This document shows positions 1 to 64,000 of a DNA stretch of 64,000 nucleotides, piece after piece. The stretch is from contig OZ218953.1 in the NCBI GenBank assembly GCA_965112735.1, forward strand, positions 806,001 through 870,000, in the 5' to 3' direction. The stretch's first letter is position 1, and each line of letters begins with the position of its first letter. The position numbers and the translations under genes were made by a program. The notes under the pieces are model-generated. The model did no database searches, was not told the DNA's origin, and saw only the letters and a list, made by a program, of their open reading frames with translations. The stretch is from Phaeosaccion multiseriatum. Taxonomy: Eukaryota > Protista > Ochrophyta, other classes.

Positions 1-2523
1 TCCTCCTCCTCCTCCTCCTCCTCCTCCTCCTCCTCCTCCTCCTCTTCCTCCTCCTCCTCCTCCTCCTCCTTCTCCCATTCTCGCTCCTGCTCCTCCTCTA
101 CCTCCTCCTCCTGCTCATTTGCACCCGCTGCTTCTGACGGGAGAACGACGCGCATGACCTCTCCTCCTTCGTCTCCGTCTTCTTGCTCCTCATCACCCCC
201 ACCACCATTCCCCTCCCCTCCCCGCGACTTGTTGGTTGCTGCTATTACTACTACTGCTGCTGGAGGCGTGTGGTGGTCCGATTTAGTACTGGCGACGCTG
301 CTGGCTGGGCTGCTGATGCTGCCAGTGCTGGCGCTACTAACGGGGGAGGCACAGGGAGCCTTCGAAGAAGCAGCGGCTCTCGCTTTGGCTTTGGAGGGAA
401 GAGGGCTGTTCATGCTGCTGCTGCTGTGCTCTTGGGAGAGGAAGCCTTGGATTGGAGCCTGCTTTTGCAGTGCGGCGTTGAGATGGAAGGTCTGGCGGCT
501 TGCCTTCCACACCTCGTGGAGAGCATCCTTCAGTGCCTGGTGTCAGGAGGGCACGGTGGGTGGGGTGAGGGGGGAGGAGGCGGAAGTGAGTGAGTGAGTG
601 AGTGAGTGAGTGAGTGAGTGAGAGTGAGTGAGTGAGTGAGTGAGTGAGTGAGTAAGTGAGTGAGTGAGTGAGTGAGTGAGAGTGAGTGAGTCAGTGAGGG
701 AGTGAGTGAGTGAGAGAGTGAGTGAGTGAGTGAGAGAGTGAGTGAGTGAGTGAGTGAGTGACAGTGAGTGAGGGAGTGAGGGTGAGTGAGTGAGTGAGTG
801 AGTGAGAGTGAGTGAGTGAGTGACAGTGAGTGAGGGAGTGAGGGTGAGTGAGTGAGTGAGAGAGTGAGTGAGTGAGTGTGAGTGAGGGTGTGAGAGTGAG
901 AGAGTGAGTGAGTGAGTGAGTGAGTGAGTGAGTGAGTGAGTGAGTGAGTGAGTGAGTGAGTGAGTGAGTAAGTGAGTAAGTGAGTAAGTGAGTGAGTGAG
1001 TTGGTGAGTGAGTGAGTTAGTGAGAGTGAGTGAGTCAGTGAGTGAGTCAGTGAGTGAGTGAGTGAGTGAGTGAGTGACAGTGAGTGAGGGAGTGAGGGTG
1101 AGTGAGTGAGTGAGAGAGTGAGTGAGTGTGAGTGAGGGTGTGAGAGTGAGAGAGTGAGAGAGTGAGTGAGTGAGTGAGTGAATGTGCACGTGCCTCCTGG
1201 TGTCTTCTGAGCACTGACCTGAAGTATTTTGGCCTCATCTATGATGAAGATCTCTCGCTTGTCGGGCGTCACGTTCACGTCAAACGTGCCCTGTGTATCC
1301 ATTGGGACCAGAGCAGAGCAGCAGCAGCAGCAAGTCAGCACTTGGTAATACAGCAGTTGGTGATACAGCACCAGCAAAGGTAGCAAGTGCAAACCCCCTG
1401 ATACAATGGTATGCCAGCCCCACGACACACGCGACTCACTCACTCACTCACTCACTCACCGCCGGCAGCTGTAGATCCAACACGCAAGCAGGCTTCTGCT
1501 TCATCTCGTACTGCCGCCAGACCTCGTTCAGAGCCTAGTCACAGAAGTATCACCAACAGGGGAAGGGGGAAACCGAGAGAGAACCTCAGACTTGGCACCT
1601 ACCTACCGCAAGGAAGGCAGTGAACGGATGGCAGTCAACGGATGCAGCGCGAGTGCCCTCTCGAGACGTTCGCTCCGCTCCATCCCGAACAACCAACACA
1701 GTGCCTTCCCGCTCTTCATCCCTGCCTGCCCGGACTCCCTACCCTCCCCCCATCCCTCCCTCCCTCTCCCCCCCTATCCCCTCCCTCCCCACCTTGGTGA
1801 CCCTCGGCAGGTCCACAGGTCTCCCGTTGAGGAAGATGAATTGCCTGTCGTTGTCGCTTCGACCCACGCCCTCTCCCGCCTTGGACACCAGTCCTACTAT
1901 GCGGACAGGAGGGCAAGGGGTGGCATCCTCCTGCTCCTTCCCGCCCTCCTCCCCCTTCTCCTCCTTGCCCTCCCCCTCCTCTTCTTCCCTCTCCTCTTCT
2001 TGATCCTTCGCCAGCACGGGGTCACCTCCCTCCTTCTCGGCTGCTGGAGAGGAGGAGGAAGAGGAAGGGGCGACCTTTGCCTCTGCGTTGGAACCACCGC
2101 TGCCGCTGCCACTACCGCTGGCGCTACCACTGGCGCTGCTGCCCCCTCCTGTCTCTACGTGGAGGGGAATGAGAGTTGACATGAACTTTGCTCCAAACAC
2201 GTTCGTAACGTTGTGTTTGAGCGTGTTGTTGTTCTGTCGAGCAAAAGCAAAACGAAGGAGAGGGAGCGAGAAGGGTGAGGTGCCCTGATGCACCTTAAAT
2301 GAGACAACAAGCACCCCACTCACTAACCCACACACCCAACTCCCACCCACCCACCCGCCCACCGACTTACGCACCATCCACCCGCCCATCCATCCACCCA
2401 CGCACGCACCCACCCACCCAATGACATACCACATCCACCCACCTGGGTACTGATGAGAGTCTGCCTCTTGCCCGCCGCAGTCACGTTCGTCACTGAAATC
2501 AAATTAACACGCACCCAGGGCGA

Positions 2524-2556
<33 letters not shown>

Positions 2557-4055
2557 CAACGGCGCTGTCGGTCAGTATAAAGCACAAACACACACGCACT
2601 CGTACCCACGCACACACGCACACGCACCGGTGATGCGCACGCCCACGCTGACGAGTGCGTAGGCCTGCATGACACGCAAGAGCTTGTTGAACTGCGTCTT
2701 GATGTTACGCTTGAACTCGCCGCGGCGAACCGGCAGGGGGGAGAATATGTCTAAGAAGGGCAGGGCAGAGGGAAGGCGGCGCAGAGAAGGTGGGTGGGGT
2801 GGGTGGGGTGGGTGGGTGGGGAGGGTGGGTGGCGTAGGGTATGAAGAGGGGGGGGAAAGGACGAGCAACACACCCAAACAGACACTTCCACTCGTACGCC
2901 CATCTTACCCGTGACACTCACTGTGGTGCCCACTTGCCGAGGAGCCATGTCCTGTCGTTGGTGTGTGTAGGGTGGGAGAAGGCAGACAAGACGGCAAGGC
3001 AGGCAGGAGAGAAGGCAGACGGGTAGGCCCGGTTGATTCATGGGGGTTCAGATGGCGAGTCAGATGAAAGAGACAAACGGCAGTGGACGACAAGGTTTGG
3101 CTGATGGCTCGCTGCGAGCAGGCCACACGCAAGTGCAGGACACGGGCCTGTGGTCATAAAGCCAATGGCGAGTGTTGTATGTAGTGTGTAGCAAGTATTG
3201 ACCGGGGAGCGAGAGGGAGGGGAGGGAAGGAGGGAAGAGAGTGCACCTACCGGACCCAGAGAGGCACCCCACTATTACCAATACTACCGCTATTGCTGCT
3301 GCTATTGGTACACCATCCACCACTACTGCTGCTGCAGCTCTTTTACCTCTTTCTCCAGGCTACAGGTCCGCGAGTAGGAGAGCTTCCTGCCCACCGATTG
3401 GTCCGCGGTGCGTGTGGTGACCGTGAAGGTTCCCGCCAGCTCGCACAGAGAGCTCAGTGCCTCGCCCCGGAAGCCGAAGGACGTCACATGCGCCAGATCC
3501 TAGGCGGATTGGAGGGGATATTATCATGAGGATCGGGTAAGGGAGAGAGGGAGGGCAGGGGTTGTTCTCTCTTCTGTCATGTGCATGTCTGCCCTCCGGA
3601 AGGGACGCTGCACTCACCTCGAAGGCGGAGAGCTTGCTGGTGTGGTACTTTTTGACGAGCCCCTGGTAGTTGGCTGGGGACACTCCTCCGCCGTTGTCGC
3701 TCACCTCGAGCAAGTCGATGCCTTTGTCCTTTAGCTTTACCTCCACGTGCTTGGCGCCAGCATCCTAGGGGAGACGGAAGATGGACCAGAGAATGGGGGT
3801 GAGGGCTTCCCAACAGAGAGGAGGCAGGTACCACGAGAGATGATGTAACACAGTCGATCCAAATGGCACGGAAGGACGATGAGAGGGAGAGAGAGGGTGG
3901 CGATTCAAGTGGAAAGAGCTGTAAATCCCCCCCCCCTTACTCACAATGGCATTCTCTACGAGCTCCTTCGCCGCTGTGGCCAAGTCAGTCACCACTTGGC
4001 CACTGCAGATGCGGGCCACCGACACCTTGTCGATGGCCTCAATGCGAGACGCCAT
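1..4055 (-). CDS. PMS2: DNA mismatch repair MutL-family endonuclease PMS2 (plant/yeast PMS1), multi-exon, 3' part extends beyond the window
   Basis: Spliced exons read MASRIEAIDKVSVARICSGQVVTDLATAAKELVENAI (3945-4055), DAGAKHVEVKLKDKGIDLLEVSDNGGG..KYHTSKL (3618-3764), TSFGFRGEALSSLC (~3347-3499), GTTV, LPVRRGEF, GRSDNDRQFIFLNGRPVD, FDVNVTPDKREIF. These are the GHKL ATPase and transducer motifs of MutL/PMS2, with GT-AG introns. Confidence 0.93.
586..1181. repeat. (GAGT)n/(ACTC)n tetranucleotide microsatellite in a PMS2 intron
   Basis: ~600 bp of imperfect GAGT units. Source of the spurious HSLT-repeat ORFs. Confidence 0.95.
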
Positions 4056-4340
4056 TGTTCCCTTCCTTCTATAGTTCTCCCCACTCTGACAGCTAAGCAA
4101 CAACAGCCCGTCCACTCTTCCCCGGCTGGGAAAGGGGACTACTACGGCTCTTTCTCTGAGGGAGAGGGTCTCAGCAGCTGGATAGGAGAAGACAGAAGAG
4201 GGGGGGGGGGGGAGGAGAGAGACGGAGAGGAGAGAAAGTGAGTTTTAAAAAAAATGGCAGCTGATGGGAGTGCCTGGGTGTGGGGGTGTGGGAAAAAAGG
4301 AAGGAAGAAGAATAAGTGTAATCGCAAATAGGCAATAGTG

Positions 4341-6212
4341 ATGGCCCCTGAGGGGAGCAACACGTTTGATGGGACTGCGGGATTGCGAATCGTAGCGAGG
4401 CTCTTCTCAAGCAAGGACCTGTGGGGTGTGTGCAAGGAGGTTGATGAGGTCACCTCCCGAACTATCACGGTCAACGGCAGCAAGTTCTTGGGCAGACTGA
4501 AGCTGCAGAAAGAAGAGGAGGAAAGAAGAAATGGGGGTGCCAGCGCTGCTGCTGCGGCGGCTGACGGAGGGGGGGGAAGATCGAGGAGGACTCGGGCGAG
4601 GCAGAAGGAGGAGCAGCAGGGGCGCCGTGGACAGATGCAGCGCAGCATTCACAACCGGGGGTTCTTTCGCGTCACAGCCGTGAGGTTGCACGACATGGTG
4701 CACAAATCTGGGACAAGCTACGAGGACGCCCTTCGTGATGGGGAGGCTCTCGTGACGACCACCTTGGCGGTGCTACCAACATCGGTTAAGCATGTCAGCT
4801 TCGCAGGATATCACGGCCCCTTTCAAGCCGGCTTAGCTCTACCAAGCACTGTGGAGGCGGTGGACTTTGGTATGTGTTTCAATCAACATGTCCATCTTCC
4901 TTTGTCCCTGAAGAGTGTTCTGTTTGGGAACGAATTCAATCAGCATGTGGACCTTCCTTGTGGTGTGGAGGAGGTGGTGATGGGGACTTCCTTTAACCGC
5001 CCTCTCGTCCTCCCTGCCTCGGTGAAGCGGATTGAGTTTTGCTTGGGTTCCATATTCAATCAGCTGCTGACCCTTCCTGACGGTGTGTGGAAGGTGACGA
5101 TGGGGATGGACTTCAACCTCCCTCTCGTCCTCCCTGCCTCGGTGAAGTGGATTGAGTTTAGCCTGTTTTCCATATTCAATCGGCCGTTGACCCTTCCTGA
5201 CGGTGTGTTGAAGGTGACGATGGGGCGCGCCTTCAACCTCCCTCTCGTCCTCCCTGCCTCGGTGAAGTGGATTGAGTTTAGCCTGTTTTCCATATTCAAT
5301 CAGCCGTTGACCCTTCCTGACGGTGTGGAGGACGTGAAGATGGGGCCCGACTTCAACCAGCAGTTGACCCTTCCTGACGGTGTGGAGAACGTGAAGATGG
5401 GGCGCGACTTTAACCTCCCTCTCGTCCTCCCTGACTCGGTGAAGAAGATTACGTTCGGCGAGGGATCCCGATTCAATCAGCCTCTGGTCCTTCCTGATGG
5501 TGTGGAGGACGTGTGGATGGAGGGCGAGTTTAACCTCCCGCTGGTCATTCCTCCCTCAGTGAAGACGGTTCATTTTGGTAGACGCTTCAATCAGCAGTTG
5601 ACCCTTCCTGACGGTGTAGAGAAGGTGATGATAGAGGGAGACTTTAACCTCCCTCTCGTCCTCCCTGCCTCGGTGAAGGTGGTTGCGTTCGAGGAGGCTT
5701 CGGTTTTCAATCAGCACTTGACCCTTCCTGACGGTTTGGAGAAGATGTACATGCGGGGAGACTTTAACCTCCCTCTCGTCCTCCCTGCCTCGGTGAAGGT
5801 GGTTGAGTTTGGGGCGGCTTCCGTTTTCAATCAGCACTTGACCCTTCCTGACGGTTTGGAGAAGATATACATGGCGGGTGCCTTCAACTCCGCTCTCGTC
5901 CTCCCTCCCTCGCTGAAGCAACTTCGATTTGACTTCGCTTCCAAGTTCAATCAGCCTCTTCTTCTGCCTTGCGGCCTGGAGAGGCTGGCGCTGGGAGCTG
6001 CCTTCAGTTTTCCTCTCATCACTATTCCTGCTTCGCTTCAGCTTCTCATCCTGGCAGGTGAGTACGCCTGCCCCCTGCCAGCAGATGTACCCGATGGGCT
6101 GCAGGTGCTGAGATATGCAAACAAGGACGATGTCTACCGCAGTGAAGTTATCTGCGAAGCTTTCAGGACCTTCCGATCCGAGGAGGAGTATATGAAGTCG
6201 ATCTTTCGCTAG
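4341..6212 (+). CDS. Intronless FNIP-repeat (LRR-like) protein with possible N-terminal F-box
   Basis: Uninterrupted ORF from ATG 4341. About 21 repeats of FNxPLxLPx(S/G)(V/L)xx(I/V)x(F/M)G of 19/21 aa. N-terminal LRIVARLFSSKDLWGVCKEV resembles an F-box core. Confidence 0.88.
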   Translation: MAPEGSNTFDGTAGLRIVARLFSSKDLWGVCKEVDEVTSRTITVNGSKFLGRLKLQKEEEERRNGGASAAAAAADGGGGRSRRTRARQKEEQQGRRGQMQRSIHNRGFFRVTAVRLHDMVHKSGTSYEDALRDGEALVTTTLAVLPTSVKHVSFAGYHGPFQAGLALPSTVEAVDFGMCFNQHVHLPLSLKSVLFGNEFNQHVDLPCGVEEVVMGTSFNRPLVLPASVKRIEFCLGSIFNQLLTLPDGVWKVTMGMDFNLPLVLPASVKWIEFSLFSIFNRPLTLPDGVLKVTMGRAFNLPLVLPASVKWIEFSLFSIFNQPLTLPDGVEDVKMGPDFNQQLTLPDGVENVKMGRDFNLPLVLPDSVKKITFGEGSRFNQPLVLPDGVEDVWMEGEFNLPLVIPPSVKTVHFGRRFNQQLTLPDGVEKVMIEGDFNLPLVLPASVKVVAFEEASVFNQHLTLPDGLEKMYMRGDFNLPLVLPASVKVVEFGAASVFNQHLTLPDGLEKIYMAGAFNSALVLPPSLKQLRFDFASKFNQPLLLPCGLERLALGAAFSFPLITIPASLQLLILAGEYACPLPADVPDGLQVLRYANKDDVYRSEVICEAFRTFRSEEEYMKSIFR

Positions 6213-6481
6213 ACTGATACCTACCCTCTGAATTGTTCGGACCGGGAGGTGTCAGTATAGCAAAAGTACGACTTGTAACAGGAGCCCCCCCCCTGAGCAG
6301 GAGGAAGGAGAAGGTGACTCTATCGGTTGATGCGTTGGACAGGAGCATTTTTCTCACCAAGAGGAAGAGGTGCGTGGGTAGGAAGGAAAGGAAGGAAGTA
6401 GATAGATAGGTAGGTAGGTAGGTAGGTAGGTAGGTAGGTAGGGGGAAGAAGAAAAGGGAAATATAATAATACTTCGTAGTA

Positions 6482-9400
6482 TTATATGCCAAACTTGCCG
6501 TGTGCGTCAAAGTCCTGCAGCAGCTGCTGGGCAATCTCCGCCACGAGCACCTGCGTCTCGTTGCCCGCCAAGCGGCTCACAGATGGGTAGAGGTCGAAGT
6601 CCCTCAGCAGGGCCCGAGGGTTGGCGTGCTGTGTAAAGACGATCTTGAGCATGCTCAGCAGGGCCTTGCCTACGAGTGCCTTGGGGTAGTGCAGGCGCTC
6701 CTTCACCTCCTCCACGAAGCGAGGCTCCCTCCCCAGGGCTTGCGCCAGTCCGCTCGAGCGCTGCGGGTGGGTGGGATTATATTGTATATATATATACATA
6801 TACATATATATAGAGTGGGGTGGTTTGGGGTGTGTGGTTGAATAAAATTGGTGCTGGTGGGTTGAGTGTGTTCGTTTCTGGTTGTTTGGTCCCGTAGTTT
6901 ATTCTACCCCGCTCCATACCCACCCCGTCTGCATCATGGTATAGAAGCTCATTCAGCACCGCATTTGACATCCATCTCTTGATTCGGCATTGGGCAAGGA
7001 CCATCAAACTGAAACGCAAACTGCGCCACTCTCATCCCATTGCTGACTTACTGAATCCAGTCACTCTCCCTTCCTTACCTGCATCATGGCGTGCAGCTCC
7101 TTCACCACCACCTCGAACTCTGCCTGCTGCGAGGCACAGTAGATGTCGATCAGCACGGCCAGGTGCGCCTTGCGAGTGAGTAGCTGGGTCATTCGCTCGT
7201 GGTCGTTCAGCAACCACACACTCAAAGCGCGGAAACACGTCACGTGCCACTGTCGATCTCGGCGGTTGGCCATCAGGTCCAAGTAGAACTCTGTTTTTCA
7301 GTTCAAAAGTTCGAAAGTTGGTTGTGTTTTGCCATTTGTGGCGTGCCATTGCAATACCAAGAGGGAAAGGCGAGAAGCAAGGGGAAAAGATGAGAGGTGT
7401 TATGTTATGACACGGAAAGGTCTTGGCAGAGATAGTAAGCGGGCATCTCGCTGATCTCGCTCACCTGCTCCTTTCCGCCTTCCTCCTCCCCCTCAACACC
7501 CATCCGCACATACACACACACATACACACACAAACACACACATACACACACATACACACACATACACACACATACACAAACACACACTCACACACACATA
7601 CACACACATTACACACACACATACACACACTCACACACACACACACACACACTCACACACACACACACACTCACCCGCGCTGCCGCAGTTCCAAAGGATG
7701 TCCCTGACGGTATTGGAGGTGTGTGCCATATCGCATATAATGTTGAGTGCAAACTGCTTCATACGAGACTCCTCTCGGATGCAGCGCATGAGGTGCGGCA
7801 CAAACCCAGCCACCGCCGCCTTCTCCTGCCGCTTCTTGATGAGCCTGCAGAGGTAGAAGAGGCACTGGAACACTTGGTTCTCCACCTCCTTCACGCCGCC
7901 GCCAGGGGTGCTGGACCCGCTGCCCCTGCGATGGCTGCCCGCATGACTGCTACCCGGAGTAGTCATGCCGGTATGACTGCGGCTGCTGCCACTGCCAGTG
8001 CCACTGCCACTGCTACTGGGCCCTCCTCCTCCTCCTCCTCCTCCTCCTGCTGCTGATGATGCTGCTGCTGCTGGCCCTCCTTTGATGCCCCCTCCCATTA
8101 TGCTGCCCCCTCCGCCCACCTCTCCATCTCGCCCAGAAGAGACCCCTGTGCCTGTGCGTGAAAACAGAGGACACGCGCGAGACGTGGGTGTGGAAGGTGG
8201 AAACAGTAAGGAAACAGTATAGAAATAGGAAAGGTCTAAGTTTTAAAGGGAACGCATCGTAACGTTCCTGCTCGGTATAGGGGGAAGCACATACACCAAC
8301 TCGGAGTCCACATACCCACTCCTTCATCACCTTCCTCAATCGGAAGCAGCCAGCAGCTCATAGAAGCAAACCGTCCAGTTTCTATCGACGGACTATCTTT
8401 GGGCTGTGTCAATAATATATGTCAATGAATAAGCAAGATGATGCACGCCACGCCGAACGACCACCCCTCCCCACCCCCCTCACCCCATCCACCCCTCTCA
8501 CTTACTGTGAAACAGGTCGTCGTCCCCTGGTCTATGCAGGAGAGAGATGAGGGTGGGTATGGCGTCGGCGTCGTCCAGCCTCTCCAGCGTGAAGGGGTCC
8601 ATGGAGATGTTCTTGAGTACGAGCAGGAGCGTCACAACGAGCCTGTGCAGCTGGGGAGGGGGCTTGTGTTGGCTGTGGGGCCGCACAGCAGTTGGTGATA
8701 CTGCCGTTCGTGGTATAGCAGTTGGTGGTACAGCGGTGGGTGGTAGAGCAGTTGGTGGTACAGCAGCAGTTGGTAGTACAGCAGCTGTGTTGGAGGCCTT
8801 TCGAAGAGCGTCCAACACTCCTTCGAGACAGCCCTCCTTGGTCATGCCCTCCTTCACGACTCGGTCACTCTTGCTAAAGTTTGTCAAAATCTCGGCCTGT
8901 TCGCATGGCAGGAGAAGGGAGGGAGGGAGGGAGGGAGGGAGGGAGGGAAGGAAGGAGGAGAGAGGAGGGAGGAGGGAGAAGGGAGGAGGGCAGTCGTTAA
9001 ATTAAGCACAGATTGAGAGGGAAGTCCCAGTGAAATGGGCGAACAAGCGCGCGACTCAGCGGCTCCAACTCCAACTCTTGTATGACCAACACACTCACAT
9101 GTTTCTCCAAGTACGCCCAAGTGGTCTCTGCCCCGCCCTCTTCTTCTCCATCCCCCGCCCCTACCCCTGCCCCATTAGCTGCTACCCCGCTGGGAGGCGG
9201 CGAAGCATCACCAGCACCACCAACCCCAGTTCCTGCAGCAGCAGTTGGTGATACAGCAGCAGCAGCAGCAGCCTTGGCGGCCTCTCTACGGAGAGCCGCG
9301 TCGAGCATCGTGCCAAAGCTTGTCATGACGTGCGCCAGCAGGCCGAGGCGCAGGAAGAGCCTGCAAAAGTCGTTCCGTCTGCTGCGCTGGAGGTCGAACA

Positions 9401-9688
9401 CGCGAAGCACGCCGTCAATGCCCAAATGCACCAAGGTCAGCGCGTCGTCTTGCTGCTGCCCCGCCGCTTGGCTGCGGCTGCTGTTGATGAGTAGCTGCTG
9501 CTGCTGCTGCTGCTGTATCGCCAACTGCTGCTGCTCCTGCTGCTGCTGTGGCGACAAGTACTGCTGCTGCTGTGGTTGCGCCTTGCTACCCTTGCGCAGA
9601 AAAGCCGCAGTCCGCCCTAACAGAATCCCTCCTGATCCTCCTCCTCCTCCTCTTGCTGGCGCTGCTGGTGCTGCTGTTATTGCTCGTT

Positions 9689-9719
<31 letters not shown>

Positions 9720-12700
9720 TCCTCCTGTGGTGCGTGTCTCGCCCTCGAAGAACAAGAAGCGCGCCCACGACAGACACTCCACCAGCACTGCCATTCCGCC
9801 GCAGCTGATGAACATTTGTAGAGTCTCTTCGCTGTTGCGGCACACGGCGGATATAAGGCAAGCAGCCTCTCTGCGGACAGCGCTGACCTGTACGGTGTGG
9901 TGTGTGGTGTGTGGTGTATCCGGCGGTCGGAGAGAGGGGGGGGGGCGAGAAAGAGAGGGAGGGAGGGAGGGAGGGAGGGAGGGAGGGAGAGAGAAAGGAC
10001 ACGGTTCAATTCTGATTGATGGGCACATCAATCAACGCCAAGAGATCGAGATCCATCTTCGAAAGGAGAGATTGGATCCTGTGTGTCGAGTATACGTGTG
10101 TAAGGGATTACGTGTGACTACGTGTGATTACGTATGATTATGTGTGAGCGTGAGTGGAAAGAGCGCTGAACAAAAGCCTTCCGCGCACGATCGCATCCCG
10201 ATGGGAGGATGGCTGGTCTGTCTCCTCCTCCCCCTCTCCTCTTACCTCTGGACGGCTCCTCTCCGCTTCGTCTTTACATGTTGCGAACCCAATCACCTTA
10301 GGTAGGATGCCCAAGAGTGCGAGGTGGGCAAGAGCCCGAGGGTTTCCGTCCACAATGATGTTGATCACTGACATAATGTGCGGAAGAGCGGTGGCCTTCT
10401 CAGCGACACACACACACACACACACAAGGACGCAAACACACACATACAGCATACAGACGAGCTGAGTACAGTAGGATAGGAAGCAACTTATTACATCAAG
10501 AATCGCCTTAACAAGTGAAGTCAAGTTCACTCGTCCGACGCGAATGAGACATGCCATTGTAGAGCATGCAAAACTGCCACCTGCTTGCCCAGCGTCCTTC
10601 CGTCCTTTCACCCTTCCTCCCTACATGTCTTGTACATACGGGCAACACACCTGGCGCACATCTGTGAGCTGTATGATGGGCACAACACCGTTCTCAGCGC
10701 TCATAATGTAGAAGCGGGCCTGTGGACAGCCGTCAATCAAGCCCCGCACCCTCTTGCACGCTTCAATCAAGCCACCAGCAGACTGCAACTCGTGCATTCT
10801 GAGGGAGGGAGGGAGGGAGGGAGGGAGGAAGGAAGGAAGGAAGGGAGGGGGGGAGGGAGGGAGGAGGGAGGGAGCCGGCAAAGAAGGGAGAGATGAGGGA
10901 GGGACTTACCAAGGGCCTCCAGAGTGAGAGAGAGAGAAGATAGAAGAGTTAGGGAGAGAGACACACACAGAGAGAGAGACTCACTTGCACAGTTGGTCGT
11001 GTACTTGGTTGCCCACTCGTGCGTGCATCTCTCGCTCTGCAGCACCCCCCGACTGCTCCTCCCTCTGAAGGTCCGCTTCGAAGTCGTTCTCGAAGGGGTC
11101 GTCAAGCACGTCCTGAGGCGGACATCGACGGAGGGAGGGGGCTGTTGGTCTCACGCTCAATTGTCCACCTCTGAGGGTCAAAGGCTAGACTTCCCACGTG
11201 GTCATTGACTACCTCTCCTTCCCACCCTGCCATAGACTGCCTTCCCTTGCCTACCTGCAGTGCCCTGGTGCTCTGCGCGTGCATCTTCTTTCTAAGCCTG
11301 TCCGCGAGGATGGAGCCCCTGCTCTCGTCTTCATGCTGCCCTTCCCACCTGTGAGGGGAGGGCGGAGGGGGAGGGAGGGAGGGAGGGAGGGAGAGAGGAG
11401 ACGACAATTATGATGATGACTCACCGAACCAACCACCCAATCCAACCCATTCATCCAACCAACCAACCAAGGCAAGCAAGCCCAGTCATCAATCAATCGA
11501 TCAATCGAGTACAACTAAATCGCACCTGCTCCGAGGACTGACAGGACTGACGGTAGGGGCCGAAGCAGCCGCCTTCTGCGGAGACTCGGGTAGTTCGAAA
11601 TCCTCGAAGTCCATATCCAGTCCCTCCTCCACGAAGCGGCTGACGTTGCCCGACGAGTGCAGCTGGGCCTTCGGGCCTACTCTTGCCCCTCCCTGCTGGG
11701 TGCCAGTCCTGGTGCTGCTGTTGCCGCTGCCTGCCCTTTGCAGTGTGAAGGCACTCTGACCGACGCGAGAAGCGGAGCGGCTGCCTAGCCCTTTGTGGGA
11801 GGCGGGTGGGGCAGGTGGAGGAGAAGGGGGAGGGACCTCAGATGGCACCAGATCGCACCATACACACAACACACACACGCACACACACACACGCGCACAC
11901 ACGCATACACCCACACACTCACACTCACACTCACACGCACACTCACCTTTGAATATGTCATCGCTCCAGTCCTCGTCGTCCCACTGACTCGAAAAGTGCT
12001 CCGAAAGAGCCTCCTTGTCATCCGCATTTGCCAGTGAGAGCACGACAGGCCCTTGAGGGGACAGAAGGGATTGCTTACTACCGCGGATGGCCCGCATACT
12101 TCGATTAGGGGGAGAGGGGGAGGGAGGGAGGGAGGGAGGGAGGGAGGGAGGGAGGGTGAGGGAACCACAAAATTTTGCTTTTGGAAGGGTGGGGCAGAGG
12201 GACGGAGAGGCGAGGAGGAAGGGAGCGAGGAAGGGAGGGAGGGAGGCAACGGCCATCTACTCAAGACCACTCTCCGCCAGTGAAGACTCACTGTCTATTT
12301 GCAGCCTCCGAGGAGGGGTTGATGTTGTTGAGTCCTAGCGGAGGCAAGCCGCCCGCCCCCCCTCCTGGTGCTCCTCCTGCTGCTGCCATTGTATCACCAA
12401 CTGCTGCATGTGGTCTCCCACCCTCCGAAGAGCTCCTATCTGCTGCTTTGGTCTCAACCAAGCCCAAGCCGAGCTCCTGGTCCCAGTCTTCTTCATCATC
12501 CTCCCCACCACCACCGCCACCACCTCCTCCTCCTCCTCCTCCTCCTTCTCCTCCTCCTTCTTCTCCTCCTCCTCCTCCTCCTCCTCCTCCTCCTCCTCCT
12601 CCTCCTCCTCCTCCTCCTCCCCCTCCTCCTCCTCCTCCTCCTCCTCCTCCTCGCTGGTCCGAGCCTACACTCGCAACAGTGCCCAGAGACAAAGAATCGA

Positions 12701-14051
12701 TACTCGTGACCCTGCCCAGGGACAGAGAATCGTTGCTCTTGATCCTCCGGACGGCCGGCCCTGCGTCCCAATCTTCGTCGTCGTCATCATCGTCGTCCAG
12801 GGCCCCCTTCATCGCCGCCGCAAAGGCGTCTGTTGCCACTCGTGTCGCTGCGGCTGAGGCTTGGGCATCTCCAGGTGCGATGAATGTCATCTGTGCTTGA
12901 TTAAAGGGATTGAAGGGAGTAAAGGGAGGGGTAATGGGATGAGGATGAGGAGGAGGAGGAGGAGGAGGAGGAGAAGGTGGAGAGGAGGAGGAGGAGGAGG
13001 AGGAGGAGGAGGAGGAGGAGGAGGAGGAGGAGGAGGAGGAGGAGGAGGAGGAGGAGGAGGAGGAGGAGGAGGCGGCGGCGGAGGAGGAGGAGGAGGAAGA
13101 GAAGGAAGAGAAGGAAGAGGAGGAGGAGGAGGAGGAGGAGGAGGAGGAGGAGGAGGAGGAGGAGGAGGAGGAGGAGGAGGAGGAGGGGAGGAGGAGGAGG
13201 AGGAGGAGGAGGAGGAGGAGGAGGAGGAGGAGGAGGAGGAGGATGCGAGAGTTCAAGGAAGGGGCAGAGGGGGTACGGAAGGCACAGCACAGCGGATAGG
13301 GCATGACAAAACACAGACATGTTCACACACACCAACACCAACACCACTATCCACCTACATAACGCACACACACACGCACACTCATACGCACACTCTCACA
13401 CACGCACACACACACGCAACTACACACACAAAGACACACTCGGTCCTCACCTTGCGTGGCCCTGTACTCCTTCCTCCTCCTGCTGCTCCTGCTCCTGCTC
13501 CTCCTCCTCCTCCTGCTCCTCCTCCTCCTGCTCCTCCTCCTCCTCCTCCTCCTCCTCCTCCTCCTCCTCCTCCTCCTCCTCCTCCTCCGCCTCCCCGCTG
13601 CCCCTTGTTATCCCCCTTCCTCCTCTCCTGTTCGATGGCCGCCGCCACTGTTGCCTCAAGTTGATCCTTAAAGTCATCGTCGTCATCCTCCCCGCCTAAG
13701 CCTCCTGCGTCTTCGCAAATCTTGTCCGCCATTTGTGAAAGGTCTCTGGCGTCGCTTTCCGTCAGTTCGTATCTGCAAGCCGGAGAGGGATGGGGGCGGA
13801 GGAGAGGGCGGAGGGCGAGGGAGGGAGGGAGGGAGGGAGGGAGATAGAGTAAGGACAGAGAGAGGTGAGCAAAGTGACAGGGAGAGAGAAAGGGAGGGGA
13901 AGGGAGGTAGGGGTGAGTGACAACGAGAGGGGACAGAAAGATGGATCGAGCAACCCACATAAGGGGACACCAGCACATTCGGGAAGGGGGGAGTTTACTT
14001 CCTCCACCGCTTCCCCTCCATCGCCCCCCACACACGCACCCAAATGCACAT

Positions 14052-14114
<63 letters not shown>

Positions 14115-14775
14115 CTGCGCTGCGGAGAGGTCTCCTGCATGAGCTGCGCGTAAGTGCGTACCGTCTTGAGCACCTGCAGAACAAGAATGAGAAGAACGAG
14201 AAGAAATGGAAGAAGAACAACATGGAATAAATCAGATGCAGAACAAGGGAAGCAAGGGCGCCACCACCATCACCACCACCACCACCACCACCACCACCAT
14301 CACCACCACCACCACCACCACCACCACTACCACCACAAACGCACCTGCTGCCGCCCGACTGATTCCTTGAGCGACGCTGGCCCGTCTTTCTCCCCCTGCC
14401 CACCCCCCCTCCCCTCCTCTCCACCGCCCTCCTTGCCCATGTGCTTGGTATGGAGCTTACTCTGCTGCTTGCTCAGGCTGTTGACCTGTAGGCGGTCATC
14501 ATCCCCCACCTTAATCAGATGGGACTTTGGATCCTTGAGCCAGGGTCGGGTAAGGAGAGTGGCAGCTGGCTTGCGCAGAGCGGGCTCCTTTCGGAAGCAT
14601 TGGAGCATGAACTCCGTCAAGGCAGGGGATACGCCTTTAGGGGTGGTGATGGGAGAGTGCGATTGAGAGATGAATGGGGAGGGAGGGAGGGAGGGAGGGA
14701 GGGAGGGAGGGAGGGAGGGAGTTGAGAGCTTGTAATGGTCCTAGCGAGACATGGGAGCGACAAAGGGGACGCAAT

Positions 14776-14824
<49 letters not shown>

Positions 14825-17800
14825 CCCGCCCTCCCTCCCGCCCTCCCACCCCACCCCACCCCACCCACCCCACTCAAACCCACCCCACCACCACCCCACC
14901 CAACCCCACCCCTGTATCACCAACAGCAACACCTCATCCTCCCTACCTTCGGGTATGGGCGGATGGTCGTCCTGTACAATCTTGTACATTGCTGTGATCT
15001 GCGGAAGGTCGAAGTAAGGAGGCTTGCCTGTGAGCAGCTCGACGATGGTGCACCCAACGCTCCAAATGTCGCAGGCGCTGGTGACCCCAGTCATTTCAAT
15101 AATCTCGGGGGCCATCCAGTACGGGGTGCCCACCACGTCCACCTCATCGCCTTCGCCTTCTCGGTCTGGAGTGGAGGCGTGTGTGCATAGTAGGAGGGGT
15201 ACGAGGGCGAGGGTGAGGACGAGGGTGAGGGCGAGGGTCAGGACGAGTAGTCAAGAGTATGCGCGTGAGTAGAGGATGATCAGTGTATGTAGTAGCATGA
15301 GTACTGACCATGCATACGGAGAAAAATTGTGTGTGCGTGTGAGTAGTGAGTGAGGCACTAGACAGACAGACCAACCTGCTCCACTCCCTCCCCTCCCTCC
15401 CTCCCTCCCTCTCCCTCCCTCCCTCCCTCCCCTCCCTCCCTCCCTCTCCCTCCCTCCCTCTCCCTCCCTCCCTCCGTCCGTCCGTCCGTCCGTCCCTCTC
15501 ACTTGTTGGGTCCCCAAGGTTGAGGGCCACCCCAAAGTCCGCAAGCTTGACGAGCCCGTCCTTGGTAGTGAGTATATTGGCACCCTTAATGTCTCTGTGC
15601 AGCACGCCTTGCTCGTGCAGGTACTTTAGCCCCTCCAGCACCTGGGGAAGCAATGGCCGAAACATTCGATGTTTTAGATCGATCTCGATGGCACATCAAA
15701 GTAGGTCGGTTTGCTTTGTTGGTGGGTCATTCAATCAGTCCATGACTGATTACCACGCCAACGACACACCTCCTCAGAGCCCCCCTCTCACCCCTCTCAC
15801 ACCTCTCAGCATGTGCATGCCCTGGCCAATGAACCTCCCCCCCCCCCCGCCCTCCCCTCCCGTCCCTCCCCTTTGACGAGCCGATTCAAGCAAGCCAGCA
15901 ATCCAGCGACGAGCCAATGAAGTCCAACCCAACTCATCCTATCCTACTCCCTCCATCGCCACACCCCACCCCACCTCACTAGACCCAACACCCATATACT
16001 CCTATACCCGTACCACCTATATACTCCTATACCCGTACCACCTATATACTCATGTACCCGTACCACCTATATACTCCTATATCCGTACCACCTATATACT
16101 CCTATACCCGTACCACCTATATACTCCTATACCCGTACCACCTATATACTCCTATCTCCGTACCACCCATATACCTGCGTCATGTAGATTGCGCAGAGGG
16201 ACTCGGAGAAGCATCCAAACTTCTTGCACATCTCTGCCAGGGAAGACTCCATAATCTCGAGCACGATATAGAGGTAGTGCTCCGTCTGAATGGTGTCTAT
16301 GTACTGATTAGGGGGGGGGGGGGGGGAGGGAGGGAGGGAGGGAGGGACGGAGGGACGGAGGGAGGGAGATGTGAGGAAGAGAGAGAGAGAGCAAGGGACA
16401 AAAACAAAGCTCCATTTCAACCCCATCTGTCAAGGAATGAAAGGAATCCCCGGGTTGGGAGTGCTGCGATCAAGCCAAACGAACGAACGAACGAACGAAC
16501 CTGCACAATGTTGATGTGATTGAGCTTCTTGAGGAGAGTGATCTCGAGCGTGATGGCCGCGAGGGACTCCGCGTCGATATTCGACAGAGCCGTGCGCTTC
16601 ACCGCTACCCAGGCGCCGCGGTCTACATTCAAGGCCTGTGGGTTGGGTTGGGTTGAGTTGGGTTGGTTGGTTGAGTTGAGTTGGGTTAGTTGACTTAAGT
16701 TGGGTTGGGTTGGGTCTGGGTTTACATTTGGGTCGCTTTGAGGGTTCTGAGCTCACATATGCATTCGGTTCTTTCCTCCGATGGGATGAATCAGGAGAGC
16801 CAACGGTGATGAGACAGCCAACGGTGACGAGACAACCGACTACCGCCAACTCACACGCAAAGTACGTCCTTGCTCGCAAAGAGGGACTGAATGGTCGAGC
16901 TCCAACTAACTCGTGAATCAATCCATCCATTCCCGCACACTCCCCCACCACCTCCCTCTACGTGTGCGTGCGTGCGTGCGTGCGTGCGTGCGTGAATACA
17001 TCAACACCCGAGTACTCTCTGCCCATCCGCTGCCATCCTCCCCGGTGCTGTGCTTCACCTGAAAGACGGTCCCGAAGCCTCCCCTGCCGATCTCGTGCCC
17101 CATTTGATAAGTGGCGCTGTCGCTGGACAGGCGATTCTCCTCAGAGCCTAATCCATGAGGGGGGTGGCAGGGGTGGGGTGGTTGGGGGGGCGAGAAGCGA
17201 AGGAAGGACAAAGTGGGTTCTTTTTATCTACTTGTCGTCATTCACATTCTCATTGGTTGGTCGATTGCTTCCCATCTTTTCCTCCTCCGAATTCCCCCCC
17301 CCCCCCCCTCTCTCTGGCAGGCTTAAGGCAGAACTGAACTAAATTGCAGCAAGAGTCTCCTAATGCATTCCCCACCCCCCTCCTCGTCTCGCTCGGCCTG
17401 CCCTCACACATATATCACCACCCCACACTGACCATCCTCACCTGCCGCCGCCTTTCGCCTCCCCTTTCTCTTTGGGGGCTTGCCGTCTTCAACAGCAGCA
17501 GCATCAGATGCACCAGTTGGTGGTACAGCCGCTGCTTCGGGCTGTCCTTCTCCTCGCTCTCGCTTCCGCCCTTGCTCTTCCTGCTCGTTCCCCCCTTGCT
17601 GCTGCCCAGCCGCCGCTGTGGCTGATGTTTCCTTCCCCACCCTCCCATCGACGCTCAACGTCCGTTCTGCTGGCTCTACTGCAGCTGGCTCTACGGCTGC
17701 TGCTGTTGCTGTTGGCTCTGCTTCTTCTACTGCGGTGGCTCCTCCTACCACTTCTAGTGGTGCTGCTACTGCTGCTGTTCCTTTTCCTTCTGCTTCATCT

Positions 17801-17970
17801 CCACCGTCTCCTCCTTCTGGTTGCGCATCGCTCTGGGCCCCAGCCCCCTCCCCCTGGGCGGTTGGGGGATTGGCGTCATCCGTGTGGATACTATTGGGAG
17901 TACTACCAATGCAGGTACTCGCACTGGGCGGGGACACTGACGAGCTCTTCTCGTCGCTGGTGCTGCTCAT
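6482..17970 (-). CDS. Cdc15/Cdc7(Sp)/SepA/MAP3K-epsilon-like Ser/Thr kinase with C-terminal ARM-like region, many exons
   Basis: Exons give [11 protein letters not shown] (~17059-17148), [41 protein letters not shown] (~15503-15641), [41 protein letters not shown], then helical C-terminal exons ending [14 protein letters not shown] at 6482. ATG at 17970 is the likely start. Confidence 0.9.
12948..13243. repeat. (GGA)n/(TCC)n trinucleotide tract in a kinase intron
   Basis: Direct inspection, ~300 bp. Confidence 0.9.
15994..16174. repeat. 25-bp minisatellite (ATATACTCCTATACCCGTACCACCT) x7 starting at an intron 5' splice site
   Basis: Units start at 15994, 16019, 16044, 16069, 16094, 16119 and 16144, head to tail with no spacers. 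Confidence 0.92.
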
Positions 17971-18836
17971 TGGGTGCGTGCACAAAGGCAAGATGTTAAG
18001 ACGACGGAGGAGGAGAGATGTTGGGTGAGGGCGCGAAAGAAGCTCAATAGAGGCGGAGTGGAGTGATGCGGAACATATTCGGCTCTAGCACGATGAGCTC
18101 AGCACTGAGAGGTCGGTGTCCACACCAGCGTTCTTGTAAAGAAGAAAGGGAAGTGGCAACGTACCCTGCCACAGACTGCTTTCCCACGCAGCTGACTTCC
18201 TCCTCCGGGTGCTGCTCCTCCTCCTCCTTCTCCTTCTTTTGCTGCTGCAGCTTCTGCTCCTGCTGCGGGCGCCAGCCTGTGGTAGGTGGAGTAGATCCAT
18301 CAGCCCCCCGTACCGCAGCCCCCGCCCCCGCAGCACCCTGCTGCTGCTCCCGGTGCCTCCAGGGTCGATGCATTTGATTTGGGCTGAGGTTAGGTTTGGG
18401 CTGAGGTTGCACAGCTGTGTCACCCCAGCACCTCTGCTACCCGCTGGGTGCTCATCAGCCCCTCTCCTCCACGGATCTGCTGCTGTCTGTGCCCATGCAG
18501 AGACGCGTAAACAAAACAAGCTCCAAGAGAGAGACAGAGAGATGTTCTGTCCTTCAAACAGCCTTGCTCTGCCTGTAAGGACCGCAGCCGCGTGTACTCG
18601 TCCCCTGGTACGAAAAATTCTACGTCGCACGCCCCTGTACTGCTCCCTGTCTGTGTGGAAAGGAAAGAGGGGGAGATGGGACAGACAGAGGGTGAATAAA
18701 CGATACGATCCGATCCGATCCACAGCGGAATTCGATGGCACCCGATGGCTACCTCCCTCTCTTTCTTTCGATTTGCTCTGCACTCTCTTTAAAAAGGCAC
18801 GATCCACCCAGAGGAAGCAGCAGAAAGAAGGGGAGA

Positions 18837-18980
18837 ATGTTTAGACCTCCACCTCCTTACAGAGGAGGCTCGCTGGGGCAGCATGGTGGGATGCAGCCAC
18901 CACATGGTCGGGGGGGGGGCGGAGGAGGGGGTCAGCAGCACCAGCAGCAACAGCAGCACCAGCAGCAGCAGCAGCATCAG

Positions 18981-19013
<33 letters not shown>

Positions 19014-20452
19014 GGCATGGGCGACAACATGAAGAATGCAATGGGGATCGTTGCAGGAGTAGGTCAGGGCAGCGGGGGTGCTTCACCGGGAGGCATGGTG
19101 CGCAACGCGTCGAGAGCCTTCTCAGAGGCCACATCCAAGGAGTGCGCGGGGCACACCAAGAAGATCGCCTGCTTGGCTTGGAATAGCTCTGGAAGTCGAT
19201 TAGCGTCGGGATCTGATGACCGGAGCATCAAAGTGTGGAGTGTGGACAAGAACGGAGCGGTGAGAGCGACGACACTGAGTGAGAGATTCGCAAGTGGTCC
19301 TCTCTCTATCTCAATCCATCCACACATGTATCGTCTGTCTATCCATCTCTCTCTCTATCTTTCTCTACCTCCGTCGCTTAAGCGTTCCCGCCCCCAACCA
19401 CCTTTGCTTCGCTTCCTAGGGCCGGTGTACGGCCACGTGCACAGGCCACACCGACTCTATCGAACAGATCTGCTGGAACCCTACCAACAACGACGCCTTT
19501 GCAACGGCATCCACAGACAGGAGCGTGCGGATATGGGACGCTCGCTCCGGCAGGCAAACAGCGGTGAGTCAAAGCAAGACCCTCCTTCCGTCGCACCTCC
19601 ATTGGAATGCGGTGGGGTGTCTTCATAGTCTCAATGGTTGGGACTACGGTCTACGACGATCGCGGTGGTCCGTCGCGGGTCAGTCAGCGAGTAGTCACCC
19701 TTTTCCAGACTGATGTACCCAGCCCTGCTCCCCTGCGCGTGTGCAGTAGATGGCAGTAGACGGGTGTCGGTCTGGAACATCTCTCTCTTGCCTAAAAGGA
19801 TGACTCTTACCACGCCTCCCTTCCCTCTCCGCATCATTATAGCCCTTGTATCCATCTGTCGATACTCACTGACATAATATATATACGTACATATTGTCAC
19901 CTCTATTACTCAGGTGCTTCATACAGAAGGGGAGAACATACACCTGGCGTGGAGTCCCAACGGCAAGTACATTGTACTCGGCAACAAGGACGACTGCATG
20001 TTGGTCATCGACGCCAACAAATGGAAGAAGATCAAGAAGGTGCGATGAGGCAGAAGAAGGCCCCTTCTTAAGTTGTTCCTTTGCTTCCATACGTCTCGAA
20101 CAGGGGTGGGTGCCCTGGAGGGGCGAGCGAGGAGCCTCCGATGTGGCGTGTGTTGGGTGGAGGCAGCATAGGCACCAGGCCCTGTGTGTGGGGTGGGCAT
20201 GTGCTTCTTCCCTCTTCTCTTCCCCACCACCACCACCTCCTCCTCCTCCTTCGGCCCCTCCTTCTGCTGCTGCTGCTGCTCATTGTCGATCCTTCCCCCC
20301 CTCCACCCCTCGAAACACTGAATCAATGAATGTGAAGGTCAAGTTCAACTACGAAGTGAACGAGTTCGCATGGTCGCCCAACAGCCAATTCCTCTTCTTC
20401 ACCACCAGTCAGAACGGCTTGGGTGGGCTCGAGGTGCGTGTGTTCATGCGTG

Positions 20453-20506
<54 letters not shown>

Positions 20507-22126
20507 TGCATGCGTGCTTGCCCCCCGGCACTTTGCGACAAGCTAGCCTAGAGATCAGCCTCAACGATCACCGGTATGGAAGGAATGAGTGGAAACGCTT
20601 GTTTGGAATGAATCATCAGTACGTAGCGCCCACCTCTCTCTCACCCGCACTACTTCTACTACTGCTGCTGCTGCTGCTGTCTCCCTCCTGCACCTTCCCT
20701 GCATGCCTATATGCCTGCTTGCCTGCCGGCCTGCCCATATGCCTACCTGTCCACACGTTTCTGCTGGGCAGATCATGCGCTTCGAAGAGGGAAGCATGTC
20801 CAGGACCCGAATGTGCAGAGGTGAGGGAGGGACGGAGGGAGGGACGGAGGGAGGCCAAGTGCCTAGAGGGGAGAGATGGACAGTGTGTGGAGTGTGGAGA
20901 ACGCTCGCTCACTTGAAGACCCCCTCTCCCTGCCCCCGCTACCCCCCCCCTGTCCCTCCTCCTCCTTCTCTTGCTCCTCCTCTGCCGCTGCGCCCAACCA
21001 ACCAACCAAATCAAATCAACCAACAAACCAACCAAACCCTCAACCAAACAAACGAACAAACGAATATAGGCCACACGGCGACGTGCTACACGTTGAGCAT
21101 GGACCCTCTGCAGCGCTACGCAGCCATGGGGTCTGCGGACTCCGTGGTATCGCTGTGGGACCTTGAGGAGCTTGTGTGTGTGCGGACCTTCACACGCCTC
21201 GACTACTCAGTGCAGGTGCGTGTGTGTGCGCGTCTGTGTATGTGTGTGTGCGTGTGTGTGTGCGTGTGTGTGCGTGTGTGTATGTGTGTGTATGCGTGTG
21301 TGTGTGTGTGTGTGTGTGCGCGGTGTGTGTGTGTGTGTGTGTGCGCGCGCACCGTCACACGTCTCGTGTACTCCGTGCAGGTGAGTCTTTGCGTGTGTTA
21401 ATGTGTTGTTGTATGTGTGTGTGTGAGAGAGTGTGTGTACGTGTGTGCGTGCGCACCCTCACGCGCGTCGACTACTCCCTCCTTGCAGGCCATGGGCTTC
21501 AGCTTCGACGGAAAGTACCTTGCCTCCTGCTCGTCCTCTGTTGATACAAGCAGCATCGACATTGTGAGTGGTGTGATGGGGTGGGATGGGGTGGGGTGGC
21601 AGTGGATGGCAGAGGATGGGAGGGAATGGCAGTAGATGGGATGGTAGTGGATGGGATGGCAGTGGATGAAGGCACCGCCAGGAGGGGGGTTTGGGGCGTC
21701 GCAATGCACTCTCGGCTTTGTTGCTTTCTTGCGTGCGTGTAGCTGGTTTGTCGCACCTTTAGACTGGCCCAGGTGCAGCAAGCAGGCTGTGGCACTGAGC
21801 TCTTTTGCTTTGACGCGCCTGTGCGTACTGGTACACCCATGCATAAATGATGTGGCTCGGTCCTATCCCCTCCCCCCTCCCGCTCCTATCTCCTCATGTA
21901 CGCCTGGGTTCCTCTCCCCCCTTCTCCCCTTCCTTACCTTCTTACCTACCCCCAGGCATACGTAGACAGCGCCGATCTGGCCTGCTCCCTCTTCACAGGC
22001 AAGCCGGTGAGTGCGCTGGCGTGGCACCCTTCACAGCTGATGCTCGCCTTCGCAGCGGACGAGAAGGAGCGCGGATACGGCGGTCTGCGCATTACCTCTT
22101 TCAAGGAGAAAAAGCGGACCCAATAG
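18837..22126 (+). CDS. THOC3: THO complex subunit 3 (TEX1), WD40 protein, multi-exon
   Basis: GHTKKIACLAWNSSGSRLASGSDDRSIKVW; GHTDSIEQICWNP..FATASTDRSVRIWDARSG; GENIHLAWSPNG; FNYEVNEFAWS; GHTATCYTLSMDP..AMGSADSVVSLWD; MGFSFDGKYLA; AWHPSQLMLAFAADEK. Motif order matches THOC3/TEX1. Confidence 0.9.
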
Positions 22127-22944
22127 CAGGAACAGGAGCAGGAGGAGGAACAGGAGCAGGAGGCAATCAATGGGGAGGACGAGGGAGGCGTGAAAATGGT
22201 GAAGGGATTGAGACGACGAGAGAGAGAGAGCGCACATCCTCCGCGTGTCGGTGTAGCACGTGCTGGAGAGAGAGAGAGGGAGAACTTCTCTCTCTCACTT
22301 TTCAACTTTTAGTAAGATGAAGGCTGCATCTATGGGGGAAGAGCGGGCACGCGGGGACGCGTTCCGAACTTCTCACAGCGGAGCGTCGCTCGTCTCCTGC
22401 TCCTCGACTGCTACCGCTACTACTACTACTACTGCTGCTGCTACTACTACTACTACTGCCCGTCGTTTAAACGGGGCTGGAGCTGCTTACGGATACGCAA
22501 CATGCAGCCCTAATAGGGGGCGAATGCATAGACAAAGAGGCGCGAAGTGCGTTGTAAGGCTTAATTTAGTTCTTATCCTTTTCACCCCTCCACTGTTTTT
22601 GAAACACTGACAGAAGAACAGACAGAAGTATATACCCTCTTCCTCTGCTGTTCCTCTGTCAGTGTTTTATCGATTCATTGCACATCGGTGGATTGCTCTT
22701 TAACCCTCTCGGGAATGGATCAATATTATATTCCTTCCTCCCTTCTCCCAGTTAAGCTTCTATACTCCCCGCCCCTCCCCTTGTTTCGATACTCCCTGCG
22801 CCGAGAAAATAATCATCACGGACGGGGTCTACCAGCGGTCGGGCCTTGTGCTGGCGTCGTTAGTTCCCCATCTTTTGGGACGATTCAGCTGTCAGAGCAG
22901 CAGCTTGGGCCGACATTGTCTTGGAACGATTCAGCCGTCTCAGC

Positions 22945-23466
22945 TTAGGCTGCTGGCGTCGCAGGCTCCCCATCTTGGGACAAGCCAGGTGTCGGAGCTT
23001 GAGGGGGCGTCGTAGACTCCCTCTCATGGGGCAAGCCAGCTGTCGTAGGCTCCCTCTCTTGGGACAAGCCAGCGGCTGTCGGAACCTTCTTGGGGGGCCT
23101 CGGGCGGCCCGCCCAGTGCACGAAGTGGTGCAGTAACACAAGAGAGTAGAGGGGCAATGCCGCCTCCTCCCGGGTCAATGTGCCGGCCTTCAGTGCTGCC
23201 ACTGTTGACCTCGGAAGCTTTGCTGCTGCTGCCGCTGCTGGTGCTGCCTTTGCCTCTCCATCCTTGCCAGCAGAAAGCCGCTTATTAATACCACCCTTTC
23301 TAGCAATTGGGAGGCGCTTATTGACAACCTTTTTGGCAGGTGTGGCACCGGCGGCTCGGGATGCGGACCTTGTCATGCGCCTCCCAACTGTGGCTTCTTC
23401 TGCCTTTGCTGCTGATGCTGCTGACGCCGAAGCTGTTGTCGTGTACGCTGTCTTCAGGTCCATCAT
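22945..23466 (-). CDS. Hypothetical basic Ala/Lys-rich protein with C-terminal ~33-bp repeats
   Basis: 173-aa ORF with ATG start, no recognisable domain, GLSQ(E/D)xEPxT repeats. Confidence 0.35.
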   Translation of the reverse strand: MMDLKTAYTTTASASAASAAKAEEATVGRRMTRSASRAAGATPAKKVVNKRLPIARKGGINKRLSAGKDGEAKAAPAAAAAAKLPRSTVAALKAGTLTREEAALPLYSLVLLHHFVHWAGRPRPPKKVPTAAGLSQEREPTTAGLPHERESTTPPQAPTPGLSQDGEPATPAA

Positions 23467-24077
23467 ATATCAAAAGATCAACTGCTGGTGGAAGGCTCGG
23501 CCTGGTGATCTTGACTGGCTTACAGGATTATCTGGCCGTCTACTCGCCTTCCAGCCGACTCTTGAGGCTGCGTGTGGTGTTTTCCCGGCTGTCTTGTCCG
23601 ACTGCTGCTGTGGGAGTGGATTGCAAGCGTTGAAAGAGTTGTTTGGAAGCGAAAGTGTACCACAAAAAGACCAAGAACTATTTCCGTACGCCACCAGGCG
23701 CCGTCTACTCACGCCCCAGTGGAGCTCTCGAGCGCCCGCACAGTATGTTACCACCCACCTGTCTCCAGAGGCTGTGTGAGTGCCTCAGTGCTCTATATAC
23801 TGCAATGTTGGAAATCGTGTTGTGGTCGACTCCCCCCCCCAGGATCCGCCGTCGGAGAGACCCGTGCATTACGTAAGACTATGTTATTATCCTTCTCCTC
23901 TTCCTCCTCAGATAAATCAGGGTTGTAAAGGAAACAGGGTGATCTTGGCATGCGTTCCCTTTTAATTACTAAGTATTTGTTTATTTGTGTTTCTCCGATC
24001 GGCACCAAGAGCTATGCTCTTAATGACGCCTTCATACTACAGTATGTACTAAGTAGCGTGGAAGGTTCAATGAGAGA

Positions 24078-25535
24078 TTATTTCCCCCCTTTTTTTAGAT
24101 TCAATACATGAACGAGCAGCTTTGCGACTTGTTCGTTCCAGACATCGCTGTGCTCGTCAATCGGTGCAGCCCCACCAGATTCCTTCGGTTTGGCTTCAAT
24201 GTTGTTCACTGCTTTCTCCAATTTCAAAACGCCTTCATCGTTCGGATACCACTCTTCGTTCGCTCTTGTGTCATCATTAAGTTTCTGAGCCCCGTTGCCT
24301 CCCATCGCCCCGTACTCGTCAAGGTTTATGAGCCCCTTTGCCTCCATGGGAACCTCTTCTCCTTTGATATGCAAAAAGAAGGCAGCCCATTGGAACACCT
24401 CTGACAAGGGTTTGTCCTTCTTGGTGTGAGTGATCACGATCGGCCCCGAAACCACGTCGTCTTGAAGTAGTACATCTTTGAACATGTAGTCCTGGGCGAA
24501 ACCGTAATGTGAAAAAGCTGCCTGGAGCAGCGTCATCGATTCAAAGCCTCGGCTGCTGCTTGAAGCTCCTTCATTCGCCGCCGCAGAGAGGAGTAGTCCC
24601 CCGAAACTATGGCCCACGAGGTGAATACGAGCACCGGTGTTGTCCTTCAAGGATTCCAGTACAGGGTATGCCGTCTTTAAACCCGTCTGTGCACCTCGCC
24701 GCATCATCTTCTGGAAGGTCAACAAATTGAGGATGGTCTGGAGGCCCTTTCTAAAATCAAAGCCCAACATGCGGGGCTCCCCCAAAGCGTGTGCCTCTGG
24801 ATCCTGCTGGGCTTCCTCAAAGTCCGCGCCATGGAAACAATAATCAGTGGTGTTGCCTTTCTCATCGCGCATCATGGCTCCTCCGGCCAGCTTAGCAAAA
24901 TTCCTATACTCATCTTCTTGCTGTTCGCCTGGAGACATCTCGATGGCCTTTTCAGCAGCCTCTAAGGCCTTCATCAGCACTTCATCCTTTGGAAACTCGT
25001 CTTTCAGTTCCGTAATGTGGGCTTCCAGCCGCTCCTCTTGCGACATTGCTTTGACGTTCGAGTCGCTGTTGTTGGGCGCAAAGTTATATTCTTTGGACGG
25101 CCAGACGATACCGAATACCCCGACGCGTTCATTCCTTTCTTTCCCGAGAAGAGGGGCCACATGGCCGAACAGTTTTTCGTAATTGGCAAGCGCATCGTCT
25201 TCGGACGTCCTCCAGCCGTGGGACACCACGAAAATATCCTCCAGTTTGTTTTCTTTCGCCCACTTCCCCAAGCTCTCCCCTACTGCGGCAGCATCTTGAG
25301 GCGTGTCTGGAGGAGTCTTAATAAGACTGAACTTCTGGTCCTTGTCAACTCTCAAGCATTTGAAATGAAGACGATCAGAAGAAGCTGCCCGCAGCGGGCC
25401 TGCTCCTGAGCCATTGACACGTGCGCCAATCGACTTGCCGAAAGAAGAACCAGGCGAGGGCAGCACGAAACACTCCGCATGGTGGATCGAGAAGCAATGC
25501 GCAAACCCTGACAAGAATACTGCTAGGAGCCGCAT
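24078..25535 (-). CDS. Intronless alpha/beta-hydrolase (bacterial-like) with bipartite signal/transit N-terminus
   Basis: 485-aa ORF. FVVSHGW oxyanion region, GIVWPS, nucleophile elbow HLVGHSFGG, LLQAAFSHYGFA, C-terminal HSDV. N-terminus is hydrophobic, then AEC|FVLP and a Ser/Arg-rich stretch lacking acidic residues. Confidence 0.85.
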   Translation of the reverse strand: MRLLAVFLSGFAHCFSIHHAECFVLPSPGSSFGKSIGARVNGSGAGPLRAASSDRLHFKCLRVDKDQKFSLIKTPPDTPQDAAAVGESLGKWAKENKLEDIFVVSHGWRTSEDDALANYEKLFGHVAPLLGKERNERVGVFGIVWPSKEYNFAPNNSDSNVKAMSQEERLEAHITELKDEFPKDEVLMKALEAAEKAIEMSPGEQQEDEYRNFAKLAGGAMMRDEKGNTTDYCFHGADFEEAQQDPEAHALGEPRMLGFDFRKGLQTILNLLTFQKMMRRGAQTGLKTAYPVLESLKDNTGARIHLVGHSFGGLLLSAAANEGASSSSRGFESMTLLQAAFSHYGFAQDYMFKDVLLQDDVVSGPIVITHTKKDKPLSEVFQWAAFFLHIKGEEVPMEAKGLINLDEYGAMGGNGAQKLNDDTRANEEWYPNDEGVLKLEKAVNNIEAKPKESGGAAPIDEHSDVWNEQVAKLLVHVLNLKKGGK

Positions 25536-25861
25536 TGTCAGGCAAGCTCAAGCTCCGATCAACAAGTGCAAAGACCCTGCCTCCTCGCACAGCCGGGCAA
25601 GCTCGCTCCGGCCGATCGCAATTTCCTCTTCCTTTCCTTCTCTTATCGCTCCGGCTACTGCAAATGTGTGCGCAGCACCCATGCAAGCTCCCCTTTTCCC
25701 TCGCGTCATGATTTTCGCCTTTCCTTCTTTCCTTCCTTTCCTTCGTTGAATTTTTATTGCTTCTTGAAGGCCAAGAACAGAGGGGTAGGGAGACGGGGGG
25801 GGGGGGTGTAAAAAGGAAAAAGGGGGGGGGTCGTATGTCAATTAACCGCCCTGTTTTTTCT

Positions 25862-26545
25862 CTGAAATCTAGTGAGCTTGGCAATAGAGGTATTGTGCAC
25901 GCTATAGGGCACCGCAGGCGAAGACCTTCGGGAATGTTGCGTCCTACATGGTTGTCTCGGTGGTGAGCACCTGAAAGTGCGATTACAGGACCTGCAGGGA
26001 CAAATTTAGCAGGTGGAAGGTGCCGCTCCCGAAACGGCATTTCTCGCTACCGACGGACACAAGGTGTGAACGCTACAGAGCACTAAAGGTGAAGATTTTT
26101 GGGGGAGCTGCGGTATACACAGTGTTATCGGGTTTGGATAGCTCAAAGTGCGCTTGAAGGAGCTGCGGGGAGAAAGTGGGCTTCTGAAATTTGAAGGCCC
26201 TTCCGCCCATTGACGAGCCGGGGGGGGGGGGGAGTGTACAGGCTTTAGAGCACGAGAGGTGAAGGGCTTCGGAGATCTTACGGAGAACATACGTCACGTG
26301 AGGGTGGGCAGCTGAAAGTGCGATTGAAGGGGCTGTTGGGGGGAAGTGGGCAGGTGAAATGTGAGGGCCCATTCACCCGTTTACGAGCATGGGGGGGAGA
26401 CGGGACTGTGCACGATTTAGAGCGTGGGAGGTGAGAATCTTCGCGGAGCAGACGGTCTGAGTAGCTTAATCGTTGCTAGGTAGCTGAAAGTGTGGTGATA
26501 GGATCTGCGGGGCGAAAGTGTGCAGGTGAGATGTCACGCCATTTT
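25862..26545. repeat. Degenerate ~171-bp tandem repeat, ~4 copies
   Basis: Anchor (G/C)CT(G/C)AAAGTG at ~25970, 26141, 26311 and 26483. Second anchor GTGxAC..TAGAGCAC..AGG(T/C)GAAG at ~25894, 26064, 26234 and 26406. Confidence 0.75.
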
Positions 26546-27394
26546 GGCGGGAAATGACCTCTGTGTGGTGCTCTCGCTCTGACTCCAGTCCAGAAAGGTG
26601 TCCTCCCCGCTCCCTGTCGAGCCTTGGCTCCCAGGGGCGGTCTCTAGGAAAGTCTCACTCGGTCTCGCGCCGACATCAGGGTCGCCTGCTTGCCACCCCG
26701 CCCCCCGCTCCTCCTCAAGACGGCCCTTCGTCCCAGCGACGGCTGCCAGAAGAACAGCTCCCACATGCGCTCTCTGTTCCTGCGCATTCTTCGACGTCAG
26801 CTCCACGAAACGCTTCCTGGCTGGCGTGATACTGGAGCACGCGGCCTCACCCTGCCGCTCGGTCGATGCCAAAGGAGACAGGCAACTCCTGAGCAGCTTC
26901 TTCACACCATTCTCCATCTGCTTCAGCCCTTTCTCCTTCCTCGAAATGTCCGTGGCCAAACATCCAATCTCCTTGGGAAGCTCCTCCAGACGGCCACTGT
27001 TGTCCACAAATATGTCATCATCTTCTCCCACTTCCTCTGCATACTCTTGCGCTAGACGCTGATGCTCCTCCTCCTTCCTTTTCTTCTCTTCCTCCAGCCT
27101 CGGGAGTTCTGTCTGCAGTTCACACCACGTGTCTACGCAATCGGAACATGCCACTTCCCATCTCCCGGTATCATGCTCCGCGCATAAGCGGCATATGAAG
27201 CGCGTCTCCTCCTCCCCTTCCTCCCCCCCCTCCTCCCTTGGTCTCTTTCGAGTCGTAAGGGAATGTGCTCCGCATGTCAGACTCTCCCCTGTGCCACCAA
27301 AGTGCTTGCAACGTCTCCTTCTTTCCTTCCACGTGAGCACGCTCTCACATTCGGGATCGGTACAGACCTTCCCGTCGTCCTCCTGCTTCGGCAT
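26534..27394 (-). CDS. Hypothetical protein with degenerate FYVE-like Cys cluster and coiled coil
   Basis: Open frame 26534-27787; likely start MPKQEDDGKVC. Pattern CTDPEC..RRRRCK..CGAH..CRLC..CSDC followed by an E/K-rich coiled coil. Confidence 0.5.
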   Translation of the reverse strand: MPKQEDDGKVCTDPECESVLTWKERRRRCKHFGGTGESLTCGAHSLTTRKRPREEGGEEGEEETRFICRLCAEHDTGRWEVACSDCVDTWCELQTELPRLEEEKKRKEEEHQRLAQEYAEEVGEDDDIFVDNSGRLEELPKEIGCLATDISRKEKGLKQMENGVKKLLRSCLSPLASTERQGEAACSSITPARKRFVELTSKNAQEQRAHVGAVLLAAVAGTKGRLEEERGAGWQAGDPDVGARPSETFLETAPGSQGSTGSGEDTFLDWSQSESTTQRSFPAKMA

Positions 27395-28143
27395 GCTGCT
27401 CACTCGTGACGACCTGCGGAAAGTGGCAAAAGAGAGGGGAGTACATTTATGCGATTTTGCGCATGGGATTATGACCTTTGAAGCTAAAACTTGGTCACAA
27501 GCCAGGCTATATAGGAGTGATGCTGATCCCCCTTGCCCCGCTCGTAACTGCCAGGCGAAGCCTTCCATCTCATGCCCTCTCCCCCTCTCGTGCGCCCTCA
27601 CCTTTTCGGCCACCTCGGGTGACGACCTGCGATAGACCTCTTGCCCTCCGCCCATGGACAGCGGCGGTACGGGAGTCATCAGACGTGTCCTACGGACCAG
27701 ATGACGCCCTGCTGGGCCCTGAAAATGGGTAGAATAGAGCAGCGTCCACGTCTCAGAGACATCCAAGTGTGAAGGTGGAGTACCCAAACTTCAGGGGCAA
27801 AAGCGCCGACGAGCTGGAGGCGGAAGAGCATGCGACGCATATGAAAAGTTTCGTATACTCCTGAAGAAGAGATCCTATCTTGGACCCGGCTTATCTCTAT
27901 GGGTATGCCCCCCTCCGTCCTCTCTCTCTATCGAAACCAAGGTTGGAGCAAAACGCGCCTTTGCCGCTCACCCGCTAATTCTTGCCACAAAGCTGCTGCG
28001 AGCACGCTCTCAGCTGCCCAATCCCGAGTTCACTGTGTTTTCCTCAAGCTTCCGCAAGCGCTTCGTCTGGGATAGTCCGTATATCTAGCATTCATCTGAG
28101 CAACGAGGGGCAGCGTGTTGACGGTACGTTGCTTTGAACAGTT

Positions 28144-28701
28144 GTGTGGACTCCTCTCATCACTCGGGGCGGGCAAAGCAAAGCAAGCAAGGGGACGAAC
28201 GCCCCCCACCGCGCCCATACCCTCCCCCCCTTGGTTGCTTCCCCCCCTCCCACACACACCACCGACTCTTGTGACAACTCCCAAGCCATTGAGCAGCTTT
28301 CAGAGCTTGTGCCGAGATTGTCCGGGGGCGTGACCGGCCGGGCCAGGACACCGCAGCGTCTCCCCCAAGAGACCCCGGACGACAAGACGGACGGAGCTAC
28401 GCAGACCGCCGACAACGACGACAAGACGGACGGAACAGTGCAGCAAGTTGTGCAATTTCTCCAAGACATGCAAGACACGGACGGGAAGGGGCTTGAAGTG
28501 CGTCAGATGCGCGAGGGAACGGGGTCCGGCAAGCGGGTGACCCTTTACATCAACAAGGGTGCGAGCCCAAAACTAAGGCGCACTCTGGAAAAGATTGCGA
28601 GCAGACTGCTGGAGTCGGAGGAGGGGGGGGGGCGAGGCCGAGGGGGGGGGGGAGGGGAAGGGGACGGGGAAGGAACTGTCCGGTGCTCCTATAGCGCCTA
28701 G
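28144..28701 (+). CDS. Hypothetical protein
   Basis: 185-aa open frame with protein-like composition and an internal DDKTDG duplication. No clear ATG or domain. Confidence 0.25.
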   Translation: MWTPLITRGGQSKASKGTNAPHRAHTLPPLVASPPPTHTTDSCDNSQAIEQLSELVPRLSGGVTGRARTPQRLPQETPDDKTDGATQTADNDDKTDGTVQQVVQFLQDMQDTDGKGLEVRQMREGTGSGKRVTLYINKGASPKLRRTLEKIASRLLESEEGGGRGRGGGGGEGDGEGTVRCSYSA

Positions 28702-29109
28702 CTACATAGAGTCATTAAAGGAGTGAACAGACATGATGTGTGTATCGCGATATAGAGATCGATATCCAGTGTATCACATCGATTTATCTCAACAGTAGCA
28801 CGCCGGCGGTCATTCGCAGGGCGGTGCGTGGGGCGGTGCCCTTCCATTGTCCTTCCCCCCCCTTTTTCTAGGTTGATTCTTACAAGTCAATATATATGTC
28901 GTCCTCTCTGTACGGTGTCGGCTTCTTTTCCCTTCCCCTGTCAAGGTCTATGCTATACTACCTTGCCTACTCACAAATCCAAAGTCAAACTCAAGAAGGC
29001 AGAAGCGCTTGTGGGAGGCAACGCATCAACAACTTTCTACCTGGGAGCCGAGCAGATCAGGCTCTGACAACCCGGGGGGGGCTGGTCAGTACAGCAAAAG
29101 GTTCTCCCC

Positions 29110-31101
29110 CTATTCCCCTTCCGTGGCGCTGATCCTGGCCTTGAGAGCGTTGATGCGCATGATTTGGCTTTGCACACCCTGTACAATAGTAGAAGCAGTG
29201 TAGAAAGCCAGTTTGAGTGTTGACGTGGGGCACAGGGTCGGCGAACAGGGGGGAGAGGGTGGGAGGGGAGGGGGGGAGAGAGAGACGGACAAATAAATGA
29301 GGCGCGGAGACTCGAGCACGCCGTTTCTCATGCTGTTGCCCTGCTTCTTTTCATCCCTTCTCTACTCCTGCAACTACTCTGCTCTGTTCTGCTCCGCTTT
29401 GCTCTGCTTTGCTCTGCTTTGCTCTGCTTTGCTTCACCACTCCTGCTGCTCGCAAAGCACATGCAACCAACCAGACAAGCACAACCAACCACCCCACCTT
29501 CTCAATCCTCTCTGCGTCGTGAACGTCCAGCATCGAGCCGAACCTGGACAGGAGGACCGGGGTACCGTGGAGGAAGACGGAGAGAGGGAGAGAGGGGGGG
29601 TGCAGGGGGGGGAATGGCCCAGTGGCACCATTAGTTGGCTGATTGTTTGCTGTCCCGGGGGGGGGGGGGGGAGGGAGGGAGGCAGGGCGAGAACTCAATC
29701 CTTGGTTGTGGATCCTACTGCCGGTCGGCTGGCGGCTCACTGCTGGTGGAGTCACTACCCCCTCCCCTTCCTATTTCTACACATGCAGCCACGACTTCAA
29801 ACATCACAAGAACGGACCCCGCCCGAGCCATCGAAGCACCACATCGCCAAGCACTGTCTGTGAACTGTGGCTCTGTTCACAGGGACTGCCTCACTTGGAG
29901 AACCACTTGTCGGGGTGCCATCTGAGCTGCGCCTCTCTTAGAGCCGCTCTCTTTGCCCCCTTGGAGGAAAGGTCCGTGACCGCTCCGAGGATGGACACGC
30001 TCTCACCGCCGCCCAGACCCTCCCCGAGGGGCGTCAGCTGGGGCAACCATGGAATGTCGTCGAATCTGTGGGAACGTTGAAGTACGATGTTATTGTTCTG
30101 TTGTGGTGGAACATTTGTGGTGGTTTGGAAGGAGGAGGAGGAGGAGGAGGAGGAGGAGGATGGACGACAAATACTGCTGTTGCTTCGACTCTAGGCTTCA
30201 CCGACCAGCAACCCAACGGTAACCTACCCTTGTCGCTCCCCTCGTCCCCCCTCCTCCCCCTCCTCCCCCACAGGACCTCACACACACACACAAAAGAGAG
30301 AGAGAGAAGAGAGAGAGAGGAGAGAGAGAGAAGAGATAGAAGAGAGAAGGGAGAGAAGGGAGAGAGAGAGGGAGAGAGAGAGAGAGATAGAGAGAGACTA
30401 GCCTACCCGAGCCTACCCGTCCCCTCGCGCACCTGATGGCGCCCATGGTCTTGACGTTCCACTTGTTGAAGGTGATCCACTTCTCCAGGTAGTGCCTCAC
30501 CCGCTGGGCATCTCGCAAGCGCAGCGCCTCTCTCAACTGCTGTGCTCTCTCTCGCGCGCGGAGCCTGTCCAGGTCCATTTGCTTGGCGCGCGCTGCTGCC
30601 GCCGCTCGATCAAAGTCATCTAGATCGCCATCGTCATCATCATCATCATGATCGTCGTCATAACGAGAACCATCAGCATCGTCATCCTCATCCTCATCCT
30701 CGTAGCTACCTTCCTCTTCCTCGCCGCCGCCGCCGCTGCCGTCCCCGTTCACATCTCCATTCCACACTTCCGTTTCATCACCCCCTTGCTGTCGACGTGT
30801 CCGTCTGGCTGCCGCTCCTGCTGGTGGCAGAGAAGAGCCGTCCCCCCCCCCTACACCGCCCCCTGCTTCTCCTCCTCCTCCCCCTATTCCTCCCTCTCCC
30901 TCTCCCTGCCCCCCCCCGTCCATATAGTAAGCCCCGTTCTTGAAGGTGAAGTTGCCGCTACTGGGTCTGTCCAGATACACAGCAATCTCCGGCAGCTTGC
31001 AAGGCTCATTGACCCAACGCATGTGCAGCGGTGTGGGTATCTGGCGAGAGAGTTTCTTGGCTCGCTTCTCATCTGCTGACGTTGGTTGCAGCTTGGGCGA
31101 G

Positions 31102-31142
<41 letters not shown>

Positions 31143-32894
31143 CGTGTGGTCGGCGTTCCCGCCAGAGAGGGCAAAAGGGGAGAGGGGAGAAGAGGGGAGA
31201 AGAGGGGAGAAGAGGGAGGTAGACGGAGGGCGGAGGGTTAGGAAAGGTGACGCAACAGATGGAGGGATAAAGAAAGAAAGACAGGCCACAGGGGGCGAGG
31301 TGAGGAACAGCCCCAAATGACCTGTCTAGCGCCTGCGCAGTGCAAGAGGGATTTTGGTCTGCCTTGCTACGCTCATTCTCACTCCTCTGGCCTCAAGGGA
31401 CCTTGTCTCCGCACCACGCACCTCTCTCGACGCGGGAAGAGGTTGATTCCCTTGAAGCAGTTTGGCTTACTGTTGTCATGAAGACAAGGAGGGAGGGAGG
31501 GAGGGAGGGAGGGAGGGAGGGAGGGAGGGACGGAGGGACGGGAGGGACGGAAAGCCGAAGGGACGGAGGGACGGAAAGCCGGAGGGACGGAGGGACGGAG
31601 AGGTTGCTTCAGCAGCAGGCAAGCGAGGGAAAGGAGCAAGAAGGTGCGGGGGGATCATCCTTGCTCACTCACGTGCCCACAGCACGCAAGAGCCGGCCAC
31701 CTCAAGTGACGATGAAAGCGCTCACCTGACGAGGCCGTTCTTGTGTGCCCAGCACTGGCAGTGGGGTCCCGACACACCGCAACTCACACATGGAGTGGTA
31801 AAAAGGTCCTGAACACCAGGTGGTAGTACAGTCGCAGCATCACACAAGGGCGAGGGAGGGACAAATGGAGAGTGTGAGAGGTCTAGGGTCGAGGATTGTG
31901 TATGGCGAGCGATGGGCCTCATAGGTGAGACTTGTGCGGTGCGCCGACATCTGATGGAGGATGCGCCCCCTGCTGACCTTCTTATTGCTCCGACAGCTCT
32001 CCTCGTGCAGGGCGAGATTGAGGGCGTTGACTTGCCGCCCACAGTACCCGCAGCTGAGGAGCGAGAAACACAACGACGACGGCCAACGGAAGGGGGGGCG
32101 TAGACATGAGGTGGAGAGCGGGAGGAGGGGAGAGCGGGATGCTAAGGAAGCAAGAGGAGCAACAAGTGGCTCTGTGTGTCAATGCAAGACAGCAGTAGCT
32201 CTGAAGTGCGGCCAAATTGCCCACACATTGACTCCTCTAGTGCAGACCGCGACTACTCTGTCGCTCGGGGCTCCTCCTCTTTCTCCTCCTCCTCTTACCT
32301 GAGCTTTTGGGGGAGCAAACCATCACTACCGGTGCTTGTTGAGGCTGCCGTCGCAGCTGCATCAGCAGCGGTATGATGCTCCACATCTGCCACGGTATTC
32401 CTCCTCTGCAGGGGATGCCGAGGGTGTTGTCCCACTGTGGCCCGCGCTTGTATCTTCCTCTCTCTCTCCTGGTGCTGTTCCTTCCACTTTTGGTAGTTCT
32501 TCAGCACGCGGGTACTGGTTGGAGCCTTCTTGCTCTCCCTCCCCGGCGTCGCCACGCTGGCCTCTCCGTCCTCCGCCTTTGCTCTTCCACCGCTGCTGGC
32601 GGTGGTGGTGGTGCCGGGGTTGCCTGCCTTGCCGCCTCGCGAAGGTCCACTGCTGACCAGGCCTCCACTCATGGGAGCTCTAGCTGTGACGGAGGCACTC
32701 TGTCCACTCTGGCTGGGAATGGGGGGCTTCTTCCGTTGCTTCGTCATTGTGCCCCTGGGCCTGCTACTTGCACCTGTTGTCGCGATGGTGGAAGCGTAGT
32801 ACCGCCCGCCCCGACTTTCACTGCTGCCGCTTCTCCCCTTCTCATTGCCACTGCTGACTGCCCTTCCTTTAGGAGGCAGCGGCGTGTAAATCAT
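29110..32894 (-). CDS. Multi-exon protein with C2HC-type Zn finger and C-terminal NFKBIL1-like (IPW..RWHPDK) domain
   Basis: Exons give CGYCGRQVNALNLALHEESC, CVSCG..CQC, an acidic tract, RFDDIPWLP..AALREAQLRWHPDKWFS (~29895-30065), RFGSMLDVHDAERIEK and VQGVQSQIMRINALK..GE* (29110). Start uncertain. Confidence 0.7.
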
Positions 32895-34645
32895 GCCTGT
32901 CGCTGCTTCTTCTCTCTCTCTCTCTCTCTCCCTCGCCCCGCCCCTCGACAATGTAACGGGCAGATCCGGATCCGACGGCGGATAACCCCGCAGTAAATAC
33001 TTCGTAGTAGTAAATAGTATCCACACGGCCTCAGAAGAAAGGTGGATGGCGGTAGCATACCGAGAGGTACTCAAGGTGTCGGCTGGGGCGCGGGTAGACA
33101 GCGCCTGGTAGCGTACGTAAATAGTATTGACTAAGAAAAAAAAGCCCTTCCAACGATCGAACTCGCAGAGCAGCAGTTGGATGAGGTAGCTGGGACGACA
33201 CCGAGAGTACCATCAAGAATTCGGCTGGAACGCGAGTAGACGGTCAGGTAATCTTACAAGTCTATACAGAGCACAGGCCGGACGAGCCTTCCACTCTAAT
33301 AGCAAAAGATGAAGATGGATGGATGACCGAACCAAGGCAGCGTATACAGGGGTTTAGAAAGAAGAAGTTGGGGACGCGTATGAGCAGCATCCAGAGCGGT
33401 TGCCGCTATGGAGAAGGTGGGGAAGAAGGGGAACAGCTAAGCGGCTTGAGATACGGGCAACAATAAAGGCAGCAGCAGAAGAAGAAGAAGACGTAGCTGC
33501 GGCTGCAGCAAAAGCAGTAGCAGCAGCAGCAGGAGGAGGAGGAGCAGCAGAAGAATGTGCAAGAAGGAGGATTTATGCGCAATCGCTTCTTCAGCTTTTG
33601 GTCAAGGACTCGAGGAAGGATGATGTCCCAAAAGAAGGGAGGGCATAAACGGCAGTCCAGGGCCAGATCTTGCCAGTGGCTGGTAGACTGTGTCTCTCTC
33701 CGTGCAATTGAGCACCGGCGTGGGATGCCTTATACCTGGGCCAACGAAGTAGCAAGGCTTGGAACATGGTGACGTACACTGTAATTCGAGACATTTGTCC
33801 ACGAGGTCCGGCGCTGCCTGTTGAACATGATGTGGCCGGAAGCGACGAGGAGATTCGCAACGAAGGCAATGATCGGAAGGTCGTGATATACTATAGTGGT
33901 AGATGGTTAGGGGGAGAGGAGGGGTCAGAGCATAGACTCGTGTGCATCTCATCACGCTGGGCTGGCGTACATGACACGCAGACCATGGTGTCCTTCACGA
34001 CTCTCCTTCTGCTCCTTCTGGTGATGACAGAATACAAACGCGTAAGTCAGTTGCTGTAGTCCTTGCAGAGAGTTAGAGAGAGGCCTGCGTATATGTAGAC
34101 TAGAAGGAGAAGACGAGTGCCAGGGATGGCATTTGCTGCATAAAATCTAGAAGCATATAAATCTGTATGTACCATATACCTACACATGAACTTTTTTCTT
34201 TCTCCGCTACCCTCTTACGACACTCCTTGTACATTCCTTTCCGCAATCCTCATGCTCCTCATACAGTTGCTCCGATGATGCTTCTTTGGTGCCCTCCATC
34301 ACTCCCGCTCCCGGCCTCAGCAGCCAATCATGTGGGTGTCTTTGCTTGCGCCCTGCCTGCCGATACGCACTCTCCCACGCAGACAACGCTCGCCTCCCTC
34401 TCGTCGCGCTCTTCTCGTTCTTCTTGTTAGTCTTCCATCTCCTTGTCATCTTCATCGTCCTTCTTCTCCGTCTTGCCGCTTCCTCTCCTTCATTATCTCT
34501 TTCTTGTCCTTCTTCCACCTCTTCTTCCTTCTCATGCTCCTTCATCTCTATCTCCTTCTCCTTCTTCATCTTCTTCCTTCTCATCCTCCTTCCTTCTTCA
34601 TGGCTCCAATCAACAGTGCGTGGAAAGGTGGTCTAGTCCAACTCA

Positions 34646-36577
34646 TCATACCACCACAGACGATAGAGACGTGAGCGAGGAGCCCCCCTTGGATCCGCTG
34701 CCCTGCTGAGAAGCAGCAGCGCCATTCTCTGCTTCTGGCGTCGCCCCTCCCGCTGCAGCACCCCCCTCCTCTGCCTCCCCTTCCCCTTGCACTCGTCCCA
34801 TAGTGGCAGCCCCCCTTCTGACAAACGCTCCTGGAGGCGAAGACAAGGGCCTGGTACCAGCAGGTGTGGGGCCTGAATTACGTCTCCACATCTCCTCCAT
34901 TGCAACCCCTCCCCCACCCGCGTGTTCCCGGCTCGCACTTCCCCCACCCCAGCCCCCAACGCCATAGGCTGCCATAGGGCTCTGCCCCATCCCCGGGTAG
35001 GATCTCGCTGCAGCGGCAGCTTCAGCAGAAGCCAGGCCTGCCCCCTCCAGCTGCTGACGGGGCGGTGCAGAAGCTGTGCGGTCTGAATCGCCGCTCCCCA
35101 TCTCCTGCTTCACAGCGCCGCCCCCACCCCCGCCCCTGTGTTCCCGGCTCGCACTTGCGCCACTCCAGCCCCCACTGCCATAGGCTGCCATAGGGCTCTG
35201 CCCCATGCCAGGGTATGGCGCAGCAGCAGCAGCAGCAGAGCTACCCCCCCCCGGCCTGAAGTGCCCTGTCCCTGTCCCTGGCGTGGCAGCTGCCGCCAGC
35301 GCGGCCCGTACGGCCTGTGTTGTGGCCGCCTGGATGATGGAGGGATCCACACGCATACGCCGCCCAGGTGAGACCATAGGAATGACAGCCCGAGTCGCAG
35401 CAGCTACGGCCGCAGACGGACGGGAAGCAGCGGCAAAAGCAGCCGAGTTGTTGCTGCTGCTGCGGCTGCTCCTGCTACGGGTGGCGGTGGGCCCTGCGTC
35501 CGGCCTGTGCGCGTGACATTTGCCCTCCTTCCTCGACAACTTCTTGCAGTCTGTCTCGGAGCAGCGCTTCACAGGTGCCCCGTGGCGAACGCACAGTCCA
35601 TCCTTCTTGGCCTGCTTGTCACAGGTCACCACTCCCGCCCCGCCAGCGCTGCTGCCACTGCCTGACTCGCCACCGCCGCCACCACCGCCGCCGCTTCTGC
35701 CCTCCGCGATGACGGTGGCCTTGCACCTCTCAATCGCGGCCCCGTGTGTAATGCACACTCCGTGCTTCTTGGCAATGTTGCTGCAGCCTTCAAATGAGCA
35801 CGCTTTGCGCGTCACCTTGGCCCCATGCGCCTTGCACACACCGCTGCGCACCGCTCCGTTCTCGCACCCGTCAGTCTCGCAGCGCTTCAGCCTGGCCCCG
35901 TGGGCCACACACTTTCCCTTCTCCTTGGCGTTCTTGTGGCACCCGTCCTCCTTGCACTTCTTCTCCGCCACGTACGCTCCATGCGACTTGCACACACCCC
36001 CCTTGACGGCCTGGTTGGGGCAGCCGACTGGCGCATTGCAGCGCTTGTGCCGCACCTTCGCGCCGTGTGAGATACACACTCCTCCGCGCTGAGCATACTT
36101 TTCGCACCCCTCGCGATTGCACTCGGGCCCTGTTTTCGGTGCCTTCGGTGATCTGCAGTTTACGGACCCCTTTCCCTTCCCACTTGCCGGCAGCTGCTGC
36201 TTCTGCGGCTTCTGTTCCTGCTCTTCCTCCTCATCCTGCTGCTGCTGCTGCTGCTGCCGCTGCTGCTTCTCTTGCCGCTGCTGTTCCTGCTGCATCACCC
36301 GTGTTAGCCTGCTCTGGTTGCCCCCGGGAGCCCCCTCGGCCGCAGCCTCTTCCCGACTTCGCTTCTGCGGGCCGACTTTGCTGCCAGCGCCCGCCGCCGC
36401 GGACATCAGAATGGCAGCCGCCTCTGCATCAGCCGGGTCAGTGACCGCGTCCGAGCATCCGGCGGGACCCGCTTGCCCCCCCGCCCCGCCCGCGACTGAT
36501 CCTCCTGCGGCATTCCCCGGAGACGCCAAACCCGCGGAAGAAGAGCTCCCCTTCCCCCCCACCTGCGGGAACGCCAT
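34646..36577 (-). CDS. Intronless WRKY19-like zinc-finger repeat protein (putative transcription factor)
   Basis: About seven C-x4-C-x(7-9)-C-x2-HG units (CNREGCEKYAQRGGVCISHG, CSFEGCSNIAKKHGVCITHG, etc.) in a 658-codon open frame. Confidence 0.85.
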   Translation of the reverse strand: MAFPQVGGKGSSSSAGLASPGNAAGGSVAGGAGGQAGPAGCSDAVTDPADAEAAAILMSAAAGAGSKVGPQKRSREEAAAEGAPGGNQSRLTRVMQQEQQRQEKQQRQQQQQQQDEEEEQEQKPQKQQLPASGKGKGSVNCRSPKAPKTGPECNREGCEKYAQRGGVCISHGAKVRHKRCNAPVGCPNQAVKGGVCKSHGAYVAEKKCKEDGCHKNAKEKGKCVAHGARLKRCETDGCENGAVRSGVCKAHGAKVTRKACSFEGCSNIAKKHGVCITHGAAIERCKATVIAEGRSGGGGGGGGESGSGSSAGGAGVVTCDKQAKKDGLCVRHGAPVKRCSETDCKKLSRKEGKCHAHRPDAGPTATRSRSSRSSSNNSAAFAAASRPSAAVAAATRAVIPMVSPGRRMRVDPSIIQAATTQAVRAALAAAATPGTGTGHFRPGGGSSAAAAAAPYPGMGQSPMAAYGSGGWSGASASREHRGGGGGGAVKQEMGSGDSDRTASAPPRQQLEGAGLASAEAAAAARSYPGMGQSPMAAYGVGGWGGGSASREHAGGGGVAMEEMWRRNSGPTPAGTRPLSSPPGAFVRRGAATMGRVQGEGEAEEGGAAAGGATPEAENGAAASQQGSGSKGGSSLTSLSSVVV

Positions 36578-36908
36578 CAAAGCTCCATACTTGCTCCTCT
36601 GGCACCAGATGAGCGGCCTCACTTGCCTTTCCCCCCAATAGAGCCGTCGCGCAGAGGAAGACTTCCAGCCCCCTGTCTCTCTCTCCTCCTTTACTATTCC
36701 CTTCCTCTCTCTCTCTCCGATCGTCGACCTCTCTCGTTTTCTCTCTTCTTCCTGTTTCTCTTCACTTCTTCTCTACAATTCCACAGATCGACAAATACAA
36801 ATGGAATTACGTAGGAAAATGGCACCAGAGGGCGCATCGTTGACATAATCGCCGACAGTTGATGCATCAACTCGAAGAGGGGGAGGAAAATCAAAGCCAA
36901 TCCCAGTT

Positions 36909-39425
36909 ATGAATGCTTCGATAGCATACGTGAGAAGGCCTCGCTTACCGAGGGAGAAGCCACTACATCAGCCACAGCAGCAGCGACTCCACCAAAAAAA
37001 GGAGCAGCCTCTCACGAGAAAGAGACAACTTGTTGCCACGCAGCGCGGCCCGGCTTGCCTGTACGTCCAGCTTCTCAGTTTGAAAGAAGTAGGGGGGAAT
37101 GTAAGCGGTGCACAGCTGCAGCCGCAGCTCCAACATGGGGCGTTGCTTGTCGAGGTCCACTTGGGCAACCTTCGAGACAAGCGGGCTCTCTCGGTGGGGA
37201 GCACGGCGTCCCTCCCGTATTTTAGAAGGGGCTCTGACGGAGTTGAAGCCCCGGAGTCCTCGTTGGCCGTGTCTCTGGGCACTCGGGAAAGATGTGAAAG
37301 GTTTTCAGATGAGAGGAGACGGAGTAGCACGAAGAGGGGTGACATCAGGGACCTGAGTGGGAAACGCGAGGACGATGACGAGGAGGAGGAGGAGGAGGAG
37401 GAGGAGGAGGAGGAGGAGGGTAGGGCTGCGGGGCTGGTAGACGAGAGGGAAGGGGGGGGGAACCGAGTCACAGTCATCGACTGCCAGAGGCTCCTTGAGC
37501 AGAACGTAAGTCAGCGAGGGAGGCTCAATGCCTGAGGGCATGGGCTTCCAGCTCATTTATGCGTCGTACTTTTGTTCGGCACGATGCTTCGTTTTGACTC
37601 AATAATGATCCAGAGAGAGAGAGAGGGAGAGGAAGGACCACATCGAAGAATGATCATCCTTTCTGTGCTCCAAGTAGCGTTCCAGTTCTTCCCTTTCCCG
37701 CCGCCCGATGGACTCTCTCTCTCCTCTCCGGTGCCCTTGTGCCCCCCACCTTCTTCTCCTCCACTCTGCACCTGACAATGCCCCATTTCCTTTTCCTGCC
37801 CCCTCTCTCTCTATCCCCTTCTGAGCAACTGCACTTCCCTTTCTCTCTCTCTCTCTCTTGCCTATGCATCACCACTTACAGGGTGGAGACACGAAACTCT
37901 GCCTGCAGTGGAAAGATCAGAGCTACGAGGCTCACCTTCGCGTACGCATGGAGCGCGGTGGCGGTGGTGCCCGACCGGATGGATATGGCGCTAGCAATGC
38001 ACTTGGTGTCCAGGTCGATGATCATGATGACAAAACCGAGACCGGTGGAGACCTTGCTGGTGATGGTACTGGTGCTGGTGTTCGCGATGGAAGAGAGATG
38101 GCAGTGGATGGAGAAGGGATGGTACTGGATGGAAAAGGGATGGTACTGGACGTCGAGCAGCGGCCCGAGAGCCTTGATGAAGAGTATGAGGGTGGGGGGG
38201 GGGGGTGCGTGGAGGGGGGAGGCATCGGTCGCCAGAACTTGTGCAGCATGTTTCATCAAGGCGACGACGACAACAGCGGCAGTTGGCTATACAGCGGTAA
38301 TGGCATGGGCAGAAGCCTTAGGAGGGAGCAGAGGCCGGGGAGGAAAAGACCCCGACAGCAAGGCCGCATAATGCTGCACGTTGTCGACGCTTTGGATGTG
38401 GATGTGGCGTACTTGCCTCCACGACGGGGTGTGCGTCCTGACACTGCCACTGCCACTGCCACTGCCACTCGTACTGGCAGCGTGGGCACTCCTCCCTCCC
38501 CTGCCCCTCCCCCCGCCGCCTTCTATCTCGCGATGCAGCTTGTTTCTCCGTCTTGTCGTTGGATGAGCGAGATGGTCTGCACTCGACCTGCTACAAGGAG
38601 AGGGGGGAAGGGTGGTGGTGGAGCGGGAGGAGGAGGAGGAGGAGGAGGAGGAGAGAGAGCAGGGAGGGGAGGAGGAAGAGGAGGAGGGCATGTGATTTGG
38701 GATGAGCACTTGACACTGCGGCTCGATGTGGAGGAGGGGAAAGAGGAGATGAGGAGGATGGCACTAGATGGTGGGGAAGGAGGAGGAGGAGGAGGAGGAG
38801 GAGGAGGAGGAGGAGGAGGAGGAGGAGGAGGAGGAGGAGGAGGAGGAGGAGGAGGAGGAGGAGGAGGAGGAGGAGGAGGAGGAGGAGGAGGAGGAGGAGG
38901 AGATGGAGAGCCTAGCGCCACTCACGAGCCCTTCTTGGACAACAACAGCAACGTCAACAAACAGGCGCGCAACACGAACACGAGCAAGAACCAGAGAGAG
39001 GAGGAGGAGCGCAGTCACGTACAGCAACGAGAGCCAATCAGTGGCTTCTTGCTGCTGAGGGTCAGGCTCATGGACGCCAGAGCGAGCAGCAAAGAGACAC
39101 GCGTTGTCGCTTCCCGTGACGTACCGGTTTGGGACTTGCTCAGCCCCTCTGGTCCGGACACGCGACCTCACATCGACAGCGACGCGGAAAGTCCTGAGGC
39201 CGACAATTGTGACAGTCGTGTATGTGTACTATCACCTGCGCTAGAAGCAGAGCGTGATGGACGGAAGGGCAGCACGGTGGCGAGAGTGAGAAAGAGGAAG
39301 AGGGGGCGGTGCAAGACAGAGGCAGAAGGGCGTGGCAATGACGTGCGTCCTCCTGCGTCATCGCAGCAGCAGCTTGATCTGTTGGCAGGTCTTCTGCCCT
39401 CGCCCCACGTCATTCATCTAAACCT

Positions 39426-39467
<42 letters not shown>

Positions 39468-42400
39468 TAGTGATACAGGAGCTGCAGCTGTTCCGGACAC
39501 ACTCGTGGATGCGGTCTCGTCAAGTCAAGGGATGAGGCAAGAGGAGGGGCGCGGATGGGGGGGCAGCGCGACGGAAAGGGAGCACGAAGAGCAAGCCCAA
39601 GGGCAAGAGCGAAAAGGGGTTGTTGGAAAGACGCGCGACACAGCGCCCCCTGGGGTTGTGCGAGTGAGACTCGCGGTGTTTCCGCTCGCAGAAGAGGAGG
39701 AGGAGGAGGAGGAGGAGGAGGAGGAGGAGGAGGAGGAGGAGGAGGAGGAGGAGGAGGAGGAGGAGGAGGAGGAGGAGGAGGAGGAGGAGGAGGAGGAGGA
39801 GGAGGACAAGGACGGGAGGGAAGAAGGGGCACAATCAAACGCCCTGCCCCGTTCCGTGCGGTGGTCGCACCCTCCTCCTCAGGGAATGGGACAACTACAA
39901 AGTCAAGGGCAAGGACAAAGGGCCTACGGAGCCTACGCGGCCTACGGAGCCTACGCGGAGGCCTTCAAGAGGCGGAAGGTGGACACACGCGCTCTCCCAG
40001 CGCCAGAGGATTTGTTCCCATCCATTGACAGAGGTGCGGCTGCTGTATCACCAACTGCTGCAACGAAGAGGGACGAGTGGTCCAGCTGTCGGCAAGTAGG
40101 CATCAGCACCAGTGGCAGAGGGGGGGGGGCGAGGGGAAGAAGATTGTTGGATTTGCGAGCAGTGGATGCGCTCTTCCGAGCCTACGCGACCACTCCTCCT
40201 CCTTCAGCCGATGAGGCCACAGCTCCTTACGCTGCTACTGCTGCTGCTGCTGCTGCTGCTGATGCTGGTGGTGCTAATGGTACAGCTGCTGGTAGTAGTG
40301 GTGGTGGTGGTGGTGGTGGTGGTGGTGGTGGTGGGTATGGTGGCGTTACTGATGCACGTGGTGGTGGTGGGGTAGGGCATGACGAAGCTTCCTCTCCGCA
40401 AGAGCAAGGGGAGCAAGCGCGAGGAGAGCGTGTATTGAGCGACGAGAGTGCAGTAGCAGTTGGTGATGCAGCAGCGGCGGCGACGGAGGCCGAAGAGGGC
40501 CTCCTGCTGCTCGAGCCCTCCTTCCTCACGCGCGCCGCTCTCGCCCAGCTTTGCTTCGTCCATTTCCCGAATCTGCCGCACCCACATGCCACTATAGCAG
40601 TTGGTGATACAGCACCCGAGGCGCCCGAGGAGCCCATTACGTTCCCGGCCTTCTCCTCCTGGCTCGGGCGGTGTGCACGGCAAAGAGCCCGTTGGGTGCA
40701 AGTGGTCGGGCTGCAGCGCTTGTTGGAAGGTGATGCAGATGCAGATGGAGCCGTGGGTGATGCAGCAATTGGTGGCACAGCAGCCGCCGGCCATGACAAT
40801 GACACTGGCACTGACACTGGCACTGGGACTGACCGCCACCCCCACGATACGTTGATCACGAGAAGCAGCAGAGGCAGCGGGAAGAGCCTCGGGGGCAAAA
40901 GGGGCAGCACAGCAGGCAAGAGTGTTAGTGACGCACAAGGCAGCCTGCTCAAGACGTCCAGTGCCATCCTCGCCGCCATCGAGGGTGTCATGAGTGACAG
41001 CGGCGTTCGAGCGGCGAGGCTCGAGAGGCTTTTAAAGAGGGGCGATGGCAGCCTACAGTCGCAGCCGCTCTGCGCCGCCCTTCGGAGCACCGCGCGTGAA
41101 GTACAGCAGGTGGTGATACAGCAGCGGGGGCAACGAAAGCAGCGGAGGCAAGGAGGAGGAGGCGTGAACGGGCTCATGAGACCACAGAAGGACGTGTGGG
41201 GGGGACTCATTGAGGCGGTGAGAGCCCACCTTCGGCTCCTCGAGGACAGCCTTTGGAGGCTTGAGGCCCTCCAGCAGCAGCGGTTGGTGATACAGGAGCA
41301 GCAAGAGCACGAGCAGGAGCTAGAGAACGGCCTGGAGGAGCTCGAGGGGTGGCAGGGAATGAGCGCCGACGCCTTCGCCTTGAGGGTGCTGGATCTGAGC
41401 GCTGCGGGGCCGCTGCTGCAATCGCTGCTGGCCACCCTCAAGGGCGGGCTGAGGCAAGCCTGTGATGCCCTCCTTCGCCTCCCCAGTCGGACGTCCGAGG
41501 TGGAGGAGGTGGAGGAGGAGGAGGGGCACCGCCGTGCTCCTCGTGCCCCTCTCTCTCACGCCCTACAGCACCAGCAGTTGGTGATTCGGCACCAGCTGCA
41601 TCAACAGTTGGCGATGCTGCAGAAGCGTCGCCAGCGGTTGGACGACAATGCGCTCCTCTCTCGCCTCGTGAAGGAGGTGTCGGGGCTTGAAGCTGCGCTG
41701 CACACAGGGAGGGTGCTTGCACGCATCAAAAGGGCTGTAGCAGGGACTCGGGGCCGCGAGGACGAGGAGGAGGAAGAGGAGGAGAAGGAGGACGAGGAAG
41801 AGGCCAGACGTCCCTCTTCCGCTGCTTCAAGCCGCCACGAGCACGTTGGTGATACAGCAGGCGGGGGGGGATACGGCAGCAGTAAGAGCACTGTCACAGA
41901 TGACAGCAAGAGTGGTAGGAAGAGTAAGAGTAAGAGAAGGGGTGCCATCAAGGGCCATCCCGTCTCCGCTCTCGAGTTGGTGCGCGACATTCGCCGACGA
42001 GAGTCTGCTCCTGGTAGGGATAGTCGTCATCTGTTGACCGATTGTCGTCAGCTGTTGGCCCCCACCCCCATCCCGAGTGCTGCTCATGCGCAGACTGAGG
42101 AGGGGATAGTGTCCTTGTCTCTGGCTGGTGCTGTATCACCAACTGCTGCTGCTGCTGGTGGTGGTGGTGGTAGTGGTGGGTATGGTGATGGTGGTGATGG
42201 TGGTGGGCTGGCTGCTCTATCTACTGTAGAGCAAGACGTGCTTTGCTGTCGTAGCGAGAGGCGGGCGGAAGCGGGCGGGGGGCACGAGTTGGTGATACAG
42301 CCGCGACAACTGGCAGAGGGGCTGGCAGGGGGCGAGAGGGGAGAGCGAGAGGGCTCCGACGAGGCAGCGGAAAGGCAGCAGGGGGTTGCAGAGACCGGGG

Positions 42401-43848
42401 GAGAGGGGGGAGGAAGCGAGGAGGGGGCAGGGCACAGCCCCCAGCCGGGGCCGTTGGTGATACAGCAGCAGCTTGAGGCACTGACTGAGGCTGCGAAGGA
42501 TCGAGTGGAAGAGGATTCTTCGCACCTTCGAAAGGTCATTCGACACAGGACCCTCAAGCTCAAAGGAGCCTTCAAGGCAAGCGGTCTGGCTCTGCCAACC
42601 GGCTTTGACGCCTACTTCGGCAGCAGAGGAGGTGATGGCATGACGTTTACGGCAACTACAAGCACAAACGTGACAAATGGAGCTGACGGGCTCCAACTGG
42701 GCCAGCAGCGAGGACTGCTGCCGGAGGGTATGGTGTGTTGCCCAGTGGACGGCTTTGCTCTGCGTGTCTTTCGAGTGGCTAGGTCTGCGGAAGTCCTGGC
42801 GGAGCTGTTGGAGGTCCAGGGGGTGGGGGGGCTGGTGAGTGAGTTGGTGATACAGAGGGAGGGAGGGAGGGACGAAGGGAGGAATGGGTGGAGGGAAGGA
42901 GGGACAGATTCTCGTCCCTTCTCCTCTTCTCTGCTCCTCTTCCTCGGCAGCCGTCACCCCCAGCCGATTGTGTCTCTCCTCAGCGATGAAGCGCTGACGC
43001 AACACACTCACTCTCAGCCTCGCTCCCTCCCTCCTCCCTCCCTCTCTCCCTCCCTCCCTCCCTCCCTCCCTCCCTCCCTCCCTCCCTCCCTCCCTCCCTC
43101 CCTCCCTCCCTCCCTCCCTCCCTCCCTCCTCCCTCCCTCGCCCTCCACCCCTGGCCTGCTGTGCTCTATCTGTGACAGGGGAGTCGCGTTTCGCCGCTGT
43201 GGCTGGAACGCATCAACTCTAGGGGGTATAACCGCACCGTCGCAAGCCTCCATAGAGGTATTGTGGCAGCGGTCTTGGGAGAGGTGATTGATCAAGTGGA
43301 GGAGGAGGGGGAGGAGAGTACCATCCCTTCAACTATTACTATTCCTTCAGTCGTTGGTCGTCGTCGCGACATTGGTCTTGCTTTGGACAGCAGGAGTAGC
43401 AACAACAACGGCGGTGGTAATGCCCGAGATGTAGACAAGGGAGGAGGTCGAGAACACAACGAGAAGGAGGAGGAACAAACGGGGCTCGGCGCCGAGGAAG
43501 AGGAGGAGGAAGAGGAGGAGGAGAGGGAGGGTGTGAAGAAAGGGGATGAGGAGAAGCAGCAGGAGGACGCCTTAGCGCTGGAAATGGTGCTGCTGGTATC
43601 GTATGTGTGTGCAGGCTTCGACCATTCCGATGATGAGGGGCGAAGGCTGAGGGTGGGGGACCTTGTTGATGCCGTCAGGGATAGGAGGGAGAAAAGAAGG
43701 GCAGGAGAGGGAGGGGTAAGGGGAAGGGGAAGGGGGAGCGAGGGTGCGGGCCGCCGATATGGCCGCGGTCCCGGGGAAGAAGCATCCCCTTCTTCTTGTT
43801 TGGCGACGGCTATGGTCGGGAGGCAGCATGAGCAGTTGGTGATACAGC

Positions 43849-43887
<39 letters not shown>

Positions 43888-46800
43888 AGCAGTTGAAGAA
43901 ACAGCGGCAGAGGAGGCCTGGGGTATTCGGCGCCCTACCCAGAAAGAGGGGCATCAGCATCAACAGCTGCAACCGTGAGGATGGAGGGCGGGGGGTTGGG
44001 CTTCGTCATACTTGTGCCATTAGGGTGAGGGTGGGGGGGGGGGGGGGGGAGAGGAAGGGCACGGCAGTGAAGTATGACATGCAGACACGGGTGCTCGACA
44101 TAAAGTTGGTGAGACGGCGGCAGAGGGACGTACACTTGGCAGGGTTGGCTTCAGTGCCAGTGCTGCAGAGGATGGCAGTGGAGGGGGGAGAAGAAGGGTG
44201 GAGTTCAGACGGGAGGCAGGGTGGGGATGGGGAGGTAGAAAGGTCTACAGAGGGGCAGAAGCAGTTGGTGATACACCATGGGAAGGGAGGGAAGGACGAG
44301 GGAAAGCGCGTCGACATGGAAGAGGGTGAGAAGGAGGAGATGGAGCAGGAGAAGGAGAAGGAGGAGCAACAGCAGCAGCAGCAGCAGCAGGAGCAGCAGC
44401 AGGAGGAGGAGGAGAGGGAGGAAGAGGAGGAGATGGTGTCTGAACATGTCTTGTTCGTAACGCTCGAGCAGAGTCTGACCCCCACGAGTGATGGACTGTT
44501 GGAGCAACTGCAGGCCTACCAGAGAGAGTGGCTGCTAGGGCTCTGCCGACAGGTGGTGGTGGGGCTCGTTGAGGCAGTCTGGCAGAGGACGGAGGAGCAT
44601 CACGAGTTGGTGACACAGAAGACTTGTCTGGCGACGGGGGTTGTCGATGCTGTACTGCAAGAGGTGTTGCGGAGAGTGGTGGAAAAGGTGCTGGAGGAGG
44701 AGGAGGAGGAGGAGGAGGAGGAGGAGCAGCAGCAGCAGCAGGAGCAGGAGCAGCAGCAGCAGGAGTATGAGCAGCAGCAGCAGCAGGAGCAGGAGGAGGA
44801 AGAGGAGGAGGAGGAGGAGGCGAGGGAGGCGGAGGAGGAGGAGGAGGAGGAGGAGGAGGAGGAGGAGGAGGAGGAGGAGGAGGAGGAGGAGGAGGAGGAG
44901 GAGGAGGAGGAGGTAAAAGCAGCCACCGCAGCAGCGCTCTTTGGAGTAGTGGATGCGGTAGTCGAGGCGGCAGGGGAGGAGGATGACGCACAGGGAGAGG
45001 AGGGCGCGTGGCTTGAAGAAGGCCAGGCGGTGAATAGAGCTGCTCTCCCTGCTGCTACTGCTACTGCTACTGCTACTCCGAATACTATGGCTACTCCTAC
45101 TGGGGCCAACGTTATGACGCCGGGCAAAGAGGAAGCCGCTACCGAGTCTGCCGGGCGTCCTGCTACTGTATCACCAACGGCTGCGGCAGCGGCGGCGGTG
45201 GTGGCTGTATCGCCGACTGCTGTGTCCCCTTCCCAGCCGGCCGAGACCGAGAACGACACCCCTTCCCTCCTGACGGTGGCCTCTCCCTCCTCTGCGTCCC
45301 GACACCAAGTGGCAGTTGACCCCCCCTCCTCTCTCTGCTTCAATTGCCTTGCTCTGATGGACGCCAGCGGGGGAGGGCCCTTCAACATTCGCCGCCGCAA
45401 GTCCATGCCTGTCCAGGTCAGCACTTATGCTTACGAGTTACTACGAAGTACTAAGGATATACAAAGCGAAGCGAAGGCACGAAGCGCTTCCTTCCTTCCC
45501 TCTCTCCCTTCCCCCCCTCCCTTCGTTCCCTCCCTCCTTCCTTCCTTTCTTCCTTCCTTCCTTCCTTCCAATGCCTTACAAACACATCACCTCTCCTTAC
45601 GCCGATCCCCTGTCACCATAACCTCACGTCCCGTCAGATCCAAGTGGGTCCCCATGGTCGTACCATCACTCGTGTCGACGGTTTCGCCGGCCTCTGCCCT
45701 CCCCGATCCCTCCACCTCTCCTCGGCTGACATCGACGGGAAGGAGGGGCAAGAAGCCATCACGAAGGTGTTGAGGGGGCATGGGCTCTCCCTTGAGGAGG
45801 TGGTGCAAGCCTTCGACCCTGAGGATGACCTTGGTGATGCAAAGGTAAGGAAGGGAGGGGGGGGGGGTGATGAATCGTGCGCACACACACACATACACAC
45901 ACACACACACACACGCACATGCGCATATCTCCACCCTTGCCCTCACCGACACACTCAAACACACACCCACACTCACGTACTCACACGCCCACTCACACTC
46001 ACACACTCAAACACATACACGCATACACGCATACACGCATACACTCGCACTCCCACCCCCACAGGTCATGATCAACGCCCTCGCGAAAGCCATTTGTGAA
46101 CTCGACCCGAGCATGCACAACCGCGGTGGCGAGTCTGCCGTTTCAGAAGTGCGAGCTCACTTGCTACACGTCCTGGAGCCTCGGCCCGAGTGGAGGGAGG
46201 TCAGAGTCACGCATCAAGCAGGAAAGGGCTGTGTGGAGGTGAGGGTCTTGCTCAACAACGGCGGCGATGCAGGAGCAGCCGGAGGAGGAGGAGGAGGAGG
46301 AGGAGGAGGAGGAGGAGGAGGAGGAGGAGGAGGAGGAGGAGGAGGAGGAGGAGGAGGAGGAGGAGGAGGATCAAGAGAAGCAGGAGGAGCAGGAGGAGGA
46401 GAAGGAGGAGGAGGAGAAAAAGGAGGGATGGAGGTGGCGAGGGAGGAGGACAGAGACGAGAAGGAGGAGGAGAAGGAGAGGGAGGAGGAGAACGGACATG
46501 AAGAGGCCAGCGAGGATGCGAACGTCTTGACATTCTCCTTTGACACGCTTGAGAACGAGGCGGGTACAGACTGTGCTGCAGACAGCCCTGCCCAGCCCTA
46601 CTCACATCAGGTGTGGACTCGACAAGCATGGCCCATTCTGGCTAAATCAGCACGAATGCCCGCTTCAGCCAGGGAGGTCGCAGCTCTGCTTCTCGACCTT
46701 GATCTCTGCGAGCTGCTCGAAAGTCTCCACAGCAGCTCTGTGGGCGGCGGTATGGGTGAGGGTGATGGTGAGGGTGAGGGTGATGGTGAGGGTGAGGCCG

Positions 46801-48926
46801 AGATCGACAAAGCGAACAACAACAAAGCGCTCTATGAAGCTGCTTGTGGAGGGAGGATATACGAGGTCACCTTGCGGATCGAGCGGTCAGGGAGAAGGGG
46901 AGGAGGAGGGGCGGGAGGGGCGGGAGGAGCGGGAGGAGCGGGAGGAGGAGGGGGGGAAGGGAGGCAAAAGGGAGAGGGAGGCGTGCACGTGGTCACGGGC
47001 TTCGTTGTGACGTCCGCGGGGCATCTCGCCCATGTCGCCGCCATATCACCAACTGCTGCATCTGTTGGTGAAGGTGATGGTGCTGGTGCTGGTGCTTCTG
47101 TTGCCCCACCTGAACCATGCGATGTGGCTGCTGCCATATCACCAACTGCTGCCTCTGCTGCTGCCTCCACCTTTGCCTCTTCGTCTGCCTCCTCTGTCGG
47201 GTGCTTAGTGGAGCTCAACTCGGTGAGGCTCGCAGCAACGTCGGTGACAGGGCTCCGGTTTGAGCAGCTACGGCTTTCTGGTCCCATCGCAGAGGGCGGG
47301 GAGGGGCGGCCAGGAGAGAGAGGAGACAGAGAGGAGAAGGACGAGGATGAGGATGAGGAGAGGGAAGAGGAGGAGAAGGTGAAGGTGGAGGAGCAGGAGG
47401 AGGAGAAGGAGGAGGAGAAGGAGGAGGAGGAGGAGGAGGAGGAGGAGGAGGAGGAGGAGGAGGAGGAGGAGGAGGAGGAGGAGGAGGAGGAGGAGGAGGA
47501 GGAGGAGGAGGAGGAGGAGGAGGAGGAGGAGGAGGAGGAGGAGGAGGAGGAGGAGGAGGAGGAGGAGGAGGAGGAGGAGGAGGAGAGGGAGGAGGACGAG
47601 GAGGAGGAGAAGGAGGAGGAGGAGGAGGATGAGGAGGAGGAGGAGGAGGAGGAGGAGGAGGAGAAGGAGGACGACGAGGATGAGGAGAAGGAGGAGGAGA
47701 AGGTGAAGGTGGAGAAGAAGACAAAGGAGGAAGAGGGGGAGCAGGAGGAGGAGGAGGAGGGCATGGTAGTGGCGGTGGTAGAGGAGAAGGACAACGACGA
47801 CGAGGAGGATGAGGAGGATGAGAGTATAGAGGGGGGGGGGGGGGATGAGGAGGATATAAAGGAGGAGGAGGAGGAGGAGGAGGAGGAGGAGGAGGAGGAG
47901 GAGGAGGAGGAGGAGGAGGAGGAGGAGGAGGAGGAGGAGGAGGAGGAGGAGGAGGAGGAGAGAGATGAGGAGGATGATGAAGGTGTAGAGGAGAAGGAGG
48001 TGGTGGTGGGGGAAGAGGAAGGAAAAGGCAAGGAGGGGGGGGGAGAGAGAGGGGAGGAAGACGAGGAGGAGGACGATGACGAGAAGGAGGAGAAGGAGCA
48101 GGAGGAGCGGCAGGAGGAGGAGGAGCGGGGGCAGAGGAAGGAGGAGGAGAAGGAGGCGGAGGACAAGGGAGATGAGCTCGACAGACAAGAAGGAATGACG
48201 GAAGGACCGAGCGAGAGGCGAGAGGAGGAGGGCAGTCCTCCACTCGAGCAGCAGGAAGGGTCGAGGGTGAACTACGGAGATAGAGAGAAGAGCTCTGACT
48301 TCGGCCCCGAAGAGGCGCTATCGCTCGCTTCACTGGACAGCAGCTCGGGCGATGACATAGAAGGGACGCGAGGAGGAGGAGGAGGAGGAGGAGGAGGAGG
48401 AGGAGGAGGAGGAGGAGGAGGAGGAGGAGGAGGAGGAGGAGGAGGAGGAGGAGGAGGAGGAGGAGGAGGAGGAGGAGGAGGAGGAGGAGGAGGAGGAGGA
48501 GGAGGAGGAGGAGGAGGAGGAGGAGGAGGAGGAGGAGGAGGAGGAGGAGGAGGAGGAGGAGGAGGAGGAGGAGGAGGAGGAGGAGGAGGAGGAGGAGGAG
48601 GAGGAGGAGGAGGAGGAGGAGGAGGAGGAGGAGGAGGAGGAGGAGGAGGAGGAGGAGGAGGAGGAGGAGGAGGAGGAGGAGGAGGAGGAGGAGGAGGAGG
48701 AGGAGGAGGAGGAGGAGGAGGAGGAGGAGGAGGAGGAGGAGGAGGAGGAGGAGGAGGAGGAGGAGACGGAGCAGGAGTAGGAGGAGGAGAAGGAGGAGGA
48801 GAGCATCAAGAGCAAGACGGGGAGGAGGGTGAGGTAGAGGGAAAGGGAGAGGCCGAGGCAGAGGGGGCGTCCGTGTCGAGTTTTAGAAGCACGTCGAGTA
48901 CGAGTACTAGGTTCTTCCTCCATTAG
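36909..48926 (+). CDS. Giant (>3000 aa) low-complexity protein with C2-like and EF-hand-like segments and long polyG/polyE/polyQ tracts
   Basis: Consecutive long + ORFs can be joined by GT-AG introns (~37507-37881, 42835-43178, ~45417-45637, 45845-46064). C2-like strands GRIMLHVVDA..HVIWDEHLTL..LLRVRLMD..DVPVWDLL..GVVRVRLAV are interleaved with inserts. Confidence 0.6.
48370..48765. repeat. Pure (GGA)n tract, ~130 units, in frame as polyGly
   Basis: Direct inspection. Confidence 0.95.
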
Positions 48927-49125
48927 CAGCAGCGCAATATAACACGCGAGTCCACTGGCAGTTACAGAATACAACTCACTGCGAACTGAAGGGTTAAACG
49001 TTAAATACATGGACTGATTCTTTCACGGAGCTGCTGGTATACTTGCTCCTCACTTCCATCGGCCCGGGATTCCCTGTCGTACTGGCAATAATCAATCCAC
49101 ATCCCTCTCACAGACAGAGAACGAG

Positions 49126-50124
49126 CTATATTATATGCACCCTTATGATGCCATCTGCGCTGCCTAAAGGTAACGACTTTAACCGCCCCAGGCGCGTCAG
49201 CGAAGCAAGCAAGCGAAGCAAAGGTACGCAGTGGATGCCGGCAAGTGTCCTATGCCGAATCTCCCGCGCATAGAGGGATCGCTGGAGGCCCACAGCCAAC
49301 CTTCGTCTAATGGCGCACATAGCAAGCGCATAGACTGCCATGTTCAGGTGTTCGGGGCCCCCAGCAGAGTGGGTGGCGAGTGCTTTAATAAACACCTGAG
49401 CTGACGGTCCTAATGCGCCGTACTGTTCCATGCCGAAGGGCACTAGATGTACCTCTCCGGGTCATAGTGGATGTCTCCTCCTTCCCCCACTTCATCACCC
49501 GGCACGCCAAAGGTCACCTCCTCCATCAAGGCAAGCGAGCTTCTCCACCCCCCCTGCTGTCCCGAGGCCTTCCAACAGTTGGCCGTGGAGCTCCAATAGG
49601 CATCTCCAAGGGCATGCCTATTCACCTTCATCTCCAGTGAGCTGATGAGTCTGGTGAAGACGTTGCCACATGCGATGGGGCGTGGGGTTTTGGCTTCACC
49701 CGTGAGCTTGTTCGCCTCCTGCAGTGCGTGGGCCAGAGCTATATTCTGGAGTTGCCAGAATTGGGGTGGCAGTTGGTTCTCCAGCTGGGTCATCAGTCAT
49801 CAGCCTCCACAGGTCGGTTAGATGCTGGCGCACCTCTGGCCCCTCCGTCTCGTCCGCCGTGGCTGTATGGATGTGAGCGTAGCGCAAGCCGTTCGCTCCC
49901 TGGGCTCGTCCTTCCATGTCTGACATCTTGGTTGAAGTGCTGCGTGATTGCATGAGGGCCGGTACCAACCAGGGATTTATATTAGAGCTTATGGGCTCAG
50001 TATTGGTGCTCTTGAGTCCAGACCTGACCTTGAGACCAACCAGAGACAATCACACAGCACTTCAACCAGATGTCAGACATGGAAGGACGAGCCCAGGGAG
50101 CGAACGGCTTGCGCTACGCTCACA
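49126..50124 (-). mobile_element. Decayed, internally deleted CRE-like (RLE-type) non-LTR retrotransposon fragment
   Basis: Frameshifted pieces GANGLRYAHI and PRPIACGNVFTRLIS (RT N-terminal motifs) lie close to VPFGMEQYGALGPSAQVFIKALA..RRRLAVGLQR (C-terminal restriction-like endonuclease region). The RT catalytic core is missing. Confidence 0.75.
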
Positions 50125-50183
50125 GACAGAGACACAGCAGACAGACCGCTGTATCATCAACTGTATCACCAACTTGTCGGGCA

Positions 50184-52921
50184 CTATCTTCGATGCCGTG
50201 AGCGCCCTCTCGACCGATCTCTGGACCGTTCTCTGGACCATTCTCTGGAACATTCTCTGGACCGCTCTCTGGAACGTTCTCTCTGCCGCCCTCGAGAGTC
50301 GTCTCGTGAGTCATAACCACCTACACCTCTGCTATAACGCTCTCTGCTCATCCCCCTACCGCGACCCCTGCTCCTACTCTTGCTCCTGCTCCTACTCCTA
50401 CTCCTACTGTCTCGGTCTCTACCACCTCCTCTGCCACGCCTCCCGTTGCTGCTCTTGCTTCTACCAGGCCTATAGGGACCTCCGCCCCCTCCACCCCCCC
50501 CCCCCCCCGCACCGTAATCGTCACCCTCTCTGTCCCTCCTGCGGTCTCTCCCTCCACTCCCTGATGGACCAGAGAGAGAGTGCCGAGACTCAGAGTATCC
50601 GTCACTGCCTCCCCCCCCCCGCCCGTCGCCTCTCCCTTCACTGCGCTTGTCGCGTTTGTAGTGCCGCATCGCGTCGCGGGGGGGAGTTTCGCTCGTGTCT
50701 CTCTCCCTGTAACGCTCGCGTGAGTCTCTGATGCCTCTTGTCTCTCTCTCTCGGCTGCGGCTGGTGCTACGGTTGGTACTCCGTCGCTCCCAGTCATGAC
50801 TACTGCTGGTGCTGTCTCTCTCTCTGCTATCCCGCTCCACCGACACCCTCCCTCCTCCTCCTCCTCCTCCTCCCCCTCCTCCCCGTCTTCTTTCTCCTCC
50901 TCCCCCTTCTCCTCTTCTTCCTCCTCCTCCTTCTCCTATTCTTCCTCCTCCCCGTCTTCCTTCTCCTCCTCCTCCTCCTCCTCCTCCTCCTCCTCCTCCT
51001 CCCTCTCCTCCTCCTTTCCCATCCCTGAAGTTGGTTGGTGACTCCCTTGGAGGTGAGCGCTTCTCTTTCTGCTGTTGGTTTCGCTTCTGATGCTTCTGGA
51101 CAGCAGCAGTTGGCGATACAGCAGCACCACCAGCAGCAGCAGCTGGCGCTGAACGCTTGGTCGGTGCTGGCTTTTTCTTCTTCGCTATACCCTTGGTCTG
51201 AAACTCATGATAGGAGCCCCCCTCAGCGAGCTCAAGAAGGCCGAGCTCGGACGGGTTGTCGGGGATGCGTGGATGGGCCATAAAGTAGCGGTTTGCCAGG
51301 GCCTGCACCAGAGAGAGGCCGTCACACGTACATGCGTTACATGCGTTTCACAGACACGGAGGTGAAAGGGAAGAGAGGGAGAGGGAGGGAGGGACGGATG
51401 GATGGATGGATGGAGGGAGGGAGGGAGGGAGGGAGGGAGGGAGGAGGGAGGGAGTCAGGAGGGAGGGAGGGAGGGAGGAGGGAGGGAGTCCGGAGGGAGG
51501 GAGGGAGGGAGGGAGGGAGGGAGGGAGGGAGGGAGGGAGGGAGGGAGGGAGGGAGGGAGGGAGGGAGGAAGGGAGGGAGGGAGGGGGGGAGGGAGGGAGA
51601 GAGGGAGGTACGGAGAGAGAGAGAGAGCGAGAGAGAGAGAGAGAGAGGGGTGGGTGGGGAGGCGAGGGGAAAGAGGGGAAGAGTGAGAGAGACGGGGGAG
51701 AGATACAAGGGGGTGACACAAATCTGAAGAGCCAAAGGGCCACAGGACAGCACTCAAGAAAGCAGCAGTGACTGAGTGAGTAAGTGAGTGAGTGAGTGAG
51801 TGAGTGAGTGAGTGAGTGAGTCAGTGAGTGAGTGAGTGAGTAAGTGATTGAGTAAGTGAGTGAGTGAGTGAGTGAGTGAGTGAGTGAGTGAGTGAGCGAG
51901 TGTGACTGAATGAGTGAGTGAGTGAGTGAGTGAGCGAGTGAGTGAGTGAGTAAGTGAATGAGTGAGTGAGTGAGAGTGAGTAAGTGGGAGTGAGTGAGTT
52001 AGTGAGTGAGTGAGTGAGTTAGTGAGTGAGTGAGTGAGTGAGTAAGTGAGTGAGTGAGAGTGAGTAAGTGAGAGTGAGTGAGTAAGTGAGAGTGAGTGAG
52101 TGAGTGAGAGTGAGTAAGTGAGAGTGACTGAGTGAGTGAGTGAGTGAGTGAGTGAGTAAGTGAGTGAGTGAGTGAGTGAGAGTGAGTAAGTGAGAGTGAG
52201 TGAGTGAGTGAGTGAGTGAGTGAGTGAGTGAGTGAGTAAGTGAGAGTGAGTGAGTGAGTGAGTGAGTGAGTGAGTGAGTGAGTAAGTGAGAGTAAGTGAG
52301 TGAGTGAGTGAGTAAGTGAGAGTGAGTGAGTGAGTGAGTAAGTGAGAGTGAGTAAGTGAGTGAGTGAGTGAGTGAGTAAGTTAGAGTGAGTGAGTGAGTA
52401 AGTGAGTGAGTGAGTGAGAGTGAGTAAGTGAGTGAGTGAGTGTGAGTGAGTGAGTGAGTGTTTGGTTCCTGCATGTAACCGTTGATTTCGATTGACTCCC
52501 CAACCACCCACAACACTCTCCCCCCCCCCCACACACACCTCGCTCAACAAGCACCCTCGACACCCACCCACCCTCCCACCCATCCACCCCCGCACGCACG
52601 CACGCACGCACCCAGATTCTACCCCCGAACACGCGATCAAATGATCAAATGTGCTTCTGTTTCCGCTCAGTGACACTGGCACTGATCCATTGACTTACCG
52701 ACTTGGCTGAGATCCTCCTCTTGGGATCCTTCACAAGAAGTCTCGACATGAGGTCCATTGTGTCGGTGGTGAGGAAGGCTGCCGCGGCGGCAGAGCCGGA
52801 GTGGTACCGCTGCTGCTGCTGCTGCTGCGGTTGTTGTTGTTGTGGTTGCTGCTGTTGTTGTTGTTGTTGTTGTTGTTGCTGTTGTTGTTGTTGTTGTTGT
52901 TGTTGTTCTTGTTCTTGTTGC

Positions 52922-52954
<33 letters not shown>

Positions 52955-53382
52955 GCTTGTGGTTGTTGTTGTTGTTGCTGTTGTGGTTGTTGTTGCTGTT
53001 GTGGTTGTTGGTTGACGGCACTGCCATTGCTGCTGTCGGTGCCCCCCGCCCCCGCCGGATAGGCACGCTCCAACTGCTCCGCCAAGTGCTCCTGGCGAAA
53101 CGGTCAGAGCAGAGAGGTGGCCATTGTTGGGTATTGTTGGGTGTTATTGGGCGTTGTTGGGTGTTGTTGGGTGTTGTGGGTGTTGTTGGGCGTTGTTGGG
53201 TGTTGTTGGGCGTTTGTGGGCGTGATTGGGTGATGTTGGGTGTTGTTGGGCGTTGTTGGGCGTTGTTGGGCGTTGTTGGGTGTTGTTGGGTGTTGTTGGG
53301 TGTTGTTGGGTGTTGTTGGGCGTTGTTGGGCGTTGTTGGGGTGAGTTTGAAAGGTCGGGACTGAGAGAAGGCCATGGACATG

Positions 53383-53425
<43 letters not shown>

Positions 53426-55883
53426 TTGTCTGTCTGTCTTGTCTGTTTGTCTGTCTGTAATATGTTCTCTCTCTGACCTTCCTTCCTTCCTTCCTTCCTT
53501 CCTTCCTTCCTTCCTTCCGTCCCGACTGACTAACGGACTGACTGACTACCTGACGAACCAACACTCACCCTCAATCTGGGCGGAAAAGTCCCGCCCAACC
53601 CCGTCGAGGAAACCGCCTGCGCCTTCTGCTTAGAGAGGTAGGCCTGCACGGTTGGGTCCGACGGAGGAGGTGACCCCACAACCTGAGGAAGGGGGGAGGG
53701 GGGGGGGGGGTATAGAAGGGCGAAGGACGAAAGATTGGTCAGACTTCATCCCTTTCACTCCTCCTTCTCTTGCTCCTCCTCCTCGTCTTCTTCCTCCTCC
53801 TCCTCCTCCTCCTCCTCCTCCTCCTCCTCCTCCTCCTCCTCTTCCTCCTCCCCTTCCTCCTCCTCCTCCTCCTCCTCAACCCACGCACCTGATAGATCAG
53901 CGAGAGCTGATCGATCTCCGTCCTTCCCTGGCACAGCGGCTTGCCCATGATAAGCTCAGCAAGGATGCAGCCGACACCCCACATGTCCACTCCAGAGCCG
54001 TAGCTCGTGCTTCCCAGTAGGAGCTCTGGGGCGAGGAGAGGGAGGGCGGAAGGGATGGGATAAGTCAACGAAGGGAGGGTGGAAGGGATGGTAAGTAAAA
54101 AAAGGGAGGGCGGAAGGATGGTTCAAGACAACGAAGGAAGGGGTGTGGAAGAAGGAAATCAATGAAGTGTGTTGTGACCACTCGCAGCTGGATTTGAGGG
54201 GAGGGAGCGGAGGAGGAGGAGGAGGAGGAGGAGGAGGAGGAGGAGGAGAGGAGGAGGAGGAGGAGAAGAACATATCCTACCACAGCCTCTGTAACAGCTG
54301 CGGGCCTGTGGGCACCACGCTGGACACGTGACCCCTGAGATATCTCACCGCTGAGCTCACTCACCGGGGGGGCGATACCACAGAGTAATGACTTGGTTGG
54401 TGAGGTTGGTAGCGCTTTCCGACACGTGCCTGGACAGTCCGAAGTCAGCGAGCTTCTCAACAGGTTTGGAAGGAAGGAAGGAAGAAAGGAAAGAAGGAAG
54501 GAAGGAAGGAAGGAAGGAAGGAAGGAAGGAAGGAAGGAAAGGAGGGTGATGATGGAACAACAGGTTTGGTAGGAAGGTTAGGGTAGACTAGTGATTGAAG
54601 GACATCGCCATGAAAGAGAACCCCAAGCGGGGGGGCGAGGAGGGGAAGCGGCACGTATTGTTTTGGTGCCATGAGAAGCGGGCGGGCAATTAGGTGTCAA
54701 TCACCCTAAAAGAAAGCAAGCAAAGCCAAACTCAAAGTCAAAGCCAAACCAACTCCCAACCCCCCAAGTGAGTGAAGGAAGTTACGGACCCACCGACTGA
54801 CCCACCGACTGACCGACCGACTGACCGACCGACTGACCGACCGACTGACCGTCCGACTGACCGTCCGACTGACCGACAGACTGATCCTCTGACTGATCGA
54901 CCGACTGACCGACTGATCCTCTGACTGATCGACCGACCTACCTTGAGGGTGTGGTCGTTGCTGATGAGGAGGTTGCTGCACTTGATGTCTCTGTGTATGT
55001 AACGGTTCTCGTGAACATACTCCAGTACCTGCCAGCAAGCAACGCAAGGCAACACAACGCAGCGCAACGAGGGGCGTCAAGTCGAGTCAAGCTCGTGTGG
55101 AGGGTGTCGGTTACAGCATGGAGAGTGTCGGTTACAGCATGGAGGGTGTCGGTTACAGCTTACGGCTCAGTCGGGTCTGTCAGAGTTGGCTTACAGGAAA
55201 ACTCGGGTCAAATGTCGATCCCATTTATGGAGTTCGATATTGACAAGGTCACATAAACTGAAAAGGTGCGTGCCAAGTGCATGCAAGTGCAAACGTTCGT
55301 GGGCGCTAGTGCATACACACTTTCAAAGAGAGTCAAAGTCTCCTTTCTCCCTCTCTCCCTCCCTCCTCTCCTCTCTTCCTCTCTTCCTCCCTCCTTCCCT
55401 CCCTCCCTCACCTGCAACAGCTGCCTGAGAAGGTACTTGACAACAACGGGACTGAAGTGATACCGCTTGTCAAGTAGACCAGCGAGGTCATGATCCATGT
55501 ACTCTAGCACCAGGAACAGACTCCCTCTCCTCTGCTTCTCGCTGTGGTGCAGGCTGGACCCTCCAGCTCCTCTTCTCGCCCTCCCATCTCTGCTGCCGCT
55601 ACTGCCACCACCACCTGCCCCTGGGGAAGTATTCCGCTTCCGTCGCTGATATGACCAAAGGGAGAGCGAGAGAGAGAGAGAAGAGAGAGAGAGAGGGGGG
55701 GGGGGGAGGAGGTGGGAGAGGGAGAGAGAGAGGGAGAGAGAGAGAAGAGAGAGAGTCAAGGAGGAAGCCAAGGCGACGGGGGACAAGAGAGGCTGACGCA
55801 GGTGAGAAGAGAAGAGAAAAGAAAGGAGGAGATGACAGACTGCGATGGGGTGAACGGCCGGTGATGAGACGACGACAAGGAGT

Positions 55884-55972
<89 letters not shown>

Positions 55973-57039
55973 CTTTCCTCGTCCCCCGTTCTGCTGATCT
56001 CTCGCCCCCTCTCCCCTCCTTCTCCCCCCTTCCTCTCCCTCCGCTCCATCGCTCCCCCCCGAATCGCTACCTTCCTCCTCCTGCCGCCGCTGCCGCTGCT
56101 GCTGTCCATATGCCTCTAAATCATCGTCCTCCTCTTCGAACTCCTCCACGCTCTGCGCCGCTGCAGAAGACACGACCTCGTGGAGCTTCACCATGTTGGG
56201 ATGGGATAAGTCATTGAGAATCTTGATCTCTCGCAGCGCCGTCACGGGAAGCTGCACTCGGTCGGACCGGGCCAAAGGGAAGGGTGGCCAGGAGCAGCGT
56301 GGTGAATCAACCACATCGATCGATTGGTCGATGAATGGGGAGATGGCACAAGACGAGGGGGGTTGGGTGGGTGGGGGAGGGGTGGGCAGGGGTGGAGGGT
56401 AGTGTAAGGAGGGGCGAAAAACGGGAGAGGAAGTTCGGGGGGGGGGGGGGAAGCCTCTCGTCGAGGGTGCAATGCAAAAGGAAGAGGAGGGAGTACCGAG
56501 CGAAAGACAAAGAGGCCGATGAGTACATCCTGTCCCCCAACAATACACAAGCGGAATTACTTACTGTGACGATATTTACACCCCAACCCTTACAAAACTC
56601 CCTCACCGCCGTCCCTCCCTCCCTCTTTCTCTCCATGTATTTCTATATCTTGTTTCTTTCTTTCTTTCTTTCTCCCAATCGTTCAAACCACCCTGCTTCT
56701 GCTATTGCTACAGCTGCTGCTGTTGCTGCTGCATCCACTCACCCCCATGTTCTCGTGCCTCACTCTGATCTTCTTGAGAGCAACGACCTCTCCTGTGGCC
56801 TTATTCCGAGCTCGGTAGACCTGTCCGTACGTCCCTTCCCCAATCTGCTCTATCCGAGAGTAGCTCTCGATGGTCCGGGTGCCCCATTGCGGCCTCAAGC
56901 GCCCGGCAGCACCAGCAGCACCAGCATTTCCCTCATTGCCACCCTGTGCACCCTGTGGTTCCTTCGAAAAGCTGCTGCTACTGCTGCCTCTGCTGAGGCT
57001 GCTGCCCGGATGGGCGGTCGCCCCCACAGACCACGACAT
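50184..57039 (-). CDS. CDKC: Cyclin-dependent CTD kinase, CDKC/CDK12-like, with C-terminal RS domain, ~9 exons
   Basis: [28 protein letters not shown]; [12 protein letters not shown]; [13 protein letters not shown]; [12 protein letters not shown]; [25 protein letters not shown]; DPKRRISAK; final exon rich in SR/RE dipeptides. Confidence 0.9.
51769..52459. repeat. (GTGA/GTAA)n microsatellite in a CDK intron
   Basis: ~690 bp, direct inspection. Confidence 0.95.
53125..53340. repeat. 10-bp minisatellite (YGTTGTTGGG)n in a CDK intron
   Basis: About 20 tandem units. Confidence 0.85.
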
Positions 57040-57314
57040 AGCCAGCTGCACGTGGACTGCTGCAACTCACACAAGCCACCTCGGCTCCATAGATGTTCGG
57101 TGATGATCTTGCAGCTCAGAGGGCTAGAAATCACAGAAATCGATGCTGATCAGAGGGGGAATGTGAGGAGAGCAGAGCAAAAAACAAGAAGTCCCGTGGT
57201 ATAATCTGTGGCGTCGGATGGCTTGAGCGTTGTACGATGCGCGTAGTATAAAGTGGGATAAAGTGGGATAGAGTTAGGGTGATTAGGGAGAGAGGAAGCC
57301 TTCAAAAGGAACAC

Positions 57315-59470
57315 ATGCGGAGACACATGGGTCGCCTCACGGTGCTGGTGTACTTGTGCTGCTGCTTCGTCCTGCCAAGACCTGGCAGCGCATTAAGATT
57401 CGCGGCTCTGAGCCGTAGAAGGCCTTTTAGGGCTGCTGCTTCTGCTGGAGCAAAGGGGGGAGCACTAGGGCAGGGGCGAGGCGGAGCAGAACGAAGAGGA
57501 AGCGCCGCGCTGCGTGCACTTAGGCCAGCAGGCCATGGAAGTGGAGGAGGGGGGCTGACGCGGGCATGGTGGGGACAAGGTGGGGACGTGGGAGGGGAAG
57601 GGGCGGTAGGAGGTGGAGGGGGCGGGGGCCGGCCTCCATCGGGAAGGGGACCTTCCTTCCTGCATGGTGCAGATGATGAGGCCGTCGCGGAAGGGGAAGG
57701 GAAGGGCGGAGGGAAGGATCTTTTGAAGCTCCTGGCGGGTGCGGCAGCGTCCTTGGGCCTGCGGCAGCAGCAGACGAAGGAGCTCTTGGCAATGTCGACT
57801 CTGTTCACCTCCATGTCCATGGTAGCAGGGAGGAGAGGGAGGTACCGGTCTCAGTCGAGGAGGAGGGTTCGAGGCGGGGGCGGCGGCAACAGCCGCAGCA
57901 CCCCAGTGACGGAGTTCCTCATTGCGCTCAACGTGGTGATGTTCCTCTTCCAGTGCAAGTTTCCGGCCATGACCATGGGCGGGGCCAAGATCTCCCAGGC
58001 CATCTTCCGCCACGGGCAGTGGTATCGCCTGGTGACGCCAATGTTCCTGCACGTCAACGTCATGCACCTCGTCACCAACACCTTCAGTCTGTTCAATATC
58101 GGCCCGGCGGTGAGTGAGTGAGTAAGGCAGGGCAGAGGAGGAAGCGAGGAATGACCGAGGGTAGAGGGTTGTGGGGAGGAAGCGGGAGCGGTAAGGGGGG
58201 GCAGAGAGAAGGCACTGGGAAGGACGAGAGCGTGAAGATGCTGCGAGGCAAAGAAAGGAAGGCGGGCGGGCAGGTAGGCCGCCCGGGTCGAGACTGAGCC
58301 TGTTTGGTCACTCATCCATCCATGCGTTCCATGCGTGCCTATCTCCTCCTCCTGTCGGAATGCCTTGGGACACCTGGGCTGTGAGCAAGTTTGGGCTGCG
58401 CTGCCCAACGCCCAAACTTTGCCTTTCTCATTTCAATTGAGTCGACTCCACTCCATCTCTCTTTCCTCTCTGTGTCCCCTCCCCCACACCACCACCACCA
58501 CCACCACCACGACACCACGACCACCCATTTGTGGGCAATCTCCCCACTTTCATTCCCCTCACTTTCATCCGATTAGATCGAGGGCTCCTTCGGCAGCGGG
58601 CGAATGTTGGCCATCTATCTCGCCTCGGGGGTGTGCGGCAACGTCGCCAGCTGTGTAGCGAATCCCAACTCCTTGGGCATCGGCGCCTCAGGTGAGTGGG
58701 TGGGGGGGCAGTCTGGGCTCTACGATAAGGTGCTAGGCTTGTGGGTGGGCGTGTGAAGTGTAAGTTTTGAGATCCTTTGAGATGCTGGGCATTGAATGGA
58801 TGGATGGACGAGATGCTTTGAAATGCTGGGCATTGAATGGATGGATGGACACGATGAAGGAACACTGGCCGTGTGGTTCCACACATTGTTCACTTGTCTC
58901 CTCACCCTCGCTCATGTTACGTCTCCTGCTGCTATGCTGGCTGCCGTGCCTGCCTACCTACCTACTTCCCCATCTATCTACCTGCCTTCGGGGTGGATGT
59001 GACATTGACGGACGGGTGGATGGATGGGATGGATGGATGGATGGATGCGACAAATGACAAACCCAAACCACCAACTCTCCAACTATACAGGCGCCGTATT
59101 CGGCATGCTGGGAGCGATGGGCATGCTCCTCCTGCGCAACTCCAAAGTGTACGGTGATGCGGGCAAGCGCAACCTCTCCTCCCTCGGCAAGACAGTTCTC
59201 ATCAACCTCGCCTTTGGCATGAGCGTCAGAGGAATTGACAACACAGCGCACATTGGGGGCTTCCTTGGGGGGGCCTTTTTGACCTTCATGACGGGACCTC
59301 GCTACATCACCAAGTTTGACGCGTTTGGGCGGCCTCGGCTGGTGGACCAGCCCATCATTGGCACCGGTGCCTTGAAGAGTCTGATGAAGGGGTCGAAGGG
59401 GTCGCAGCCAAGTAGGGTCGGCGGTGGCGGCGGTGGTGCGGGGGCTGGTGGGTGGGAGGACGACTATTGA
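57315..59470 (+). CDS. Rhomboid intramembrane serine protease, probably plastid-targeted, 3 exons
   Basis: GQWYRLVTPMFLHVNVMHL..N, IEGSFG, GIGASG|AVFG (catalytic Ser), DNTAHIGGFLGG (catalytic His). Exons ~57315-58108, 58577-58691, 59091-59470. Signal-peptide-like N-terminus. Confidence 0.9.
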
Positions 59471-59909
59471 GGACGGCTCGGCTTGGTCATTGATGACGGC
59501 TCGGCTTGGCCTGGCTATTGAGGATGACCCCTGACAGCGCAGCTTGGTGTCTGCTGGTACCTTTTGCTGCTGAGGAGAGGTTGGTGGTATTCGTGCTGGT
59601 ATGTATGTATGTATGTATGTATGTATGTATGTATGTATGTATGTGTACGCGTTGGGAGCGACGCCGGGGGCTGTGAGAGGCGTAACAGTAAAGAGAAAGA
59701 GGTGTGTGTGGGCGTATGTGTTTGTTTGTGTGTGTGTGTGCGTGTGTGTGTGTGGCTCATGGAACCCACAGAAGCTTGGGGAGTCGAAGGGTGTGTGTGT
59801 GTGTGTGTGTGTGCTACGCAAGCGAAGGCGGGGAAGCGCAACTATTCCCTGCAACAAGTTCCCCCTCTTTGAACTTCGTTTTCACCACCAGCTTCCTCTC
59901 GGCCGGAGG

Positions 59910-59966
<57 letters not shown>

Positions 59967-61175
59967 GCCTCCTTTCTCCGTACGTTCGCTACGGCCTTCG
60001 ATCTAGCATGAGCATGAACAAAACAAAGGGTGGATTGGGTTTGGGAGAAGCTCCGCAGACCGCAAGGGTATGCAAACACAGGCCAAGGGTGGGCTTTTTC
60101 GTAGCCATTCGCCTGCTTTTGTTCTCCTACCGGGCTGCAGGCCCCCACAGCTTCAGTTTGAGACTTGAGTCACATGCACACACACACACACACCCCTACA
60201 CGTACCTCCTTCGCACGCTTGCCACGTCGCTCCACGTAGAGCACGAACAAAGCAGTGATGGATCGGGTTGGGGGTTTGATCAGGGCCGCAGGGGCCAGCG
60301 AGCAGCAGCCTGAGAGCCTGAAGCAGCTTCAAGCTCGTACTGCTGGTGCCACATTGAGAACCATCAGAGAAGAAGAGTGCCGGTGGTTGTGTACATACAT
60401 ATATATATATATAAAAGAGTTTGCAAAAAAAAAATTGAACCCCTCTCACGGGTCACGGCACCGACGGTGTATGTAGGATTGCCATTCGGAAAACCCAAAA
60501 CAAAAGCACCGTTACTGGCCTCTCTAATCGTTACAAACAAAATCATACACTTCTAGGTTCTATACAATCGACCATGGAATCTTCTCTTCTTTCTCAAAAC
60601 CAATCCGATCATCACGTATCCGTTGTACACACCACGGAACATCAAGTGGCAAAGGGTGAGAAGAGAGAGAGAGAGAGGGAGAGAGAGCCGACAGAGCCCG
60701 CTCCCCGTCTCCAAACCCTCCCTACTTGATTTCCTCTCCGAGACAAATCAAAAGAATAAAGCAAAACAAAACAAAACAATAAAAAAAAAGAAGCTATGAG
60801 GGAGTGGTGCTCCAGCCCTGCCCTTCTCTACCTGTGCTCCGCCAAGCTGTGTGTCCCGCTCCCGTGCTCCTCGAGCGCACACGACCTTCCCAATCTTCAC
60901 CCCAACCTCAACCCCAACCCCGATGGCCGGACAAGAGCCGTCTCTCTGTTGGGGCTTTTGTTCTTTGTTCTTTCTGTTCTTTTCTTCCCCTCTATTCGCA
61001 CAATGCTCCACCCGACTGGGGAAGGAAGCAAAACACACACTCATCTATCAAAAGACATAACACCCGCCCAACCACCCACTCTCACACACGAGCAGCGGCA
61101 GCAACAGCAGCAGCAAGAAGAGGAGGAGCGGCTACAGCGAGCGTCAGTCAGGAGGAGGTCCACCCACCTCCACCC

Positions 61176-62609
61176 TTATGAGGAGGCCCTGTCCATGCCT
61201 GGCTTGGCCATCTCGGTCACCGCCTTGGCACCTCGGCACGTGCACAGCACTCCACGGCCCACCTCGACAATCTCCACAATGTCGAAGCCGAACTTGGTAA
61301 GCACCTCCTTGGCCTCCTCCTTGGTGGTCCACTTGGTGCAGTAACCTTCCGTGGTCTTCATGGTGCACTTCTCAAAGTTGAGCTCGGCCCCGGCAATGTC
61401 GCCGCACAACTGGGGGTTGTTGGAGTAAAAGTGCTGGAGGGCGTCTCCAAAACACCTGCCGTTCCAGAAGCCGATGACAATGATGCCTGTATCTCCGGCC
61501 AGCAGCTTGAGCTGGCGGAAGGTGGCGGGCTTGATGGCGTCGGGAAAGACACCCAGCGTGTTGTTCACGCAGGCCACCACAACCTGTTGTTGTTGAGAGA
61601 GGCCGGTCGGTTCAAGAGGGAGGGGCGGGCGGGGTAGAGAAACACACACACAGAGAGCGAGAGCAAGAGAGAGAGAGAGAGAAGGTGAGTGCAAGTCGTA
61701 TGCGACAAAGGAAGGACGAACAGAAAGTGACAGGGCCAGACACAAGGAAACACTAACTAACAAAAGAAACGAAATGTGGAAGAGGAGGGAGAAGACACAA
61801 GCGACGCACCGGTCTTGATCGGACTCCCGGGGTGTGGGTGTCCAGCTCGTACAGCAGCTCCGTCGCTGAGCCCGTGATGAATCTCGTCTGTAGGTGGGAA
61901 ATTCACACACAGTAAGGAAAAGAGGGAGGGGGGGGGGGCATAACAAGCGTAAGACGAGAAGAAAGCCATCGTGGCAAAAAGTGGACGGAAGGAGGGCATG
62001 GAGCATTGTTCGGAGACAACGACAACACAGAGAAGCGCAAATCAGCACCAGAGCTTTTCTGGGGGGGGATGACGGGGATTGCTTGCTGCTTACCTTGGTG
62101 AGAGCATCCTTGGGCATCTGATTCCGCGCGTACTCGTTGAACTCAGGGTTGATGTCAATGCCCACGGCCTGCTTGTACTCGCTGGCAATGCCCAGAATCA
62201 CGTCTCCCGTGCCAGAGCCCACCTCCACAAGAGAGCACAGCTCGGCCCCGCCGCAGTGCTGCTTGGTGCGGCTGAGGATGAAGGACATTGTATCCTGGAA
62301 CAGCTGGAAGAAGTACGAGCCCTCAAAGTACAGGCTGTCGTGCCACACATCGGCGCTCATGGCGGACCAGTCGCCCTTCTTGGTGAAGGTTTGCTTGGCA
62401 GGGTCCAGGCCCTTGTCATCCTCCCCGGTGGTCTGCTCCTGCAGTTTGGCGATCTTCGCCTTGGCGTCGTCCTTGGCGCTGTTGACCGTCTTCTTGGCAT
62501 CGACCTTGAGATCCTTGACGCCGTGCTGGAGGTCCTTCACCCCGCTCTTGAGGTCCTTCTTAAGGTCCTTGACACCATTCATTCCCTCCTCGTTCTTGAT
62601 GAAATTCAT
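61176..62609 (-). CDS. Class I SAM-dependent methyltransferase, 3 exons, with N-terminal GVKDL heptad-like repeats
   Basis: Motif I LVEVGSGTG, post-I GIDIN, FITGSATEL. Exons ~62094-62609, ~61810-61889, 61176-61583. Confidence 0.82.
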   Translation of the reverse strand: MNFIKNEEGMNGVKDLKKDLKSGVKDLQHGVKDLKVDAKKTVNSAKDDAKAKIAKLQEQTTGEDDKGLDPAKQTFTKKGDWSAMSADVWHDSLYFEGSYFFQLFQDTMSFILSRTKQHCGGAELCSLVEVGSGTGDVILGIASEYKQAVGIDINPEFNEYARNQMPKDALTKVSSKQSPSSPPRKALVLICASLCCRCLRTMLHALLPSTFCHDGFLLVLRLLCPPPLPLFLTVCEFPTYRRDSSRAQRRSCCTSWTPTPRESDQDRCVACVFSLLFHISFLLLVSVSLCLALSLSVRPSFVAYDLHSPSLSLSLALALCVCVSLPRPPLPLEPTGLSQQQQVVVACVNNTLGVFPDAIKPATFRQLKLLAGDTGIIVIGFWNGRCFGDALQHFYSNNPQLCGDIAGAELNFEKCTMKTTEGYCTKWTTKEEAKEVLTKFGFDIVEIVEVGRGVLCTCRGAKAVTEMAKPGMDRASS

Positions 62610-64000
62610 TGTTGCGTGGTGCGGAAAACTAACAAGTTGTCCTGGCCGTCAAATAGTTGGGGTTCTGCATTGGGAGGCACATGAGCGAAGAAACGAGCGC
62701 AAAGGAGCGAGAGGGGATGAGAACAGGCCGTAATAAGTTGGTCTGGTCAATCTGGACCACGACCAGCCCCAGGATCAAAAAGCGAATCCAGACAAAAGTA
62801 CAGCGCAAGTTTCACAGCAACCACGCAGGCGAGAAGCTATCATATAGGCACACAGTCCTCTGCAGATGCAGCCAGTTGCAGCCATCCGCAGCCTCTCGTT
62901 CCAGACGCTATAGACTGATAGTCCGCACACCCAGAGAATGTGCCTCCCCTCTATTTGTGTCTCCCCTCCCCTGACCACCGCCAATGCCATCCCATCCCCC
63001 ACTCATGCACGACTACCAAAGGCTGCGCAAACACCCCCGCTTGCCCGCCCCAGCCCCCGCGCCCCCCTGCCGTCCATTCGCCTCATTCGGTTATTTTCCA
63101 CCACCACATTCCAGGCACACTTTTAAATTTCCCACCGTCCAAGTCCCCAAAAGCACAGCCACAGAGCAGCATCATGTCACATATAAGCAGGACAAGTCCG
63201 CAGCTCTCACCTTTTCTCTCACTACTGTAATGCTTTCTCTCTACCTTCAACAATGTCTGGTTTTAACTGACCCGCCATCCTTGCCACAGAAAAGGACCCC
63301 CGGGGACCGTTGAAGTTGGGTTCTCACACCCAACAACAGGACAGAACTTGCACGTGGAAAAATCTTTGGGAAGTGAGCAAAACACGCCTCCAGAGCCACG
63401 TATTCCAGCAAGAAGGGCATTGATTGCACTTGAGGGGCAAGAAGCAAAGTTACCGTTCACCGTGATCACGATTTTCTCGGGCTCCTTTCTGGCCGCAGGC
63501 TAGCGCTGGCCGGACTCTGCTTCTGGCTGCTCAGGCTGGGACAACAAAAAAAAATAACTGGGTGGGGTGTGTTGGGGGGGGGATGTCTGGGAGTTTTTTT
63601 TCTTCTTTGTTTACACCCAACCAATCAACCAGGATCGTATTTCCAGCTGGTACTGTATTTTCACTCAATTCACTCAACCGTTCTTTTCCCCACCAAGGTG
63701 ATGCTGTCAAATGACTCTCCAGCGCTCGGCTCCTTACATTACGTGCCTGTCCGGGCCAGCTCCTCTGGCCGGTCCTCAGATGCTCCCCCCCCCTCCCCTC
63801 ACCCCCTCCTCAGTCCTGCTGGACTACTCAAACAAGCGACATAGCTACGTAGTACTTACTCCACCACGTGAGGCGCGCTCTGCTCTGCTGCTGCCACTAA
63901 ACTATCTCCCCCCCAAGTCCTCCGCCTGCTGCGGCTACCGTATCACCAACTGCCGCCCGCTGCTGCCCCCTCCTTCGCCTCGCCTCGCCTCGCCAGGCCT

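What the first reader, a model, noticed from the sequence alone, without database searches (positions are those of the whole stretch)
1342..63949. Dispersed, strand- and frame-independent DNA word (GCAG)TTGGTGATAC(AGC) written into exons, introns and intergenic DNA: candidate undescribed genome-wide signal
Seen: exact TTGGTGATAC on + at 1357, 8692, 9245, 40601, 41284, 41846, 42289, 42454, 42844, 43836 and 44265. Its reverse complement GTATCACCAA is at 1547, 12391, 14914, 40045, 42133, 45168, 50163 and 63940. That is 19 exact copies, against about 0.12 expected for a given 10-mer on both strands of 64 kb at uniform composition. One-mismatch copies are at 1342, 8722, 8752, 9515, 17517, 39467, 40460, 41110, 41578, 44607, 47043, 47136, 50151 and 51110. 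In coding exons of three unrelated genes it is read in three registers (LVIQ/LAIQ, AVGDT, AVSPT), and I did not see it in the stop-containing TGG-TGA frame. It also occurs in introns (1342/1357, 1547, 14914, 42844) and outside genes (50151/50163, 63940), so conservation is at the DNA level. It usually looks like a 9-nt TTGGTGATA interruption of a (CAG/GCA)n tract, which is frame-preserving. I found no exact copy in the intronless FNIP, hydrolase or Zn-finger genes. Established: bacterial uptake sequences, cyanobacterial HIP1 and Chi accumulate inside genes in this way. Inference: this may be the binding site of an abundant chromatin, replication or recombination protein that drives its own accumulation, or the scar of a templated micro-insertion process that seeds low-complexity protein inserts.
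Basis: partly seen in the sequence, partly recalled or inferred. Interest (0 to 1): 0.92.

Follow-up and report, generated by a model that had tools for sequence, protein, structure and literature searches.

The report
Tiny dispersed 12-base insertion repeat
A 12-letter DNA word (TTGGTGATACAG) occurs about 40 times in 64 kb of an alga's nuclear DNA, in coding sequence in several reading frames, in likely introns and between genes, and it looks like a very small copied-and-pasted insert of a kind I could not find described, though I could not check whether it is genome-wide.

Summary
TTGGTGATAC occurs 19 times exactly (0.06 expected) and 36 times with at most one mismatch (1.8 expected). It is the most frequent non-microsatellite 10-mer in the window. 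The conserved unit is G|TTGGTGATACAG, which is 12 nt, or 9 nt plus a repeated CAG. Flanks are otherwise unrelated. The two halves almost never occur apart, and no transposon-like structure, hairpin or known RNA is attached. One long orphan ORF reads it as LVIQ, AVGDT and, in reverse, AVSPT. No intact copy sits in the TGA frame. Copies also lie in probable introns and intergenic DNA. One-mismatch variants are mostly transitions (13 of 17), as in a repeat family decaying from a master sequence. Copies prefer CAG contexts but do not follow CAG availability: a 20-kb stretch with as many CAG tracts has none. The window comes from an ochrophyte (stramenopile) alga. Neither this genome nor a close relative was available, and three distant relatives (57 kb) lack the word, so "genome-wide" is untested. 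My best reading, by inference, is an ultra-short repeat spread by CAG-microhomology-primed templated copying, with selection filtering reading frames. I found no evidence for a protein-binding role. Nothing comparable turned up in the literature searched.

The parts
1357..1366 (+). exact copy, second unit of a 15-nt tandem pair with 1342; probably an intron of the minus-strand MutL-like gene
1342..1351 (+). 1-mismatch copy TTGGTAATAC (transition), tandem with 1357
1547..1556 (-). exact copy with no CAG tract on either side (left CTG, right CTT); probably non-coding
8685..8784 (+). degenerate tandem array, about 6.5 units of 15 nt (GCAGTTGGTGGTACA); includes exact copy 8692 and variants 8722, 8752 and 8766
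9245..9254 (+). exact copy between (CAG)3 and (CAG)6; both strands are open here (AVGDT / AVSPT)
9515..9524 (-). 1-mismatch copy TTGGCGATAC inside a long CAG tract (LAIQ on the minus ORF)
12391..12400 (-). exact copy, read AVGDT in a 344-codon open stretch on the minus strand
14914..14923 (-). exact copy without a CAG tract, next to a (CCCAC)n microsatellite (the (GTGGG)n strand as shown for this minus-strand copy); probably non-coding
17517..17526 (+). 1-mismatch copy TTGGTGGTAC
38279..38295 (+). degenerate copy GCAGTTGGCTATACAGC; the only one in the TGA register of the big ORF, and its TGA is gone (SWLYS)
39467..39476 (+). 1-mismatch copy TTAGTGATAC directly after (CAG)13; read AVSDT
40045..40054 (-). 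exact copy, antisense in the big ORF; read AVSPT
40460..40469 (+). 1-mismatch copy TTGGTGATGC; read AVGDA
40601..40610 (+). exact copy; read AVGDT
41110..41119 (+). 1-mismatch copy GTGGTGATAC; read QVVIQ
41284..41293 (+). exact copy; read RLVIQ
41578..41587 (+). 1-mismatch copy TTGGTGATTC; read QLVIR
41846..41855 (+). exact copy whose left flank is not CAG (CACGAGCACG); read HVGDT
42133..42142 (-). exact copy, antisense; read AVSPT, next to (CTG)5
42289..42298 (+). exact copy with left flank GAG; read ELVIQ
42454..42463 (+). exact copy with left flank CCG; read PLVIQ
42844..42853 (+). exact copy 9 nt after a GTGAGT donor-like site and followed by (AGGG)n; probably the start of an intron
43836..43845 (+). 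exact copy followed by (CAG)11; read QLVIQ
44106..44115 (+). 1-mismatch copy TTGGTGAGAC (weaker flank support)
44265..44274 (+). exact copy with right flank CAC; read QLVIH
44607..44616 (+). 1-mismatch copy TTGGTGACAC; read ELVTQ
45168..45177 (-). exact copy, antisense; read TVSPT
45204..45220 (-). degenerate copy GCAGTCGGCGATACAGC; read AVSPT
47043..47052 (-). 1-mismatch copy TTGGTGATAT; shares this private variant and its GGC flank with 47136, so probably a local duplication
47136..47145 (-). 1-mismatch copy TTGGTGATAT, the twin of 47043
50151..50172 (-). two head-to-tail 12-nt units (TTGGTGATACAG TTGATGATACAG) with no CAG tract around them; this defines the 12-nt unit
51110..51119 (+). 1-mismatch copy TTGGCGATAC in a CAG tract
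63940..63949 (-). exact copy near the end of the window
37858..48926 (+). three consecutive long ORFs (37858-43287, 43263-45773, 45867-48926) of an orphan low-complexity gene that holds about 25 of the roughly 38 copies
17600..38200 (.). 20.6-kb stretch with no copy despite 104 CAGCAG words; it contains the THOC3-like gene and the intronless hydrolase and Zn-finger genes

Best explanation
The copies form a family of ultra-short interspersed repeats. One fixed 12-nt unit, TTGGTGATACAG (equally, a 9-nt insert TTGGTGATA plus a repeated CAG), has been written many times into unrelated places. It always follows a G and usually follows CAG, and it lies in a fixed orientation relative to the CAG strand. 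After insertion, copies drift by ordinary point mutation and sometimes duplicate in tandem. I infer that new copies come from templated repair or replication rather than from a transposase. A broken or stalled 3' end finishing in ...G, ...AG or ...CAG pairs with the CAG next to an existing copy. It copies the unit and rejoins through the CAG at the unit's end. This would be microhomology-mediated template switching, or short-tract ectopic conversion where the flanks are longer CAG tracts. Twelve nt keeps the reading frame. Selection then removes copies in the register that creates TGA, and removes copies in sequence that cannot tolerate four extra residues. Coding copies therefore survive mainly in polyQ or polyA tracts of disordered orphan proteins. 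Shown: the family, its unit, its contexts, its frames and its mutation pattern. Inferred: the copying mechanism, and the absence of any function.
For: The enrichment is over 300-fold, and this is the only dispersed non-microsatellite word in the window. The unit has sharp edges: 19 of 19 exact copies have G at -1, and CAG follows TTGGTGATA in 14 of 21. Beyond that the flanks are unrelated except for CAG repeats. The halves do not occur apart: 20 of 21 GATACAG sites follow a TTGGT-like half. The two head-to-tail units at 50151-50172 fix the length at 12 nt, and the pair at 1342/1357 is 12 nt plus CAG. One ORF reads the word in three coding registers, and copies also lie in probable introns and intergenic DNA. 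In the antisense orientation all three registers are stop-free, yet only AVSPT is seen in long ORFs. That is the Ala (GCT) register, as expected if CAG/CTG tracts are the targets. One-mismatch variants are 13 transitions to 4 transversions (p=3e-4 against 1:2), with exact, 1-mismatch and 2-mismatch copies at roughly 19:17:6. This matches decay from a master at about 7% divergence. Eight of the CAG-tract interruptions of 9 nt or more belong to this family. Copies cluster near other copies beyond what CAG availability predicts (0 per 104 against 23 per 106 CAGCAG, p=5e-7). That fits templating from nearby copies. No TIRs, no shared internal sequence, no hairpin, no RNA family and no nearby inverted template were found, so conventional alternatives lack support.
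Against: No empty site was seen. There is no orthologue, allele or paralogue lacking the unit, so insertion is inferred from pattern and not observed. About 6 of 19 exact copies have no CAG tract on the left and only 1-2 nt of possible microhomology. That is too little for homologous conversion, so those copies require the microhomology version. Trans-templated insertions of one constant sequence at this frequency are not an established outcome of known repair pathways (my own knowledge). The clustering could instead reflect tolerance of insertions in one disordered gene. A selected function of the exact word is not excluded. It contains CAGTTG, which resembles a Myb-type core by my recollection, and I did not test this. 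Everything rests on one 64-kb window.
Confidence: 0.4

Rival explanations
1. A dedicated machine writes the unit. One option is a reverse transcriptase with a short fixed RNA template, in the manner of telomerase healing breaks or an abortive retroelement. The other is the standard footprint left when a cut-and-paste transposon with a 3-bp CAG/CTG target duplication excises.
For: The inserted sequence is constant with sharp boundaries, CAG often flanks both sides like a 3-bp target duplication, and head-to-tail units occur. From my own knowledge, untested here: PIF/Harbinger elements make CWG or TWA duplications, and telomerase is known to insert telomere units at internal breaks.
Against: No element in the window has TTGGT... 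at one end and ...GATA at the other, and the halves are never apart. TTGGTGATA is not made of two inverted-repeat ends. Excision footprints usually vary, but 19 copies are identical. Single units dominate, unlike processive telomerase products. There is no graded 5' truncation as in LINE 3' ends. No reverse transcriptase or transposase gene turned up among the roughly 30 long ORFs scanned against Pfam.
Confidence: 0.17
2. The word is a functional DNA site, for a transcription factor, chromatin protein, origin factor or recombination factor. Selection or a drive linked to binding keeps it exact.
For: Many copies are exact over 11-13 nt. There is a dense homotypic cluster in and around one gene. 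Strand independence suits a duplex-DNA site.
Against: No known mechanism lets a binding site insert itself, and point mutation would need about 7 changes to make it from CAG repeats. Sites sit in exons, probable introns and intergenic DNA alike. Variants follow a neutral-looking transition-biased decay and show no position-specific tolerance. The word is absent from 20 kb that includes several genes and from three relatives. No structural or RNA signal was found.
Confidence: 0.12
3. This is a local curiosity and not a genomic signal. A 12-15-nt minisatellite unit arose in a few neighbouring low-complexity genes and was scattered locally by unequal exchange, slippage and conversion. The rest of the genome has few or no copies.
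For: About two thirds of the copies lie in one 11-kb orphan gene. Three places hold true tandem units. The pair at 47043/47136 shares a private variant, so local duplication does occur. No copy was found in any external collection.
Against: Eight exact copies lie at seven separate places spread over 1.3-64 kb outside that gene, on both strands, in different genes and in non-coding DNA. Their flanks are unrelated, so segmental duplication did not carry them. The external collections simply lack this organism, so they say nothing about the rest of its genome.
Confidence: 0.18
4. The enrichment reflects a selected peptide motif or codon-level convergence in repetitive proteins.
For: LVIQ recurs about 10 times in one protein.
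Against: The same DNA word gives three different peptides in the same ORF and also occurs in probable non-coding DNA. The big ORFs have no internal protein repeats once low complexity is masked. They also have no homologues or domains.
Confidence: 0.02
5. It is an assembly, adapter or polishing artefact.
For: It is a short constant sequence, and I had no raw reads to check.
Against: Copies carry transition-biased point variants, keep reading frames, avoid the stop register only where coding, and sit in unique flanks. From memory, the word resembles no common adapter.
Confidence: 0.03

Closest known systems
Bacterial DNA uptake sequences (Neisseria DUS, Pasteurellaceae USS)
   Same: A 9-12-nt word, hundreds-fold over-represented, on both strands, tolerated inside genes in several frames.
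   Different: Those occur in competent bacteria and accumulate through biased uptake and recombination of point variants. This is a eukaryotic nuclear locus with introns. The word looks inserted as a block, and it sits preferentially in CAG contexts.
Cyanobacterial HIP1 and E. coli Chi
   Different: HIP1 is an 8-nt palindrome and Chi is an 8-mer oriented with replication. This word is 12 nt, not palindromic, and its orientation follows the local CAG strand.
Rickettsia palindromic elements and other in-frame mobile inserts in ORFs
   Same: Repeats that insert into protein-coding genes without breaking the frame and add a peptide segment.
   Different: RPEs are about 100-150 bp with palindromic structure. 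Here the unit is 12 nt, with no predicted structure, and in a eukaryote.
MITEs and introner elements of algae
   Same: High-copy, non-autonomous and dispersed through genes, including introns. Introners are known in other stramenopile and green algae (my own knowledge).
   Different: Those are 50-1000 bp with terminal inverted repeats, target duplications and conserved interiors. None of that is present here.
Transposon excision footprints (3-bp CWG duplication of PIF/Harbinger type)
   Same: A few constant bases between two copies of a trinucleotide, and often a frame-preserving addition to a coding sequence.
   Different: No parent element is present. The 9 inner bases are not two inverted termini. 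Identity across 19 sites is unusual for footprints.
Interstitial telomeric repeats inserted at breaks by telomerase
   Same: Short templated units of fixed sequence added at internal sites with terminal microhomology.
   Different: The telomere repeat of this organism is unknown to me. Stramenopile telomeres are reported as TTAGGG-type (my own knowledge). Single units predominate here.
Interrupted or variant-repeat microsatellites and minisatellites
   Same: The word interrupts CAG tracts, and at three loci it forms short 12- or 15-nt tandem arrays.
   Different: The same 9-nt interruption recurs at many unlinked tracts and also away from any tract. Ordinary interruptions are locus-specific point variants, such as the CAA, CAC and CAT interruptions.

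Membership tests
Uptake-signal-type over-represented word (DUS/USS) | Short word strongly over-represented on both strands, including inside genes | tested here: met
   19 exact copies against 0.06 expected, 11 on + and 8 on -, read in three coding registers
Uptake-signal-type over-represented word (DUS/USS) | Host is a naturally competent bacterium with a sequence-specific uptake receptor | tested here: not met
   The window is eukaryotic: split THOC3, CDK, MutL-like and rhomboid genes, and the best homologues are in brown algae and Chrysoparadoxa
HIP1-type palindromic word | The word is its own reverse complement | tested here: not met
   TTGGTGATAC and GTATCACCAA differ, and the sites are reported separately by strand
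MITE / TIR DNA transposon / introner | Terminal inverted repeats enclosing a conserved internal sequence of tens to hundreds of bp | tested here: not met
   Flanks are unrelated beyond CAG repeats. Sequences between inward-facing pairs are no more alike than shuffles, apart from microsatellite
MITE / TIR DNA transposon / introner | Target-site duplication flanking each copy | tested here: inconclusive
   CAG lies on the left in 12 of 21 copies and on the right in 14 of 21. This could be a 3-bp duplication, part of the unit, or microhomology
Transposon excision footprint | A parent element with matching termini exists, and footprints vary between sites | tested here: not met
   The halves never occur apart in the window, and 19 sites are identical. 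The rest of the genome was not available
5'-truncated non-LTR retroelement tails | Graded 5' truncation with a constant 3' end and a microsatellite tail | tested here: not met
   No copies are truncated within the unit. GATACAG occurs without the left half only once
Micro/minisatellite | Head-to-tail tandem arrays | tested here: not met
   Only three loci have 2 or more units (8685-8784, 1342-1366, 50151-50172). All other copies are single
Interstitial telomeric repeat | The unit equals the organism's telomere repeat or telomerase template | not testable with these tools
   There is no telomere or telomerase RNA in the window, and the genome is unavailable
Protein sequence repeat | One peptide in one reading frame, in coding sequence only | tested here: not met
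   LVIQ, AVGDT and AVSPT occur in the same ORF, and copies also lie in probable non-coding DNA
Structured RNA or DNA element (known RNA family, hairpin) | Conserved secondary structure or a match to an Rfam model | tested here: not met
   No Rfam hit at gathering score and no tRNA. The relaxed scan returned only low-complexity noise. DNA folds are inconsistent, with z-scores from -2.5 to +0.7

The most novel reading that the evidence does not exclude
The 12-nt unit is the smallest self-propagating repeat yet seen in a eukaryotic nuclear genome. On this reading it is spread genome-wide, in tens of thousands of copies, by a templated micro-insertion process. The template would be either existing copies used through CAG microhomology or a dedicated short RNA template. 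The process would continually add four-residue inserts (LVIQ, VGDT, VSPT) to proteins, making it a new source of coding indels and low-complexity evolution.
Probability: 0.3. Interest if true: 0.9.

Novelty: categorically new. Interest (0 to 1): 0.7.

Why it matters
If the pattern holds across the genome, fixed-sequence insertions far below the size of any recognised mobile element can reach high copy number in a eukaryote and enter exons without breaking them. Repeat finders and transposon classifications would miss such a family altogether. It would also provide a natural system for studying templated insertion during break repair or replication restart. The same system could show how microsatellite tracts act as landing pads and how disordered protein segments grow. 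If instead the word is a protein-binding site, its density inside coding sequence would itself be unusual. Both outcomes can be tested with data that probably already exist for this organism: the full assembly, the reads and RNA-seq.

Tried and rejected
(1) Pieces of a longer repeat. Aligning the flanks of all copies and extending every pair outward shows similarity only through CAG repeats. Whole-window repeat finding and self-BLAST return only microsatellites, FNIP repeats and poly-Glu arrays.
(2) MITEs formed by inward-facing pairs (1357/1547, 9245/9515, 41846/42133, 44607/45168). Their interiors are unrelated.
(3) Split full-length elements. Half-site searches found none.
(4) A hairpin with a CAG stem and a 9-nt loop. 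DNA folds are inconsistent and mostly no better than shuffles.
(5) Quasi-palindrome templating from a nearby inverted copy. The best inverted match within 80 nt is the same as at random positions.
(6) Origin in a small RNA. I recalled a resemblance to the U6 region before ACAGAGA and to tRNA D-arms. No Rfam or tRNA hit appeared at any threshold, so I dropped the lead as unsupported.
(7) Viral origin. The 17-mer in IMG/VR gives 34 single hits. About two thirds (21) are one AT-rich phage gene, two more share another sequence and the rest are scattered, so they are chance matches.
(8) Related genomes in metagenomes.
(9) Orthologues of the motif-rich gene, to look for empty sites. There were 0 hits among 1.84 billion representatives.
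(10) Paralogues or relatives through FNIP, THOC3 and methyltransferase. Only distant relatives (57-62% identity) turned up, and their loci lack the word and any analogous word.
(11) Literature. The 10-mers and 13-mers occur only as PCR or LAMP primers. A recalled 'Sower' repeat of Ectocarpus gave no searchable paper.
(12) Viral or structural relatives of the intronless hydrolase. None were found.

Full report
OBSERVATION. TTGGTGATAC has 19 exact matches, 11 on + and 8 on -, at exactly the listed coordinates. Dinucleotide-preserving shuffles give a mean of 0.06 and never more than 1. Allowing one mismatch gives 36 sites against 1.8 expected. I counted all k-mers with microsatellite-like words removed. 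This word and its overlapping k-mers head every list from k=9 to k=15 and remain among the most frequent at k=16-17, behind words from intron repeats, the FNIP repeats and a minisatellite. Matching the 17-mer consensus GCAGTTGGTGATACAGC with at most 3 mismatches finds 38 sites and none in the reversed sequence. Two of the weakest (43889, 49769) are doubtful.

ANATOMY. All 19 exact copies have G immediately before the word. CAG follows TTGGTGATA in 14 of the 21 copies of that 9-mer and precedes it in 12 of 21. The other left triplets are GAG, CCG, CTG, CGG, ACG and AAG, so every one ends in G. Further out the flanks share nothing but CAG repeats. The halves are not independent: 20 of 21 GATACAG sites follow a TTGGT-like half, and CAGTTGG without the right half occurs at background level. 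At 50151-50172 two units lie head to tail as TTGGTGATACAG TTGATGATACAG. At 1342-1366 two units are separated by one CAG. At 8685-8784 a degenerate 15-nt array has about 6.5 units. The unit is therefore 12 nt, which can equally be written as a 9-nt insert plus a repeated CAG. Orientation follows the CAG strand: CTG occurs next to the word only three times.

WHERE THE COPIES SIT. About 25 of the 38 copies lie in three consecutive long ORFs on the + strand (37858-43287, 43263-45773, 45867-48926). These encode a low-complexity protein with no Pfam domain. An 847-residue piece of it found no homologue among 1.84 billion representative proteins. An 1820-codon stop-free stretch cannot be chance at this base composition, so I treat it as coding.

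Within these ORFs the word is read as (Q)LVIQ about ten times and as AVGDT four times. In reverse orientation it is read as AVSPT six times. The only copy in the TGG-TGA register (38279) has lost the stop codon. In reverse orientation all three registers are free of stops, yet only the Ala (GCT) register is seen in long ORFs. This fits landing sites that are pre-existing CAG/CTG tracts encoding polyQ or polyA.

Other copies lie in probable introns or intergenic DNA (1342/1357, 1547, 14914, 42844, 50151/50163, 63940). Four of these six places have no CAG tract at all. Eight exact copies lie outside the big gene, at seven places across the window.

Copies do not simply follow CAG availability. 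The interval 17.6-38.2 kb has 104 CAGCAG words and no copy, while 38.2-51.2 kb has 106 and 23 copies (Fisher p=5e-7). Only about 7 of the 24 pure CAG/CTG tracts of four or more units adjoin a copy.

FAMILY BEHAVIOUR. The 17 one-mismatch variants comprise 13 transitions and 4 transversions (p=3e-4 against the 1:2 expected for unrelated sequence). The proportions of exact, one-mismatch and two-mismatch copies suggest roughly 7% mean divergence from a single master sequence. Sites 47043 and 47136 share a private variant and flank, so local duplication also occurs. This is how a repeat family looks after a period of copying. It is not how a site looks when held by position-specific constraint.

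WHAT IT IS NOT. It is not fragments of a conventional transposon. It is not a set of MITEs made by inverted pairs. It is not a 5'-truncated retroelement tail, because no graded truncation is seen. It is not a peptide repeat. It is not a known RNA or tRNA, not a stable hairpin, and not templated from a nearby inverted sequence. An artefact is unlikely given the mutated, frame-respecting copies, but I had no reads to confirm this.

ORGANISM AND OUTSIDE EVIDENCE. The window carries split eukaryotic genes: THOC3-like, CDK-like, MutL-like, rhomboid and a methyltransferase. It also carries intronless FNIP-repeat, Zf_WRKY19-type zinc-finger (from memory reminiscent of the brown-algal EsV-1-7 cysteine-rich repeat) and hydrolase genes. 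The methyltransferase's best relatives, at 57-62% identity, are from Choristocarpus tenellus (a brown alga), Chrysoparadoxa australica and unnamed JGI or Logan contigs. The source is therefore an ochrophyte (stramenopile) alga with no close relative in the collections. The FNIP search found nothing above 31% identity, and an exact look-up of the hydrolase found nothing.

The 57 kb fetched around the three relatives' genes holds no exact copy and no analogous word, even though one locus has 170 CAGCAG words. Scans of viral and metagenome contigs with the 17-mer and 19-mer returned only single chance matches in unrelated DNA. Full-text searches for the word returned only primers. The word is thus specific to this organism or its close kin. 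Whether it fills the genome remains untested, because the tools hold no other sequence from this organism.

MECHANISM. Established from the sequence: one fixed 12-nt block recurs at unrelated sites after a G or CAG, in a fixed orientation relative to CAG. It is frame-preserving, it decays afterwards by point mutation, and it clusters near other copies. Making it from a CAG tract by substitution would need about seven changes, so block insertion is much the simpler route.

I infer templated copying primed by terminal microhomology. A 3' end finishing in G, AG or CAG pairs beside an existing copy, copies the unit, and rejoins through the unit's terminal CAG. Where flanking CAG tracts are long, this grades into short-tract ectopic conversion. 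Selection then removes copies in the stop register and in constrained sequence.

I put 0.4 on this mechanism. I am much more confident (about 0.8) in the broader statement that this is a DNA-level, insertion-generated ultra-short repeat family and not a peptide motif or a conventional transposon. The main weaknesses are that no empty site was observed, that several exact copies have only 1-2 nt of possible microhomology, and that repeated trans-templating of one constant sequence is not an established repair outcome.

RIVALS. The rivals are listed here, with their evidence and refuting results given in the structured fields.
- A dedicated writer, meaning a short-template reverse transcriptase or excision footprints with a CAG duplication: 0.17.
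- A locally confined minisatellite-derived phenomenon: 0.18.
- A selected protein-binding site: 0.12.
- An artefact: 0.03.
- A peptide motif: 0.02.

COMPARISON AND NOVELTY. Statistically the word behaves like bacterial uptake sequences, but it fails their defining biology, because the host is a eukaryote. It is not palindromic like HIP1. Like Rickettsia palindromic elements it enters ORFs in frame, but it is ten times shorter and unstructured. It lacks every structural hallmark of MITEs and introners. It resembles a variant-repeat interruption of a microsatellite, except that the same interruption recurs at many unlinked sites and also away from any tract.

I know of no described class of eukaryotic nuclear repeat with a 12-nt, single-unit, dispersed, frame-independent form, and the literature search found none. 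I therefore rate it categorically new as a pattern. Two caveats apply: the evidence is a single window, and a mundane local explanation keeps roughly a one-in-five chance.

VERDICT. Interest is 0.7.

Noticed in passing
window 37858-48926 (+): Three consecutive very long ORFs (1809, 836 and 1019 aa) appear to encode one giant low-complexity protein with poly-G, poly-E, poly-A and poly-Q runs. It has no Pfam domain, and an 847-aa piece had no homologue among 1.84 billion representative proteins.
   Followed up: partly
window 22000-37000, also 4338-6212: There is a run of apparently intronless genes: an alpha/beta-hydrolase-like gene with a signal peptide (24078-25535, minus), a Cys-rich ORF (26534-27787, minus), and a Zf_WRKY19-type zinc-finger repeat protein, from memory reminiscent of the EsV-1-7 repeat (34646-36622, minus). 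A FNIP-repeat gene lies at 4338-6212. All lack the 12-nt word. The hydrolase has no relative in IMG/VR or the PDB, so a viral origin is not shown.
   Followed up: partly
window 585-1181 and 51767-52460; 47331-48801: The microsatellite load is extreme. There are two (AGTG)n arrays of about 600-700 bp and a 1.47-kb (GAG)n array inside an ORF. (AGGG)n, (GGA)n, (CCTC)n and dinucleotide arrays occur in most introns, and 81 tandem-repeat rows are reported in 64 kb.
   Followed up: no
window 55208-56548 (-), 61176-62609 (-), 18735-19628 (+): ORFs run straight through introns of the CDK-like, methyltransferase and THOC3-like genes, because the introns are stop-poor CT/GA/CA microsatellites. Mechanical ORF lists therefore merge exons with intron read-through.
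   Followed up: no
window 23488-23778 vs 33294-33022: An inverted pair of roughly 290-bp segments at 66% identity lies inside the region of intronless genes. It could be diverged paralogous exons or the ends of an inserted segment.
   Followed up: no
window 15989-16174, 53124-53340, 54787-54937: Three clean minisatellites are present: 25 nt x7.4 (CACCTATATACTCCTATACCCGTAC), 10 nt x22 (TTGTTGGGTG) and 12 nt x10-12 (GACCGACCGACT). None is related to the word.
   Followed up: no
window 1399-1409 and 12386-12396: The extension TGATACAATGG occurs twice. One instance is the right side of the exact copy at 12391. The other stands alone about 35 nt downstream of the 1357 copy. It may be a sub-variant or a partial copy.
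   Followed up: no
L039 (JACLAD010007979.1) 3721-3739: One metagenome or WGS contig (GC 49%) carries the 19-mer followed by CAA/CAG repeats. It is a single copy in 7.8 kb, so probably chance, but it is the only outside hit in a CAG-like context.
   Followed up: no
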